NCBI GenBank assembly: GCA_965203275.1
Contig: OZ241865.1
Span: 1,760,001-1,824,000 of the forward strand
DNA length: 64,000 bases
Source of the DNA: Bdellovibrionales bacterium
GTDB taxonomy: Bacteria > Bdellovibrionota > Bdellovibrionia > Bdellovibrionales > JAUICD01
Direction of reading: 5' to 3'
Shown: positions 1-64,000 of the stretch, piece after piece
How the letters are laid out: every line of letters begins with the position of its first letter
How positions within the stretch are numbered: the first letter of the stretch is position 1
The notes under the pieces: model-generated
The model's input: only the letters and a program-made list of their open reading frames with translations
Database searches by the model: none
What the model was told of the DNA's origin: nothing
Made by a program: the position numbers and the translations under genes

Positions 1-83
1 GGGGCTATATTTTGCCCTTGTGCATGCCCTTGAGTTAATAGAAATATTTGTAAAATAAAGAAAATTCTTAAAAAGCATTTCAT
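1..83 (-). CDS. 5' end of an exported protein (partial, runs off window)
   Basis: ATG at 83 on the minus strand reads MKCFLRIFFILQIFLLTQGHAQGQNIAP, a typical Sec signal peptide; not in the ORF track. Confidence 0.55.
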   Translation of the reverse strand, partial: MKCFLRIFFILQIFLLTQGHAQGQNIA

Positions 84-506
84 ATTTGAGTACCTTCTTT
101 GACATGAATGTTTATTTTAAACTAAAAATCTTTCTTGATTAAAATAATGATATAGACTTATATATTGAAAACAAAATAAAAATTCATATATTTAAAATTA
201 AAATTTGTTATTGAAATTTAATTATTGAAGTTTTATAGATATAAATGCTAAATAACCACACAATAAGCCTATTTATATGAAAACTTCACAGAAAAAAGAA
301 AATATAGTTTCAGGGCTTATTTTTATTGCAGTGTGTTATTTTTGTATTCACAAAGCTGTTTTGTTCAGATAAATATATTATTCATTTTGTAGAATGAATA
401 GCCATTTCAAATGAAATGTGTCAGTTATGGTTGTTTTTTCACTGAGCTGAAACAACCTGATGATGGGTTAAGAGATATGATAAGGAGTTGATAAACATTA
501 AAAAGC

Positions 507-995
507 ATGAAAGCACGTCAGATACCTCCTCAATATTTACCTCAATGTTGGCTGATGAAGTCAGAACCCGGCAATTATTCCATTGATGATCTCAAAAAGG
601 ATAAAACTTGCTTATGGGATGGGGTTCGCAATTATCAAGCACGCAACTTTATGATGAAAGACATGCAGAAAGGAGATCGTGTTTTATTTTACCACTCTAA
701 TACTAAGCCCCCTGCCATTGTTGGATTAGCTCAAATAGTTTCAAAGCATGCTATCCCTGATCCCACACAGTTCGACCCTCAAAGCCAATATTTTGATGCA
801 AAGGCTACAGAAGAAAAACCTATTTGGTACTGTGTTCGAGTGCAATTTCAAAAAAAACTGCAAAAACCTATTTTACTCTCTGACATGAAATCTCATAAAG
901 GATTAAAAAATCTTTGGGTTATTAAAAAAGGCATGAGGTTATCAATACAACCTGTCAGTAAAAAAGACTATCAAACCCTGCTGGCTTTATGTTAA
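507..995 (+). CDS. EVE domain-containing protein
   Basis: WLMKSEP, WDGVRNYQARNFM, GDRVLFYHS and RLSIQPV motifs of the EVE/THYN1 family. Confidence 0.93.
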   Translation: MKARQIPPQYLPQCWLMKSEPGNYSIDDLKKDKTCLWDGVRNYQARNFMMKDMQKGDRVLFYHSNTKPPAIVGLAQIVSKHAIPDPTQFDPQSQYFDAKATEEKPIWYCVRVQFQKKLQKPILLSDMKSHKGLKNLWVIKKGMRLSIQPVSKKDYQTLLALC

Positions 996-1262
996 AGCAG
1001 ACTAGAGGAAAGCGACGTTATTTTCTTAACAGACGATAAAATAATCGGGCCACGATGGGCCGTGCCTCACTGGTTTCAAAAGGGATGTTTGTCTTTAATC
1101 GGTGGAGAGAAAGGTCGTGGCAAATCGACTTTTGTTATTAACTTAATCGTAAGGAATTCAAATAATCCTAGAAAGAGAAGCCGAAAACAAAGAATTAAAC
1201 ACTTCTGTTATCAAGAAACTGGCAATAGCTCGTGGAGTTTCTACTTATCATCTAAGATATAA
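996..1262 (+). pseudogene. Fragment of an AAA_25/RepA-like P-loop ATPase
   Basis: Open frame reads PRWAVPHWFQKGCLSLIGGEKGRGKSTFVINL (Walker A), then degenerates; no Walker B. Confidence 0.5.
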
Positions 1263-1621
1263 ATTAGACTGGAAAAGTTTAGGCTATTATGAGGAGAGAG
1301 TGGGATTTGGTGATCAATTCAGATTAATACTCAAAAAAGAGCTAATTAGCTAATATCCAAATATGATATGCCAGACCTGCCGGACCTGGGAAAATGATCA
1401 AAATATATGATTCTCTAATATATATTAATATGAATAACTGCAATAGGTTAGAGAAAAGTGACGTTTTACGTCAAGGTATGTAAGGTATTCCTATTTATTC
1501 CGGCCTATCAGTACCAAAGTGCCATGTGTTGCATTGTGTCGAGGCGTTTGACATACCTTAGTCTATTTGGTATAATTAATGTATGTTTATATAGGATTAA
1601 CTAATTTAACCAGGATGGTTT

Positions 1622-1963
1622 ATGATCGCTGATAATGAAGAGCTAACTATTCCGACGAAGTGTCTGTAAAAAACTTAGGTTTCGATTCAATAAAGCTTTT
1701 TTTAGATGGTGATGATAAAGTAAGTGGTGAGGAACTGCAAAAAGTAATTGGTGAGTGCGTTAGGGGACTTCTTTTATCTTTTAGTCAAAATAAAAGAACT
1801 TCAGGCCTTAAAAGGAGTGAGAGATATAACGGATGATAATAACGTGAGATTTTTAGGGCAAGAGATAATAGAGTTATTTTTAGCTGGTAAAGTTGACAAT
1901 AAAGATATGCAAAAAAAAATTGGAAAAATAGTAAATGAGATTTTAAATCAAAAAACTATATGA
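1622..1963 (+). pseudogene. Probable frameshifted hypothetical gene
   Basis: Protein-like text continues across frames from ATG 1622 into the 71-aa ORF 1748..1963. Confidence 0.3.
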
Positions 1964-2286
1964 GGTGAGTATTATGAAAAAATATATTAGAAAATATTTA
2001 AGGCCTATTTTATTAGATAAGACCTTTTTTCTTTGGTCTTTTCTTAAGGTCATATTCGATGACATAAATCAATCAATATTTGATAAGTTAGAGAAGACTC
2101 TCATAACTTTTTTCTTTCCTTTTATTAAGACATAACCTCTTTTTCTTTAATTGTGGAAAATTCCACTAAACCTATTTATTCAATATACCGATATAGATTC
2201 TAGCAGTCCAGTCCATGCCTTAAATTCACAGCTTGCCTGATAAATAAGAACATGGATGCATGAAAAATAAAACCTAGGAGGATATT

Positions 2287-2640
2287 ATGAGTGACAATCA
2301 ATCAATGCATATAGAGGATACTCCAAAGAATGGAGATTCGGCAGGACATAGACAAATATCACAAAAAAATACGGATGAAAAAATTTTTTCACAAAAAGAA
2401 GTCTTAAATTTTTCTTATGGAATTTTAAGCAATCTTCTTCTTCTTCTTGTAGTTGGTGTAGTTAGCGTTGCAGGAAGTTTGTTTTTTATCGGCAACATGT
2501 TTACTGCTCCTATTAAAGAGGAAATAACTGAAATTAAAGTGCAAATAAATGGAATTGAAACAAAGATTGATAATATGGCTGAACAAAACAAAAAATTTCA
2601 AGAGGATGCAATGGCAATTATTGAAGCTTCAAATAATTGA
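2287..2640 (+). CDS. Small single-TM protein with C-terminal coiled coil
   Basis: Strong RBS aggagg; hydrophobic helix LLLLLVVGVVSVAGSLFFIG followed by heptads IKEEITEIKVQINGIETKIDNM. Confidence 0.75.
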   Translation: MSDNQSMHIEDTPKNGDSAGHRQISQKNTDEKIFSQKEVLNFSYGILSNLLLLLVVGVVSVAGSLFFIGNMFTAPIKEEITEIKVQINGIETKIDNMAEQNKKFQEDAMAIIEASNN

Positions 2641-2686
2641 CTTTATAAGTGGATATGAAAACTAAAGTTTCCATGATTCCATATTA

Positions 2687-2716
2687 AAAGAGGCCACTTG
2701 TGGTCTCTTTTTTTTT
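2687..2716 (+). terminator. Rho-independent terminator
   Basis: aaaagaggcca-cttg-tggtctctttt hairpin with long T run, between convergent genes. Confidence 0.7.
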
Positions 2717-2842
2717 AAAGTTTCATAACATCCATACCACATATAAGTATAAACTTCCACGGTTTAAAAGAGGGCTATTTAGGTGCTGTGCAAATTTCTT
2801 TTAAGATATTAGCTTCTGATTGTTTTTAAGGTGTTCTTTTGT

Positions 2843-3865
2843 CTACTTTTGTCTAAAAGATAATCCGCTATGTGAAATGGTCTTTGCAATCAAGCTTGTG
2901 GGGCTATGTTTTTTCACATCTGAAAGGGGTACCCATTTTGGGGCATCTGTTTTATTTAGTTTTTCTTGAAAATTTTTTGAAGGTAAAGGATGTATTCGCA
3001 CATAAATATTATGATGAGTAATGGTATGTTTAAAATCAAATTTTTCAGGAGCTGTTTTTACTTTTTTCATGGGACCAGGCCATATCCATTGATTTTTTAA
3101 GAAGCTCTTTTGATGATTTTTCACTAATAATACTTTGCCTTTTTGCATACAAATTGATGGCCTCCAAAGCCATGGCTCAAGTTTTCGCCTTAGCCGAACC
3201 AACGGCAGTTTTTGTGCTTGACCTGATTGATAGGCTTTGCATTTTTTCCTTACAGGGCAGGATGGACAAATAGGGGATTGAGGTAAACAGACAGTAGCTC
3301 CTATTTCTATCAAGGCTTGGTTGATGTCGGCAACATGGCCATCATTAGCATACTGATCAGCAATAACTTGGAAAACCTTACGTCCTTGGCTGGTCCACCA
3401 TTTTTCTTTGATCAAATGGCATCGAGATAAAAAACGAATCACATTGCCATCTAAAACACCTGTCTTTTGACCAAAGGCAAAGCTGGCAATGGCTCTAGCT
3501 GTATATGGGCCAATTCCTGGTAGAGTAATAAGTTTCTGCCAAGTTTGAGGAAATTTTCCATTGTATTTTTGGTAAATGATTTGAGCTGTTTTATGTATAT
3601 TTTTAGCCCTTTGATAATAACCCAAGCCACTCCAAGATTCTAATATCTCGCCTTCTTGAGCTAAGGCCAGGTATTTTAAAGAGGGAAATCTTTTTAAAAA
3701 AGCTTTATAATAAGGTATGACAGCAACAGAAGTCGTTTGTTGCAACATCACTTCAGCAATCCATATTCTATAAGGGTGTAAAGATTTGTTATAAGGGAGC
3801 TTTCTCCAAGGAAGCTCGCGTTTGTTCTGCCAATACCAATCTAAAAGCAAGGTTTTCTGTATCAT
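2843..3865 (-). CDS. mutY: A/G-specific adenine DNA glycosylase
   Basis: WIAEVMLQQT, WSGLGYYQRA, HhH LPGIGPYTA, DGNVIR and Fe-S motif CxxxxPxCxxCPxxxxC. Confidence 0.95.
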   Translation of the reverse strand: MIQKTLLLDWYWQNKRELPWRKLPYNKSLHPYRIWIAEVMLQQTTSVAVIPYYKAFLKRFPSLKYLALAQEGEILESWSGLGYYQRAKNIHKTAQIIYQKYNGKFPQTWQKLITLPGIGPYTARAIASFAFGQKTGVLDGNVIRFLSRCHLIKEKWWTSQGRKVFQVIADQYANDGHVADINQALIEIGATVCLPQSPICPSCPVRKKCKAYQSGQAQKLPLVRLRRKLEPWLWRPSICMQKGKVLLVKNHQKSFLKNQWIWPGPMKKVKTAPEKFDFKHTITHHNIYVRIHPLPSKNFQEKLNKTDAPKWVPLSDVKKHSPTSLIAKTISHSGLSFRQK

Positions 3866-4094
3866 TTTGGTTCAATCCTTTCGCTCTAAACGCAAATCAT
3901 CTAAAAAATAAAGATTTTTTACCAATATCTTAAATAAATTCATATAGTTCAAGCTGATCCAGTCTTCAACATAATAAAAAACATACCTTATAAGCATTTT
4001 TAAATACAAACGAAAGTATGGTTTTTTTCTAAAAAATGCGAAATACATAAAAAAACCTAAGCTTTTATACCCAATAAGACGATAGAGATATGAA

Positions 4095-5804
4095 GTGTAT
4101 ACACTCTATCAATCAAACCATTTATTAATATTTAATATTATTAATAGGATTCTTATAATGAAATTTTCAAATGCAGGAGCTATATGTATAGGAATTTGCT
4201 TTTTATTTACAGATATCCAAGCACAAGATGTTTCAGTTGATAGGATACAAAGACAAATCAACACCAACCAAGTACAGATAGATCGACTCAACGAAGATAT
4301 AGGCCGTCAGGCAGAATCACTTATGAAAGCAAGAGATGGAACTTCTATCCTGTTTACTAGTTGTATGAGACGTTGTGATAGTCATACTGATAGCTTTTGG
4401 AATCGATTGAGAAGAAGAGGTTCAAGTTGTAAAAATAATTGTCGAAAAGAAAGACGTGAACAAATAACTCAATTAGAAGAATCTCTTAAAAAAGCCAGAG
4501 AAGATCTCGCACAATTTCAAGATCAAAAGAACACATTAGAAGTTCAGCTGAGGACTCATCAGCGACTCGTTCAATGCCGTCAAAGACAACAAGAACTTGC
4601 AAATATTCAAGCAATTCTCAATGCAGAAGAAATGAAAATCAACCAAGAAATTGATTATAACGAAGGTCCATCCCAATGTCATGCAGGAAACTCATGGTTT
4701 CAGGCACAAATTCCTGCCTCTCACGATGAGGCAGATTTTGATCAAAGCCTTGATCGTAGGTGTACCTATCGTATTTTAAAGGACTATACAAGGTGTGATA
4801 CAAAACGGCAATGCTATGTCAAATGTGATGGCAGACCACCAGAAAATGACACTAGACCAGAATACACATCTACACCCCCCTGTGTATCAAGACGCTTTCA
4901 TAATTATGTACACAATACCATTACAGAGATATCTTCTTGTCTTCAATTAGACCCTAAAATTTTGTTTTCCCTTTTCCTTAATGAAAGTGGGGTACATCCT
5001 TTAAGAAGAAGTCACACAAATGCAGTGGGGGCAGGACAGATGACAAGTGTTTTTATTGAAGATATTGGTAGTATCCGATGTAGCAGAAGAGTAAATAATC
5101 AATGTGTTGACACAAAACCCAGTTTGTTTGATGAATATATAAATGAAACATTGCCAGCTCTCAGTAAAAATCCACTCACAGGCAGTGCCTGTCAGTCTGT
5201 TTTAAACAAGGTGAGTAGCTTTGGGAAAGTAAAAACCATCCCTGCTGCCTGTCAAAGAACAAATCACTATATGAATGTGTATTATTCAGCTATTCATTTG
5301 ATTCGTTCAATGGATTTCATTATCCCTAAAGTCTTAAGAAGTAGAGGAAAAAGAAATATGCCTATACCAGAGAACAGCTCCTTTCGACATGCTCTTGGGT
5401 CTGGATTATTGGGTGAAGATTCTCGCAAAACCATAGAAAACTTAGCTAAATTTCAAGCAATAGATGTTAATGATCGCAATATCATTATAGAAGCTTCATT
5501 GTACTCACATATTATGCCTGTTACTCGTTACATGTTTTCTGAATACATTAATAATGAAGGGCTTCCTCAGAGATTTAAGGATTTTACTGGTACTCAAGGA
5601 GGATGGGTTTCTTTTTTAAAAACACGTAGAGATCGTATATCTTCTCAGGAGGCGATACAAAACCAAGTCATACAATATATATATCGGCCCAATGCAAGGT
5701 CTGGTTCTTCTGGAATGATGAAAGAAAAAATGAATAAGGTAGAAGAGGCTAACGAAGATTTATTCAGAGAAAAAATTAGCTGTCGACCTTATTATGATAC
5801 TTAA
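4095..5804 (+). CDS. Secreted coiled-coil protein with lytic transglycosylase (SLT)-like domain; likely start ATG 4158
   Basis: Signal peptide, N-terminal coiled coil, LDPKILFSLFLNESG...SHTNAVGAGQMT resembling SLT ES and GLMQ motifs. Confidence 0.65.
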   Translation: MYTLYQSNHLLIFNIINRILIMKFSNAGAICIGICFLFTDIQAQDVSVDRIQRQINTNQVQIDRLNEDIGRQAESLMKARDGTSILFTSCMRRCDSHTDSFWNRLRRRGSSCKNNCRKERREQITQLEESLKKAREDLAQFQDQKNTLEVQLRTHQRLVQCRQRQQELANIQAILNAEEMKINQEIDYNEGPSQCHAGNSWFQAQIPASHDEADFDQSLDRRCTYRILKDYTRCDTKRQCYVKCDGRPPENDTRPEYTSTPPCVSRRFHNYVHNTITEISSCLQLDPKILFSLFLNESGVHPLRRSHTNAVGAGQMTSVFIEDIGSIRCSRRVNNQCVDTKPSLFDEYINETLPALSKNPLTGSACQSVLNKVSSFGKVKTIPAACQRTNHYMNVYYSAIHLIRSMDFIIPKVLRSRGKRNMPIPENSSFRHALGSGLLGEDSRKTIENLAKFQAIDVNDRNIIIEASLYSHIMPVTRYMFSEYINNEGLPQRFKDFTGTQGGWVSFLKTRRDRISSQEAIQNQVIQYIYRPNARSGSSGMMKEKMNKVEEANEDLFREKISCRPYYDT

Positions 5805-5855
5805 TTTTTTAAATTTAAAATTGACAATCCTGTAAAGATAAACTTCAATAAAATA

Positions 5856-6305
5856 ATGGAAAGAATATCTTTATTGTCTCTTCTTTTATTTATAAGTCTT
5901 ATAAGTAGCTTAACAACTTACGCAAGTGCTTACAACAACAAGTCGCTAACTACTGATATTACAAATACTTATCAAGCTCTTTTGCAAAAAAAGCAAATAA
6001 AAAATCGTGTAGGACTTGTGGACCGTCTTGTAAAAAAGGCATCCGATGAACGTAAAAAAATTCTTAAAAAAGATAAAAAAAACGACGCAGATGTTTTAAT
6101 GAGCTTTCATGTGAATATTCTCAAAGAGTTTTATGACGATATAGATAAAACAAATTCTACAACTTGTATAAGAAGTTTTAGCCGACTGAAGCATACTCTT
6201 TACCCTACCAAGTTTGAGAAAAATCAAAGAAATATGTTGCCTTTTCAAAAGTCTGTTTATAATCTTTATGGCAAGATGTGCTTGTTAGAATTTGAGACTT
6301 TGTAA
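5856..6305 (+). CDS. Hypothetical exported protein
   Basis: 149-aa ORF with signal peptide. Confidence 0.6.
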   Translation: MERISLLSLLLFISLISSLTTYASAYNNKSLTTDITNTYQALLQKKQIKNRVGLVDRLVKKASDERKKILKKDKKNDADVLMSFHVNILKEFYDDIDKTNSTTCIRSFSRLKHTLYPTKFEKNQRNMLPFQKSVYNLYGKMCLLEFETL

Positions 6306-6417
6306 TTGGCTTCATTCAAAACAGTTGAATGTTTGCTTTGCATTGTCTTTACAATACAATATTGACAATGTTTTCACAATGTGATCATTTTATATTATTA
6401 GGTACAAGGAGGTTATT

Positions 6418-7866
6418 TTGTTGTCATCACCATCATCTGAAAAAACTGAAAAAAATACAATAGACTTGCAAAAAAAAGCTACACCCACACATTTGAATCA
6501 AGCTGATCATATAAAAGAAAAGCATACCCATATTCAAGTAGGTCATTTAGACTTTCAAGTCTGCAAAAAAGCTATGGAAGATCCTGCTGAATTTCAGAAA
6601 CTAGCTGTTTGGGGGCGTAAAGAAATATCTATTGCTGAAACAGAAATGCCTGGCCTAATGGCTCTTAGAAAAGAGCTAGAACAAACACAACCTCTTAAAG
6701 GTGCTAGAATAACTGGATGCCTTCACACAACCATTCAAACAGCCGTCCTTATTGAAACCTTAACAGCATTAGGGGCTCAAGTGAGGTGGTCGTCTTGTAA
6801 TATATTCTCAACCCAAGACCATGCAGCTGTAGCTTTGGCTGCTACAGGTATTCCTGTCTTTGCATGGAAGGGTGAGACAGAGGAGGAATATCATTGGTGT
6901 ATCCAACAAACTGTTGAAGGATGGGGTAATGAAGGTTTTAATCTCATACTAGACGATGGAGGTGATCTTACATCTTTTGTTCATCAAGACACATACAAGC
7001 ATCTCATTTCTCAAATTATTGGTATTTCAGAAGAAACCACTACAGGTGTTCAACAAGCTTTAAAAAAAATAAAAGAGGGTCATTTCAAATTACCTGTCAT
7101 TGATGTCAACACTTCTGTCACAAAGTCTAAGTTTGATAATCTTTATGGTTGTCGAGAATCTTTAGCTGATGGCATTAAACGGGCTACAGATGTGATGATT
7201 GCAGGTAAGGTCGTCCTTGTTGCAGGTTATGGGGCTGTAGGTAAAGGGTGTGCCTCTAGTATGAGATCGCTAGGTGCTAGAGTTCTCATCACAGAATGTG
7301 ATCCTATTTGTGCCTTGCAAGCTAGTATGGAAGGTTTTGAAGTAGTGGATATGAATGCAGTTGTCCATCAAGTAGATATTTTTGTCACAGCTACCGGTTG
7401 TTGTGATATCATTACAGGTCAACATTTTGAAAAAATGAAACAAAATGCCATTGTTTGTAATATTGGACACTTTGATACAGAAATTGACATGAAGTGGCTG
7501 AATGAAAATTCTCAAAAAGAAGTTATTAAAGATCAAGTCGATCATCATACTCTTAAAAGTGGACAGAAAATTATTGTACTAGCAGAAGGTCGGCTTGTGA
7601 ATTTAGGTTGTGGGACAGGTCATCCTTCTTTTGTGATGAGTCACTCTTTTTGCAATCAAGTGATGGCACAGATCGAGCTTTTTGGAAACCAAGACAAATA
7701 TAAAAAAGTAAATATTTACACCTTACCTAAGTCCACTGATGAAAAGATTGCCCGGCTACATCTTAAAAAATTAGGTGTCTATCTGACACAGCTCACACCT
7801 CAACAGGCAAAATACTTAGGCCTATCTCCTCATGGTCCTTTCAAATCAGATAGCTATAAATACTAA
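6418..7866 (+). CDS. ahcY: Adenosylhomocysteinase (SAH hydrolase)
   Basis: [62 protein letters not shown]. Confidence 0.97.
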
Positions 7867-7966
7867 AGTGTGTTGATAAAGTGATCCTTGTGTAAAATTT
7901 TGTTTATAGAGTGATAGTTATTCTAAATGATCACTTAAGATGATCATCAACTGTTAAAGCCAACGA

Positions 7967-8194
7967 ATGAAAAATTTAAAAAAAACACTACATTCTCGAA
8001 AATCATTATTTATAGGACTAGGCTTTGAGATAACAGGGATGGTCTTAGCAGGTTTCTTTTTAGGTCAAAGCATTGGTCAACTTCTAGGACATCAGGATTT
8101 AGGTGCAGCCATTGGTTGCTTCGCCGGCTTTATTATTTGGCTCTTACATGTTTTGTTTTTAATCTATCCCCGATCTCATCAAAACAAAAAGTAG
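7967..8194 (+). CDS. AtpZ/AtpI-like small membrane protein
   Basis: Two TM helices with pattern GLGFEITGMVLAGFFLGQSIG. Confidence 0.55.
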   Translation: MKNLKKTLHSRKSLFIGLGFEITGMVLAGFFLGQSIGQLLGHQDLGAAIGCFAGFIIWLLHVLFLIYPRSHQNKK

Positions 8195-8565
8195 TCTTCA
8201 ACTTATCAGAAAGTATCCTTAAAGTGATTATTTATTAAACACAGTTATTTTTTTGACAAAAAAATTGTCTTTTGATCTGACCTTTGTTTTATTTATCAAC
8301 ACAAAAATTCTTTAAAACAGATGATGCTTTTGTCTTGTTTTACTCATAAAAATTACAGACTTCTATATCAAGAGATATTCACTTATAGATAGGATTTTGT
8401 CGACCTTATGATGTAAAAACACATAAGATGAGTCATTTTTTTTCATAGAGAGCTTAATGTGGCCTTGATCTTGCCTTTTCTATTTACAAGGAGTTTTTTA
8501 TTGAGACTCATTTTTGAGTAAAAAAATTGATAATAAATAATAATTAATAATGATGAGGTGTTACC

Positions 8566-10008
8566 ATGAAAAATATTTTACTAAGGAACTTTTTATTTGC
8601 TTTGCTTTTTTGTTTCACTTCAATAGCTTGCTCTGGATCAAAGTTAGACAGCAATAAGTCACCAAATAACTTAGAAGGTTTTGATGAAGATGTTCCGTTG
8701 ACACTAGAAAATATGGGTGATATACCAAACATGTCTTCAGACCCTACAGAAGCTTCTCAGCCTCCTTTAACCCTTGATGGACCAGCCAATGATGAAGGAG
8801 TCCCATTAACTCCTGAAGTTGAAGAAGATGTACAAGAACATGTAATTCCAAGTGTACCAGGACCTCTTCCTGTCACTTCACAACAACCCACATCTGATTG
8901 TCATAACAACAATAATGTGTCTGCTTCTGCAAAAATCTTATTTGTTGTGGATAAATCACGATGGCAAAATTATAAATACGATCCTGTTGGACAAACACGT
9001 CTTCATTATATACGTAATTATTATCAAGAAAGAGAAAATAGTGGTTGGTCATGGGGACTTATTGCCTTCCATAGTATAAATAGAGCATACCCTCTTATCC
9101 GCCATCCTAGAAAGGGAAATCAACCTGTATTCACTGCTAATAACAATACCTTCCGTCAAGCACTTAATGTATTAGCTAACATCCCTGATGAAGATCCTGA
9201 AGATGCAACAAGAGATCCTCAGCGTGTGGGTACACAATATGGTTATTCAAAAGCATTGAATTTAGTAAAGGATACCATCAAACACGACCTGGAAAACGAT
9301 ATACAACATAACTCTAATTATTATGTGTACTTCATTGCTGGAGCTAGACCTAGAGGAGACTTAGAACATAGATATGAAGATAGAATTTTTAGAAAAGTCA
9401 GAGAAATTGTAAATTTAAGACCAGGGAAAATTCGTTTTTCCACAGTTTATTATGGAGCTGATGTAGATACTGCTAGTCGACATCGTTACACAAGTAGAAC
9501 TGGGCCTATTTATCCTGATCGAGATGTTAAATCTGTTTTGAAGAATATGGCTAAAATAGTTCAGGGTGACTTTTTTGAATTACCCACTATCGGTGGTGGT
9601 CATTATAATACACCTTGTTCACAACAAGTGGCACCTGCACCAATTGTTCAACCTGCTGTGACACCATGTCATCAACAACTACCACAAGCAGCAGTTGTTC
9701 CATCATTTAGTCAAGCAGTTGTTCCATTTAATGATATTAATATTTCTACACCCCAACCACAGCAAGAACATGTTATTCAACCCCATGAAATTCAACATGG
9801 TACAGGATTTCATGTAGACACTGTTGAAGGTTTAACAGATGATTTATCCTCTCCTACTCAAAGTCTACCACCTTGTCAACAGCAAATCCAAGGTGAATAC
9901 AGACCATTGATAGAGCCTTCTCGTCAACTAGCTTTTAATTCTTGTAGAGAAGGTCACGCACCAGGAAGCTTCTGCCGTATGAAAGAAAAGAGGACTTTCA
10001 ATTGGTAA
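8566..10008 (+). CDS. Lipoprotein with vWA-like central domain and Pro/Gln-rich termini
   Basis: Lipobox SIAC; KILFVVDKS, YYVYFIAG and IRFSTVYYG strands typical of vWA, with a degenerate MIDAS. Confidence 0.6.
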   Translation: MKNILLRNFLFALLFCFTSIACSGSKLDSNKSPNNLEGFDEDVPLTLENMGDIPNMSSDPTEASQPPLTLDGPANDEGVPLTPEVEEDVQEHVIPSVPGPLPVTSQQPTSDCHNNNNVSASAKILFVVDKSRWQNYKYDPVGQTRLHYIRNYYQERENSGWSWGLIAFHSINRAYPLIRHPRKGNQPVFTANNNTFRQALNVLANIPDEDPEDATRDPQRVGTQYGYSKALNLVKDTIKHDLENDIQHNSNYYVYFIAGARPRGDLEHRYEDRIFRKVREIVNLRPGKIRFSTVYYGADVDTASRHRYTSRTGPIYPDRDVKSVLKNMAKIVQGDFFELPTIGGGHYNTPCSQQVAPAPIVQPAVTPCHQQLPQAAVVPSFSQAVVPFNDINISTPQPQQEHVIQPHEIQHGTGFHVDTVEGLTDDLSSPTQSLPPCQQQIQGEYRPLIEPSRQLAFNSCREGHAPGSFCRMKEKRTFNW

Positions 10009-10341
10009 CTAAATATCTTTTTGCAATTGAAATCTAATTTGCTTGATCCAAGTATGACCTATATAATTATTGATATTCTCTTTGATACTTTCTGATAAGA
10101 ACACAAACTCTTGTGTCCATGTAGAATTTTCTGACCATATAAACAACGTCCCTCTAAGATAAAATAAAGGCAAAGAATGTTTACTGATCACTTCACCTAC
10201 AATACTTTTCCAACAACGACGTAACTTCCACACTTGATAAGCGTGAGAGAAAGGCATTTTCTGACCTTCCATAAGCTTTTCTAACACATCGGTTGCAGAT
10301 AAAAGCTTAGTTTGCTTTCGAGGTCTGGGTTTTTTATTCAT
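10009..10341 (-). CDS. DUF721/DciA family protein
   Basis: WKSIVGEVISKHSLP...GTLFIWSENSTWTQEF...IKQIRF pattern. Confidence 0.8.
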   Translation of the reverse strand: MNKKPRPRKQTKLLSATDVLEKLMEGQKMPFSHAYQVWKLRRCWKSIVGEVISKHSLPLFYLRGTLFIWSENSTWTQEFVFLSESIKENINNYIGHTWIKQIRFQLQKDI

Positions 10342-10375
10342 TTGATCTGTCCTATTCTAGTTATTTTATTTTTCT

Positions 10376-10414
10376 TATCTATGCTATCTATGCTATCTAT
10401 GCTATCTATGCTAT
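10376..10414. repeat. 9-bp tandem repeat (ctatctatg, about 4 copies)
   Basis: Seen directly at the mutS stop codon, in the mutS-DUF721 spacer. Confidence 0.85.
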
Positions 10415-12846
10415 ATAGTGGCTTCATAAAAACTTCTTTGCTTTTGAGGTGAATCATTTGAAGATTTCTTTTTAAAAGATTTATTCTTTAAAGATGAGCT
10501 TAAAGTATGCATGTTCAAAAGTTGTGTGGCCCTTTCAATAACAATATCTGGCAGTCCTGCCATTTTAGCAACATGAACACCATAAGACTTACTGGCAAAG
10601 CCATCTGCTAGTTGATACAAAAAAGTGATTTGCTTATGATCCTTATCCTCTAGAATTTTGATATGTTTATTGATAATCTGAGGGCGTAAAGTAGCCATTT
10701 GAGTCAGTTCATGGTAATGTGTTGCAAACAAAACAGTGGCTTGAATGCGAGAAACCAAATGTTCTAAAATAGCTTGAGCTAAACTCATACCATCGAATGT
10801 TGAAGTCCCTCGACCCACTTCATCTAAAATGACCAAAGTCTGGCTAGTTGACTCTTTTAACATTTCAGAGGTTTCTGTCATCTCTAACATAAAGGTTGAA
10901 AGTCCTTCCGATAACATATCACTTGCTCCAATCCGTGTTTGGATTTGATCAAAAATAGGTAGCCTAGCTTGACTTGCAGGGACAAAAGAACCTATTTGCA
11001 TTAAGATAGCATTTAAAGCAACCTGTCTCATCAGTGTACTCTTACCTGCCATATTTGGCCCTGTAATAAGGAAACATTCTGATCTTTTTAAAATAATATC
11101 ATTCGGGACAAATTCAAGTCGTCCACTCTGAAGAGCTGTTTGCTTTTCTACAACGGGATGACGGCAGGCCATCAAAACAATTTCATTCTGAGAAATTTCA
11201 GGACGTACATAATTGCACTCTAAAGCTAACCAAGCTAAAGATGAAAATACATCTATTAAAGCTATTTGATCTGATAGAAAAAGTAAATCACAAGATACAT
11301 TCAAAACTTCTATACGCAACTGATTGAAAATTTCTTTTTCAATTTGAAGTTTTTTCACTTTAGTAGATAACACTTTAGCTTCTAAATTTTTTAGATGTTC
11401 TGTCACAAATCTTTCAGCATTAACTAAGGTTTGTTTGCGTATATAATCTGGTGGAATTTTGTTTTTATGTGTATGGCTCACTTCAATATAATATCCAAAG
11501 ACATGATTATGTCTTATTTTTAAGGAAGGAATATCTAAACGCTTTTTTTCCTCTGCTTCTATTGCCAAAAGCTGTGTATTGATCCCGTTCATAAAATCTA
11601 TCAAACTATCTAGCTGACTAGACACTCCTTTTTGAATAAAATCTCCATCTTTAATATGCAAAGGAGCATCTCTTTTAATTGTACGTTGAATTTTTGTACT
11701 TATAGATCGGGCTGTTGCTATGAGAGTTTCAAATGATTTGATCTTATTTGAACCCTGTGTATTCAGGTAGTCAAACACATTTAATCCATAGAATAAAGCA
11801 TCTGATAACTGAAGCAAATCCCTAGGGTGACAACTTGATATAGAAACTTTACCTATTCTACGTTCTAGGTCACCTATGGATCCTAGCATTTTTCTTACAG
11901 CTTGTAAATGAGGAGAAGCTTGCCATTGCTGTATTTTGTCTTGTCTTGCCATGATTTGCTCTTTGGATGTCAGAGGAAAGGTCATCCAACTGCGAAGCTT
12001 TCTAGCCCCTAAAGGAGATTTTGTTTTATTAATGCAAGCAAACAGAGAACCTTTTTTCTCGCCCTTGTAGGTGGAAAATATCTCTAAGTGTTCTCTTGCT
12101 AAAGAAGAAAACTTCATTTTTTGTTCAAAAAGTCTTTTTTCAAAAGGGCGAATAGTCGATAGTGCTTTTTGACCACGCAGACTCACCACATAAGAAAGCA
12201 ACCGATCATTCGACTCAATCCCTGTATTTATGTCGTTGGAAATTGTATCATAAACAGTGTAGGTTCGGTTTTGGCTTTCTTTAGCACGAGGGTGTTGTTC
12301 GGATTTTTGTTGAGAAGTGAGAATAAACTCCACTGGTTTCAATAAAGATATTAAATATTCTCTCAAAGAAGGCTTTGAAGTCTCATAATAGAAGGCATCT
12401 CCTGTGGTGATATCTAAAAAGGACACAATCTGTTGGCAATAAGCTGTCAGAAAATGAGGGGCTTGTTGCTCTAAGGTATCAGGGTCATAGACAATACCAG
12501 GACTAAATACTTGAGTGATTCCTCTTTTGACAAGCCCTTTAGCAAATTGAGGGTCTTCAAGTTGATCACATAAGGCCACACGATGTCCTAAAGATAAAAG
12601 TGTATTGATAGGCTTTGCAATGCTATGATATGGCACTCCACACATAGGAATATAGTCATCGCTGTTTTTATTGCGAGCTGTGAGGGTGATACCTAAGAGA
12701 GGGGCAGCTTTGATAGCATCCTCATGGAACATCTCATAAAAATCTCCCATACGAAAAAACAAGATTTTATCTGGATGAACAGACTTGATGCTCCAATACT
12801 GCCTCATAAGAGGCGTCTGTTGTGAAGACTTTCGGGCTTGTGTCAT
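10411..12846 (-). CDS. mutS: DNA mismatch repair protein MutS
   Basis: TPLMRQY, FRMGDFYEMF, GPNMAGKST, STFMLEM, DEVGRGTST, FATHYHEL, SYGVHVA. Confidence 0.97.
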   Translation of the reverse strand: MTQARKSSQQTPLMRQYWSIKSVHPDKILFFRMGDFYEMFHEDAIKAAPLLGITLTARNKNSDDYIPMCGVPYHSIAKPINTLLSLGHRVALCDQLEDPQFAKGLVKRGITQVFSPGIVYDPDTLEQQAPHFLTAYCQQIVSFLDITTGDAFYYETSKPSLREYLISLLKPVEFILTSQQKSEQHPRAKESQNRTYTVYDTISNDINTGIESNDRLLSYVVSLRGQKALSTIRPFEKRLFEQKMKFSSLAREHLEIFSTYKGEKKGSLFACINKTKSPLGARKLRSWMTFPLTSKEQIMARQDKIQQWQASPHLQAVRKMLGSIGDLERRIGKVSISSCHPRDLLQLSDALFYGLNVFDYLNTQGSNKIKSFETLIATARSISTKIQRTIKRDAPLHIKDGDFIQKGVSSQLDSLIDFMNGINTQLLAIEAEEKKRLDIPSLKIRHNHVFGYYIEVSHTHKNKIPPDYIRKQTLVNAERFVTEHLKNLEAKVLSTKVKKLQIEKEIFNQLRIEVLNVSCDLLFLSDQIALIDVFSSLAWLALECNYVRPEISQNEIVLMACRHPVVEKQTALQSGRLEFVPNDIILKRSECFLITGPNMAGKSTLMRQVALNAILMQIGSFVPASQARLPIFDQIQTRIGASDMLSEGLSTFMLEMTETSEMLKESTSQTLVILDEVGRGTSTFDGMSLAQAILEHLVSRIQATVLFATHYHELTQMATLRPQIINKHIKILEDKDHKQITFLYQLADGFASKSYGVHVAKMAGLPDIVIERATQLLNMHTLSSSLKNKSFKKKSSNDSPQKQRSFYEATI

Positions 12847-13240
12847 TTTGTTTATTTTACTGCACTTTTTGTTGTTTATTATAAGGTTGTTCTTTAACCA
12901 TAAAACAACCGCATGCTATCAGTTACATGTCTTAAAATAAAGCCTTGACGCATTGTCCTATCTTTTAGATTTAGCTTTGACTTTGATGCTTTAAAAATTA
13001 AGTTTGTTATAACTATGGTCATAATATGACCTGTTTTATTCACAAATGTCATTAAAGATATATACATTCTAAGTAGGGTTCCCTGATCAGCAAAATATAA
13101 AAAACCAAATATTTTCCTCTATTGCCTTAAATATTGCCTTAAAAATTTGACTGTAATCAAACACATTTCAAATATGTAATGACCTTAACATATTGTTGTC
13201 ATAGTAGACAGGGATATACAAATCAAATAATAATAAGTTT

Positions 13241-14221
13241 ATGTTAGAAGTTTGTCACTTAAAAACAGGATTTCATACAGAAAATGGTTTTGTCACAGCT
13301 GTAGATGATGTCAGCTTTTCACTCAAACAAAGGCAAACCCTTGGAATAGTAGGTGAGTCAGGATGTGGAAAATCCGTGACAGCTCTTTCTATTATGCGAT
13401 TAATTGCCTCTCCTCCTGGTCAAATTATAGCAGGCAAAATTTTGTTCAAAGGTCAAAACCTTTTAGAATTGAAAGAAAAGCATCTTCGTAAATTTCGTGG
13501 CAATGCTATTTCTATGATCTTTCAAGAACCTATGACTTCACTGAATCCTGTCTTTACTATTGGTCATCAAATTGCTGAAGCTATTCATTTACATCAAAAG
13601 CATCTTTCGTTCAAACAAGTAAGAGAAAAAACAATTGAGATGCTCAAATTAGTAGGCATTGCCGAACCTGAAAAACGTAGCAAAGAATATCCACATCAAT
13701 TATCTGGGGGGATGAGACAAAGAGTTATGATTGCCATAGCTTTAAGCTGTGACCCAGAAGTTCTTATTGCTGATGAACCTACAACAGCTCTAGATGTGAC
13801 TATTCAATCTCAAATTTTAAAACTAATCAAAAATCTCCAAAAAAAGCTTGGAACAGCAATTATTCTCATCACACATGACTTAGGTATTGTGGCAGAAACT
13901 TGCGACTATGTAGCTGTAATGTATGCAGGTAAAATCATTGAATATGCTCCTGTGGAAGACGTTTTTCAACATCCTCAACACCATTACACAAGAGGACTGC
14001 TTTCTTCTATCCCATCACTTGAAACTCATCAAAAGACAGAAAGGCTCAACACTATCCCAGGCATTGTACCTCAATTAACTGACTTACCTAGTGGTTGTCG
14101 ATTTCAAGATCGATGTCCATCTCAACAACCAACTTGTTTAGAAAACCAACCTCCTCTTAAATCTCATCAAAAAGAACGCCATAAAGTTGCATGTTTTTTC
14201 CCTAGGAAGGACCCTTTATGA
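13241..14221 (+). CDS. oppD: Oligopeptide/dipeptide ABC transporter ATPase (OppD/DppD)
   Basis: [25 protein letters not shown]-terminal GCRFQDRC. Confidence 0.92.
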
Positions 14222-15222
14222 AAGATATTCTTGTCAAAGTAAAAAATCTTTATAAGCACTTCCCAATCACAGCGGGCTTGTTTTCAAAACCCATCGGTAG
14301 TGTAAAAGCTGTATCAGATGTAAACCTTGAAATCTATAAAGGTGAAACTCTTGGCTTAGTTGGTGAGTCAGGGTGTGGAAAGTCTACCTTAGGGCGATGT
14401 ATTCTTAGACTTCTCGATTGTACACAAGGGGAAATTTATTACCAAGGAGAAGATATCACTCATCTTAAAAAACTCAAACCTCTTAGAAAGAAAATGCAAA
14501 TTATTTTTCAGGACCCTTATGCTAGTTTAAATCCTAAAATGAAAATTGGCCATATTATTGCAGAGCCTTTGGTGATCCATCGGCTTTATGATTCTCGTCA
14601 AGATCGCCATGATAGAGTTAAACAACTTTTAGAAACAGTAGGCCTAAGGTCAGATATGATGCACCGTTATCCGTATGAATTTTCAGGAGGACAAAGACAA
14701 AGGATCGGTATTGCAAGGGCTTTAGCCGTTGATCCTGAATTTATTATTTGTGATGAGCCTGTGTCTGCATTAGATGTGTCTATTCAAGCTCAAGTGATTA
14801 ATTTGTTGATGGATATTCAGCAAAAATTAGGTTTGACATATTTGTTTATTGCCCATGACCTTAAAGTTGTAAAGCATATTTCTCATAGGGTTGCTGTCAT
14901 GTACCTAGGAAGAATTGTAGAAATGGCAAGTAGTTTTGAGTTATATAAAAATCCTCAACACCCTTATACAAAGGCTTTGATGACGTCCATTCCTATACCT
15001 AATCCTCAAATAAAACGTAAAAGTATCGTTTTAAAAGGTGACGTGCCAAGTCCTATTCATCCTCCTCAAGGTTGCTCCTTTCACCCTCGATGCCCAATAG
15101 CTACTCAAGCATGTCAAAAACAAATCCCTCCACTGATCGTGACAAATAATCAACAAGATGCAAAGCACCAAGATGCTAGGCATCAAGATGCAAAGCATCA
15201 AACTGCCTGTATTCATCTTTAA
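14218..15222 (+). CDS. oppF: Oligopeptide/dipeptide ABC transporter ATPase (OppF/DppF)
   Basis: [37 protein letters not shown] overlap with upstream ATPase. Confidence 0.92.
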
Positions 15223-15415
15223 GTAAATTTTACACACTTTCTATAACCTATAGGTATTTATTACAGGCTCCTCTGTCACCTTATATGGTATTTTCATGGA
15301 TTCTCTTTGGCATAATTCTTGAAGTTATTATATTTGATAATTTCTTTCATTTGTTTCCATAGAAGCAAAAAGATGACTTCACCTTTAAAAAATCAAACAA
15401 AACAAAAGAGGCGAT

Positions 15416-18400
15416 TTGAAAATGCAAAAAAAAATACTTTTAATTTTGATGATTTCTTTTATATGCTTGGCCACAATGGGACTTACCTTAATCTGGCCCA
15501 TCACAAAAGGGTGGAGTCAGCAACATTCTCGAGTTTCCCCAGAAGAATTATTGCCATTCCGTGATCTTCCATCGACATCTTCTCTACCGATAATTAATCT
15601 TGAACAACAAAAAGATGGTTCTGATGCTAGTAAAACACGTTCCCCATTTGGAGATAGTTTTAATCATGTTAGAGATAGTGTGAAGCATGGTTTCCAACAC
15701 ACCATATCTCATTTTCCTTCTGTTTATTTACAATTTCATATAGCTTTAGGAGCTATGGCTGTATGGGATTGTTCTATTCGAATGAAAGACAATCCTATGG
15801 CCTGTGAGGAATTTGAACACTCTTTAACAGACCCTTTGTCTTTTTTGTCTTTCTTTTTGTTTATGGTATCTCATCATAGTACGGCACATTTTTTACAACA
15901 GATGGATTTCTTTCAAGTAGCTAATGGAGTGGTTCACCCTACACGTCAGGGACGCTTGCGTCAGCTTTTTAAGCAGTCCGTTCCAGGGTATGCTGGGCTA
16001 GCAGCAGGGATGATTGTTTCTCATATTGCTATAGACTTTTTAACAGATCCCAATATTCAATATTTAGCTAGACATTTATTTTCTTTGAAAAGAAACAATT
16101 ATGAGAAAGATCTATTTGAAAATGCATGGAATGCTACTGGACAAAGATGGTTTCAAGAAGATGGTTTTTTAAGATGGAAGGGATATGCACCTGATGTCAT
16201 CTCTGTTTTACTTGCAGTGACTGCATCTTCTGCAACAACTGGTTTTATGCGAGGGGGTTTATCTTCTGTTATGCAATTATTACAGAAAAAAGGTGTTGTA
16301 GATATAGGGCGAGTAGGGCCTAGCAGTGCTACAATAATGGGATGGAATGGTGGAGGATTTGGCGTTATAACTAATCCTAAACACTATATGTTTGGTATTG
16401 GAGCGAAAAAGTATAGCCTTAGTTTTGTAGGTAATATATCTCGTATGAATTGGATAACGGGTATTGCACACATGATTCTTTTTTTTTCTTGGAATGATTA
16501 TATACAACCTCATGTAAAAAGAGCTTGGGATTCAGGAAGAATCATTCATCAAATAAGATATCAAGAGTCAGCTATTCTCCATCATTTAACGTCTGGATAC
16601 CAAACTGCTCCAGTTGAAATACCTCCTACTGAAAATCTTGCAAATAATAAACCATTTTTTGCAAGCCTCTTAGACACATTTTCTGATCTGTTTAATTTCA
16701 ATAGAACAAAAGACCGCTTAGAAGCAATAAGAGAAAACAATAATCATTTTCAAAATGGTCAAGATATTTTATTTGATTTTTTAAACCCACAACAAACAGA
16801 GGGATTAAATACTTCAATAAGCCATGCATCTGTTTTAACAAATGTTGCTTCTTATCAAAATAATATAAATTCTTTTCCTGTTTTAACGACTTTGACAGAT
16901 GATCCTTTTAGAGAAGGTCAGGAACAGAAAAGAAGAGGTGACTTTCTTTTAGAACATATAACAAATTTAAACGTAGCAGCCAATGATTATAGAAATTTCT
17001 TAAATAAATTTAACATGACACAAGCAAGCTGGACAGCTTTTTTACAGCCCGCAGAAGCTTATTATAGGAGTACATATCGTTTTTATAAGCATATTATAGA
17101 GTTTGCAGAGCAACTTTCTTTTCAAGAAGAAGAATATTATTTGCATCGTCCTTTTAGTGGAAGTCAAAGTAAAGGCATGTTAGATGCTCTTTATTTTAAT
17201 TCAAGACCACTGAATATTTCTAAGGATATATCTTTCGAAAGATTATATTTAGAATCTCAACTTTTACAATATGGTTTATCACCTTCATTCATACATGTAC
17301 TTTCTGATCAAACTGATGAAGTTCTTCAGTGGATTTTACGTAGATTTGTGGCTTATGGTACTGATGAAGAAGACAGGCTTTTAGCAACATATTTAAATGA
17401 GGGTTTTGATATAAGCAAAATTTATGCATTTGAAAAATTTGATTTTCAAGTAAGGCTTGAAGCTCTATCCAGAGGGATTGCTCAGAAATTTTTAGAAAAC
17501 TCTAATTACTTTACAAGCACAGATCAAATTTATGACTTTATTCAAGAGGTAGACGAAAGCCCTAATAGAGATATTTTGATTTTAGCTACTGAATATTTTT
17601 CACGAAGTTATATTTTGAATAACAAACATAATCCAGAAAAGCTCATGGCTGAAATCAATGATAGAATACAAGAAGCAGATGAAGGCATAGCACAAGAAGA
17701 AAGCAAAGACATAACTAAGGAACTCCCTAATATTGTAGAAAATGGCTCTATCTATTTTGATAAAGGGTATTACCCTGGTGCAAATTCAAATTTTCCTAGT
17801 CCTAGTAGCAATTTAAGAAGTGAGAAGCGAGAACATGGGATTGATTATTTTTCAACTGTAGAAAAGCTACTGATTGATCTGGTGTGTGGACCTTCTATTT
17901 TTGATGTTCAACTTTTTGAAAGAAATAACCTTTTAGTTGGTGAAGGGGCTTTAAACTTCAATGCTCCTCGTTTGTGGGCTGAAAGACCGTCTTTTTGTAG
18001 TGGACTTAATCAAATCCAAAACATACATCACCCATTTACTGTTTGGGAAAATGGTCAAAGAGTTCATTACCACCATTTACTTGATTATGTCTCTCGCAAT
18101 ATAAACTCTCAGGCCTCTTTTGTTCAAAATGTAGAAGTTTTTGATAGATTTTGGAAAAGGCATATTACATCAGTCCAACAAGTGGTCTTTGATGACTATA
18201 AAAACACTCAATGGAAGATCTATTCAGAAGAACTAAGGCAAATTTATAATAGGACAGATTATAAAGATCATTTTGATTTTTCATCTCCTGCAAATGTGTT
18301 TCGAGTTCATCATCGAATAGATCATAAACCTTATGCTCAAGGTATTCATCAATTTGAAAAAGACTTTACTCGTTACCATCTTCAACTGCTGATCAGTGTA

Positions 18401-18796
18401 TTGCCGACTCAACAGGATAAAGCTTTTCTTGATAAAGAAATTTATCCATTGCTACAAAGGTTGCGTACTTTAAGTTTATATCCAGGACGTCCATTCGACG
18501 AGAGAGATCCTTATTGGGCAGAGGTAGCTTCTAATGTTGCTTCTCAGGCAGACAATCCTCTTGCTAATTTTATTATGGAAGAAAACAGATATATGCAAAA
18601 TATTTTATTTATGCAATCTGTTATTCAAAACATCCAACAAAAGATCAATATGTATTTGCAACAAAGACAAACTTCAGAAGATATTCACAACCTATATGTA
18701 CGGGAAGTGACAACAAAAGTTTTAGAGAATATAAATCAATCTATAATTTATGCCAATACAATGGAGGTTTACAATAGTAGGGAACCTCGCTTATAA
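15416..18796 (+). CDS. Large hypothetical exported/membrane protein
   Basis: 1126-aa ORF with N-terminal hydrophobic segment and several Gly/Ala-rich hydrophobic stretches; no family recognised. Confidence 0.7.
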   Translation: MKMQKKILLILMISFICLATMGLTLIWPITKGWSQQHSRVSPEELLPFRDLPSTSSLPIINLEQQKDGSDASKTRSPFGDSFNHVRDSVKHGFQHTISHFPSVYLQFHIALGAMAVWDCSIRMKDNPMACEEFEHSLTDPLSFLSFFLFMVSHHSTAHFLQQMDFFQVANGVVHPTRQGRLRQLFKQSVPGYAGLAAGMIVSHIAIDFLTDPNIQYLARHLFSLKRNNYEKDLFENAWNATGQRWFQEDGFLRWKGYAPDVISVLLAVTASSATTGFMRGGLSSVMQLLQKKGVVDIGRVGPSSATIMGWNGGGFGVITNPKHYMFGIGAKKYSLSFVGNISRMNWITGIAHMILFFSWNDYIQPHVKRAWDSGRIIHQIRYQESAILHHLTSGYQTAPVEIPPTENLANNKPFFASLLDTFSDLFNFNRTKDRLEAIRENNNHFQNGQDILFDFLNPQQTEGLNTSISHASVLTNVASYQNNINSFPVLTTLTDDPFREGQEQKRRGDFLLEHITNLNVAANDYRNFLNKFNMTQASWTAFLQPAEAYYRSTYRFYKHIIEFAEQLSFQEEEYYLHRPFSGSQSKGMLDALYFNSRPLNISKDISFERLYLESQLLQYGLSPSFIHVLSDQTDEVLQWILRRFVAYGTDEEDRLLATYLNEGFDISKIYAFEKFDFQVRLEALSRGIAQKFLENSNYFTSTDQIYDFIQEVDESPNRDILILATEYFSRSYILNNKHNPEKLMAEINDRIQEADEGIAQEESKDITKELPNIVENGSIYFDKGYYPGANSNFPSPSSNLRSEKREHGIDYFSTVEKLLIDLVCGPSIFDVQLFERNNLLVGEGALNFNAPRLWAERPSFCSGLNQIQNIHHPFTVWENGQRVHYHHLLDYVSRNINSQASFVQNVEVFDRFWKRHITSVQQVVFDDYKNTQWKIYSEELRQIYNRTDYKDHFDFSSPANVFRVHHRIDHKPYAQGIHQFEKDFTRYHLQLLISVLPTQQDKAFLDKEIYPLLQRLRTLSLYPGRPFDERDPYWAEVASNVASQADNPLANFIMEENRYMQNILFMQSVIQNIQQKINMYLQQRQTSEDIHNLYVREVTTKVLENINQSIIYANTMEVYNSREPRL

Positions 18797-18897
18797 GGCT
18801 GTTAGAGGAAACCTTTAAAGTCCTTTGAGAGATGAGAGATGAGGTTTTTTATTCTTTCTTCATAACTTTGTCTTTTGAATCTTTAGCATTTATTTAT

Positions 18898-18922
18898 GGC
18901 AATCCGCTCAGGGCGGATTGCC
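18898..18922. terminator. Hairpin/likely terminator between convergent genes
   Basis: Perfect 10-bp stem ggcaatccgc-tcagg-gcggattgcc just after the ahpC stop. Confidence 0.65.
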
Positions 18923-18928
18923 TAAACC

Positions 18929-19543
18929 TTACTTGACTTGTTTAAAAAACTCTTTAGAACCTTCAGGATCAGGTTTAATCCTGTGTGGATTTTTATCCTT
19001 ACTCCAGTTAGCAGGGCATACCTCACCTGTTTTCTCGTATGTTTGAAAAGCTTCTAAAACTCTTAAAGTTTCTGAAACACTTCTCCCTACAGCTAGGTCA
19101 TGGACCACTTGATAAGTGACTATACCTTTAGGATTAATTAAGAACAACCCTCTTAAAGCTATGCCCTCATCAGTCAATACCCCATAGTCTCTGGATAGGT
19201 GTTTGTTTATATCTGCTAGAAGTGGAAATTGAATAGCTCCTAAACCACCTTCATTGCGAGGTGTATTCAACCACTTTAAATGTGAAAATTGGCTATCAAC
19301 AGAAGCACCTAAGACCTCGCAGTTAAGAGCTTTAAACTGATCTATATGCTCTGAAAATGCGATGATCTCTGTAGGACAAACAAAAGTAAAGTCTAAAGGG
19401 TAAAAGAATAAACAAACCCATTTTTGCTTATAATCTGCTAAAGATATTTTCTTGAATTGAGAGTTCACAACAGCATCTACTTTAAAAGCAGGGGCAGGAT
19501 GTTGAACTAAAGATGTCTTATTATTATGATTTACATTTTCCAT
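18929..19543 (-). CDS. ahpC: 2-Cys peroxiredoxin
   Basis: [14 protein letters not shown] and GEVCPANW. Confidence 0.95.
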
Positions 19544-19737
19544 TGATTATTCCTCCTTTTAGTTAAGTGAAATTGTTTAAGTTAATTAATGATTCAAATG
19601 ATGTACACTGTAATATAAAAATCAAACTCCGACAAGCTTTTTCTTTCATTCAAAAGTAAATTCAAATAAAAAAAGTCAAAAATTCCCATTCAAAAATTTA
19701 AGTAGGATATTTTTGCTTTGAAATGCACAGGAAGACA

Positions 19738-20175
19738 TTATTTGACAGGATGAGATTCTAAAAAGAGAGCCTTACTTAAAACTGAAAAAAAGTTTTGATA
19801 ATGTTGTGGATCAGTCACGGCCCGTCTTCGATACTCGGCATTCATACGTACAAGCACTCTCTTACCTCTTACTCTTGAAGTTACTGTCACCGTCAAACGT
19901 GTGCCAGAAAACAGCTTAGTTGCTGTGACAGTTCCAATAGATTTGTCTGCTTTATCAATCACAAAATCTAAGTCCTGTAAAGAAGCCAAAATAGCTCTGA
20001 TCACCTTATCTATATCCTGTGTGTCATAAGCTCTGGACTGTATGCTCCTTAACTGCACTTGGCTTTCATCAGCAGAAAGTAATTGGTTTTGAGAAGTGGC
20101 TGCACAACCAAGCAGAGTTCCATACAACGTAAATAGTAAAGCCATGGTATTTATTTTTTGGTTTAATGTTTTCAT
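19738..20175 (-). CDS. Lipoprotein, unknown function
   Basis: Lipobox LLGC; paralogous to neighbour (QSRAY...LQDLDFVID...YQNFF...LSKALFLE). Confidence 0.8.
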   Translation of the reverse strand: MKTLNQKINTMALLFTLYGTLLGCAATSQNQLLSADESQVQLRSIQSRAYDTQDIDKVIRAILASLQDLDFVIDKADKSIGTVTATKLFSGTRLTVTVTSRVRGKRVLVRMNAEYRRRAVTDPQHYQNFFSVLSKALFLESHPVK

Positions 20176-20732
20176 AAGTCCGCCTTATCTAAAAATAATG
20201 ATTTTGATAGTCTAGCAAAAAAATCTTTAAAAAACTCAGGGTCGTTCAGACTTTCTGCTCGACTCACCTTATTTAAGTTATTCCATACAATTCTCTGAAA
20301 ATTAGCCCTGACGAGATAATCTCCTGAAGAATTTCTCTTTCTTTGATTAGATACAGGATAAGCAATCACAGATATACGAAACCTTTGATGCTTATCAATG
20401 ACAATTTGATTGTTATTAGAAAAAAGACCTTGAAATATAGCACTAGCCACTTGTTTGCTATCAACTGCTGTGCGTGATTTAGAAGCCACAAACACACCTA
20501 AGTCACTATCTGTTTCATCTAAATTAAACCCTAAGTCTTGCACAACACCTACAATAGCAGACATTAATTGTTGCTTTTTAACACTACGAATACGTTGCGT
20601 TTGCATAGCTCTCTTTTTAAGAGCCTCTGCATCAGGTACAAAGGCATTTGGATGTAGATGAGCTACACAACCTGTCAACATCGTTGCTGTGGATACTGCT
20701 ATGGATACTATGAATAAATATTTTAATCTCAT
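20172..20732 (-). CDS. Lipoprotein, unknown function
   Basis: Lipobox LTGC; QTQRI...VQDLGFNLD...FKDFF...LSKSLFLD. Confidence 0.8.
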   Translation of the reverse strand: MRLKYLFIVSIAVSTATMLTGCVAHLHPNAFVPDAEALKKRAMQTQRIRSVKKQQLMSAIVGVVQDLGFNLDETDSDLGVFVASKSRTAVDSKQVASAIFQGLFSNNNQIVIDKHQRFRISVIAYPVSNQRKRNSSGDYLVRANFQRIVWNNLNKVSRAESLNDPEFFKDFFARLSKSLFLDKADL

Positions 20733-20869
20733 GGTTTATTTTCTTTATTTAACATTTAACATGATTAACATGATTAAAGTGATTTTCTTATATATTTTCA
20801 ATTTAAAAAGCAAGCCTGTCAAATCATTAATTGAGTAAAATATTGTTTTGTTTTTGGAAGTATAGTGTT

Positions 20870-20976
20870 GATCCGGGATCCCGGGAGCTGGGATCTGGGA
20901 TCCGGGAGCTGGGATCCGGGATCTGGGATCCGGGATCCGGGATCTGGGATCCGGGATCCGGGATCTGGGAGCTGGC
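20870..20976. repeat. GC-rich heptamer tandem array (GGGATCC/GGGATCT/GGGAGCT)
   Basis: About 15 consecutive 7-mers read directly. Confidence 0.92.
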
Positions 20977-21008
20977 AATGCAGAATTTTTTCCTTTATGA
21001 AGTGGGTT

Positions 21009-21284
21009 TTATTTTTCTTGTTGGTTTTTAGCTAACATCTCAAATAATCGATCAAGCCTTTGATTGGTTTGATCAATCTTTTGTCCAAGTCTTTGATTGG
21101 TTTGATCAATCTTTTCTTCAAGTCTTCTTATTTGAGTAGGAATATGGTTATTTACTTGATTTTCAATATGGTTTAGCCGGTTATGGATAGGGCTAACTAA
21201 AAATTGAAGTATAACGATCAAGCTAGCAAGACCACATAAAACACCTATTATTAAACCTGCATTCTTTTGAAAAAAGTCTTTCAT
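21009..21284 (-). CDS. Small TM/coiled-coil protein, copy 1
   Basis: RBS gaggt; TM helix; 2 copies of 11-aa repeat xKIDQTNQRLx. Confidence 0.8.
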   Translation of the reverse strand: MKDFFQKNAGLIIGVLCGLASLIVILQFLVSPIHNRLNHIENQVNNHIPTQIRRLEEKIDQTNQRLGQKIDQTNQRLDRLFEMLAKNQQEK

Positions 21285-21318
21285 AATTTACCTCTTTTCT
21301 TTTACTATACCATTAAAA

Positions 21319-21399
21319 CCTGAGTTTGACAGCCTGCAAAAACAAAGCTTAGTAAATTCAGCAGGTTATAAGCGTAATAAGATTTTGTATATGCCACTA
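21319..21399. mobile_element. Solo right end of IS1634-like element
   Basis: cctgagtttgacagcctgcaaaaa...tgccacta matches the reverse complement of MITE end 30280-30356. Confidence 0.7.
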
Positions 21400-21410
21400 T
21401 GAAGTGGGTT

Positions 21411-21719
21411 TTATTTTTCTTGTTGGTTTTTAGCTAACATCTCAAATAATCGATCAAGTCTTTGATTGGTCTGATCAATCTTTTGTTCAAGTCTCTGGTT
21501 GGTCTGATCAATCTTTTCTCCAAGTCTTTGATTGGTCTGATCAATCTTTTGTCCAAGTTCTCTTATTTGAGTAGGGATATGGTTATTTACTTGATTTTCA
21601 ATATGGTTTAGCCGGTTATAGATAGGGCTAACTAAAAATTGAAGTATAACGATCAAGCTAGCAAGACCACCTAAAACACCTATTATTAAACCTATATTCT
21701 TTTGAAAAAAATCTTTCAT
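21411..21719 (-). CDS. Small TM/coiled-coil protein, copy 2 (tandem duplicate)
   Basis: Near-identical to 21009..21284, with 3 copies of the 11-aa repeat. Confidence 0.8.
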   Translation of the reverse strand: MKDFFQKNIGLIIGVLGGLASLIVILQFLVSPIYNRLNHIENQVNNHIPTQIRELGQKIDQTNQRLGEKIDQTNQRLEQKIDQTNQRLDRLFEMLAKNQQEK

Positions 21720-22015
21720 AATTTACCTCTTTTCTTTTACTATACCATTAAAAGACAAGAAATAAAACAAAAATCCTTTTGATGCACAGTATTATATTAT
21801 TGTTTTGAAACACTTAGAAATAGCAAATTATTCTATATTTTGATTAAATTTGAAACAATTAATATTTTGAAATTCTAAATAATTTCAATAATTTAGAAGA
21901 TTTGATGTTGACTATTCTAAAGATATATAAGTAATAAGCATATATAAAATCTACTATAGCTTTAGGGAGTATTTCTGGCATATATTTTTGACTTCCTTTT
22001 CTGCTACTCACCTTT

Positions 22016-24232
22016 TTATTTTTTCTTCAAAAGCTTAAGAAACTCTTCCATTTGCAAATTCTTTTTGTGAGGAAAATCAAGAATCATAAACTCATTAATC
22101 ATTTGTGGGCTTGAAGGTTTTATGTATGTTCCTAAGCTAATTAATAAGCTCTTTTTTGATTCATATTTTTTAATAAGTCCGTAGGATAGCATTTGTTTCT
22201 CAAGACCTTCTTGTTGATATTGAGAGTGAAATGTTAAACAAAAAGGTTCTGCACCTAAACACAAGCTATGAGGTCTTTTGTTTTTTTCTGTGTCTTTTAT
22301 ATAGCCCTCTATTAAATCAAATATTTTTTTAAAAGTCACAAAATCAAAATACAATAACCAATAGATCGCATCAGAATGACCTGAAGAATATTTTAATAGC
22401 TTCTTAAATTGATCTATTGTTAAACCTTGTGTTTGTGTTATTTTTTTTAAATCATTCAAATGAATAGAAGAAATAGCATTTTGAGTATAGAGGTTATCCC
22501 ACTCTTTAATAAACCTTCTTAATCGAGGGTCTAAATTTAACTTTGGCTTTTTTTGAGGGTCAGGATTATGACTACAGTAATAATCATCAAAAGGAGCAAT
22601 CCATTCTGAAGGAATAAATACAAGCTGATCATTGCCTTTAAAATTAAATCCACCACAGGGACTATTTGTAAGATACAGTCCAAAATAACTCAGCTCATCT
22701 AATGCACAAATAGTTTGTTCATCCTGTACCTGTACCTCTAATCGAGACTTGATATAATGTATAAATAAGGAGGGATATTCTATATGGTTTAAAATAATTT
22801 CTAATTCTAAAAGATTAACAGCCCAAGGATATTGATTTTCTTTAAATAAATTTTGTAGTTTGGTTGTTTTTAAATTTTGTGTGATCATCATTAAATTTTC
22901 TAAACCAATACAAATAGAAAAAACCTCTAAGTGACTTGATTTTTCTATATGTATAGGCTTGCTACCTTGATAAAAAATAGGTTTATCTTCACTTAAAATA
23001 TAATCAGAAGTTCTTTGAGTTTGCTCATAAGCCTTTCCAATAATTTCTTTTAAGCCATATTCAAGCTGTTGTTTATAACCACCAGCTTTGGCTTTATATC
23101 TTAGAGAGCCAGATTTGACTTCAGCTATAATGATCTTGTTGTCATACTCTATTAAAATATCAACTTCATAGTCTTTACCTTTATATTGATACTTTAAATT
23201 TTTATAGACTCGATCCTTAAAAACTTTTTGAAAGCTTGTATAAGCTAATTCTTCTGCATATTTACTTTTTGCATTGTTGTATTGTTTCCACAGAGTTTTA
23301 TGGCTCTCTTTTTTATCTTTGATCAAGCATTCTAGTTGATGAATGATACCGTATTGGATTTGCTCAATATTTATTCCTAAATAGCCATTTTGCGTTTTTA
23401 TAATAGGCTTTTTCCAAGATATATCTTCATCTAATAATGAGTTATAATTAGGATTTCCTTCCCCTATTTGAATAGAGCAGTTTTCAAGATAAGTGCAAAT
23501 TTCTTCTCTAAATGCATCCCTTTCATTTTTTGGAAGTTTCTCTTTCAGCAAAGTTTCTATATCATCTTCTATATCATCTTCAGTAAATAAAAAATTTGTG
23601 TCGTGATTTTTGAATTTTTTGTCATAAATATTTGCTACTGCTCTTGAAAATGCACGGGCAATTAAAGGCTTAAATCCAAACTCTTTAAAAAAAGAGTAAC
23701 TTAAAGGCTTAAGTCCAAATTTTTCTAAAAAATTATGACTTAGAGAACTCATTTTTTTTCTTTTAATTAAGTCTTCTATATGATCAGAGTTTATCTCACC
23801 AAATAGACTACAAAACTTTTTTTCTAATTGGTTAGGGTATATTTCAGGATTGATTAGGCTTAAAAGGTATTGACTTTGAGAAAGGTATAAAAAATCATGC
23901 CAAGAGTTATTGTTGTTTTCCTTATGCCTAATTGGCCAATGAAAAGCACGGCAGTAGTTGATTAGAGTTTCTTTTAATCGATGAATATCTTTTTGGGATG
24001 GTTTTTTTGTTGAGATTTTTTTTTGTTTTAAGTACATGTTGAATAAAAAATTAACTATGGGTTGTTGTATTTTTTCTTCAACAGATAATGATTGCGACAT
24101 GTAATAATATTTAGAAATATAAAAAAGTGTTTCAATAGGATCATATTTGGAAATAAAATCATCTATTTCTTTTTTAGATTGCTTTATTTCTCTTTCATTT
24201 CTTTGTTGGATAATTTCTAAATAATCTTTCAT
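22016..24232 (-). CDS. Large protein with NERD/PD-(D/E)XK-like nuclease domain
   Basis: YAEEL...YKNLKY...EVDILIEYDNKIIIAEVKSG...AYEQTQR motif set. Confidence 0.65.
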   Translation of the reverse strand: MKDYLEIIQQRNEREIKQSKKEIDDFISKYDPIETLFYISKYYYMSQSLSVEEKIQQPIVNFLFNMYLKQKKISTKKPSQKDIHRLKETLINYCRAFHWPIRHKENNNNSWHDFLYLSQSQYLLSLINPEIYPNQLEKKFCSLFGEINSDHIEDLIKRKKMSSLSHNFLEKFGLKPLSYSFFKEFGFKPLIARAFSRAVANIYDKKFKNHDTNFLFTEDDIEDDIETLLKEKLPKNERDAFREEICTYLENCSIQIGEGNPNYNSLLDEDISWKKPIIKTQNGYLGINIEQIQYGIIHQLECLIKDKKESHKTLWKQYNNAKSKYAEELAYTSFQKVFKDRVYKNLKYQYKGKDYEVDILIEYDNKIIIAEVKSGSLRYKAKAGGYKQQLEYGLKEIIGKAYEQTQRTSDYILSEDKPIFYQGSKPIHIEKSSHLEVFSICIGLENLMMITQNLKTTKLQNLFKENQYPWAVNLLELEIILNHIEYPSLFIHYIKSRLEVQVQDEQTICALDELSYFGLYLTNSPCGGFNFKGNDQLVFIPSEWIAPFDDYYCSHNPDPQKKPKLNLDPRLRRFIKEWDNLYTQNAISSIHLNDLKKITQTQGLTIDQFKKLLKYSSGHSDAIYWLLYFDFVTFKKIFDLIEGYIKDTEKNKRPHSLCLGAEPFCLTFHSQYQQEGLEKQMLSYGLIKKYESKKSLLISLGTYIKPSSPQMINEFMILDFPHKKNLQMEEFLKLLKKK

Positions 24233-25650
24233 AAGATTCTATTTTTCCTAAGTTTTTGAGCTTTTTGCCAATTTTCAAACTGCTGTTTATTAACCTTATA
24301 GCGTGCAAAATTTCCTTCATGTAAAGAGATAAGTTCCGACTCAATCACTTCAATAAACTGTGATTGTTCTCTTATAGGAAATTTTTTAGATTCTTGCTTT
24401 ATTCTCTTTAAAGTATTTTTCACTGGTAATGGTTTACTGATCAGTGAATGGATCAATAAGCTGATTTCTTTATGATATTTTAAACGGAAAAGATCTGGTT
24501 TTGCATGTTCTATATGACTTAAAACATTATATTGTTTAGCAGAGCGTTCATAAGCCCATAAGAAGACATCTCTCAATAAAAAAATACTTCTTTTTTCATA
24601 CACTCCTAACACACCTTGTGTATAAATATCTTTAGGTACATCAAGAAAAGATAAAGGTGAAAGTTGATTCTTAATCAAAGGAATGTTAGTAGCTAAGCGA
24701 GAAACACGTTTATTAACATCTGTAAATGGTTGCAAATAGGGAAGATGAACCATGATAAAAAAAGCCTGCTCATATGGATTTTGAATTTGCCGTGCTTTTT
24801 TCAGAATAAGATCAAATAATTCCTCTATCATTTGTGGAATATCTAATGGCTCATAAGTAGAACCTTTAATTCCTACAATTTTTTGACGCAAAGAGCCTGA
24901 ATATTGCGGTTCTAAGAGGTTGTGGGATAGCAATGCATGTAGATTAAGGATTGTTGGTTTGTTAAATCCGATATCATTACCATGCTTTTTTGATTCGACC
25001 AGAAATCTAATAGCTTCTTTATGGTTTAAAATCATTTGAGCTTCAGTAGCTTTTTTGTCATCTGCTAGCTCACTAAACTCAAGTAGCCTTTGTGTTTCTA
25101 ATAAAGAATAAGTATTTCCTTCAAGACGGCTAGAATTCCATGAGAGATCAATTAATAAACGATTTAAGATGTCTTTAGAATAAGTTTCAACAGGTTGAAT
25201 AAGGTTTTTTATACTGCCTATTTGAGTCAATTTTTTAATTTGAGCAGGTGTCAAATAGCTATTTTTACTATTGGGTTGATAGGATTCTAAGAAATCACGA
25301 GAATAACTTACAGGTTCTCTCTTTTGCTTGGGGAGCTTCACAAAAGTTAAAATATGTTGACCAGCTTTTGAAAGTGGGATAACAGAATGATTTAAGTGGT
25401 TTTCTTGTTGAGATGTGTCCTTTAAAGAAGTCAAATAATACCTTGTTGCACGAGATTGACCTGTCACGTAGATTTTTTTCTGCTCTGCCAGTAAGGAAAG
25501 CTTTCTCTGTAAGGTTCTTCGAGTCCACTTTAAGCCTAATTGGATGACTTCACTTTCTATTTCTTCTATAGAAGCTCCGTTTGGAAAGCCCTTTAAAATA
25601 TCTCTAACATTGTCTAATTCTTGCTTCTGAGTTATTTTTTTTGTAGGCAT
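24229..25650 (-). CDS. Fic family protein with N-terminal HTH
   Basis: SWNSSRLEGNT and variant Fic motif YLQPFTDVNKRVSR; N-terminal RRTLQRKLSLL...GQSRATRY winged helix. Confidence 0.88.
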   Translation of the reverse strand: MPTKKITQKQELDNVRDILKGFPNGASIEEIESEVIQLGLKWTRRTLQRKLSLLAEQKKIYVTGQSRATRYYLTSLKDTSQQENHLNHSVIPLSKAGQHILTFVKLPKQKREPVSYSRDFLESYQPNSKNSYLTPAQIKKLTQIGSIKNLIQPVETYSKDILNRLLIDLSWNSSRLEGNTYSLLETQRLLEFSELADDKKATEAQMILNHKEAIRFLVESKKHGNDIGFNKPTILNLHALLSHNLLEPQYSGSLRQKIVGIKGSTYEPLDIPQMIEELFDLILKKARQIQNPYEQAFFIMVHLPYLQPFTDVNKRVSRLATNIPLIKNQLSPLSFLDVPKDIYTQGVLGVYEKRSIFLLRDVFLWAYERSAKQYNVLSHIEHAKPDLFRLKYHKEISLLIHSLISKPLPVKNTLKRIKQESKKFPIREQSQFIEVIESELISLHEGNFARYKVNKQQFENWQKAQKLRKNRIL

Positions 25651-25863
25651 GTAGAGAATCCTTTTATTGGTTTTTAAATTTCTGTGAATTGATCTTTAAA
25701 CATTATATCACAGAATTTGTCGCACAAATAGTTTGCACGACAAATTCGTGATTTGCACGACAATTTTATTATTTTGAAACGTTTTGTATGAATATCTAAG
25801 ATTATTTTATGAAAAACGAAAACTAGAAACTTGCTTAAGAAAATAATGTATAATAAAACACAT

Positions 25864-26948
25864 AGAAAAATACAGAGAAATGAACGTCTTGTTTCCTTAA
25901 CATTTCACTCAAAATGCATCATGCCGTCTTTTGCACTTGAAATGAACCACACCTCTGTTTCCCTAAAATTGAACTAGCCTCTGGCTACTTTTGGGCAGTT
26001 AGCCCGACGACTGTCGTCGTCGATCAAAGGCTAACTCCCTCAAAAGCTTGTTCAATTTTAGGAAGAAGGATGTCCTCATTTTTTTACTTCATATTAAGGA
26101 AAAAGATTTCCTTCTGATGTTTGCTCTGACAGCTATCGCTGTCCAAAAAGAGCAATGTCGTTGGTTCACTAAAAGTAAACTAGCCTTTGTTTCACTCAAA
26201 GTGAACTGGCCTCTGGCCACTTTTGGACAATGACCGCAAAGGCTTTCGCCTTTGACAAAATGGTCATTGCCTCAAAAGCCTGTTCACTTTGAGTAAGAAG
26301 GATCTCATCGTCTCTTAACTACATGTTAAGGAAACAAGATTTCCTTCGTTCTTGCCGGGTTGCCGGATCCTGGATCCCGGATCCCAGAAAAATACGATGT
26401 TAAGGAAACAAGATGTTTATTTCACGTCGATAAATGGTCATTGCCTCAAAAGCCTGACCACTTTTAGTTGGGAGGATCCTCTCGTCTCTTTACACGATGT
26501 TAAGGGAAAAGTTCCTTCTTACATCTTTTGCCTGCAAAGGCTTTCGCCTTTGACAAAATAGGCAACACCTAAAAAATCCGTTCATTTCAAGTAAGAAAGG
26601 ATATCCTTGCCTCTTGACATCATGTTAAGGAAAATGTCCTTCTAATGGCAGTTAGCCCGACGGCTTACGCTGTTGACAAAATGGTCATTGTCTCAAAAAT
26701 CTATGCATTTTGAGTAGAGAAGGATCCTTTTATTCCTTTACACCATGTTAAGGAAAAATTCTTTTATTTTCTTAGGAGCAAGCGACTTACGATAAAGGAA
26801 CTTTTTCCTTAACATGTAGTTATGAGACGAGGATATCCTCCCCTACTAAAAGTAAACGGACTTTTGAGATAGCCAGCCTTTGATCGACGGCGACAGCCGT
26901 CGGGCTGGCTATCCAAAAGCAACCAGAGGTTGGTTTACTTTTAGTGAA
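25864..26948. repeat. Mosaic structured-repeat cluster 1
   Basis: Full units at ~25961-26103, 26191-26334 and 26803-26948 (reverse), plus partial units and heptamers. Confidence 0.9.
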
Positions 26949-27323
26949 TTAAAACCGAGATGTATGGTACTTAAAGTCTTTCACCCTTTTGCTTTCATCA
27001 AAGTTGATAATAACAGTTAAGGTTTTTTGTCGGGATGTACGTTTTCCGCTACTCCCACCTATTAAAATCAATGTACCATAAGCTTGAGAAGTCGATACTG
27101 AACTGCTGATTTTATCGTAAATCCACACTTCGTTACCATCGTCATCTGTACTCACAATATTCGGAGAGCCTAAAACAGTGGCAACTTCTGCCCCACTCAT
27201 GCCTCTTTTGATTTCTTTTTGTACTGCTCCAACTGTAAGCTGTTGGCTATCATCACGTTGAGTGGCACATCCACTTATGAATAATACTGCAAATAAAACT
27301 GTAAATAATTTTAAATGTTTCAT
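26949..27323 (-). CDS. SmpA/OmlA (BamE-like) lipoprotein
   Basis: Lipobox ISGC; IKRGMSGAEVATVLGSP...EVWIY...LTVIINFDESKRVKD. Confidence 0.75.
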   Translation of the reverse strand: MKHLKLFTVLFAVLFISGCATQRDDSQQLTVGAVQKEIKRGMSGAEVATVLGSPNIVSTDDDGNEVWIYDKISSSVSTSQAYGTLILIGGSSGKRTSRQKTLTVIINFDESKRVKDFKYHTSRF

Positions 27324-27654
27324 TCTATACTCCTTTTTGTTGCATTTGATTTTTCGTCTATAATTATAGTGTGCTTTCTATTAACTTTTGTCAATGAAAT
27401 ATTTTTTATCTCCAAATCTCCAACAATTTACATAAGCCATAAGTATCTAAGTGCATTTCTTGACCATCAAAACAGCAACAGAAAAACTTAACCTTTTAGT
27501 AAAAGATATTCCTAAAAGAACTTAGCATTAAATAACTTCTTTAAAATACTTAACTCATATAATAAAAAGAGTCTTTTTATAACCTCTAAAGCCTAAAATA
27601 ATTTATTTTTGCTATGATGCTATTATGATCGCTATGATCTTTTTCCGTAGTATT

Positions 27655-28671
27655 TTATTCTAAAATCTTTCGAGAATTAATAAGGCCTTGAGCTTCACGT
27701 TCTTGTATAGATTGTTCAAATGTCACCATGCCTTGTGACCGGCTTGTTTGCATAATAGAAGGTATTTGAGATATTTTACTTTCACGAATACAATTAGATA
27801 CAGCAGTGTTCGTTATAAGCACTTCAAAAATAGCCACTCGACCTTTTTTATCTGCTTTTTTAACTAAAGTTTGTGCTACAACTCCTCTTAAAGATTCAGC
27901 AAGCATAGTTCTAATTTGCCCTTGCTTTTCAGCGGGAAACACATCAATGATCCTATTAACTGTTTGAACAGCACTGTTGGTGTGAAGTGTTCCAAAAACA
28001 AGATGGCCTGTCTCCGCAGCCGTCAAGGCTAACTGTATAGTTTCTAAATCTCGCATTTCACCCACAAGAATCACATCAGGGTCTTCCCTCAAAGTAACCC
28101 TGAGTGCTGCTGCAAAGGATTTACTATGTGTATAAATCTCTCTTTGATTGATAAGAGATTTTTTGTTTTTGTGTACAAATTCAATAGGGTCTTCAATGGT
28201 AATGATATGTAGATTATAATTTTCGTTTAAGTGATCAATCAAAGAAGATATGGTAGTAGATTTACCAGAACCTGTATAACCAGTGACAAGCACTAATCCA
28301 TTATGATTAGAAGTTAAGTTGATAATAGAATCTGGAACCAAAAGACTTCGAGAAGATTGTACTATATCAGGTACATATCGGAAGACACCACTAATCCCTC
28401 TTAATTGCATGAACAAACTTAAACGGAAACGACCTTCCCCCTTCACACTATAAGCACAATCTAACTCTAAATTTTCTGTAAATTGTTTTTTTTGCCTCTC
28501 TGTAAGTAACTCAAAAAGCAACCCTTGACATTCTGAAGCAGTTAAATCTCTATATTTGACAGGACACATATCTCCGTGAATACGCATAAAAGGTGGGCAA
28601 CCACTACTAATGTGCAAATCTGAACCATTTGCCTGCTTTAATTTAACCAATAAATCATCTAATTTTGCCAT
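27655..28671 (-). CDS. pilT: Type IV pilus retraction ATPase
   Basis: SDLHI, TGYTGSGKST, TIEDPIE, LREDPDVILVGEMRD, AAETGHLVFGTLHT. Confidence 0.93.
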   Translation of the reverse strand: MAKLDDLLVKLKQANGSDLHISSGCPPFMRIHGDMCPVKYRDLTASECQGLLFELLTERQKKQFTENLELDCAYSVKGEGRFRLSLFMQLRGISGVFRYVPDIVQSSRSLLVPDSIINLTSNHNGLVLVTGYTGSGKSTTISSLIDHLNENYNLHIITIEDPIEFVHKNKKSLINQREIYTHSKSFAAALRVTLREDPDVILVGEMRDLETIQLALTAAETGHLVFGTLHTNSAVQTVNRIIDVFPAEKQGQIRTMLAESLRGVVAQTLVKKADKKGRVAIFEVLITNTAVSNCIRESKISQIPSIMQTSRSQGMVTFEQSIQEREAQGLINSRKILE

Positions 28672-28917
28672 TAGAACCTCTTTTGCTCTTAAAGTTTTTA
28701 TTATTTTCTTTCAATATAATCGGCACTTGATAAAAATTATTTAATTTTTTTGAAAATTTAAAAATATTGTATCATTATGAAACAATATTAACTTTTAATG
28801 ATATGATGATGATTGTATTAAAATGAGACAATCTAAAGGTATAGCAAAAATCCAAAAACAATTTCAAATGAGAAGAAAAATGCACGATAACAAACAGATA
28901 ACAATGAGGTACAAATT

Positions 28918-29922
28918 ATGATCAACGTAGCAGTTATAGGAGCAACAGGATTGGTAGGTTCTACTTTGCTTCAAATACTTAGGGAGCGTAAGTTTCCTTC
29001 CTCTCATTTGGCCTTATTTGCAAGCAGAGCTTCTCAAGGACAGAGCATATCCTTTGGTCAAGAGCGTATTGTGTTAGATGTTCTTTCTGAAGATAAACTT
29101 CAAAATTTAAATTTAGCTTTTTTTGTAGCTGATGATCCAATAAGTCGTAAATGGGTTCCTATAGCTCTTAAGGCAGGTGTGACTGTGATAGATAATGCTG
29201 CTACTTTTCGTATGGATCCTCAAGCTGTCTTGATTGTGCCTGAGGTCAATGGTCATTTGTTGTCATCAAAACCTCACTTGATTGCTAACCCGAATTGTTC
29301 GACTATACAAATGGCTGTGGCACTTTGGCCTCTTGACCAAAAGTTTGGTATTGAAACCATTAAAGTAGCCACTTATCAATCAGTGAGTGGATCTGGAAAG
29401 GCTGCTATTGAAGAGCTTAAGCATAATACATTAGCTGATCTCAAAAGCCCATCTCAAAATACCAAGTCACAAGTTTATCCACATAATATTGCTTTCAATA
29501 ATTTGCCTCATATTGGTTCTTTTAATAATGAAGGCTTCTGCACTGAAGAGATAAAAATGAGAAATGAAATGCGAAAAATTTTTAACAACCCATCTTTGAA
29601 AATCACAGCTTTTTGTGTTCGAACTCCTACCTTAAATGCTCATAGTGAGGCAATATGGGTCACATTTAAGCAAAAAACTAATTTAGCTGACATTTTATCT
29701 TGTTTAAAGTCTGCTCCAGGGATTCAAGTGATAGATCATCCTAGTCAAAACCAATATCCTTTAGCAAGGATGGCATCAGGTCAGGATCATGTATTTGTAG
29801 GACGTATTCATCAAGACCCTGATGATGATCGCACTTGGCTGATGTGGGTTGTAGCAGATAATATTAGAAAGGGAGCAGCTCTCAACGCAGTGCAAATTGC
29901 AGAAATACTACATGACTTATGA
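28918..29922 (+). CDS. asd: Aspartate-semialdehyde dehydrogenase
   Basis: GATGLVG, NPNCSTIQ, TYQSVSGSG, DNIRKGAALNAVQIAE. Confidence 0.96.
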   Translation: MINVAVIGATGLVGSTLLQILRERKFPSSHLALFASRASQGQSISFGQERIVLDVLSEDKLQNLNLAFFVADDPISRKWVPIALKAGVTVIDNAATFRMDPQAVLIVPEVNGHLLSSKPHLIANPNCSTIQMAVALWPLDQKFGIETIKVATYQSVSGSGKAAIEELKHNTLADLKSPSQNTKSQVYPHNIAFNNLPHIGSFNNEGFCTEEIKMRNEMRKIFNNPSLKITAFCVRTPTLNAHSEAIWVTFKQKTNLADILSCLKSAPGIQVIDHPSQNQYPLARMASGQDHVFVGRIHQDPDDDRTWLMWVVADNIRKGAALNAVQIAEILHDL

Positions 29923-29982
29923 CCCTGTCAGAGCAATGCCCATTACCATTCGCAATCATTTTTTGAATTTGAAGCATTAAAT

Positions 29983-30356
29983 CCTGAGTTTGACAGTTGA
30001 TTTGCAAATATGGGCATCTTCTTTTTTAAGAATGCTTTATTTATAGGTGTTAGAGGGTTGTAAGTTTTAATTTTTAAATTTCGTCAGAATTTGTAGTGAA
30101 ACAAATTTTTGTAAATTTTGATAAATAAAGCATTGACATAGAAAGCTATGTATTATTGAGTAAAGATGATGATGAAAATATGAAAATCCTAAAAATAAGG
30201 GGGAAATATGAAGTTTCAGATGAATAAATTAATGATTTCCCCTAAATTAAAACGCTTACAGTAAAAAAAGCTCACATCCTAGTGGCACAAAATCTTATTA
30301 CGCCTATAACCTATTGAAATCTCACAACTTTATTTTTGCAGGCTATCAAACTCAGG
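29983..30356 (+). mobile_element. 374-bp non-autonomous IS1634-like element (MITE)
   Basis: Terminal inverted repeats CCTGAGTTTGACAG / CTATCAAACTCAGG; left end matches the sequence upstream of the transposase remnant at 49862. Confidence 0.8.
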
Positions 30357-30364
30357 ATTTACTC

Positions 30365-32905
30365 CTACCTCACACCACATGTACCACCTATACATTCCAT
30401 CATACCATCGCAATCTGAGGTAGATTCGCAACCATTGTGTCTTTGTCTTGGATGTGCTGATCTTGTAGATGGTTTTGCTTTTAAACACTCTCCTGAATTC
30501 GCACCGCCTTCAATCCCATCACACCGCCATCGATAAAACATAGCGTTATCAGGATAAGCTGCATCATTTTGTACACCATCATGACATCCATTAATTATGG
30601 CATTGTTACACCTTCCACGAACAGGGCCGGGATCACCTTCTTTTCTTTTAGAACAACCAACTTCTTTTCTACCATTACAGCTAGAAAATTCTCTATGTGG
30701 TTTATTACGGCAGGTCCAGCGATGGTGAGTATAAGTATCACCTGGATGCGGGTGTTTATCTCCAGTGGCACATGAATGTTTAGTGTCACCACACTTCCCA
30801 CATATAACTGCTTTTGGTGGTAAATTGCCACTTTTTGATGCTCTGCAAGGGACTTCTCTTTTATTATTGCATTTAGCAAGTCTTTCGTGTGGTTTATTAC
30901 GGCAAGTCCAAAGATACTCAGTTGCACTGTCAGGTGGGTGTTGGTGATATGTTCCAGAAGAACAAGGATCTTGTGTATCAGAACTACATTGTCCACATCC
31001 AGAGACGGCACCTCCACCTGGGCTTGCAGAACCTATTCTCGGATATTTCCATCTAGCATGAATATATTCGATGCTCTTATTCACTCGACATGTCTCATGT
31101 GTGACATCAGTCCATGCAGGCGTTGGAGTATTGGCTCCTGCTCCTGCTAAGAAGTCAATAATTTGAACATCTTCACTGTTATTAGGACTTCCTTCACCAC
31201 GATAATAAGCCACAGTATCTGCAGAAATGCGACTACAGTTTGATCTGACACAGTTTTTATAGCCAAATCGCGGGTCTATGCGATGTAATTCATTTACAAC
31301 TAAATCCAAAAATCTATGGTCATTAGTATACTTTGAACCATCCCATACAGCCTCATAAGCTACTGGATTTTCATCGGCAAGTCTTTTTACCACATGTTGC
31401 ATCCTAGCTGGCTTGTTTTTAGATGGAGAGTTGCAAGTGGTGTAACCTCTAGAACTGCCACCTGTATTGCCACTAGAGCCACTACTACTAAGAGTCGCAG
31501 TCCCTCCTGTGCCACATCCTGAACCACCGGTGGCACCACCTCCATAATTAGGAACTGTAATCCAAGCAATATTACTTCTTTCATTACGAGAACCACTCCG
31601 ATAATCTGCTGGATGTAATCCCCAGGTAGAGGCTGCAAATCCTAATGTATCCCCAGGTTGTGGATACCAATTGGCAATGGGAGCAAATGCAGCTCGGGTG
31701 GCTGAATCTTTTAAATGACTAGCGTTTGTTTTTCTGACTAAGTAAGCAATGACTCCTGCTAAATCGTACCCTTTATGCCCTAGGGTACATTCTGTACCTG
31801 ATGCTGAGGCTTGTGATTGATTGCCACACATCTCATTATTTCTGGAACGTAAACCTTCATAAATTGTGGCATAAATTTTCCCATCTGGGCGAGGAATAAA
31901 TATCCATGCACTTCCTTGATTATACCAAGGAGTCCTAGAACCATCACTATTTATGCACTTACTATAGCCTGGATCTATTCTGGCATCCCAGACATTTCTT
32001 TTTGTATGATTGACACAAACACCTCTTGTAGATATAGAAGCAGTTAGAACTCTAGATGTTTCTGACCAATTACTAATATTTTGAGTACGCCATGCACCTC
32101 CGTTGATAAAAACCACATTATTCCAAGAAAAACTACTGGGATTAAAATGGCTGTTGGGTTGAAAATGACTATTGGGCTGAAAATGGCTACTACAAGTAGG
32201 ATCACGGGTGATAGGCCCTCCGCCTGAGCCACCGCCTCCTGAACCACTGCTTCCTGAGCTACCACCTCCTGAGCTACTTCCACCAGAACCGCCCCCTGTT
32301 TTTGTCGTATCATCATTTTTAGTAGAAGGAGGAGGTGGTAGAGGGGGAGGAGATGATCCATATCTATTATAAATCCAAGCCCCTTGAATATTAGATTGTA
32401 GATTCCAAGTGAATTGAGGATTGCTGTCACAATTGTTAAGAATTTCATAAACATTTATGTCACTGCTTCTTTGACGTCCTACACCATTCGTCCCTTTATA
32501 CCAAGCAATATGAACTGTTGAGATTTGATCTGGTTCATTAATGCAATCCTCACCTATTGGGCAGTAATATCCCCAACGCCAAGACTCATTAGGATCACCA
32601 TTCTCTCTTAATCTATTTATTTTATCATCTACAAAATTATAATTATCACAAGCATTCTCACCAGGTGGTGGTGGGGGATCGTTAGGATTTTCTTCAGGAT
32701 CAGGGTCAATTTCACGTGGAGTGTGATTGGGTTCTGGTGGTGTTGGATAGTAGGTATCTCCATTATTTGGAGTAGTCTTAGGTGGGGTGGTAGAAGTAAT
32801 GTGAATAGGACTATCTACTGATTTACAATTGTTAAATTGTAAGCTCAATAGGGCTAAAAATGCAATAGTAGCAATAAAAGAAATTTTCTTATTCATTATC
32901 TTCAT
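30365..32905 (-). CDS. Large exported Pro/Gly/Cys-rich multidomain protein (adhesin-like)
   Basis: Signal ending LQFNNC; Pro- and Gly/Ser-rich linkers; repeated CGxC...C..G..H.HP.D.....WTCRNKPH modules. Confidence 0.75.
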   Translation of the reverse strand: MKIMNKKISFIATIAFLALLSLQFNNCKSVDSPIHITSTTPPKTTPNNGDTYYPTPPEPNHTPREIDPDPEENPNDPPPPPGENACDNYNFVDDKINRLRENGDPNESWRWGYYCPIGEDCINEPDQISTVHIAWYKGTNGVGRQRSSDINVYEILNNCDSNPQFTWNLQSNIQGAWIYNRYGSSPPPLPPPPSTKNDDTTKTGGGSGGSSSGGGSSGSSGSGGGGSGGGPITRDPTCSSHFQPNSHFQPNSHFNPSSFSWNNVVFINGGAWRTQNISNWSETSRVLTASISTRGVCVNHTKRNVWDARIDPGYSKCINSDGSRTPWYNQGSAWIFIPRPDGKIYATIYEGLRSRNNEMCGNQSQASASGTECTLGHKGYDLAGVIAYLVRKTNASHLKDSATRAAFAPIANWYPQPGDTLGFAASTWGLHPADYRSGSRNERSNIAWITVPNYGGGATGGSGCGTGGTATLSSSGSSGNTGGSSRGYTTCNSPSKNKPARMQHVVKRLADENPVAYEAVWDGSKYTNDHRFLDLVVNELHRIDPRFGYKNCVRSNCSRISADTVAYYRGEGSPNNSEDVQIIDFLAGAGANTPTPAWTDVTHETCRVNKSIEYIHARWKYPRIGSASPGGGAVSGCGQCSSDTQDPCSSGTYHQHPPDSATEYLWTCRNKPHERLAKCNNKREVPCRASKSGNLPPKAVICGKCGDTKHSCATGDKHPHPGDTYTHHRWTCRNKPHREFSSCNGRKEVGCSKRKEGDPGPVRGRCNNAIINGCHDGVQNDAAYPDNAMFYRWRCDGIEGGANSGECLKAKPSTRSAHPRQRHNGCESTSDCDGMMECIGGTCGVR

Positions 32906-32990
32906 CCTTATTCGTATCTTTATTATTAATTTCTCAAATTCTCTCTAAGTGATTCATCAGTACCTTTAGAGAGTACGAAAAAATGAACCT

Positions 32991-33402
32991 AGTGATTTCA
33001 GCTACTTAATACTGTAACTTTTGTATAAAAGTTACAGTATTAAGTGTTTGTAATTGTTAGACTTTTTTAGGTCGACTTTAAAATTTTCTAACTTTTCGTT
33101 TCACATAATTTTTATCGGTTATTATGACATAAAACTATATATTTTTTTTAAAAAAAATCAAAAAAGTGACATTTTGTATTAAAAATAATCACTTTTTTGG
33201 ATTTTTGTATCATCTTGAAAGACTTTACTAATCTTAAAAACATAAGATCAGCAAAACAAAAAATAATTTTTAATTTGCGTTTTATAACTTTTGATTTGTT
33301 TTATTTTTCAAAACAATTTTCTCTCAAAAATTTGTCTGTTTTTTACACTTTCAAATTGTAACTTTTATACAAAAGTCACAGTACTAAATAGCTGAAATCA
33401 CT
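32991..33402. repeat. 46-bp inverted repeat pair (32991-33036 / 33357-33402), each with an internal palindrome
   Basis: 43/46 identity by manual alignment; third copy at 51015-51060. Confidence 0.85.
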
Positions 33403-33439
33403 TGATTTCTAATTTCCAAATACCTCTTTTCCATCTTTT

Positions 33440-34268
33440 AGAAAAAATACAGAGAAACGAACGTCTTGTTTCTTTAACATTTCACTCAAAATGAGCCACA
33501 CCGCTGGTGTGTTTTTGGGCATTGCTCTGACAGCTATCGCTGTCCAAAAAGAGCAATGCCTCAAAAATCCGCTCATTTTGAGTAGAGAAGGATCTTTTTA
33601 TTCCTTTACACCATGTTAAGGAAAAATTTCTTTTATTACCTCAAAAGCAAGCAGGTTGCGATAAAGGAACTTTTTCCTTAACATCGTGTTTTTCCGGGAT
33701 CTGGGATCCGGGATCAGGCAACCCGGCATCAGGTCCTAAAACTGAACTTTTTCCTTAACATGTAGTCAAAAAACGAAGAGATCCTCCTCTACTAAAAGTA
33801 AACGGACTTTTGAGGTTGCCAGCATTTAAGAAGGCGAATAGCCTTCGGCTGGCAACCCAAAAGTGACCAGAGGTCAGTTTACTTTTAGTGAAACAGTTCA
33901 GGCAATATTAGATTTGGAATTTGTTGGTTGTATGGAATTAGCAAAACAAGCTGATAAATTAGGAGCTTATTTATACAAGTTGTGTAAAAACACTTAAAGT
34001 CAAAATTGATTTTTTCCGGGATCCGGCATCCGGGATCCCGGCAGACAGGCAAGAATGAAGCGAATATCTTGTTTCCTTAACATGGTGTTAAGAAACGAAG
34101 AGATCCTCCTTACTAAAAGTGGTCAGGCTTTCTAGGTTGCCAGCATTTAAGAAGGCGAATAGCCTTCGGCTGGCAACCAGAAAGTGACCAGAGGTCAGAC
34201 CACTTTTAGTGAAACAGAGATGTGGCTCATTTTGAGTGAAACAGAGGTCAGACCACTTTTAGTGAAAA
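33440..34268. repeat. Mosaic structured-repeat cluster 2
   Basis: Full units 33481-33624, 33750-33893 (rev) and 34072-34213 (rev); heptamers; short terminal tandem units. Confidence 0.9.
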
Positions 34269-34701
34269 AATTCATTTTGCCTATTGACTTTTATATTTTC
34301 CTTATGTTAAAGTAATTATCTTTTTAAGAAGTTCACCATTTTAGTATTTACAAATTTAGGATTAGGAGGCTAATTATGAAAATTATGAAAGTATTATTTC
34401 TTAACCACTTTCTGATTTTTTCTGCAAACAGCAATCTTACGATAAAGAGGAACCTGGTGAAACTTCGTCGTCGCTCTTTATCTTGTCAATGAGATATTAC
34501 CTCTCACTAAAAATTCTTATCAATACGTATTAATTTATTCTCTTAGCAAGCTAAGGGTATGTCTGTGGATTCTTGCAACCTTTGCCTTATTTTTAATGCT
34601 AAAGCACTTGTCTGTAAATGGTTTGAAGCATTCAAAGCATTTTATGTATCAATGAATAAAAAGGACAAGAATAAAAGCTTAAAAAACAAGGGAGGTATAA
34701 A

Positions 34702-36108
34702 ATGGAACAGATCATAGCAACAATAAACGAATTTTTAGGAGTAACAGTAGGTTATGTTTGGGGTTTGCCTTTAGTGATCCTTTTAGCAGGTTCAGGATTT
34801 TTATTTTCTGTTTTACTTAAGGGCATTCAGTTTAAAGGATTTTTTCATGCTATAAGAGTTGTATTTGGTCATTATGATCATAAGGAAGATCCTGGGGAGG
34901 TCATACATTTTCAAGCACTTTCAGCAGCGTTATCTGGAACAGTAGGACTTGGCAATATTGTAGGTGTAGCTATTGCTATTAAGGCAGGAGGGCCAGGGAC
35001 TGTGTTTTGGATGATGATGATTGGCTTTTTAGGAATGGCCACAAAGTATGCTGAGTGTACCTTGGGTGTTATGTATAGAAAGATTGACAAGAATGAAAAA
35101 GTTTTAGGTGGCCCTATGTACTATATTACCAGTGGTTTAGGACCATCATGGAAGTTCATGTCTATCTTTTTTGCTATAGCTTATGTGATCACTGTCTTTG
35201 GAACTGGTAATTTATTTCAAGTCCATTATATGGCCCAGTCTTTAAATGATTCTTTTTCGATACCACAAATATTAACAGGAATAGCACTATCTATAACAGT
35301 TGGAGCTATTATTCTAGGTGGTATTAAAAGAATTGCCTTGATTGCTAGCTATCTAGTCCCTTTTATGGGGATTGTTTATGTAAGTGCTTGTTTAGTGGTT
35401 ATTTTTATAAATATCTTTGAACTTCCTCAGATATTTTCACAGATTATATCAGGTGCCTTTACAGGGACAGCAGCTACAGGAGGGTTTGCAGGAGTATCGG
35501 TTGCTAAAGTGATAGAATTGGGAGCAAGACGAGCTTGTTTTTCTAACGAAGCTGGACTTGGAACAGCAGCTATAGCCCATGCAACAGCTTCCACAAAGGA
35601 GCCAGTGAGAGAAGGGTTAGTGGCTCTCTTAGAACCTTTTATCGACACGATTGTGATTTGTACAATGACAGCACTTGTGATTTTAATTTCTGGATCCTGG
35701 ACTTTGGAATCAAATGTTGGAGAAGCAGAGCTGATCTCTATTGCTTTTAACTCTAGTCTTCCTGGTTTTGGAACTTTTGCTATACCTATTATTATTACTT
35801 TGTTTGCTTACTCTACCACTTTGACTTTTGCCTATTATGGTGAGATAGCTATCAAATTTTTATTTGACAGCAAAAAGTACAAAGCACTTTATGTCACTGG
35901 TTACAAAATATTATTTTGCTTGATCATTATTTTAGGTTCTGTTTGGTCTTCAAATGCAGTTATTGACTTTTCTGATACCATGATGGGCTTAACAGTGTTT
36001 CCTAACTTAATTACTGTTTGGTTCTTGTTTCCTAAACTAAAAAAAGCTACAGATAATTATTTTAAAAAATTAAACAATAATGAATTTGATGCATATCCAA
36101 AGATATAA
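34702..36108 (+). CDS. Alanine/glycine:cation symporter (AGCS family)
   Basis: GTVGLGNIVGVA, GGPGTVFWM, GGPMYYI, FSNEAGLG, EPFIDTIVICTMT. Confidence 0.93.
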   Translation: MEQIIATINEFLGVTVGYVWGLPLVILLAGSGFLFSVLLKGIQFKGFFHAIRVVFGHYDHKEDPGEVIHFQALSAALSGTVGLGNIVGVAIAIKAGGPGTVFWMMMIGFLGMATKYAECTLGVMYRKIDKNEKVLGGPMYYITSGLGPSWKFMSIFFAIAYVITVFGTGNLFQVHYMAQSLNDSFSIPQILTGIALSITVGAIILGGIKRIALIASYLVPFMGIVYVSACLVVIFINIFELPQIFSQIISGAFTGTAATGGFAGVSVAKVIELGARRACFSNEAGLGTAAIAHATASTKEPVREGLVALLEPFIDTIVICTMTALVILISGSWTLESNVGEAELISIAFNSSLPGFGTFAIPIIITLFAYSTTLTFAYYGEIAIKFLFDSKKYKALYVTGYKILFCLIIILGSVWSSNAVIDFSDTMMGLTVFPNLITVWFLFPKLKKATDNYFKKLNNNEFDAYPKI

Positions 36109-36181
36109 GTAATACTTTTATGCAAGAATGATCTTTATGTTTGTTATTAAGGATTAGTTATTTGTTCTAAACACGCTAAAT

Positions 36182-36390
36182 CCTAAGTTTGATAGCCTGC
36201 AACAATAAAGTTGAGCAGTTAGTTATAAGTCGAAAGAGATTTTGTGCCACTAGGTTTTTGTCTTTGTGGCAGAATTTTAGAAAATCTATGTTGTTCCAAT
36301 AAAAGTAAAGTAGCCAGAGGCCCCTGGTTTATTTTTAGGGAAACAGAGGTGTGGCTCATTTTAAGGGAAATAGACCACCTTTATGAAACA
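36182..36390. repeat. Solo IS1634-like right end (36182-36254) followed by degenerate mosaic-repeat cluster 3
   Basis: cctaagtttgatagcctgc...gtgccacta; then agagg...gaaac short units. Confidence 0.7.
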
Positions 36391-36490
36391 AACCGAAAAA
36401 ACTTGACCATTATTAAAACTTGTGTTATCATTCGATGAATCTAAAGTATTGTAAGGTATTTAAACAGAATAATAACATGATGGAGTAAAA

Positions 36491-37531
36491 ATGAGCCTTA
36501 GATTATATCAAACTATGATTTTATGTATGTTTTTAAGTCCTATCACATTGCAGGCTTATTGTAATTTTGAAAGATGTAAAGGATATATTCTAAGTAATTT
36601 AGATCATGTACCTATTACCATGCAAGAAGTCAGTGAACTTCATAATTTCTATACATCTGTTGAGCGTGATTTATTAGAAAACCTTGAAATTTTACCAGAT
36701 GGCACATATAAAGTCACTTTTTCAGAAAATGTAAATGTTTTATTGGGAATGGGCGTAGCTACACGAATGGCATATAATTATAGGCGTTTTACACCTCAGC
36801 CGTTAAAAAGAGAAATAATACCATCGGAATATTATAGAATGAGACAAGGAAGCAATAACTTTTTATGGGATTTTTTTCACGATAAACCTCGTACATATAT
36901 GGAAATACAGGGTTGGAGAAATTATGAAAGTCTAGACTCAACTATTTCTTGGCATAAATCTGATACATTGGGTATGAGGATTTATATGCAGAATCCAAGT
37001 GGAAAATATCAAATTCTAGTTAATCGTGTAGGTCTTTGGAATAACCTTATCCACTCTAATACTCGCCCTGATACTACTAGAGTGTATTTTGATCATAAAA
37101 TTGATGGACAGTGGATTCGATCCAATAGACATTTGTTTTTGAATTTTGATACATTTTACGATAGGAATAGAAAACAAGAAATCATAAGAACCTTGACTAC
37201 ATTGACAGACGCCTTACAGTCAGATGATCCACAAATTTTTGAAAACTACCTAAAAGCCAGAAAAATTAGCTGGACTAGTGCAATAGTCAGGAACAGATTA
37301 ATAAGAGCTGGTAAACTCTTAGGTCGTCACATAAGTCGAAGGACATTCGGGGCGATTTTAGCTGGAGCAGGGATTATTGTAGGAAGTCAAATGCTCTCTG
37401 AGGAGCGTCTACAAGAAACAAAGTTAGTTATATCTATCACAAAAAATCAATGGGAAAATTTAATTGATGATGTAAGAGGAATGACTACAGAACTTTCTGA
37501 GCATGCTACTCTTGATGAGTTGGCTCACTAA
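36491..37531 (+). CDS. Hypothetical exported protein
   Basis: 346-aa ORF, RBS ggag, signal peptide, C-terminal hydrophobic segment. Confidence 0.7.
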   Translation: MSLRLYQTMILCMFLSPITLQAYCNFERCKGYILSNLDHVPITMQEVSELHNFYTSVERDLLENLEILPDGTYKVTFSENVNVLLGMGVATRMAYNYRRFTPQPLKREIIPSEYYRMRQGSNNFLWDFFHDKPRTYMEIQGWRNYESLDSTISWHKSDTLGMRIYMQNPSGKYQILVNRVGLWNNLIHSNTRPDTTRVYFDHKIDGQWIRSNRHLFLNFDTFYDRNRKQEIIRTLTTLTDALQSDDPQIFENYLKARKISWTSAIVRNRLIRAGKLLGRHISRRTFGAILAGAGIIVGSQMLSEERLQETKLVISITKNQWENLIDDVRGMTTELSEHATLDELAH

Positions 37532-37910
37532 AATTGAACTAGTTCACTCAAAATGAGCGGATTTTTTAGATGTTGCCTATTTTGTCAAAGGCGAAAGCCA
37601 TTGCAGGCAACACTCAAGGTGTAAGAAGGAACTTTTTCCTTAACATCATGTCAATCCGGGATCTGGGATCCGGGATCTGGCAACCCGGCATCAGAAAGGA
37701 CTTTTTCCTTAACATGTAGTTAAGAGATGAGGAGATCCTTCTTACTAAAAGTAAACGGACTTTTGAGGTTGCCAGCATTTAAGAAGGCGAATAGCCTTCG
37801 GCTGGCAACCCAAAAGTGACCAGAGGTCAGTTTACTTTTAGTGCAAAAGACGGCTAGTTCAATTTTAGGGAAACAGGAAACAGAGGTCAGACCACTTTTA
37901 GTGAAACAAA
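37526..37910. repeat. Mosaic structured-repeat cluster 4
   Basis: Full reverse unit 37702-37843, partial unit 37543-37625, heptamers 37655-37692. Confidence 0.9.
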
Positions 37911-38003
37911 GGAAACAATACTTTTTAAAATAGGTGGCTGTCTTAAAAAAGCGAAGTCTAGAAAATCTGCTCATTGTGAATTAAAAGTGAAAAAGGTTTA
38001 ATA

Positions 38004-39116
38004 ATGATAAATCCAATAAAGGAAATTCTAGAAATTAGCCCTTACAAGCCTGGCAAGCCAATTGAGGAGACTCAAAGAGAATATGGCTTACAAAAGGTTT
38101 ATAAATTAGCCAGTAATGAAAATTTACTAGGCACAAGCCAACGTGTTAAAGAAGCTATCTTAAAAGCCGTTGATCAAATACATCGCTACCCTGACGGAAG
38201 TTGTTATCTTTTAAAAAAAGCTCTCAGCAAATATTATTCTGTTGCAGAGGATAAAATAGCTTTAGGCAATGGGTCTGATGAACTCATTGTGCTTTTAATG
38301 CGTTCTTTTTGTCGACCTGGTGATAAAGTCCTTTTATCAAAAGGGTCTTTTTTACTCTATAGTATTTTTGCCCAAGGCTGTCTGTTGAAAAAGACAGAAG
38401 TTCCTTTGAAAAAAGATTATTCTATTGACTTAAAAGGCTTAATGACGGCTTGGAGGCCAGAGCATAAAATAGTTTTTTTACCTAATCCAAACAATCCTAC
38501 AGGAAGCTGTGTTTCAGATCAAGACCTGAGAGAGTTTGTTCATTTTTTTCATCAAAAACAAGATGTGTTGATTGTGGTAGATGAAGCTTATAGTGTTTTT
38601 GTCACAAGGAGTGATTATCCTCAATCAATAAAAATGCTTAAGGAGTTTCCTAGATTAGTTGTTTTAAGGACACTTTCAAAAGATCATGGACTAGCAGGCC
38701 TACGTTTAGGCTTTTTATTAGCTGATCCATGCATTGTAGATGTGATCAATAGAATACGTACGCCTTTCAATGTCAATTATTTGGCACAAGTAGCAGCTGT
38801 TGCAGCTTTAGAAGATCAGGAATATCTTGATAGGTCACGCACACTCAATGCAGAAGGATTGCAATATTTTGAAAAGTGTTTATCAAAAATGAAATTACCT
38901 TTTTGCCAAAGCCAAGGTAATTTTATTTTTTTTGATTCATTAAGAGATTCCACTGTACTCTTTCAAGAGCTTTTAAAAAAAGGCCTTATTTTAAGACCCC
39001 TAAAGCCTTATGGATTTGAAACACAGTTGAGAATGACTGTGGGATTGATGGAAGATAACAAAGTAGCTATGCATATTCTTGAGTCTGTTATTAAAGATGT
39101 TTCTTTATTGAGATAA
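38004..39116 (+). CDS. hisC: Histidinol-phosphate aminotransferase
   Basis: YKPGKP, KLASNEN, GNGSDE, NPNNPTG, DEAY, RTLSKDHGLAGLRLG. Confidence 0.92.
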   Translation: MINPIKEILEISPYKPGKPIEETQREYGLQKVYKLASNENLLGTSQRVKEAILKAVDQIHRYPDGSCYLLKKALSKYYSVAEDKIALGNGSDELIVLLMRSFCRPGDKVLLSKGSFLLYSIFAQGCLLKKTEVPLKKDYSIDLKGLMTAWRPEHKIVFLPNPNNPTGSCVSDQDLREFVHFFHQKQDVLIVVDEAYSVFVTRSDYPQSIKMLKEFPRLVVLRTLSKDHGLAGLRLGFLLADPCIVDVINRIRTPFNVNYLAQVAAVAALEDQEYLDRSRTLNAEGLQYFEKCLSKMKLPFCQSQGNFIFFDSLRDSTVLFQELLKKGLILRPLKPYGFETQLRMTVGLMEDNKVAMHILESVIKDVSLLR

Positions 39117-39171
39117 AAATCCTCAAAAGCTATTTATTTTTTAAAAGTATCAATAATCCTTTTATCATACC

Positions 39172-42100
39172 TTATTTATTACCAGGAATCCATGGCTTGA
39201 TATGATCTGGAGGTTGTCCATCAACTCGAGGATCCCATCCATCATAGCCATTGGTTAAAGCTGTTTCACAGGCATCTATTACAGAATTTGTGATAGCCCC
39301 TACAAGGGGTAACCCGCCTAAACTTTCTCTCACCATATCAAAAGCTCTGACAGCCCAAACAGTTGGAGGATGCCCTCCAAATAACATCCTTGAAAATTGA
39401 CGTGAAGTATTGACCCCCATCATTTGAAAGTTTTCTATTGTAGCGTACAATATATTGCCATAAAGAAAAGTAAAGAAAAATTGAAAGACAGCTCTATATT
39501 GGCCCTTCTTTTTAAGAGCATAATCTTGAGCAAGGTAATGACCTCTTAAATGGTTTGGAAAATACTTCATCCAATAGCCTGACATGGCTGCTTCCATAGC
39601 ATGGTCTACTTTTGAATCGAATCCCTTAACAGGGAAAAGATAATACAATAAATATCCTGTAAGATAAACATCCAATGGAAATCGTCCTAATGTAAGTCCA
39701 TAAATCAAAGTAAATTTTACAAAATATGAAGGAGTATTAAACCATGCCATACGAAATATAGTTTTTGTATTTGCAAGAAATGTGTTTTTTTTATCTCTCA
39801 TTTGCCTTAAAAACCACCTTATAAAACCTAAATGAACATTTGCTCCTTCTGGAATATAATTAAAAATACCTTCTTTTTTTAATTTGTACTCTCTTTCAAG
39901 ATAAGCTCCAAAATTTCTCATCAAATCAAGAACAACTATAATAAAAAAGCCTGCTCCAAAAAGATATTGAGAATAATAAGGATATTGATCAGTTAAAGGA
40001 ACCATAATATCTGTAGAGGCAATATCTCCATGAATAGCTTGAAGCATGATACCTGATACAGCTGCCCACATAATATAAAGCTGAGGAATTTTAGCAATAA
40101 AATCATAAAAGCTTTTTCTGGTAGCTCTTGCCTTAGCCCCTGCATCTTGCATTTGTGCTTCTATCACAAGCCACCTTTTTACAAGGTTATTGCGGTGATC
40201 TAAAACTTTATAAAGAGTTTTATAGATAAGATTTTGGATGGGATTTGTGGTTCGCTGTCGATTGAGGTTGACTTCTATAGCCTGATAAAAGCCATCTGCT
40301 TCGACTTCGTTCATAGCATTTTCAATATCTGCATTAGATAAGCTTAAATTTTTAACATCCTCAAGAGTTTCTTGCTTATATTGATCAATATATTCTAAAC
40401 AATCACCAACATAACATCCTTTTTTTTCAAAAGTAGGTGAAATAAGCTTTGCAAAAACTCTTTCAAAAAGTTGCCCTTTGACAGCTTCGTAAAATTGGGT
40501 TTGCTCTTTATCAAATGCTGCAACACCCTCATGTAAGTTTGAAGATCTAAATACTCTATGGTGTAAATGTTTATCTCTAATTCTCAATAAAGTAACTCGG
40601 AAAGCTCTTTCTTGAACCTGTCTCATAATTTGCACTTCAATAGGTATAATAAGAGATTCCCATTCTTTATAAGCTTGATGAGCAGTACTTTTTGTAAAGA
40701 ATTTTGTAAGGAAAAGAGGATATTGTCTCCAAAAAGGACGAGTTCCTCCATTAGCTGTGGTCAAAGGATGTACATTATTTTTGGCATTCAGCCCACCTTG
40801 TGTGATAGTTTTAAAAGCATTGGGATAATAAGCTAACCCTATTAAAAACAATGGTTTGTCTATTCTGATTAAATAACTTGTTGTGAAGAAAACATGCTTC
40901 CACCAAACATGAGTCAATGCAATAAAAGTATTTTCTAAGGACTTCCAACTGAAAATAAAATTCATAATGGAAGCCCTTAAAGTGTTGATTTTAATGTCTG
41001 TTATTTCTTTATTTTGAAAGAATTTTAAGTGCCTTAATGGTGTTTGGACTTTTTCTAAAAATACACTAATCAAACTTTTTTCGGCCTGTTTTCTCTCTTT
41101 CAAAATATTTAAAACTGTATTGGTTTCTTCTTGAGTAAAGTCCCTTTTTTCAGAATCTAAAAGACTTTGCGTTTGATCTATAAGATAAGTGTGTCGACTA
41201 CTATCCTGTCGGTGAATGAAGTCTCCTTTTACTGCACCAGCAGTAGCAGAGATGTTGTTCTTGTTAAGACCTGTTAGAGATCTGAAGGCTGCTACAGGTG
41301 GAGCATGTTGCTGTCTCAAAGAGACATATCTATTATAAAGTGAAGTATTTTTTAAGTTTTGGCCTTTCCCTAAATCACTTAAAAGATGAAAAGCGTTGAC
41401 AGTCAAATGGCTGATGGCAAAAAAGCTGAGTATTTTAAGTATTAAAACAGTATTGGCTACGACAAAAGCATAAGTATTGCCCTCTCCAATATAAGCCTTC
41501 CAAACTTGTTTAGGATTAAAAAAGTCATTGACTTGTATAGCCGATTGAGCAAGACTGTAAAAGTTCATAAACTTTTCAAAAATAGTATCTACAACAATGC
41601 CACCAAAACTTACTACCTGATCAACAAATTGATAAGCTTCTTTGGGGTACACAGCTCCTAGTAAAAGAGCTGTGCTAGCTGTTGCTCCTAATTGTATTCG
41701 AGGATTATGGATAAGTTTTACAATACCTTCTTGGATATACCATGCCTTTTGTCCTTCAGGCCCTTTTAAAGAGCCTAAAGTAAAAGCTAAGGCTTGACGG
41801 ATTATACTTCCTCCAGTAGGCTGAGGTAGCTTTAACCTTTCAAACATTAAGGTCACTCTGCCTAGTAGCTTTCTGGCTTCTACTTGTAATTTAAGTGTGC
41901 TATTGATTCGCAATTGAGCATTGGCATTTTCAATAAAGTACTGTGTGCTGATATCTTTTGTTAATTTCCAAGTAATATCTTCTTTTTTCTTTTCACTTTT
42001 TGTTTTTTGAATAGCATTTTTAGCAGCTCCTATACTTTCAATAAGTTGTCGCTGAAAGCTACGAACTTGACCTTCTGTAGTGAATGCATGAGATAACATA

Positions 42101-43023
42101 TCTATAACAAACTCTCTGGAAGATTCAATAGAACTTAAAAACCCGTCAATCAATGGAACCATGTCTTCATAACTTTGGCTTTTTAAAAGGTTAGCTTGAA
42201 CATTCCAAGTGATGGCTTGCAAATAACCGAAATGATCTAACATTTTACTGGATATTTCATAATCATTGATCTTGAGAAGTCCATTTTGAATAGTCATAGA
42301 TGAGAAAGGCTGATCTAATGGAACAGGCATTTGGAAAATAGCAGGATAGCCGTCTGCCCGGCCCAGAGTGGATCGAAAGTAACTTAAATCAATAAAAGAA
42401 AGCTGTAAATGATCTTTATAAATATGATCTTGTGTGACAAAGACAATATATTGACCATATCTGTTAATGGTAGCAATTTCTTTATTGAATGAGAAAAAAT
42501 CTTCTCCTTGATAAAGCATTTCAAATTGAGGGATAAAATCCTCCTCTCCTGTATAGAAGGGAGATTGAGGATGAGAAGGATTCAAAGTTTTTGCAGAAAG
42601 GTTGTTCATATAGTGGACGGATTGTCTATCATCATCGTAGATATGTTTAATCCGAACTGTAATATTTTCAATTTGCATTCTGCCTGCACTGGGGTGTTTT
42701 TTGATTTCTTGTGGTAAAAGAGTCCATGTATCTATTTGACGATAGGATATAGTTGTAGGCTTTGTTTCGTCTAATAGCAGATCATCTTCACCTATTGTAG
42801 ATAAAAAGTTCCAAGTATTTGCTGTACTTTGATGAGGGAGAGAAAAAGTCATGGTTGAGTTAGAGGATGGAGACAAAGGGGTTTGTGTTTGAGCTTGCAG
42901 TGGAATAGAGGACGATATTAAGGATATGGATAGAATCAAAATAAAAACCCTATAAAATAAGGTATTAACCATATTTTTCATTTTTTCTATCTCACTGGTT
43001 GGATTTAATTTTGATATATCCAC
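39172..43023 (-). CDS. Large hypothetical exported/multi-TM protein
   Basis: 1283-aa ORF with signal-like N-terminus and several hydrophobic helices. Confidence 0.7.
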   Translation of the reverse strand: MDISKLNPTSEIEKMKNMVNTLFYRVFILILSISLISSSIPLQAQTQTPLSPSSNSTMTFSLPHQSTANTWNFLSTIGEDDLLLDETKPTTISYRQIDTWTLLPQEIKKHPSAGRMQIENITVRIKHIYDDDRQSVHYMNNLSAKTLNPSHPQSPFYTGEEDFIPQFEMLYQGEDFFSFNKEIATINRYGQYIVFVTQDHIYKDHLQLSFIDLSYFRSTLGRADGYPAIFQMPVPLDQPFSSMTIQNGLLKINDYEISSKMLDHFGYLQAITWNVQANLLKSQSYEDMVPLIDGFLSSIESSREFVIDMLSHAFTTEGQVRSFQRQLIESIGAAKNAIQKTKSEKKKEDITWKLTKDISTQYFIENANAQLRINSTLKLQVEARKLLGRVTLMFERLKLPQPTGGSIIRQALAFTLGSLKGPEGQKAWYIQEGIVKLIHNPRIQLGATASTALLLGAVYPKEAYQFVDQVVSFGGIVVDTIFEKFMNFYSLAQSAIQVNDFFNPKQVWKAYIGEGNTYAFVVANTVLILKILSFFAISHLTVNAFHLLSDLGKGQNLKNTSLYNRYVSLRQQHAPPVAAFRSLTGLNKNNISATAGAVKGDFIHRQDSSRHTYLIDQTQSLLDSEKRDFTQEETNTVLNILKERKQAEKSLISVFLEKVQTPLRHLKFFQNKEITDIKINTLRASIMNFIFSWKSLENTFIALTHVWWKHVFFTTSYLIRIDKPLFLIGLAYYPNAFKTITQGGLNAKNNVHPLTTANGGTRPFWRQYPLFLTKFFTKSTAHQAYKEWESLIIPIEVQIMRQVQERAFRVTLLRIRDKHLHHRVFRSSNLHEGVAAFDKEQTQFYEAVKGQLFERVFAKLISPTFEKKGCYVGDCLEYIDQYKQETLEDVKNLSLSNADIENAMNEVEADGFYQAIEVNLNRQRTTNPIQNLIYKTLYKVLDHRNNLVKRWLVIEAQMQDAGAKARATRKSFYDFIAKIPQLYIMWAAVSGIMLQAIHGDIASTDIMVPLTDQYPYYSQYLFGAGFFIIVVLDLMRNFGAYLEREYKLKKEGIFNYIPEGANVHLGFIRWFLRQMRDKKNTFLANTKTIFRMAWFNTPSYFVKFTLIYGLTLGRFPLDVYLTGYLLYYLFPVKGFDSKVDHAMEAAMSGYWMKYFPNHLRGHYLAQDYALKKKGQYRAVFQFFFTFLYGNILYATIENFQMMGVNTSRQFSRMLFGGHPPTVWAVRAFDMVRESLGGLPLVGAITNSVIDACETALTNGYDGWDPRVDGQPPDHIKPWIPGNK

Positions 43024-43183
43024 ATTCTGTGGAACTATTTACTTATACGATGGGCTAATAACACCTGACAAGGTTTTTTATTGAAAAATTAATCATTTTA
43101 AGTAGAAAAGATTAAGTTGTTGTTATACAAGGGTATCTGAGTTAGAAGCTTACAAAAATGAAGTTTAAGTTATTTCAGTAAGT

Positions 43184-43260
43184 CCTGAGTTTGACAGCCT
43201 GCAAAAATAAAATTGAGCAAAATAAGTAAGTTATGAGTCAAAAGAGAGTTTGTGCCACTA
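43184..43260. mobile_element. Solo right end of IS1634-like element
   Basis: cctgagtttgacagcctgcaaaaataaa...gtgccacta. Confidence 0.7.
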
Positions 43261-43274
43261 CCATATAAGTCTTT

Positions 43275-44471
43275 CTAATGATTTTTAGAATTTTTAACTT
43301 TTAAAATATATCCTAGAAGTAAAGCTATAGGGGCTACTAGCACAGAGAGTAAGGCACCCATCTTAGCTCCATTTTGTAAAAATGGTTCATTATAAGCCTC
43401 CCCTGCAATAAATAAGGCGACAGTTAAACCCAAACCAGCTATTAATCCAGCAATCATTAAGGATATGTAATTCATACCTTGTGGTAGTTTGAATCCCATT
43501 TTATCTCCTAGTATTCCAAATAAAGTAATGCCTAAGGTCTTTCCTATCGCTAAAGAGAATAAAATAATCCAAGTAAGAGAATTAGTTTGAGAGAATAACA
43601 CACCTGCATTGCCTAATCCAAAGGCAAATAAACCTAAATCTACAAATAGTTTAAAAGTATGTTCAAAATCAATCAAAGCAGATTGTTCTTTTTTATTTTT
43701 AGAAACTTCACTATGAGATTGCTTGTGAGTTGGCATGAAAGGCACAATAAAGACTAAGGCAAGAGCAGGATGCAAATGAGCTAAAATCAATCCACACCAA
43801 GAGAGCAACCCTGCTATAGCTATGTAAGGGATAAAATTCTGAACATGGTATTTTCTTAAAAGGAAGGCTATTAACATAGCCAATAAATTCAGAATAAGAT
43901 AACCTGCCTCAACAGAATAGTTAGGAGCAGGATAAAAAATAGCAATAATGGCCAGTCCAATCGCGTCATCAGCTACAGCTAGTAATAAAAGATAACTGAC
44001 CGCAGGATGCTTGCCAAAGACAACACGGGCTACAAGCCAAGCTAAAGCAATATCAGTTGCTGCAGGGATTCCCCATCCATTCATCACTTCTGAAAAACTG
44101 GATCTTTCAAGCAGATCAGTCATTGGCCAGCTATAGCAAAGGAAGAAAAATACAGCCACAGGCCCAATGACGCCACCTGCTGTTCCGTAGAGAGGGTTGA
44201 TAGCTTTGGATATAGGATAAAGTGATCCTCCTGGGATAATAGCTCGTGTGATCTCTACAGCAGCAATACCAAAAAAGAAAACCATAAAAATATCATTGAT
44301 TAAAAAATGTAAAGTGATCTCATGGCCCAGAAGTTTAAAAGCAGTTAGCTGAGTATTAAAAAAGGCGTGATAGCTTTCTATGTTCGTGTTAGCCCAAATG
44401 AGGGCCAGGATGACGCCTACAATTAAAGGGATAGAAAACTCTTGTAGAAAATAAATACTTTTTTTAAACAT
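43275..44471 (-). CDS. nhaA: Na+/H+ antiporter NhaA family
   Basis: INDIFMVFFF, GWGIPAATDIA, LAVADDAIG, GKTLGI, GLGLTVALFIA. Confidence 0.9.
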   Translation of the reverse strand: MFKKSIYFLQEFSIPLIVGVILALIWANTNIESYHAFFNTQLTAFKLLGHEITLHFLINDIFMVFFFGIAAVEITRAIIPGGSLYPISKAINPLYGTAGGVIGPVAVFFFLCYSWPMTDLLERSSFSEVMNGWGIPAATDIALAWLVARVVFGKHPAVSYLLLLAVADDAIGLAIIAIFYPAPNYSVEAGYLILNLLAMLIAFLLRKYHVQNFIPYIAIAGLLSWCGLILAHLHPALALVFIVPFMPTHKQSHSEVSKNKKEQSALIDFEHTFKLFVDLGLFAFGLGNAGVLFSQTNSLTWIILFSLAIGKTLGITLFGILGDKMGFKLPQGMNYISLMIAGLIAGLGLTVALFIAGEAYNEPFLQNGAKMGALLSVLVAPIALLLGYILKVKNSKNH

Positions 44472-44692
44472 TTTATAATTTTCAGTCTCCTAATGGAGGT
44501 TCATTGGATTTGAAGGTTTGAAAATTAAATATCATTATAGCACAAGTCACTATTTTAAAATATAACATTAAAGTCGAATATAATATTAAAGTCAATAAGA
44601 AAGCAAATAAAAAGATAAACTCTACCTCTGTCATTGTTTAAAATCACTGCGTCATTTTATGATCTCATATTTTAAAACATGTCTTCATGGCT

Positions 44693-47600
44693 TTAAAAAA
44701 TAAGAGAAGTAGCACAGGAATCTTTAAACCATTCTGAAATTTTGCGAGGTACGCCTATTTGTACTTTTTCTTTTAAAGACAAAGTCATTTCAGGAAGTAA
44801 CTTTTCTACTTTTAAGCTTACAGCTTCTTTTAATCTAGCTACAGGAGTTTTGGTCGGTTGTAATAAAAAAGCTTCATATTGATTTAACTGAATAATCCCT
44901 TTTACAAAATCAAAATAAACAATGTCAGGATGCATCTTAAGATCGCTTAAAGTAGCAAGAATAGAATAATAAGCTGTCACCTCTGCTATTTCTTTTGAAG
45001 GGAAGTATCTTTTCAAAGCACTTGTTAAAGATTTTACATTTACAGATAAATGCATTTCATCAATAATTTTATTTACAATCCAGTTTACTGGTCCTGTCAT
45101 TTTCATAATTTGAGCTAAGGCAAACAAGGTAAATATTTGATCTCTTTGTTGAACTGTAATGCTGACCATTTGTCCCCAATCAATAGGATGAATATAAACA
45201 TGATGATCTTCTATTCGTATTCTATAATTGCCAGGGTGCCTATCAGGGTCAAAAACAATAACAGCTTTTGGATCATTGATTTCTTGAAACAAATTATACC
45301 CTTCTACTTCTAATAACCTTTGAGCAATGAAACTTCTATGTTCTGCTTTTTCTATGTCAAAAATAGAAACTCCTTCCACAAATTCTTCGGCAATCAAACG
45401 GTCATTTAAGAAAAAGCTTTTGGGTACAGTAATTGTGGTTGAAGGATGAGAATAACCTTGATAAATATTTTGTTGTGCCATTTTAGATTTGGTAGCTTCA
45501 TTTTTTAAGCTGAGTTCTCGCTTTACAGCATGTTGAGCAGCATAAACAATGGATCGAAAGATTCCATAACGAGAACCAAATTTCTGTGTTAAATAATCTG
45601 CCATAGCATCTAATTGACGGAATTGCATAGGTGTATTGGCAATAGCCTCTAATCTTAAAACTTTTAAAACAATTTTTTTATCTACATGTTGTAAATGATT
45701 TTGCTTAGCAGAAACAGCATATTTAAGTGATGCAGCACCAAGTAAATCTTGTACTTCTACTGGTAAATTCTGGTTGTGATTAATTTGTCTTAAGTCATTA
45801 TAAATACTTTGACGTTCAGGAATAAGAGCTTTATCTTGTAAAGCTCTTAGGTGCTTTGTTTCAGATTCAGGTAGCAAATGAGCTGCCAATATAAACTGCC
45901 CTATTTTGATGCCTGTTGTTCCAAAAACCTCTAAGATATTTTTCAAAACTTGACCAGAGCTTTGTATTTCACTAGATGGCATCGCTAATAAGTAAGCTAG
46001 AACATAACTTTTAAGACCAGTGTTGCCTGTTTTTTCAAGTGAATATAAAAAGGCTTCTAATATTTGTCGAGTGACGACTTGGTTTTCAGGTGAAAGATGT
46101 TTTAATAAATAATCTACAATAATATTGGTATAACCTTTGTTTAAATGAACTGTTGGAGTTAGACCATGAGGAGCATCTAATAAAGTATCTAAAAGGCTTG
46201 TTTTAACAACCTGAGGGAATAAACTAAATATTCTTTTTATTCTTTCTGTTCCAATAGTTTTAAATAATTTTTTGATTTTAGGTCCAGCAGGAACTTCACC
46301 TCTTAAAAAAAGTATAAAATGCCATTGATGTTTTAATCTCCAAGAAGTAATCTTTGCTATTAGTTGAGAAAAGAATCGCAATCCAAAGTCTTCTTGTCTT
46401 TCTCCCCCATCTGGATACTTTGCTTTGTGGATCAAACTACTTTCTTCAGGTGTGGATCTTATTTCATTAGATAGTCTCTCTAAAAAATCAATATAAGTAG
46501 CCCCTTGTTCAGGGAAGGAATGATGTGTAGATCCCATCAGTAATTTTAAACTATTTAAACGCATGTCTTTATCGGATGTTTCTTTTAGTGTTTCATACAC
46601 AGAAGATTGTTTGATGGTGTTCTCTAGTATAAGGGCTTTAATTTTAGGCTCCCAAACTCGTCCATCTAAAGCTAATGCTTCAATATTTACTAAACCACCT
46701 AGAGATGAAAGCTCTTGCTCTGATAAAGATAAAGCTTCTGAATAAATCTCAGAAAACAATGCATCTGTAATGGAAGTCACTCCACGCAATACAAGCTTTT
46801 TCCATAGCTTAAATTTCCCTTTAAGGTCTTGTGGAAACAAATCTAAGTCTTTAAGCCTTTGTATATATATTTTATGAAGTTCTTCACTTGATCCTGGTTC
46901 ATATTTCCATATTGTAGGATATTCTTTAACCATTTTTTTGAAGGTTTCTAAGATCATCCCTTCCAAGCTTCTTGTGTTAATATGATCTTTATTACGGTAT
47001 TGAACCCAAAAATATTCGTTTTGAAGTAAAAGATCAAAATCCTGAGGCTTCGCAAGCCAATGAGGGTTATTTAAAATAGCAAGCTGAAAATAAGAGGCTA
47101 ACTGATTGAGTAATACATGACGTGGTTTGAGTTCCGAATCAACATAACTGACTAACTCTGCAAGACTGTGAAACTTTGTAGAAAAGAATTTTTGAATAGT
47201 AGCTTTGTCTTTTTTATCCCAGTACTTTCTTTCCAATGCATGGAAATTTGGATAGTACTTATCAGTAAATAAGTCATCAGATACACTTTTCCTTAGAGAG
47301 TGGATGGCTATATAAGGAGGTGTATTTTGTTGAGCTTTAGCGATTGATAAAAGTTGTTGATCTGCAATAAAAGATTGTTTAAGACTTGGTCTGTAAAATG
47401 TACCTTTCATTTTTATTTGGTTTAAAATAAAAGCAAAATCATCTACATATTGAGATGGAACCGATGGATATAAAACATAATTTACGAAAGAATTCATTGG
47501 AATATCTTTGAAAATTTCATAAGCCTCTGTAAAAAAGCCTTCATCAACAGCATATTTCATAGTTAATAATTTTTTTTCTAAAGGATCATCAGGATTTAAA

Positions 47601-49237
47601 CGTTCTAAAAAATGCAATGCGTTTAGCTTTTTTTGAAGTGGTGAAGAAATTTGCTCAGGATTGTAATGAAGTATATTTTGATGAGGGACCCCCACAAAAG
47701 ATTCAACAGTTTGTCTTAAGTTTTGATTTAAGAGAGCAAAATTAGGTAAATTGTCAAGTGATTTGTGGATATCACTTAAAAGTTGATCATCTAAATGAGA
47801 ATAATTATTTAAAATATACTTTAATAGTTGGTTTACATTTTTAAAATAAAAATCTTTTAAGCGATCTATTCCTATGCGTAATCGAGTATACGGGATTTTT
47901 ATATATGATTTGTTATAGTAAATAATAGATAACGCACTTAAAGAATAAATGCCTTTAGATAAAGCCCTTACAATATTAGGATATTCATATATTCCTCTTT
48001 GAATATTTTGATAAATTTGAGAGTATTCTAATTCAAGATTCTTTCTTTCTTTTTTAAGACCTTCTAGTTTGTTTATTACATTATATGCAGATTGATATTC
48101 TGCATTTTTTATGGCACCGTCACTAAACAAAATAAGAGAAATAATCAGTGTTGTGAACGTCAGTTTTTCTAGTAATGGTAATGGTAATGGTATACTAATG
48201 GAAGTGGTAAGCCCATCAACAGGAGAAAATAGAGTGGCAATAATAGAAGTCAGACTGGATAAATCAACGAAAGGTCGAATCAATAGATAAGCTAGAGATA
48301 ACTTTTCAACTAGTATATTGCTGAAAGGTAAACTTAGTATTTGAGATCTTCTGTGCAACAAAGACAAAGAGAGATTAGGTTTTTTATAGTCCTGTACTTG
48401 TTTTGATAGATCCTCGTTGAGGCTCCTGTGAAGAATATATGTTTTTATAGCTGAAGCACGAATTTCAAAAGAAGGATGAGTGCTATAATAATCACTATTC
48501 ATTTGAAAAAGCCGTCTAATTAATCTAATAAACTTGTTCATAATCATTTTATTATTAAATTTTCCCAGAGTTTTCATGAGATTATATGAAGCCCATGGAT
48601 TATATCCTGCTTTAATCAATCTATCAGTAGCTCCTAAATCTGCACGAATTTCTTCTCTTTGAGAAGTGTTAAGCTCCTTATAAACTCCAATGGTATTTAA
48701 AGCTTCATCCATATAAGGAGCATCTTCTTGAGCTTTAAAATGTTTTATACGGGCATGAGTGATCTCATGGGCAATGACAGCGGCTAAAAAATCTTCATTA
48801 GAAAGAATAAAGGACAATACCCCTAAATAGATCACTATATGAGATATATCTTCATCAAGATGTATATGAGCATTAGGTGTGAGTTTAGCAGAAACCTTAA
48901 ATATGTAATCAGCAGATTCATTTGGTAGAGAAAGTGCCTTAATGATTTCTTCAATTTTACGATATAAGGTTCGCTTATGTCCTAAAAGCATCAATCGTGC
49001 CAGAATGCCTGCACGGCTGTCGATATTTATATTGTGATTTCTCTGTAGGTCATCCCTGGGTGTTTGTTGTGATGATGGGTGCTTTGTGATTTGTAAGAGA
49101 GAAGATAGATCATTTGATTGTGTTTGATGATCGTTTGCTATTGCTAAGAGATATGGATTTTGTTCTACTTTTAAAAAGCATAAACATAAAAATATTAAAA
49201 TACTTAAAGGTCTCATAATGCTTTGAGGAATTAACAC
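44693..49237 (-). CDS. Fusion protein: N-terminal M48-like Zn peptidase and C-terminal ABC1/UbiB-like atypical kinase
   Basis: LAAVIAHEITH...EEIRAD...AGYNP...STHPSFEIR (M48); IKIGQF...LQD...LGAAS...VLKV...REL...DRHPGN...IDWG (ABC1). Confidence 0.78.
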   Translation of the reverse strand: MLIPQSIMRPLSILIFLCLCFLKVEQNPYLLAIANDHQTQSNDLSSLLQITKHPSSQQTPRDDLQRNHNINIDSRAGILARLMLLGHKRTLYRKIEEIIKALSLPNESADYIFKVSAKLTPNAHIHLDEDISHIVIYLGVLSFILSNEDFLAAVIAHEITHARIKHFKAQEDAPYMDEALNTIGVYKELNTSQREEIRADLGATDRLIKAGYNPWASYNLMKTLGKFNNKMIMNKFIRLIRRLFQMNSDYYSTHPSFEIRASAIKTYILHRSLNEDLSKQVQDYKKPNLSLSLLHRRSQILSLPFSNILVEKLSLAYLLIRPFVDLSSLTSIIATLFSPVDGLTTSISIPLPLPLLEKLTFTTLIISLILFSDGAIKNAEYQSAYNVINKLEGLKKERKNLELEYSQIYQNIQRGIYEYPNIVRALSKGIYSLSALSIIYYNKSYIKIPYTRLRIGIDRLKDFYFKNVNQLLKYILNNYSHLDDQLLSDIHKSLDNLPNFALLNQNLRQTVESFVGVPHQNILHYNPEQISSPLQKKLNALHFLERLNPDDPLEKKLLTMKYAVDEGFFTEAYEIFKDIPMNSFVNYVLYPSVPSQYVDDFAFILNQIKMKGTFYRPSLKQSFIADQQLLSIAKAQQNTPPYIAIHSLRKSVSDDLFTDKYYPNFHALERKYWDKKDKATIQKFFSTKFHSLAELVSYVDSELKPRHVLLNQLASYFQLAILNNPHWLAKPQDFDLLLQNEYFWVQYRNKDHINTRSLEGMILETFKKMVKEYPTIWKYEPGSSEELHKIYIQRLKDLDLFPQDLKGKFKLWKKLVLRGVTSITDALFSEIYSEALSLSEQELSSLGGLVNIEALALDGRVWEPKIKALILENTIKQSSVYETLKETSDKDMRLNSLKLLMGSTHHSFPEQGATYIDFLERLSNEIRSTPEESSLIHKAKYPDGGERQEDFGLRFFSQLIAKITSWRLKHQWHFILFLRGEVPAGPKIKKLFKTIGTERIKRIFSLFPQVVKTSLLDTLLDAPHGLTPTVHLNKGYTNIIVDYLLKHLSPENQVVTRQILEAFLYSLEKTGNTGLKSYVLAYLLAMPSSEIQSSGQVLKNILEVFGTTGIKIGQFILAAHLLPESETKHLRALQDKALIPERQSIYNDLRQINHNQNLPVEVQDLLGAASLKYAVSAKQNHLQHVDKKIVLKVLRLEAIANTPMQFRQLDAMADYLTQKFGSRYGIFRSIVYAAQHAVKRELSLKNEATKSKMAQQNIYQGYSHPSTTITVPKSFFLNDRLIAEEFVEGVSIFDIEKAEHRSFIAQRLLEVEGYNLFQEINDPKAVIVFDPDRHPGNYRIRIEDHHVYIHPIDWGQMVSITVQQRDQIFTLFALAQIMKMTGPVNWIVNKIIDEMHLSVNVKSLTSALKRYFPSKEIAEVTAYYSILATLSDLKMHPDIVYFDFVKGIIQLNQYEAFLLQPTKTPVARLKEAVSLKVEKLLPEMTLSLKEKVQIGVPRKISEWFKDSCATSLIF

Positions 49238-49328
49238 TATTCCTTTAAAATGTCAACCTGTATGTGCTGTATGTGTATGAAAAGCATGAAGAAAATAAAA
49301 GTTGAATATCAAATGCAGGATTCACTAC

Positions 49329-49862
49329 AAAATCAGATCGCATTTTAGGATGTTTTTCTTCAAATCTGCTAATAATTATAGAGGTTTAACTGTTTTAAAA
49401 TAGCATCTATAATAAGCAAAAGACCTAAGATAAATGCCTCTTTTACATTCACTTGTTTGTGATCTTAGAGGCTGTTAAAAGTTTTGAATGTTTCTTTAAT
49501 AAACTTGCAAGACTTTTTAATGTCTTATCTTTATCTTTACAACGACCTAAAGACATAAGAGTCCGATGACGGCTCACACTCTTCCCTTGATGGTCTCTTG
49601 TGCGATAGCTTTCTACAATATGATAATAAGTCTGCCCTTGGGCGTTTGTGGTTTTCTTTATAAACATAAGAGCATACTACTATAAAAATACAAAAAATCA
49701 ACAAAAAAATGACTTTTTAACGCACCACATTCGAATTTTGTTTTGCTAGGATTTTTTACAAAATCCCCAAAATTCAAGCTTACAAATCTCTCTAACACCT
49801 ATAAATAAAGCATTCTTAAAAAAGAAAATGTCTAAATTTGCAAATCAACTGTCAAACTCAGG
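49329..49862 (-). mobile_element. Truncated, frameshifted IS1634-family element (left end + transposase 5' fragment)
   Basis: MFIKKT...YYHIVESYR...RHRTLMSLGR is an IS1634-type N-terminus; continues out of frame as EAFILGLLLIIDAILKQLNL; terminal repeat CCTGAGTTTGACAG at 49862. Confidence 0.75.
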
Positions 49863-50020
49863 ATTTATTAAAAAAATAAACCTTCAAATCAGAGCTATGA
49901 TGCAGTGTGGAGTTGTGAAACCTTGTTTTTTGCCAATATTAGCTCAAATCATAGCTTTTTTGTTCTGCTCCACTATCTTTCTTAAAATCCCTGTGATATT
50001 CTATAATATGGAGGCTACGT

Positions 50021-50554
50021 ATGAAAAAAAATAATGATATGGAAAAAAACAATGATTATGTGACTAAAACTGACTTAGATAACCTAGAGGCCAAGCTAAG
50101 CAATAAAATAGAAGGCAACAACATTACTCAAATCAAATGGACCATAGGCATACTCATAGCCTTTGCTATTTTGTTTTTCTCAGTTCAAGGTTATATGATT
50201 GATGATATAAAAGAAGATATTGCTGTTCAAAATGCTAGAATTGAGAGCATAGAAACCAGAATTGGAAGCATGGAAAACAGAATTGGAAGCATAGAAAACA
50301 GAATTGAGAATATAGACAACAAAATTGACAGCCTAAGAAATTTATTTATTATTGTTCTAACTAAGAATGGAAAAATAAACCCTGAACTTTTGAAAGATCA
50401 ATTGAAAACTCCTACTGATGCTAAAAAACAAGCTCCCCAAGATGTTGATCAGGTTGAAGGTGATTCTGGTGCTAACGGATTAGTAGTTCCACCGGACGGT
50501 GGAAGTGAAAGCCTTAAGCCAGTGAGAGTTGGACAGGGAACACAAAACCCATAG
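50021..50554 (+). CDS. Small TM/coiled-coil protein with 7-aa repeats
   Basis: RBS ggagg; VTKTDL...IKWTIGILIA TM; repeats RIESIET/RIGSMEN/RIGSIEN. Confidence 0.8.
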   Translation: MKKNNDMEKNNDYVTKTDLDNLEAKLSNKIEGNNITQIKWTIGILIAFAILFFSVQGYMIDDIKEDIAVQNARIESIETRIGSMENRIGSIENRIENIDNKIDSLRNLFIIVLTKNGKINPELLKDQLKTPTDAKKQAPQDVDQVEGDSGANGLVVPPDGGSESLKPVRVGQGTQNP

Positions 50555-50560
50555 TGTATC

Positions 50561-50765
50561 TTATTTATCTAGAGCATTAAGCCTCTCGCCGTGTTTTTCT
50601 AGCTTGTCATCGATTTTGTCAAACTTCCTGTCGTGCCTGTCTATTCTATCGTTTACCCTTTCCAATTCCTTATCTATTTTATTAAACTTGACTATAAACT
50701 CCTTTATCTTTAAAGCTATTCCTGCAATAACCCCAAAAAATTTTTCATTATGCTACTTCTTTCAT
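50561..50765 (-). pseudogene. Disrupted small coiled-coil protein gene
   Basis: Minus strand reads EKFFGVIAGIALKIKEFIVKFNKIDKELERVNDRIDRHDRKFDKIDDKLEKHGERLNALDK*, with the start codon out of frame. Confidence 0.5.
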
Positions 50766-50934
50766 GTTCTCTCTTGTTTCATTCAAAATGTGTTCATTAT
50801 ATTCTACAAGAAAGTCAAGGGGGTCTATTCCATCGTCTACAAGACAAGAGATAATCCATTTAAACGTTTTCGGATGTTTGCAAAAAATCTTTAACAAAAA
50901 TAAGAAAAAATATTAAATTTTTCAGTAGGTTGCT

Positions 50935-52262
50935 CCTGAGGTTGATAGCCTGCAAAAATAAAGTTGTGAGATTTCAGTAGGTTAAAAGTTTGTCTGTTTT
51001 TTACTCTTTCGAATTGTGACTTTTATACAAAAGTCACAATATTAAGTTACTAGAATCACTGGATTTCCAATTTTTAAATACCTTTTAAATACCCTTTTCT
51101 TAACCTTTTAGAAAAAAATCTAAAAAGACGAACGTCTTCTTTCCCTAACATTTCACTCAAAATGCATCATGCCTCTGGCATGTTTTCTGGCAGTTAGCCC
51201 GACGGCTACCGCCGTCGATCAAAGGCTAACTGCCTAGAAAATCCATTTATTTTGAGTAGGGAGGATCCTTTTATTCCTTTACACCATGTTAAGGAAATTT
51301 TTCTTTTATTGTCTTAAGAGCAAACAAGTTTACAAATGAAACTCTTTTTCCCTAACATTGTCTTTATCCGGGATCTGGGATCCGGCAACCCGCCATCGGG
51401 CAGACAGCTATCAAAAAGAACTTTTTCCTTAACATGTAGTTAAGAGACGAGGAGATCCTCCCCTACTCAAAATGCATAGATTTTTGAGGCAATGACCATT
51501 TTGTCAAAGGCGAAAGCCTTTGCGGTCATTGCCCAAAAACATGCCAGAGGCATGATGCATTTTGAGTGAAAATAAAGTCATAACTTTGAACCTCCCTTTA
51601 TATCTTTAAACATAATACTTAATAATAACTTAATTTCCAATAATCTGTCCTCCAAGAAACATTATATTATAACTTAGTCAAAAAACCAACCAGAAAGTGA
51701 CCAGAGGTCAGAGCACTTTTAGTGAAACAGAGGTGTGGCTCATTTTGAGTGAAACAACTCCCTAACCCCACCCCCCGCCCTCTAATTCTGCTTTTTTATC
51801 TTATTTATGTATGAGTGGAATGCGGGTGCAGGCTTCCGAAGTCCTCAACCTTCGCTTGCTTTTGAGGAGCAAGCGGGTCTGCGGAAGATCTCCAGCCTGC
51901 CCCCGCCTCCCACTCATAATACTCATGCTTTTTTGAAAATTACGCAGAATCTAAAAGAGAATAAAAAAAAACAAAAAAGAACTTTTTCCTTAACATTTCA
52001 CTCAAAATGAGCCACACCTCTGGTGTGTTTTTGGGCATTGCTCTGACAGCTATCGCTGTCTAAAAAGAGCAATGCCTCAAAAAACTGCTCATTTTGAGTA
52101 GGGCGAATCTCCTTTCTTCTTGACACCATGTTAAGGAAAAAGTGCTTTTATTGCCTTAAGAGCAAGCGGGTCTGCGGAAGATCTCCAGCCTGCCTCCGCC
52201 TCCCACTCATAATATTTATATTTTTTTTGAAAATTACGCAGAATCTAAAAGAGAATAAAAAA
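50935..52262. repeat. Solo IS1634-like end (50935-50985) and mosaic structured-repeat cluster 5
   Basis: Full units 51153-51297, 51421-51570 (rev) and 51997-52140; palindrome module 51015-51060; GC-rich hairpin 51811-51917. Confidence 0.9.
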
Positions 52263-52266
52263 CGCA

Positions 52267-52295
52267 AAAAGCCCTCGTGGTGATGAGGGCTTTTT
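52267..52295 (-). terminator. Rho-independent (bidirectional) terminator
   Basis: aaaagccctc-gtggtgat-gagggcttttt downstream of the OMP gene. Confidence 0.8.
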
Positions 52296-52354
52296 AATTT
52301 GTAAAAGAAGAAGAAAATTATGAAAATGGTTTTTTGTTTGAATGTGGTTGTTTG

Positions 52355-53125
52355 CTAGCCAAAGAACCAACCAACACCTAATGTTACATATAAACCATTG
52401 AACTTAAGCTTTTTAGTTTTAGCATCTTCACCTGTACCTTCTCTAGCTAAGGAAGTAGCACTACAATCGGCTAGAGCAACATCACCGGTGGCTGTTTGGC
52501 ATTTTAAATCACCAAATGAAAGCAGATCATAACCTGCTTCGACTTTAGCTAAAAGATTTTGATTGATCTTATAACCTAGCTCCAAGCCTGCTTGACCGCC
52601 AATAGATTGCCATAAAAATTGCCTACTCTTAATTTCGTAATTAACATTAGTAGGAGCAATACCACTATGTGAATAGACTAGAGACTTCCAAATATCTAAA
52701 CCTACAACGGCCCCTACAAAAAACTGATCCAAATGAAATCTGTAATTCAATAAGAGAGCGACACGATGATGAGTGAATTTATATTTATCATCAGCAGAAG
52801 GAGTATCATTTCCACCTGCATCTACAGGGTCTTTTTCGCCTGTAAAGGCCAAACGATAACGGACACCTAATCCTAAGCTAGCTGCATCCATCATTTGACG
52901 ATATAAAACATCTGCCCCTAAATGAAAAGGACGATTTTTCTGTTTGGCATTAGGGATGCCTGATCCTTCACCTCTTACTTCATCAAGATTCAATTCCCCA
53001 AAATTCATACCAAAATGAGCAGAAAACTCAGCATTTCCTAAAGCTGTATCAGCTAAGCTAAAACTGCCCAGAAAAACAGCTACATACATTAAACTTTTTA
53101 TTTGTTTTAAATTGAGACTTAACAT
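52355..53125 (-). CDS. Outer-membrane beta-barrel protein
   Basis: Signal peptide, alternating amphipathic strands, C-terminal GLYVTLGVGWFFG. Confidence 0.8.
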   Translation of the reverse strand: MLSLNLKQIKSLMYVAVFLGSFSLADTALGNAEFSAHFGMNFGELNLDEVRGEGSGIPNAKQKNRPFHLGADVLYRQMMDAASLGLGVRYRLAFTGEKDPVDAGGNDTPSADDKYKFTHHRVALLLNYRFHLDQFFVGAVVGLDIWKSLVYSHSGIAPTNVNYEIKSRQFLWQSIGGQAGLELGYKINQNLLAKVEAGYDLLSFGDLKCQTATGDVALADCSATSLAREGTGEDAKTKKLKFNGLYVTLGVGWFFG

Positions 53126-53788
53126 AATAAGTACCCCCTAATAATGTTAGTTAAATTTTTAATTTATACATAATAAACAATTACCGACCTCCATGTCAAT
53201 AATAACTGCACCTTATGTTTAATTACAAATACCTTATTACTTTATCGACATGGACCTAAATTAATTAAAATTTATTTTATGTTTTTTCACGCATATAACA
53301 CTCCTTTGCTTTGATTTTCGGTTTATTCTTTAAATCCTTAAAATTAAAGGATTATCCTTTACATTATTAATTAATTCATTTTGTATCATTTTGCAACACT
53401 TTTTTATTTATATTTTTTATTTATACAAGATAACTTCTCATTTGTTGTTATATTCTAATAAACTTGATATTTTCTCTTTAAAATCAAATAATCCACAAAC
53501 TAAACAATAAATACTCTATCCTTATTACACCTTCACAATATCTCTTTTTAGCTTAAAACCTTGCTTTTAAGCAAGGTTTTATTAAATTTGATTTATAGAT
53601 TTTATTTTAATCACTTATATATTTACTACCTTAACCTTTAAAAACTTTCAGTCATAACCTTATATAAACATATTTATATTCATTGTACAAGCAATTTTAA
53701 AATTAATTCATTTTAAAACAGCTTTTTATATCATCATATCACAAAAAATACTACATAAGTGTCTCTTTTTGATACATTTCGTTCATTT

Positions 53789-54300
53789 TTCACTAAAAGT
53801 GGTCTGACCTCTGGTCACTTTTGGGCAATGACCGCAAAGGCTTTCGCCTTTGACAAAATGGTCATCTGGTTCACTAAAAGTAAACCAGCCTCTGGCTACT
53901 TTTGGGTAGCCAGCCGAAGGCTATTCGCCTTCTTAAATGCTGGCTACCTCAAAAGTCCGTTTACTTTTAGTAGAGAGGATATCCTCATTTTTTAACACGA
54001 TGTTAAGGAAACAAGATATCCATTCCCGGGATCAGGCAATCAGGCATCCCGGGTCCCGGAATCTGATGCCAAGTCCCAGATTAACACAAAGTTCCTTTAT
54101 CGCAACTCGCATGCTCCCTAAAAACATTTTAGAAGCATATCTTGTTTCCCTAACATGGTGTCAGAAGCAAGGAGATCCGCTCTACTCAAAATGAGCAGAT
54201 TTTTGAGGTATTGCTCTTTTTAGACAGCGATAGCTGTCAGAGCAATGCCCAAAAACACACCAGAGGTGTGGCTCATTTTGAGTGAGAAAAGTTCCTTCTT
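53789..54300. repeat. Mosaic structured-repeat cluster 6
   Basis: Truncated unit 53789-53866; full units 53870-54012 and 54146-54285 (rev); heptamers between. Confidence 0.9.
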
Positions 54301-54417
54301 TGTCAAGCTGACTTTAATTAAAAAACATGATTTTTATATAATATCAAGTGAAAAAATCATTTTTTTTATTAAAACATTAAAAATTATTGAAAATTGAAAA
54401 TAATGGCACATTTTGAA

Positions 54418-55455
54418 TTATTTTGCCTTGTTTTTTGATTGACTTTTTTCAGAAAGTAAAAGCTCTATAAACATCAACAATAAAGCTATGGCTAATAAGA
54501 TTTGAAACTGCTCTTGATAATTAACAATTTGCTCTTCTTCAAATTCTCTTTGCTCTAGTTGATTAAGAGCGTCAACCAATAACTCCACCTCATCCCCTTG
54601 AAAGCTAGCATAAGTAAAATGCCCCTGCCCTACAGAAGCTAACTGCTGTAATAACTTATCTTGCACCTGAGATAAAACAATATTTGTAGCTTTGTCTTTT
54701 TTATAACCTATAAACTGACCAAACTGATCTTTCATAGGTATAGGTACAGGTTTGTCCATCCCTACAGCTATTGTATAAATATGTAATCCCATATCTGCAA
54801 GGGTTCTGGCTGTCTCTAAAGCTCCTTCTTCATTATCCTCTCCATCGGAAATAATAATAATCACCCGACTTGTATGCTTTGTTTTAGGACCTGTATCCTC
54901 CTGCTCAAAACTGCTAGCAGCAATATTTAATGCTGGTGCAAATTGTGTCCCCTGTGTACTCATCAAAGAGGTTGAAATAGCATCAATATACATAGCCAGT
55001 GTGGAATAATCAGAAGTCAAAGGTGATATCAAAACAGCCGAACCAGCAAATGCCACAAGCCCTGCCCTATGACCTGCTAATTTATCTAAAATCCTCTTAA
55101 GAGTTTTTTGAGCTAAGTCCAATCGGTTGGGTTTAATATCCTCTGCTAACATACTCAAAGACACATCAATAGCAAAGATGATTTCAATGCCTGATCTTTG
55201 AATTTTTTCCGCAGTTCCTTCAAACTGAGGCCTTGCATAAGCCATCACCAATAAAGTAAAAACTAAACACTCTAAAATCCACTTAATGTTTTGCTTCCTC
55301 ACAGAAAGTGTCTTGATTAAAGAAGGCAAGCTCTTACCAAATAAAAGCTTTATTCTTTTTTGTTGCCTCTGACTAAAAAAAATCACAAGAGGGATAAAAG
55401 CAACAAGTAACCAAAGTAAATGCAAGGCCTGAAAAGATTCAAATCGAAAGTTCAT
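54418..55455 (-). CDS. batB: vWA domain protein BatB-like (start ATG 55455 overlaps batA stop)
   Basis: ARPQF, DVSLSMLAEDIKPNRL, GLVAFAG, PLTSD, ISDGED. Confidence 0.82.
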   Translation of the reverse strand: MNFRFESFQALHLLWLLVAFIPLVIFFSQRQQKRIKLLFGKSLPSLIKTLSVRKQNIKWILECLVFTLLVMAYARPQFEGTAEKIQRSGIEIIFAIDVSLSMLAEDIKPNRLDLAQKTLKRILDKLAGHRAGLVAFAGSAVLISPLTSDYSTLAMYIDAISTSLMSTQGTQFAPALNIAASSFEQEDTGPKTKHTSRVIIIISDGEDNEEGALETARTLADMGLHIYTIAVGMDKPVPIPMKDQFGQFIGYKKDKATNIVLSQVQDKLLQQLASVGQGHFTYASFQGDEVELLVDALNQLEQREFEEEQIVNYQEQFQILLAIALLLMFIELLLSEKSQSKNKAK

Positions 55456-56459
55456 GGTCCTATCCTCACAAAAATATGCCTTAAAAGAAGCGACAAACCT
55501 AGAAGCCATAAAGCCCAGTGCAAATAAGGTTGAAAGCTCTCTTGGTAAAACATAAAGCTTTGAGTTTCGATCTCGGATTTTTCTAATTGATCGATCGCAG
55601 AAAAAATTTCTCCAAGAGCTTGATGATTTGTTGCCCTAAAATACTTACCGCCTGTTTGAGTTGCTAACCGAGTTAAAAGCTCATCATTAACTTTACTGTG
55701 AATGCTCTGGTAAGCCTTTCGCTTATTGCCAAATATGTCTTGATAATAAACAGGGATTTTAGCCATGCCGTCCTTCCCAACACCAATCGTATAAATACGT
55801 AAACCATAACCCTTTGCCATATCCAATGCTGTTTCAGGGTCAATCGTTCCACTGTTATTCTCTCCATCAGTCAGTAAAATCACCACACGACTTTCTGCCT
55901 TTGAATCTTTTAATCGTCCTACACTGTTAGCCAAAGCTACACCAATAGCTGTCCCCATTTTAACAGATGAAATAGTTTGGACACTTTTTAGTCTTTCTAA
56001 AAGTACAACATAATCTAAGGTCAAAGGCACTTGTGTAAAAGCCTCCCCTGAAAAAAGCACTAACCCCATACGATCAGAAATTCTATTTTGAATAAATTCT
56101 TCAATGATTCTTTTAGCAGATTCTAAACGGCTATGAGGATTCATGTCTTCAATTAACATAGAATCAGAAATATCCAGAGCAATGACAATATCAATGCCTT
56201 CCACATCTTGAGAAATATGAGTTTGAGAGATGCGAGGACGAGCTAATGCTATGATGATCAAAATCATAACAAGTATTTTTAAAATTAAAGGACATTCTGA
56301 TAAATAAGAACGGAAACCCTTAGGAACATCCTTAAAAACTCTAACATAACTATATTGTAAAGTTGAAATTCTTGTGTGTCTTTTGTAAAATAAAAACAAC
56401 ACAAGCAGAGTCAAAGGAATAAAAGCTATAAACCACAAAGGGGAAAACCATTCAATCAT
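55452..56459 (-). CDS. batA: vWA domain protein BatA-like
   Basis: ALARP, EGIDIVIALDISDSM, GTAIGVAL, LLTDGENNSG, TGGKYFRA. Confidence 0.88.
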   Translation of the reverse strand: MIEWFSPLWFIAFIPLTLLVLFLFYKRHTRISTLQYSYVRVFKDVPKGFRSYLSECPLILKILVMILIIIALARPRISQTHISQDVEGIDIVIALDISDSMLIEDMNPHSRLESAKRIIEEFIQNRISDRMGLVLFSGEAFTQVPLTLDYVVLLERLKSVQTISSVKMGTAIGVALANSVGRLKDSKAESRVVILLTDGENNSGTIDPETALDMAKGYGLRIYTIGVGKDGMAKIPVYYQDIFGNKRKAYQSIHSKVNDELLTRLATQTGGKYFRATNHQALGEIFSAIDQLEKSEIETQSFMFYQESFQPYLHWALWLLGLSLLLRHIFVRIGP

Positions 56460-57463
56460 ATATTGTCCTTTTTTTTCTGAGATGCAATTTCATTAGCAAG
56501 GCTTTTAGATAAAGATAAATTTTGATAGCATTCTTCTTGAGATGGAATGTCTTTTGTGGATTGACTGCTACGATCAAGCTCGTAAAGCATATTCTTTATA
56601 CGATTTAAAAGCTCTGAATGGAGTTTGGCCTTTTTAAGATATTTTGAAGATTTTTGCAAAGACCAAATATGTGCTGGAAAGTGCATTTCCACAGCTAAAA
56701 ACCTACGAAAAATATCATTGAGTTTTATACAAAAAGTATACCTGTTATCTTGATCTACCTGTTGGCTTTCTTGCTCTTGCTTTTGCTCTTGCTCGCTAGA
56801 AGACTGAATATCATTTAACAAAGAGTTTTTTATTCCACTGTTGAGGGTTGTGGGCATATTCAAATATTTTTTTTCTAACTGCTTTGCTTTATGATGAAAC
56901 TCATAAATAGGGCTACGCAGTGTTTTAAGATTTGCAATATCGTTAAATTCTTTTTTTCTTTTGTGCATTTTTCTGGCAATCCAAATGAAGCTACCTAAAA
57001 GCAATAACAAACTACCAATCCAAAGAGCTATTTCCCAATAAGGTAAAGGCATTTTGACAAAACCATACAAAGGATTGATTTGTATTTGAGATGTATCATG
57101 GCTTGCTTTTTGGGGTAAGGAGGATTTAACTTGCCATGAAATGCCTTTGAGTTCAATAAGAGTTTGGTCTTTTTGTAGAAACAACCCTTGATTATAATTT
57201 CCTGGAATATAAGAGGTCACTTCTATCAGAAACACTTGATCTGAATCTGAAGAAGATATAACCTTAAGAGGTTTTAAAATATACTGTGACCAAGGATGGT
57301 CTTTTAAAATAATAGATATATCTTCTATTGTTATATTATTAGAAATAATGTTTTCCATAGAGTTTTTATTAGAACATTGTAGGTAAAATTTTTCACCTAC
57401 AGTGAGACCTTCAAGGGAAGGGCCAAAAGGCCCTTGAGGTGTATGAGATACTTGGCAGTCCAT
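56456..57463 (-). CDS. Membrane-anchored protein of the bat operon
   Basis: Single TM; usual position between DUF58 and batA; ATGA overlap. Confidence 0.65.
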   Translation of the reverse strand: MDCQVSHTPQGPFGPSLEGLTVGEKFYLQCSNKNSMENIISNNITIEDISIILKDHPWSQYILKPLKVISSSDSDQVFLIEVTSYIPGNYNQGLFLQKDQTLIELKGISWQVKSSLPQKASHDTSQIQINPLYGFVKMPLPYWEIALWIGSLLLLLGSFIWIARKMHKRKKEFNDIANLKTLRSPIYEFHHKAKQLEKKYLNMPTTLNSGIKNSLLNDIQSSSEQEQKQEQESQQVDQDNRYTFCIKLNDIFRRFLAVEMHFPAHIWSLQKSSKYLKKAKLHSELLNRIKNMLYELDRSSQSTKDIPSQEECYQNLSLSKSLANEIASQKKKDNI

Positions 57464-57493
57464 AAAATCTTTTAGTCGTCATTTGAGGTTTTA

Positions 57494-58480
57494 TTATTTT
57501 CTTTTACGTCTTCTAAAATAATTCACTAGTGGAGCAACTAAGTCTTGATTTGATTTAATTTCAATAATATCAACATTAGCTTTTTTTAAATTATACAGGC
57601 ACTTTTTGTGTCTATCTATGGCTTTATTTTGGTATTGTTTTCTCACAATGGGGTCTGATGTATCTACTATCATTATTTGATTTGTTTCTGGATCTTGGAT
57701 ATGAGTTAAGCCTATTAAAGGTAGGTTTATTTCTGTAGGGTCTGTGACTTGTACAGCAACAACGTCATGCTTTTGAGCTAGTATAGATAAGCTTTTTTCA
57801 AAATTTTGATCTAAAAAATCAGAAAAAATAAATAGTGATGATCTTTTTTTAAGAACATTCATCAGGTATTCAAAAACTTCACTTAAATGAGTGCCTTTTT
57901 GTTGAGGGATAAAGTATAAAATATCATGCAAAATTTGATATATATGTTGTCGGCTTTTTTTAGGAGGTAAAAAATGCTCTACTTGATTTGAAAATAAAAG
58001 CAACCCTACGCAATCTTTGTTTTTAATAGCGGTCAAAGCAAGCATTGCAGATAGCTGAGTCATAATGTCTTTTTTTAAGTGGGGGCCAGCTCCATAATCA
58101 GATGAACCACTTACATCTACGACAAGTATCATAGTGAGTTCTCTCTCTTCGTCATATTTTTTTATATAAGGTTTACCTGCTTTAGCTGTGAGGTTCCAGC
58201 TAATATGGCGAATATCATCGCCAGGGATATATTGTCTGAAATCAGCAAAAGTCATCCCCTGCCCTTTAAAGCTTGTTTTGTACTCTCCTGCAAATAGAGA
58301 ACTCACTAGCTTTTTGACATTGATCTCTAATAATTTAACTTGTTTTAAAAACTCATTGGAAAAGGCTGGTCTCTTAGAGCTGGACATCTTTGATGTAAGT
58401 GTTTCTGATAATTGTTGGGTTGTTTTGTTTTTTTTAAAAAACATATTCATTTTGTTTATTCCCTTAAAAGTAAAAAGCAT
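57494..58480 (-). CDS. DUF58 domain-containing protein
   Basis: FKGQGMTFADFRQYIPGDDIRHISWN, EERELT, DVSGS, FSDF. Confidence 0.92.
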   Translation of the reverse strand: MLFTFKGINKMNMFFKKNKTTQQLSETLTSKMSSSKRPAFSNEFLKQVKLLEINVKKLVSSLFAGEYKTSFKGQGMTFADFRQYIPGDDIRHISWNLTAKAGKPYIKKYDEERELTMILVVDVSGSSDYGAGPHLKKDIMTQLSAMLALTAIKNKDCVGLLLFSNQVEHFLPPKKSRQHIYQILHDILYFIPQQKGTHLSEVFEYLMNVLKKRSSLFIFSDFLDQNFEKSLSILAQKHDVVAVQVTDPTEINLPLIGLTHIQDPETNQIMIVDTSDPIVRKQYQNKAIDRHKKCLYNLKKANVDIIEIKSNQDLVAPLVNYFRRRKRK

Positions 58481-58483
58481 TTT

Positions 58484-59914
58484 TTAATTTCTTAAGTTTT
58501 GTAGACGCATATTTCTATAATCTAAAAGTCTTTTTTGTAGCTCATAACACTGAGAACATACTTCAAAGTCGTTGATAGTTTTTCTTATCTCTATAAGTTC
58601 AAATAATACGTTTAAAAACTCATAACGATCATAATCTTCTACAAAGGCTCTGGCATGTTTTTTTGCTATTTCTGCTTCTAGTTCATTTTTTTTCATTGTA
58701 AAATGTTCAAGAACTTCATTTAAAATATGATATTGATTTCTTAAATTTTTATCCTCTATGCCTGTAGAAAATACCTCTCGTATTTCGTCAACTCTTTGTT
58801 TGACGCTCCAATACTCATTGAGATGATGTTCTAAATAAATATTAAATTCCTGTTCTAATAAATTATGCTCAATACTTCCAGGAGTCAAACGAGATATTGC
58901 ATCTAATTTATTAATGATTCTTGAGCGATAATTGTGTAAGCGAGTAGGCCAAAAGCTTTGCTGTATATTATTAAACATTGTTCCTGTTAAGTCAACTAAA
59001 GTAGAGTTATTAGCAGCCTGAATTGTAGCTTGTTGGGTTTTATGTTCTTCTCGAATACGACTGTAGAAATAAAGCCCTGTAGGGAGAGCTATTCCAGCTG
59101 TGCCACCTGCCCATATCCACTTGTGTCTTTTAACGTTGTCAGCTAAGAAGTCATAACGGCTTTTTAAAATTTTAGATACTCTTGTGTTAGATAAAACTTG
59201 ATAAAATGACCTTCGAGAAAGTGCATTTAAAGCAAGCCTTAAAGATTTGAATAACATCCCTCCTGTCAAGAATGATATACTGATCCCTGTAAAAGCTCCT
59301 GCTTGAGTTATATTTCTGTCTAAATCTAAAATAATATCTTTCATGGTATGAGCAAATTGCTCTGTGTCATTGTATTGATAGTACTTAGCACAATCTATAA
59401 GCCCTTCCTTAAATGTAGGTCTATTGACTAAATAAATGAGATATTGTGTCAAGCGGGGCCAAAATGTATCACCATGATAGAGAGGTCCTATGTTTAAAAG
59501 TGGCGGGAAAAAAAGTAAATGGTTACCTGCACTGAAAAAAGCACGAGCTTGAATCAAAGCCCATTCTTGGCTACCTTCTGTGATCAATTTTGCTTTATGG
59601 CTATTTGTCATTTCTGGATGAACAGGTGTATCATTGAGTATAGCTTTGACCCATCCATCGATAGACATAAAGTTTTTAGTATTGGTCATCAAGGAGTGAC
59701 AAAGAGCCTGAGCCTTTCTATAGGCGACGGCTTCTAAATAGACAGCAAACTCAGGAGTAATGTTGGATTGACAGTAGAGTTGATCTCCTGGGCATTGAGC
59801 TTCTGCTATTTGGTAAAGCTCTACACTATTGAGTTCTTGACTGAAGCTCTGTGTGGATATTATTAAACTTAAGGTTAAAATAAATAATTTTTTCTGTTTC
59901 ATTTTTTTACTCAA
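58484..59914 (-). CDS. Hypothetical exported protein
   Basis: 476-aa ORF, signal peptide, two Gly-rich hydrophobic segments. Confidence 0.7.
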   Translation of the reverse strand: MSKKMKQKKLFILTLSLIISTQSFSQELNSVELYQIAEAQCPGDQLYCQSNITPEFAVYLEAVAYRKAQALCHSLMTNTKNFMSIDGWVKAILNDTPVHPEMTNSHKAKLITEGSQEWALIQARAFFSAGNHLLFFPPLLNIGPLYHGDTFWPRLTQYLIYLVNRPTFKEGLIDCAKYYQYNDTEQFAHTMKDIILDLDRNITQAGAFTGISISFLTGGMLFKSLRLALNALSRRSFYQVLSNTRVSKILKSRYDFLADNVKRHKWIWAGGTAGIALPTGLYFYSRIREEHKTQQATIQAANNSTLVDLTGTMFNNIQQSFWPTRLHNYRSRIINKLDAISRLTPGSIEHNLLEQEFNIYLEHHLNEYWSVKQRVDEIREVFSTGIEDKNLRNQYHILNEVLEHFTMKKNELEAEIAKKHARAFVEDYDRYEFLNVLFELIEIRKTINDFEVCSQCYELQKRLLDYRNMRLQNLRN

Positions 59915-59933
59915 AATACATTATGCCATCTTT

Positions 59934-60140
59934 TTCACTAAAAGTAAACTGACTTCTGGCCACTTTCTGGCGATGACCACTTTTAGTAGGGAGGATATCT
60001 TCGTTTCTTAACCACATGTTAAGGAAACAAGATGTTCACTCCCGGGATCTGGGATCCGGCAATCAGGCATCCCGGATTCCGGAATCTGATGCCGGGTCCC
60101 AGATCCCAGATCCCGGATTTACACCATGTTAAGGAAAAAA
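59934..60140. repeat. Mosaic structured-repeat cluster 7
   Basis: Internally deleted unit, heptamers 60041-60117, two tgttaaggaaa motifs. Confidence 0.85.
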
Positions 60141-60285
60141 GGGCTTGATAGAAATAGTAAATTTTACCTTCTAACCCTGTAAATTCTGCTTGCTTTTAAA
60201 AAGCTTGACATGGTAATCAATCGATTATAAAATAATAAAAACACTTGTGGATTATTATAATAGAATAGATTGAGGGCAAGAGGCT

Positions 60286-60996
60286 ATGGGGGCAGATATG
60301 GCTAATCAAAACAACAAAAAGAAAAAAGAATCTGATCATACACCTGAAGCAGTGTGGAAGGCACTGAAAGAAGTTATTGCTGTGCAGAAAAATCTAGCTC
60401 AAAAAATAGACGAGACACGTCAAAATATAGACAAGGTGAGTAAAGAGACACGGCAAAGTATAGACAAAGTAAGTAAACAGACACAGCAAAATATAGACAA
60501 AGTGACAAGACAGACAGCAAATAATATTAATAAATTAAGAGGTGATTGGGATCATAGATGGGGTGATTTTGTAGAGATTCTTATTTCTGACAATGTAGAA
60601 AGGCTATTTGAAGATTATGGGATCATCAAAGGCAAGGTAGAAACTGTCAATAAAAGAGTTTATCGCTCTGCGAATGGTATCACTCTGTTTGAGTTTGATT
60701 CTATCACCATCAATGGTGACAAAGTCATTATAACAGAAGCTAAAAGGACAATGACAAAAACAAAAGTAAAAAAATTTATTAAAAAAGTACAAAGTTTTCT
60801 GGCTATCAAAGACAATGAATTTTCCAATAAAAAAGTTTACATTGCTATAGGTTATTTAAAAGCAGACAATGAGAAGCTCCTTATCAAATATGCAGAGAGA
60901 CAGGGATTATTTGTGATTAAGGCAGTTGGTGACAGTGCTAAACTTGTGAATTCACCTCAAACTTTCAAACCCAAGCAAGTGAACTTAAATTTGTAA
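60286..60996 (+). CDS. Coiled-coil protein with C-terminal PD-(D/E)XK-like domain
   Basis: 11-aa repeats (TRQNIDKVSKE), then WGDFVE...EFDSITINGDKVIITEAK...YAERQGLFVI. Confidence 0.7.
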   Translation: MGADMANQNNKKKKESDHTPEAVWKALKEVIAVQKNLAQKIDETRQNIDKVSKETRQSIDKVSKQTQQNIDKVTRQTANNINKLRGDWDHRWGDFVEILISDNVERLFEDYGIIKGKVETVNKRVYRSANGITLFEFDSITINGDKVIITEAKRTMTKTKVKKFIKKVQSFLAIKDNEFSNKKVYIAIGYLKADNEKLLIKYAERQGLFVIKAVGDSAKLVNSPQTFKPKQVNLNL

Positions 60997-61111
60997 TTCT
61001 TTGAATTTGTAATTTCCTGCTCCATCACATCAAACTCGCCTACCTTTAAACTTGAGTTTGATAGATGATTTCATTGAGTTGATTTATGTAGTTTCTATTG
61101 AACTATAATTT

Positions 61112-61546
61112 TTATACGTTGAGTCCAACTAAAACAAGTTTTACCCAAAAAGTCAATGCAGTCACAGCAAGTGTACTTAAAGCAAATAAGATGATGGTTA
61201 TTCTAATGATCAAAGAATATTTGAGAAGTTCTATTTCTTTCTTTGTATCAGCTTTTAGTTGTTCTATATCTTTCTTTGTATCGGCTCTTAGTTGTTCTAT
61301 ATCTTTCTTTGTATCTCTCCTTAGTTGTTCTATATCTTTCTTTGTATCTCTCCTTAGTTGTTCTATGCTTAAATGCACTTGCTCTATATCTTTCTGAATA
61401 AGCAAGATGTCTTTTTTATCAGCTAGATGTTGAAATCTATTATCTTTTTCTTTGTGTAGGTCAATTAAAACAGTAGCTTGTTGCTCTGTAAAGCCGTTAT
61501 CTTGCAGATGTTGGATTAAGTTAAAATCTATTGTTGGTTGTCTCAT
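61112..61546 (-). CDS. DUF1640/CCDC90-like coiled-coil protein with C-terminal TM
   Basis: LQDNGFTEQQA, LADKKDI, 11-aa repeats DTKKDIEQLRR. Confidence 0.75.
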   Translation of the reverse strand: MRQPTIDFNLIQHLQDNGFTEQQATVLIDLHKEKDNRFQHLADKKDILLIQKDIEQVHLSIEQLRRDTKKDIEQLRRDTKKDIEQLRADTKKDIEQLKADTKKEIELLKYSLIIRITIILFALSTLAVTALTFWVKLVLVGLNV

Positions 61547-61712
61547 ATTTTTTTACTCCATATATGCCATACATGCCTAAACAAAAAATCTTGTATTAAC
61601 AAACCTTTGATTATATATATTAATATACACAATTTTGATATTTTTGTCAATAATATTTATAAAACATAAAAAATGGACACTTGATATTAAAATTCACATA
61701 TAAAGTAAAGGG

Positions 61713-62456
61713 GTGTTCAGTATGAAATCTTTGGCATTAAAAAATGGTAATTGTTATAAGTTACTAGCAGAAATACCAAATCAGTCAGTGGACCTTATCT
61801 TAACAGACCCTCCTTATAATTTAAACCCTTATTCTACAGGCAATATTAAGTGCAAATGGCGATCGGATTTTAATAATGATATTGCTTCATGGGATGCAGA
61901 TCAGCTTAAAATTCATCTACTTCAAAAGGAGTTTAAAAGGATTCTTAAGCCTACAGGTAATATTTTTATTTTCACAACTTATAATTTACTAGGTGACTTT
62001 CATAAAACATTTGATCCAGTATTTGATGTATTTCAAATCATGGTGTGGCACAAAACCAATCCTCCACCTAAACTTAGGAAAACAAGCTTCCTTAATTCTT
62101 GTGAGTTAATATGTTGTATATGGAACAAAGGGCATACTTGGAACTTCTTATCACAAAAACAAATGCATAATTTTTTTGAAAGCCCTATTTGTATGGGGAA
62201 AGAAAGACTCAATCATCCCACTCAAAAACCAGTCAAATTATTAAAGCATATTATTGACATAGCTTCTCGTGAAAAAGACATCGTGTTGGATCCCTTTATG
62301 GGTGTGGGGAGTACAGGGGAAGCTAGTCTTGGAATGGAGAGAAGTTTTATAGGATTTGAAATTGACTCTAATTATTTTCAAAAAGCAAAACAAAGATTAA
62401 CTCTTTATCATTGCCAATATCAGCCTTTTACAAAGGAGGCTTTAAAGCCTCTTTAA
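61713..62456 (+). CDS. Site-specific DNA methyltransferase (N6-A/N4-C, beta class), orphan
   Basis: VDLILTDPPY before HPTQKP and VLDPFMGVGST...GFEID. Confidence 0.92.
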   Translation: MFSMKSLALKNGNCYKLLAEIPNQSVDLILTDPPYNLNPYSTGNIKCKWRSDFNNDIASWDADQLKIHLLQKEFKRILKPTGNIFIFTTYNLLGDFHKTFDPVFDVFQIMVWHKTNPPPKLRKTSFLNSCELICCIWNKGHTWNFLSQKQMHNFFESPICMGKERLNHPTQKPVKLLKHIIDIASREKDIVLDPFMGVGSTGEASLGMERSFIGFEIDSNYFQKAKQRLTLYHCQYQPFTKEALKPL

Positions 62457-63588
62457 GATCAGTAATTAAGTCTTCTGCACTTTCAATACCTACACTCAAA
62501 CGCAAAAGATTATCAGAGATCCCCATATTTAAACGCTCTTTTTTTGATAAATAAGCATGTGTCATAATAGCAGGATGATCTATAAGTGACTCAACTCCTC
62601 CTAAACTCTCTGCTAAAGTAATAATTTTCAAGCGTTTTAAGAAAGTTTGAGTTTCTGATAATCCTCCTTTGATATAAAAGCTTATCATCCCACCAAAGCC
62701 ATCCATTTGTTGTTTAGCTAAAGTATGTTGTGGATGGTTTTTCAACCCTGGATAAAGCACTTGCTCTACTTGAGGATGACTTTCTAAAAATGTAGCAACT
62801 TGCGTTGCATTGACATCGTGAGCTTTCATTCGCACAGCTAATGTTTTAAGACTTCTCAAACATAAAAAACTATCAAAAGGTGAAGCAACAGCTCCTAAGG
62901 CATTTTGTAAAAAGTATAAACGATCCGCAAGCTCTTTGTTATTTACTACTAAAGCACCTCCAAGTAGATCACTATGTCCACCAATGTATTTTGAAGTAGA
63001 ATGGCAAATAATATCAGCACCTTGCAATAGTGGTTTTTGAAAAAATGGTGTCATAAAAGTATTATCCACAGCAACTAAAATATTCTGCTCCTGAGCTATT
63101 TTTGAAACCAAAACTACATCTACAATTTTTAAGAGTGGATTTGTAGGAGTTTCTATCCAGATAAGTTTTGTGTTTTTACGTAAAGCTTTTTCAAGTTGTT
63201 CTCTATGAGTCATATCAATAAGGGTGAGTTGAAGACCTTGATTTTGGAAATCTCGCATCACACGAATAGAACCACCATAAATGCCATCCATAGAAATAAT
63301 ATGATCACCTTGTTTAAATAAGTGTAGCAGTGTGGTTAAAGCAGCACATCCTGAAGCAAAAGCCATGCCGTAAGCACCTGACTCTAAAGAAGCTAAACAA
63401 TCCTCATAAGCTTTGCGTGTAGGGTTACTGGTACGTATGTACTCATAGCCCTTATGATGGCCAGGAGATTCTTGCACAAAAGTTGTAGATAGAGTGATAG
63501 GAGTCATCACAGCTCCTGTGGATGGGTCTGGTGCTTGACCTGCATGAATAGCTTTTGTTTCAAATCCAAGTGTTCTGTCTAAACTCAT
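62428..63588 (-). CDS. Cystathionine gamma-lyase/gamma-synthase family PLP enzyme
   Basis: YIRTSNPT, FASG, ETPTNP, DNTF, HSTSKYIGGHSD, AESLGGVESL, LRLSVGIE. Confidence 0.93.
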   Translation of the reverse strand: MSLDRTLGFETKAIHAGQAPDPSTGAVMTPITLSTTFVQESPGHHKGYEYIRTSNPTRKAYEDCLASLESGAYGMAFASGCAALTTLLHLFKQGDHIISMDGIYGGSIRVMRDFQNQGLQLTLIDMTHREQLEKALRKNTKLIWIETPTNPLLKIVDVVLVSKIAQEQNILVAVDNTFMTPFFQKPLLQGADIICHSTSKYIGGHSDLLGGALVVNNKELADRLYFLQNALGAVASPFDSFLCLRSLKTLAVRMKAHDVNATQVATFLESHPQVEQVLYPGLKNHPQHTLAKQQMDGFGGMISFYIKGGLSETQTFLKRLKIITLAESLGGVESLIDHPAIMTHAYLSKKERLNMGISDNLLRLSVGIESAEDLITDLKEALKPPL

Positions 63589-64000
63589 TTGATATATCCT
63601 TGTTTTTTAAGCCATTGAGAATCTAAAAACTTAGTTAAATAGTTACAAACGCCATCAGGGAGAACACAAACACAATTTTGATTTTTGCTTAACTTTGTAG
63701 CCTCTTGTAGGACAGCAAAAATGGCAGCACCTGAAGATCCTCCACAAAGCAATCCCTCCTCCTTAATGAGTCGTCTTGCTAAAAGAAAAGACTGTGAGTC
63801 TGTTGTTTTCACCCATTGATCGACAACACTGCGGTCGAGGACTGAAGGGATAAAGTCATATCCAATGCCTTCTACTTGATAAGAAGCTACATTTTTACGG
63901 CTTCCACCTGCAAGAATAGACCCCACAGGATCAGCTGCTATGACCTGACATTGAGGATTAATTTTTTTAAATTTACGTCCTAATCCTGTAATCGTCCCTC
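63585..64000 (-). CDS. cbs: Cystathionine beta-synthase, 3' part (runs off window)
   Basis: GTITGLGR...ADPVGSIL...YQVEGIGYDFIP...EEGLLCGGSSG...LPDGVCNYLTKF. Confidence 0.85.
   Translation of the reverse strand, partial: GTITGLGRKFKKINPQCQVIAADPVGSILAGGSRKNVASYQVEGIGYDFIPSVLDRSVVDQWVKTTDSQSFLLARRLIKEEGLLCGGSSGAAIFAVLQEATKLSKNQNCVCVLPDGVCNYLTKFLDSQWLKKQGYIK

Follow-up and report, generated by a model that had tools for sequence, protein, structure and literature searches.

Branched hairpin repeats that may spread as folded single-stranded DNA in an uncultured Bdellovibrionales bacterium

Background

Integron attC sites are conserved in structure over sequence, carry an extrahelical base, and serve as folded single-stranded DNA (ssDNA) substrates. 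Rolling-circle elements of the IS91/Helitron type have one fixed end and one ragged end with carried-along flank, and they generate no target duplication. The cited passages on REP, BIME, and REPIN sequences describe hundreds of extragenic, noncoding, lineage-specific hairpin repeats that lie in both orientations, form clusters and tail-to-tail inverted doublets, fall into subfamilies with alternative complementary stem residues and a conserved bulge, and cause no target duplication (PMC3116915, PMC3733652, PMC6006769, PMC3479197). RAYT/TnpA-REP, as described in one of these passages, nicks ssDNA and keeps the 5′ end attached to a tyrosine, with possible transfer to any free 3′-OH (PMC3479197). 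IS200/IS605 ends are described in another as recognized in the form of folded ssDNA with an extrahelical T, in elements with no inverted terminal repeats and no target duplication (PMC6006769).

The element described here has the listed features of REP, BIME, and REPIN repeats, and the IS200/IS605 ends are its natural analogy, including the lack of inverted terminal repeats and target duplication. It differs from REP and REPIN as those passages present them: it is 146 bp long and branched, where REP is a single imperfect hairpin of 20 to 65 nt; its common unit is a single copy and not a doublet, as seen in a clean single insertion; its insertion removes target DNA; and its stems and tails are reshuffled between copies as modules. 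The element behaves like REP/REPIN repeats yet lacks what defines them, namely GTAG 5′ of the stem and a Y1/RAYT gene in the genome. Unlike IS200/IS605 in the cited account, it has no end pair around an ORF, no tetranucleotide target, and no TnpA or TnpB, and its 3′ end is imprecise (PMC6006769). It resembles IS91/Helitron in having one fixed and one ragged end without target duplication but has no conserved target tetranucleotide, and it resembles attC in its extrahelical base, conservation of structure over sequence, and folded-ssDNA reading but is dispersed, is not a cassette array, and lacks R″/R′ boxes and an integron integrase. With a probability only slightly better than even (roughly 55%), we read it as a nonautonomous selfish DNA repeat that is recognized as folded ssDNA and copied in trans by a putative enzyme. 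At 146 bases, with three arms and ~6% of the genome of an uncultured bacterium, it would be an unusually elaborate selfish repeat.

Copies in the window and across the genome

The window analyzed here is a stretch of 64,000 nt (positions 1 to 64,000) from a Bdellovibrionales bacterium (G000; 2.57 Mb, marker-based completeness of 90%), in which a first-pass annotation had listed 12 full copies of a ~140-bp dispersed repeat. A covariance model placed all 12 on the same strands with starts within ~5 bases; the repeat is real, but the unit is ~146 bp and the family is genome-wide. Plus-strand copies lie at 25957 to 26102 (P1 type CCTAAAATTGAAC, 147.7 bits), 26189 to 26334 (156 bits), 33479 to 33624 (129.3 bits), 51150 to 51297 (142.3 bits), 51995 to 52139, and 53868 to 54011 (138.9 bits). 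Minus-strand copies lie at 26804 to 26950 (145 bits), 33750 to 33894 (137.7 bits), 34072 to 34215 (148 bits), 37704 to 37847 (139.4 bits), 51424 to 51572 (142 bits), and 54145 to 54288 (118.9 bits). The copy at 51424 is tail-to-tail with the one at 51150, and the copy at 26804 is tail-to-tail with a remnant ending at 26756.

Stubs, 5′-truncated remnants, and 7-base runs in the window are parts of the same arrays as the full copies. On the plus strand, two 5′ stubs of older copies (25902 to 25955; starts at 25907 and 25935) each stop at P2, where the 5′ end of the following copy cuts in, another stub (26162 to 26187; 5′ start at 26168) precedes the copy at 26189, and three 5′-truncated remnants (26426 to 26756; model positions 65 to 146, 48 to 146, and 39 to 146) each follow the preceding copy's tail. 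The 5′ end of the copy at 33479 abuts an older copy at the latter's antisense 3′ end (TTTCCTTAACA), and a 3′-truncated copy (53787 to 53864; model positions 3 to 78) is interrupted by the copy at 53868. Minus-strand pieces comprise pairs of 5′ stubs at 34216 to 34268 (starts at 34237 and 34263) and 37848 to 37907 (starts at 37869 and 37902), decayed stubs of family D3 alone at 36290 to 36372 (starts at 36339 and 36366), and a stub plus a partial copy (model positions 3 to 44) at 51687 to 51755. A plus-strand copy at 59932 to 60027 (63.7 bits) lacks the P3/P4 arm. A (GATCCCR)n run on the minus strand (33676 to 33745) extends from a copy tail to a second TGTTAAGG end, with further 7-base runs at 20882 to 20979, 26373 to 26386, 34017 to 34037, 37657 to 37684, 51369 to 51389, 54027 to 54078, and 60043 to 60115.

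Across G000, the model recovered 746 full copies (380 minus, 366 plus) among 1328 matches that cover 6.1% of bases, including 18% of noncoding versus 0.04% of coding bases; the reversed genome gave 0 matches. Of 151 genomes from the order, just 3 had a match, and the element is restricted to one genus. In short-read unitigs from four public runs, depth on the repeats was 50 to 150 times the single-copy level, and the repeats are therefore not an assembly artifact. Recent, nearly identical copies lie in different flanks: identical cores occur within many of them, and an identical same-length neighbor was found for 160 of 698 copies. Unique flank was present upstream of 124 of 702 copies and downstream of just 14. 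Paired copies are tail-to-tail in 116 cases versus head-to-head in 22.

A conserved fold that is probably DNA

The fold is a three-way junction of P1, P2, and P3, with a bulged T, an internal loop, and an apical P4; the copy at 51995 is an example, with a 13-bp P1 and a TCT loop on P2. The P1, P2, and P4 variants (six of them for P1) and the TGTTAAGGAAA tail end are as first described, as is the conserved single bulge in P3 (among 562 distinct parsed copies, 536 have a T there). Pairing was said to be almost always kept: P1 is perfect in 11 of the 12 window copies, the exception being the chimera at 51150 with two arm types and 2 mismatches. Genome-wide, 569 of 702 parsed copies pair perfectly at P1, whereas random exchange of arms between copies yields a mean of 92 and at most 115. 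Both sides change in 31 of 40 P1-P4 pairs (57 copies, three genome bins), in agreement with the covariation first noted, and in just 1 of 8 pairs of the tail hairpin. A minimum spanning tree over common G000 stem haplotypes requires at least 48 compensatory pair changes (15 + 9 + 18 + 6); copy relatedness alone is therefore insufficient to explain the covariation. One folded copy was far more stable than 200 shuffles (z = −10.4 as DNA, −9.9 as RNA). That the conserved thing is the three-way-junction fold, not the sequence, is supported; selection may keep the stems perfect, and arm-to-arm copying may contribute.

The first-pass annotation had left open whether this was a structured noncoding RNA or an ssDNA mobile element; the second is supported by filled and empty sites and self-nesting, and the first is not favored, given wobble, strands, and orientation. 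Within P1-P3, G-T pairs number 20 versus 114 A-C in ~13,000 counted cells, both strands fold equally well, and the copies have no orientation relative to genes (157 sense, 182 antisense in codirectional gaps). The near absence of wobble, equal strand folding, and lack of gene orientation point to a substrate that is probably folded DNA and not RNA. A structured or cis-regulatory RNA family would account for the strong covariation and stable predicted fold, the plus-strand G-T pairs of the tail hairpin (455 versus 39 A-C), and a modest enrichment of arrays between convergent genes (84 of 343 versus 149 of 845), but ~750 copies interrupting genes and CRISPR repeats, nested in each other, and present in one genus only make it very improbable. 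Rfam returned no match at the gathering score in the window, consistent with the first impression that no named family fits; among 14 weak subthreshold matches in 50900 to 54400, just one overlapped the element, with 21.5 bits against 60 for a miRNA model.

Ends and insertion behavior

The 5′ leader is near-fixed (Y-T-G-T-T-T-C, then ACT), and the 3′ tail is ragged (10 to 25 nt). A sharp start at TTTC-ACT occurs in 1391 places. In 847 of them it follows DNA derived from the element itself, most often at two hot spots, the P2 loop and the antisense end, and insertions also lie inside CRISPR repeats and four-helix-bundle genes. Because a large share of the junctions were copied from other junctions, counts exceed the number of independent events. 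An uninterrupted twin was available for 435 distinct 5′ junctions; at these, the leader was mostly 3 to 4 or 8 to 9 nt, and there was no target consensus and no tetra- or pentanucleotide target.

The proposed comparison of empty and filled sites, made among paralogs (702 5′ ends queried; both flanks in one paralog for 44), revealed insertion without duplication. Unambiguous single arrays had lost 0, 4, 14, 20, 29, 29, 30, or 50 bp of target; under inverted doublets the loss was 139, 230, 325, 343, or 345 bp, and one site family had a 3-bp overlap. In the window, an empty site lies on the minus strand at 52346 to 52360, at the end of ORF 52355 to 53125; its paralog (G000:1827549-1827691) carries a clean 157-bp element insertion at the equivalent of the point between 52352 and 52353, with neither loss nor duplication of target. 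Direct repeats showed no excess (6+ bp in 31 of 124, with 21.5% after shuffling; 8+ bp in 4 of 124, with 2.5% after shuffling), and public short reads caught neither excision nor fresh insertion.

We consider it extremely unlikely that the element is a MITE mobilized by a resident DDE transposase. The genome does hold active multicopy IS elements, and the leader TGTTTC is complementary to a GAAACA that follows some 3′ ends, but leader and end types do not covary (289 and 200 of 702 copies carry one or the other, so that 82 should have both by chance, and 80 do), target duplication is absent, and the element has no terminal inverted repeats matching a resident IS and shares nothing with the IS ends compared.

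It is also conceivable, if improbable, that no dedicated enzyme exists: hairpins would break DNA or stall forks, host repair would patch the lesions with repeat copies, and arm-to-arm template switching, as in quasi-palindrome correction, would perfect the stems and mimic compensatory selection. The target loss, absence of a target consensus, and lack of a candidate enzyme would fit, as would snap-back-like tails (AAGGAA...TTCCTT). Entry of mobile DNA into existing breaks is proposed for ISs in the cited passage (PMC11708052). However, the bulged T, internal loop, and loop sequences are never “corrected,” and the sharp 5′ start together with the near-invariant TGTTAAGG suggests protein recognition.

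Search for a mobilizing enzyme

The first-pass annotation saw no cognate enzyme in the window, and the same holds for the whole genome. Pfam found no Y1 gene in G000 (control positive in 6 of 14), and a custom profile built from 9 Y1 proteins, run against 35,090 six-frame segments, had a repeat-protein artifact as its best match. TnpA and TnpB were likewise not found in G000, where one PF07282 match is a Cas12-like gene; both tyrosine recombinases have their best score as Xer type, far under the integron-integrase cutoff, and the attC boxes RYYYAAC and GTTRRRY occur in 4 and 2 of 702 element copies; and six split candidates for a left/right-end pair around an ORF included no autonomous element. 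DEDD (IS110-type) recombinases numbered 0 in G000, G001, G003, and G004 and 1 in G002. Searches for Y2/Rep_1 HUH genes gave 0 in five family genomes, with controls likewise silent. The related genome G001 has a single Y1 gene, of IS200 type with its own ends and no element copy in the 2.4 kb read. The absence of a Y1 gene could mean that the enzyme was lost recently, is missing from the assembly, or belongs to another family.

For the favored reading, a nonautonomous repeat copied in trans, the simplest known chemistry would be of the RAYT/TnpA-REP type. The element, folded as a single-stranded three-way junction, would be recognized by an enzyme acting in trans; the 5′ end would be the enzyme-made joint, and the 3′ end would be completed by host repair. 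Handing the 5′ end to any free 3′-OH would explain the sharp 5′ start, the lack of a target consensus, and the target loss.

Some features count against a Y1 reading. Known Y1 insertions are precise, whereas target is lost here. YT, which counts for the favored reading, precedes the leader G in 380 of 399 contexts in G000 and 25 of 31 in G001; CT, the dinucleotide at which the cognate enzyme cleaves REP/REPIN, makes up 20 of 31 in G001 but 99 of 399 in G000, where TT predominates (281 of 399). Neither GTAG nor CGTC lies 5′ of the hairpin foot in any of 702 copies. On the 3′ side, 524 of the 702 copies in G000 carry GTAG at the foot of P1, but just 27 of 70 do so in G001, and covariation is absent from the short hairpin that follows it.

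A SINE-like retroelement, in which a minus-strand transcript would be reverse-transcribed from a target 3′-OH annealed to its GAAACA 3′ end, would leave that end with a fixed joint, while the opposite joint would be ragged and accompanied by loss of target. The junction polarity, short microhomology at the 5′ leader, and frequent template-switch-like reshuffling of tail and core are in its favor, as are three RT-domain proteins in G001 (from their sequences, a group II intron type, its fragment, and a retron-like protein). These have no G000 counterpart, however; no reverse transcriptase, as a SINE-like element, retron, or DGR would need, was found in G000 or G004 (control positive in 3 of 14), P1-P4 nearly lack wobble, and the TAACAT hexamer has no −35 signal at promoter spacing. 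We give this reading a small chance.

Four-helix-bundle genes

In G000, heptamer-armed four-helix-bundle cassettes, or 23S rRNA IVS ORFs (PF05635/TIGR02436), lie in the same arrays as the element, with a shared orientation and a common TGTTAAGG end, but they form a separate, widespread family that is also present without it. Heptamer runs follow the element 3′ end in 155 of 250 cases (wrong-strand control, 15) and precede the TGTTAAG end in 98 of 250 (control, 8). With low probability, the element is what can be seen of the cargo of a DNA-mobility pathway not yet described, one needing no transposase, recombinase, or RT of a known family, in which a folded ssDNA 5′ end would be joined to arbitrary sites with target loss and hairpin arms swapped as modules. 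If so, the pathway would also explain the unrelated branched repeats of Y1-less Bdellovibrionales (G003, G004, G007, and G011) and possibly the spread of the cassettes, giving a long-unexplained protein family a testable role.

It is doubtful that element and cassette gene form one system, in which the small IVS-protein/Avd-like product would, with a host enzyme, bind and spread structured nucleic acids while the 146-bp unit rides along. Pfam matches number 14 in G000 and 19 in G001. All 28 tblastn matches in G000 have an element within 400 bp (baseline, 28% of 1657 ORFs), with the nearest copy opposite in orientation for 27; in G001, 10 of 17 loci have one versus 59 of 360 windows. Nine intact gene copies differ by 34 silent versus 11 changed codons. 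However, the protein is not known to have catalytic activity, and the association may be just repeats landing in repeats. The gene occurs in 58 of 151 order genomes and the element in 3, with no convincing model match at 63 gene loci outside G001 (best, 26.9 bits). In G004, 19 such genes coexist with 0 element matches over 400 kb of its large contigs, and G113 has 13 of them and showed no structured dispersed repeat in 100 kb. G003, G007, and G011 are without the gene, and each carries structured dispersed repeats of its own. Close as they lie to the element, the genes are dispensable for repeats of this kind. The element disrupts the gene at its insertion point, which is the same nucleotide in both species: three G001 copies share the 5′ junction of one G000 copy, and 3′ junctions fall near codons 61 to 67 in five G000 and four G001 copies.

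Copy number and architecture of the element

All 12 copies of the ~146-bp element listed in the window (G000:1760001-1824000) by the first-pass annotation were confirmed, and a profile built from them matches the Bdellovibrionales genome under study (G000; one contig, 2.57 Mb, 35% G+C) 1328 times, with 746 full-length matches, covering 6.1% of the genome; the reversed genome, used as a control, gave 0 matches. Unitigs of four independent sequencing runs support this high copy number, and a run labelled as a sponge metagenome contains long pieces ~96 to 98% identical to G000. The element matches no Rfam family, in a scan that the first-pass annotation had called for, and we found no description of it in the literature outside subscription journals. 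Copies keep out of ORFs, occupying 0.04% of coding bases, and group into 533 arrays bounded on the outside mostly by element 5′ ends (85 arrays 5′-5′ versus 3 arrays 3′-3′). An identical neighbour is present for 160 of 698 copies, which suggests that spreading or conversion is recent.

The element comprises a leader, (Y)TGTTTC; stem P1 (13 bp); stem P2 (5 to 6 bp, TCT loop); stem P3 (~15 bp), with a bulged T in 536 of 562 distinct copies; an asymmetric internal loop between P3 and P4; stem P4 (6 to 7 bp); a 4-nt joint after P4; and a 35-nt tail with the near-invariant end TGTTAAGGAAA. The covariation first noticed in the window holds for all four stems: across 57 copies (12 from the window, 40 from the congeneric genome G001, and 5 from G004, another genome of the order), pairs changed on both sides number 9/13 in P1, 5/5 in P2, 11/15 in P3, and 6/7 in P4. 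Paired cells make up 93% in this set versus 79% in shuffles, a control that ignores relatedness; minimum spanning trees linking the stem haplotypes found in at least 5 copies, which give a lower bound allowing for relatedness, need 15, 9, 18, and 6 compensatory pair changes in P1 to P4 (P3 partly mis-parsed). Covariation is unsupported for a tail hairpin, P5 (both-side change in 1 of 8 pairs), and for a short hairpin after GTAG.

Stem haplotypes are interchangeable (at least 9 × 7 × 10 × 7), and stem types are freely but non-randomly combined; in 78 of 702 copies, the P1 arms are of two types or carry at least two mismatches. Linkage between tail and core is nearly nil (normalised mutual information, 0.00 to 0.19), and among copies whose cores are identical, 4.8 of 27 tail positions differ, versus 8.1 for random pairs. 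Copies in G001 carry an added 14-base repeat within the P2 loop. Recombination on the folded form is unsupported: given P1 type, linkage of P2 with P3 (conditional mutual information, 0.18 bits) exceeds that of P2 with J3/1 (0.06).

Structure at the DNA or RNA level

The first-pass annotation read the copies as either a structured noncoding RNA or a non-autonomous mobile element folded as single-stranded DNA. Among ~13,000 cells in P1 to P3 of few-mismatch copies, 20 are G-T and 114 are A-C; mean predicted DNA folding energies are −39.4 for the plus and −40.4 for the minus strand, with P1 predicted to form in 100 and 101 of 104 copies, respectively; and full copies within co-directional gaps lie in sense (157) and antisense (182) orientation. 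The G-T counts, both-strand folding, and orientation counts together favor structure at the DNA level over an RNA. The plus-strand G-T pairs of the weak tail hairpin count against this DNA-level reading. TAACAT was rejected as a promoter, there being no −35 excess 16 to 18 nt from it.

Insertion sites and movement

That the element is a real, structure-constrained mobile DNA repeat is well supported. A comparison of filled and empty sites, proposed at first pass for related genomes, was run with paralogous genes of G000 and recovered both kinds of site, from 44 of 702 queries, many of them redundant or within other repeats. One clean insertion measures 157 bp, with its empty twin at window position 52352/52353. 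Single arrays are accompanied by target loss of 4 to 50 bp, and inverted doublets replace 139 to 345 bp of target; target overlaps of 23 to 40 bp are confined to the interior of repeat arrays, and target duplications at insertions show no excess. Copies also interrupt CRISPR repeats. No clean empty allele was seen in public reads, and 0 of 47 CRISPR spacers match the element.

The two ends differ in their surroundings, with unique DNA upstream of 124 and downstream of 14 of 702 copies. Element DNA precedes 847 of 1391 5′ starts, the older copy often being broken at CCTCTG or antisense TAACA. The 435 distinct junctions share no target consensus except T-richness, and the leader added is mostly 3 to 4 or 8 to 9 nt. 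Targeting of hairpin loops was rejected, since unpaired bases are not in excess at 210 non-element junctions.

With ~750 full copies, mixed stem haplotypes, and filled and empty sites in genes and CRISPR arrays, the element offers an unusually rich record of the spread of structured noncoding DNA. It breaks genes, causes deletions, and still spreads, thereby shaping a host-associated bacterial genome.

Proposed mechanism and search for an enzyme

We propose that the element could move as a non-autonomous repeat folded as single-stranded DNA, whose 5′ end would be joined enzymatically and whose 3′ end would be resolved by repair. The closest model is RAYT chemistry, for which PMC3479197 describes a GTAG guide, CT cleavage, and a 5′-phosphotyrosine that may be resolved by any 3′-OH. 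For IS, PMC11708052 proposes entry into breaks that are already present. Compared with REP/REPIN and RAYT systems (PMC3116915, PMC3733652, PMC6006769, and PMC3479197), the element works alike but has no 5′ GTAG, short single hairpin, or RAYT gene and therefore is not a member.

Searches for an enzyme tied to the element gave no candidate among Y1 genes, Y2 and Rep_1 genes (an uninformative negative, since the controls were silent too), IS110 enzymes, reverse transcriptases (RT), tyrosine recombinases, or AEP primases. A regular expression for the HUH motif gave 5 matches over G000 ORFs, all unrelated, and no autonomous split form of the element was found. Several candidates were rejected: GIY-YIG is one 612- to 653-aa ORF per genome, a size that would fit UvrC; the TnpB zinc ribbon candidate is a Cas12-like gene; an HNH gene adjoining the element is conserved, sitting next to a glutaredoxin-like gene in three other genomes of the order (G002, G003, and G004) as well; and Rpn/Transposase_31, with 16 copies in G003 and 1 in G004, does not track the element. 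Multi-copy IS in G000 encode 411-aa and 552-aa transposase-like ORFs, which we take to be IS256- and IS1634-like, and Rpn, PD-(D/E)XK, and resolvase-like families are also present; none matches the element in its ends or its distribution.

We consider it unlikely, at roughly one chance in five, that the element is cargo of a DNA-mobility pathway outside every known transposase, recombinase, and RT family. Overall, we judge it to be a further variant of an already known kind of repeat, for which no candidate enzyme was found. Discovery of the enzyme would add a new DNA mobility route if it proves to be something other than a Y1 transposase; if it is simply a lost RAYT, the element would be an elaborate yet familiar REP-like repeat.

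A 187-aa tyrosine recombinase at L010:1417-1980 consists of the catalytic domain only, and G000 has just one full Xer-type gene. A 105-aa HNH gene occurs in three copies in small phage-like remnants (G000:1745319, 1884929, and 1030554), two of them without the element within 2.5 kb.

Association with a four-helix-bundle gene

Multiple copies of a 101-aa four-helix-bundle gene (PF05635/TIGR02436), its arms made of 7-base repeats, occur in each of G000, G001, and G004; G002 and G003 lack it. The element lies within 400 bp of all 28 matches to this gene in G000 (baseline, 28%) and near 10 of 17 loci in G001 (background, 16%), and heptamer runs are linked to the element's 3′ end in a single orientation. 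The gene is interrupted by the element at the same place in G000 and G001, with differing tails, which means that either the site was targeted repeatedly or an old insertion was maintained by conversion. Other results weaken the tie: 58 of 151 genomes of the order have the gene without the element, as do the large contigs of G004, and three genomes without the gene have structured repeats of their own. The gene is a neighbor and target of the element, with a putative mover role at most; the repeated tie makes a direct binding test possible for a family of unknown function.

Distribution among relatives

Relatives compared with G000 were Bdellovibrionales. Of 151 genomes of the order, the covariance model matches G000, G001, and G004; of 151 genomes of the phylum, it matches only G000. 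All 12 matches in G004 sit on three small contigs, with 0 in 400 kb of its large contigs, and small-contig proteins are somewhat nearer G000 (medians, 56 to 78% versus 36 to 74%); these contigs may for both reasons be mis-binned. A scan with the element pattern gave 0 matches in viral contigs, 0 in phages and plasmids, and 1 chance match, without covariance-model support, in metagenome contigs.

G003 and G004 carry another dispersed repeat of conserved structure, AAGGTCTTC...GTTGCCC, whose cores vary (L059-L078 in G004; L082 and L085 in G003). A ~66-bp module inserts into this repeat and, in frame, into four-helix-bundle genes. Three further genomes (100 kb each) have their own branched dispersed elements bounded by inverted repeats: G148 (L144-L148), G007 (L154-L158), and G011 (L159-L163), those of G148 and G007 looking related. 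Neither G007 nor G011 has a Y1 gene, and the single Y1 gene of G148 is not flanked by that genome's repeat. At L046:8536-9225 in G001, tandem element copies alternate with duplicated tRNA-Arg gene fragments.

Other features of the genomes

A Type V CRISPR locus carrying two genes of effector size lies at L133:5350-16060 (G000:235349-246060) and in L134. Its Cas12a has 982 aa in G000, without the first ~320 model positions, and 1407 aa in G001; the second ORF (1325 to 1334 aa) is divergent and Cas12-like, has a zinc ribbon at its C terminus, and matches no NCBIfam model. Downstream are cas4/cas1/cas2, with cas4/cas1 broken in G000, and then a Cas12a-type array. The arrays at G000:245324 and 2266567 have different repeats. 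Their spacers overlap over 27 bases at 96% identity, from which it follows that one invader was encountered by both arrays.

A second repeat family, starting with CCTGAGTTTGACAG, occurs at window positions 21319, 29983, 30356, 43184, 49862, and 50935; its members match the ends of the elements that encode the 552-aa transposase. G000 has 83 such ends, which are probably MITEs. Small coiled-coil ORFs that contain internal repeats of 33 bp (window 21009-21719, 50021-50894, and 60286-61546) belong to large paralogous families of 30, 8, 7, and 6 members. PD-(D/E)XK-like, ankyrin-like, pilin-like, and Rpn expansions in G000 are typical of host-associated bacteria, and L172 (G000:2512139-2514904) and its paralogs encode 640- to 910-aa proteins of unassigned family with tandem repeats of ~70 residues.
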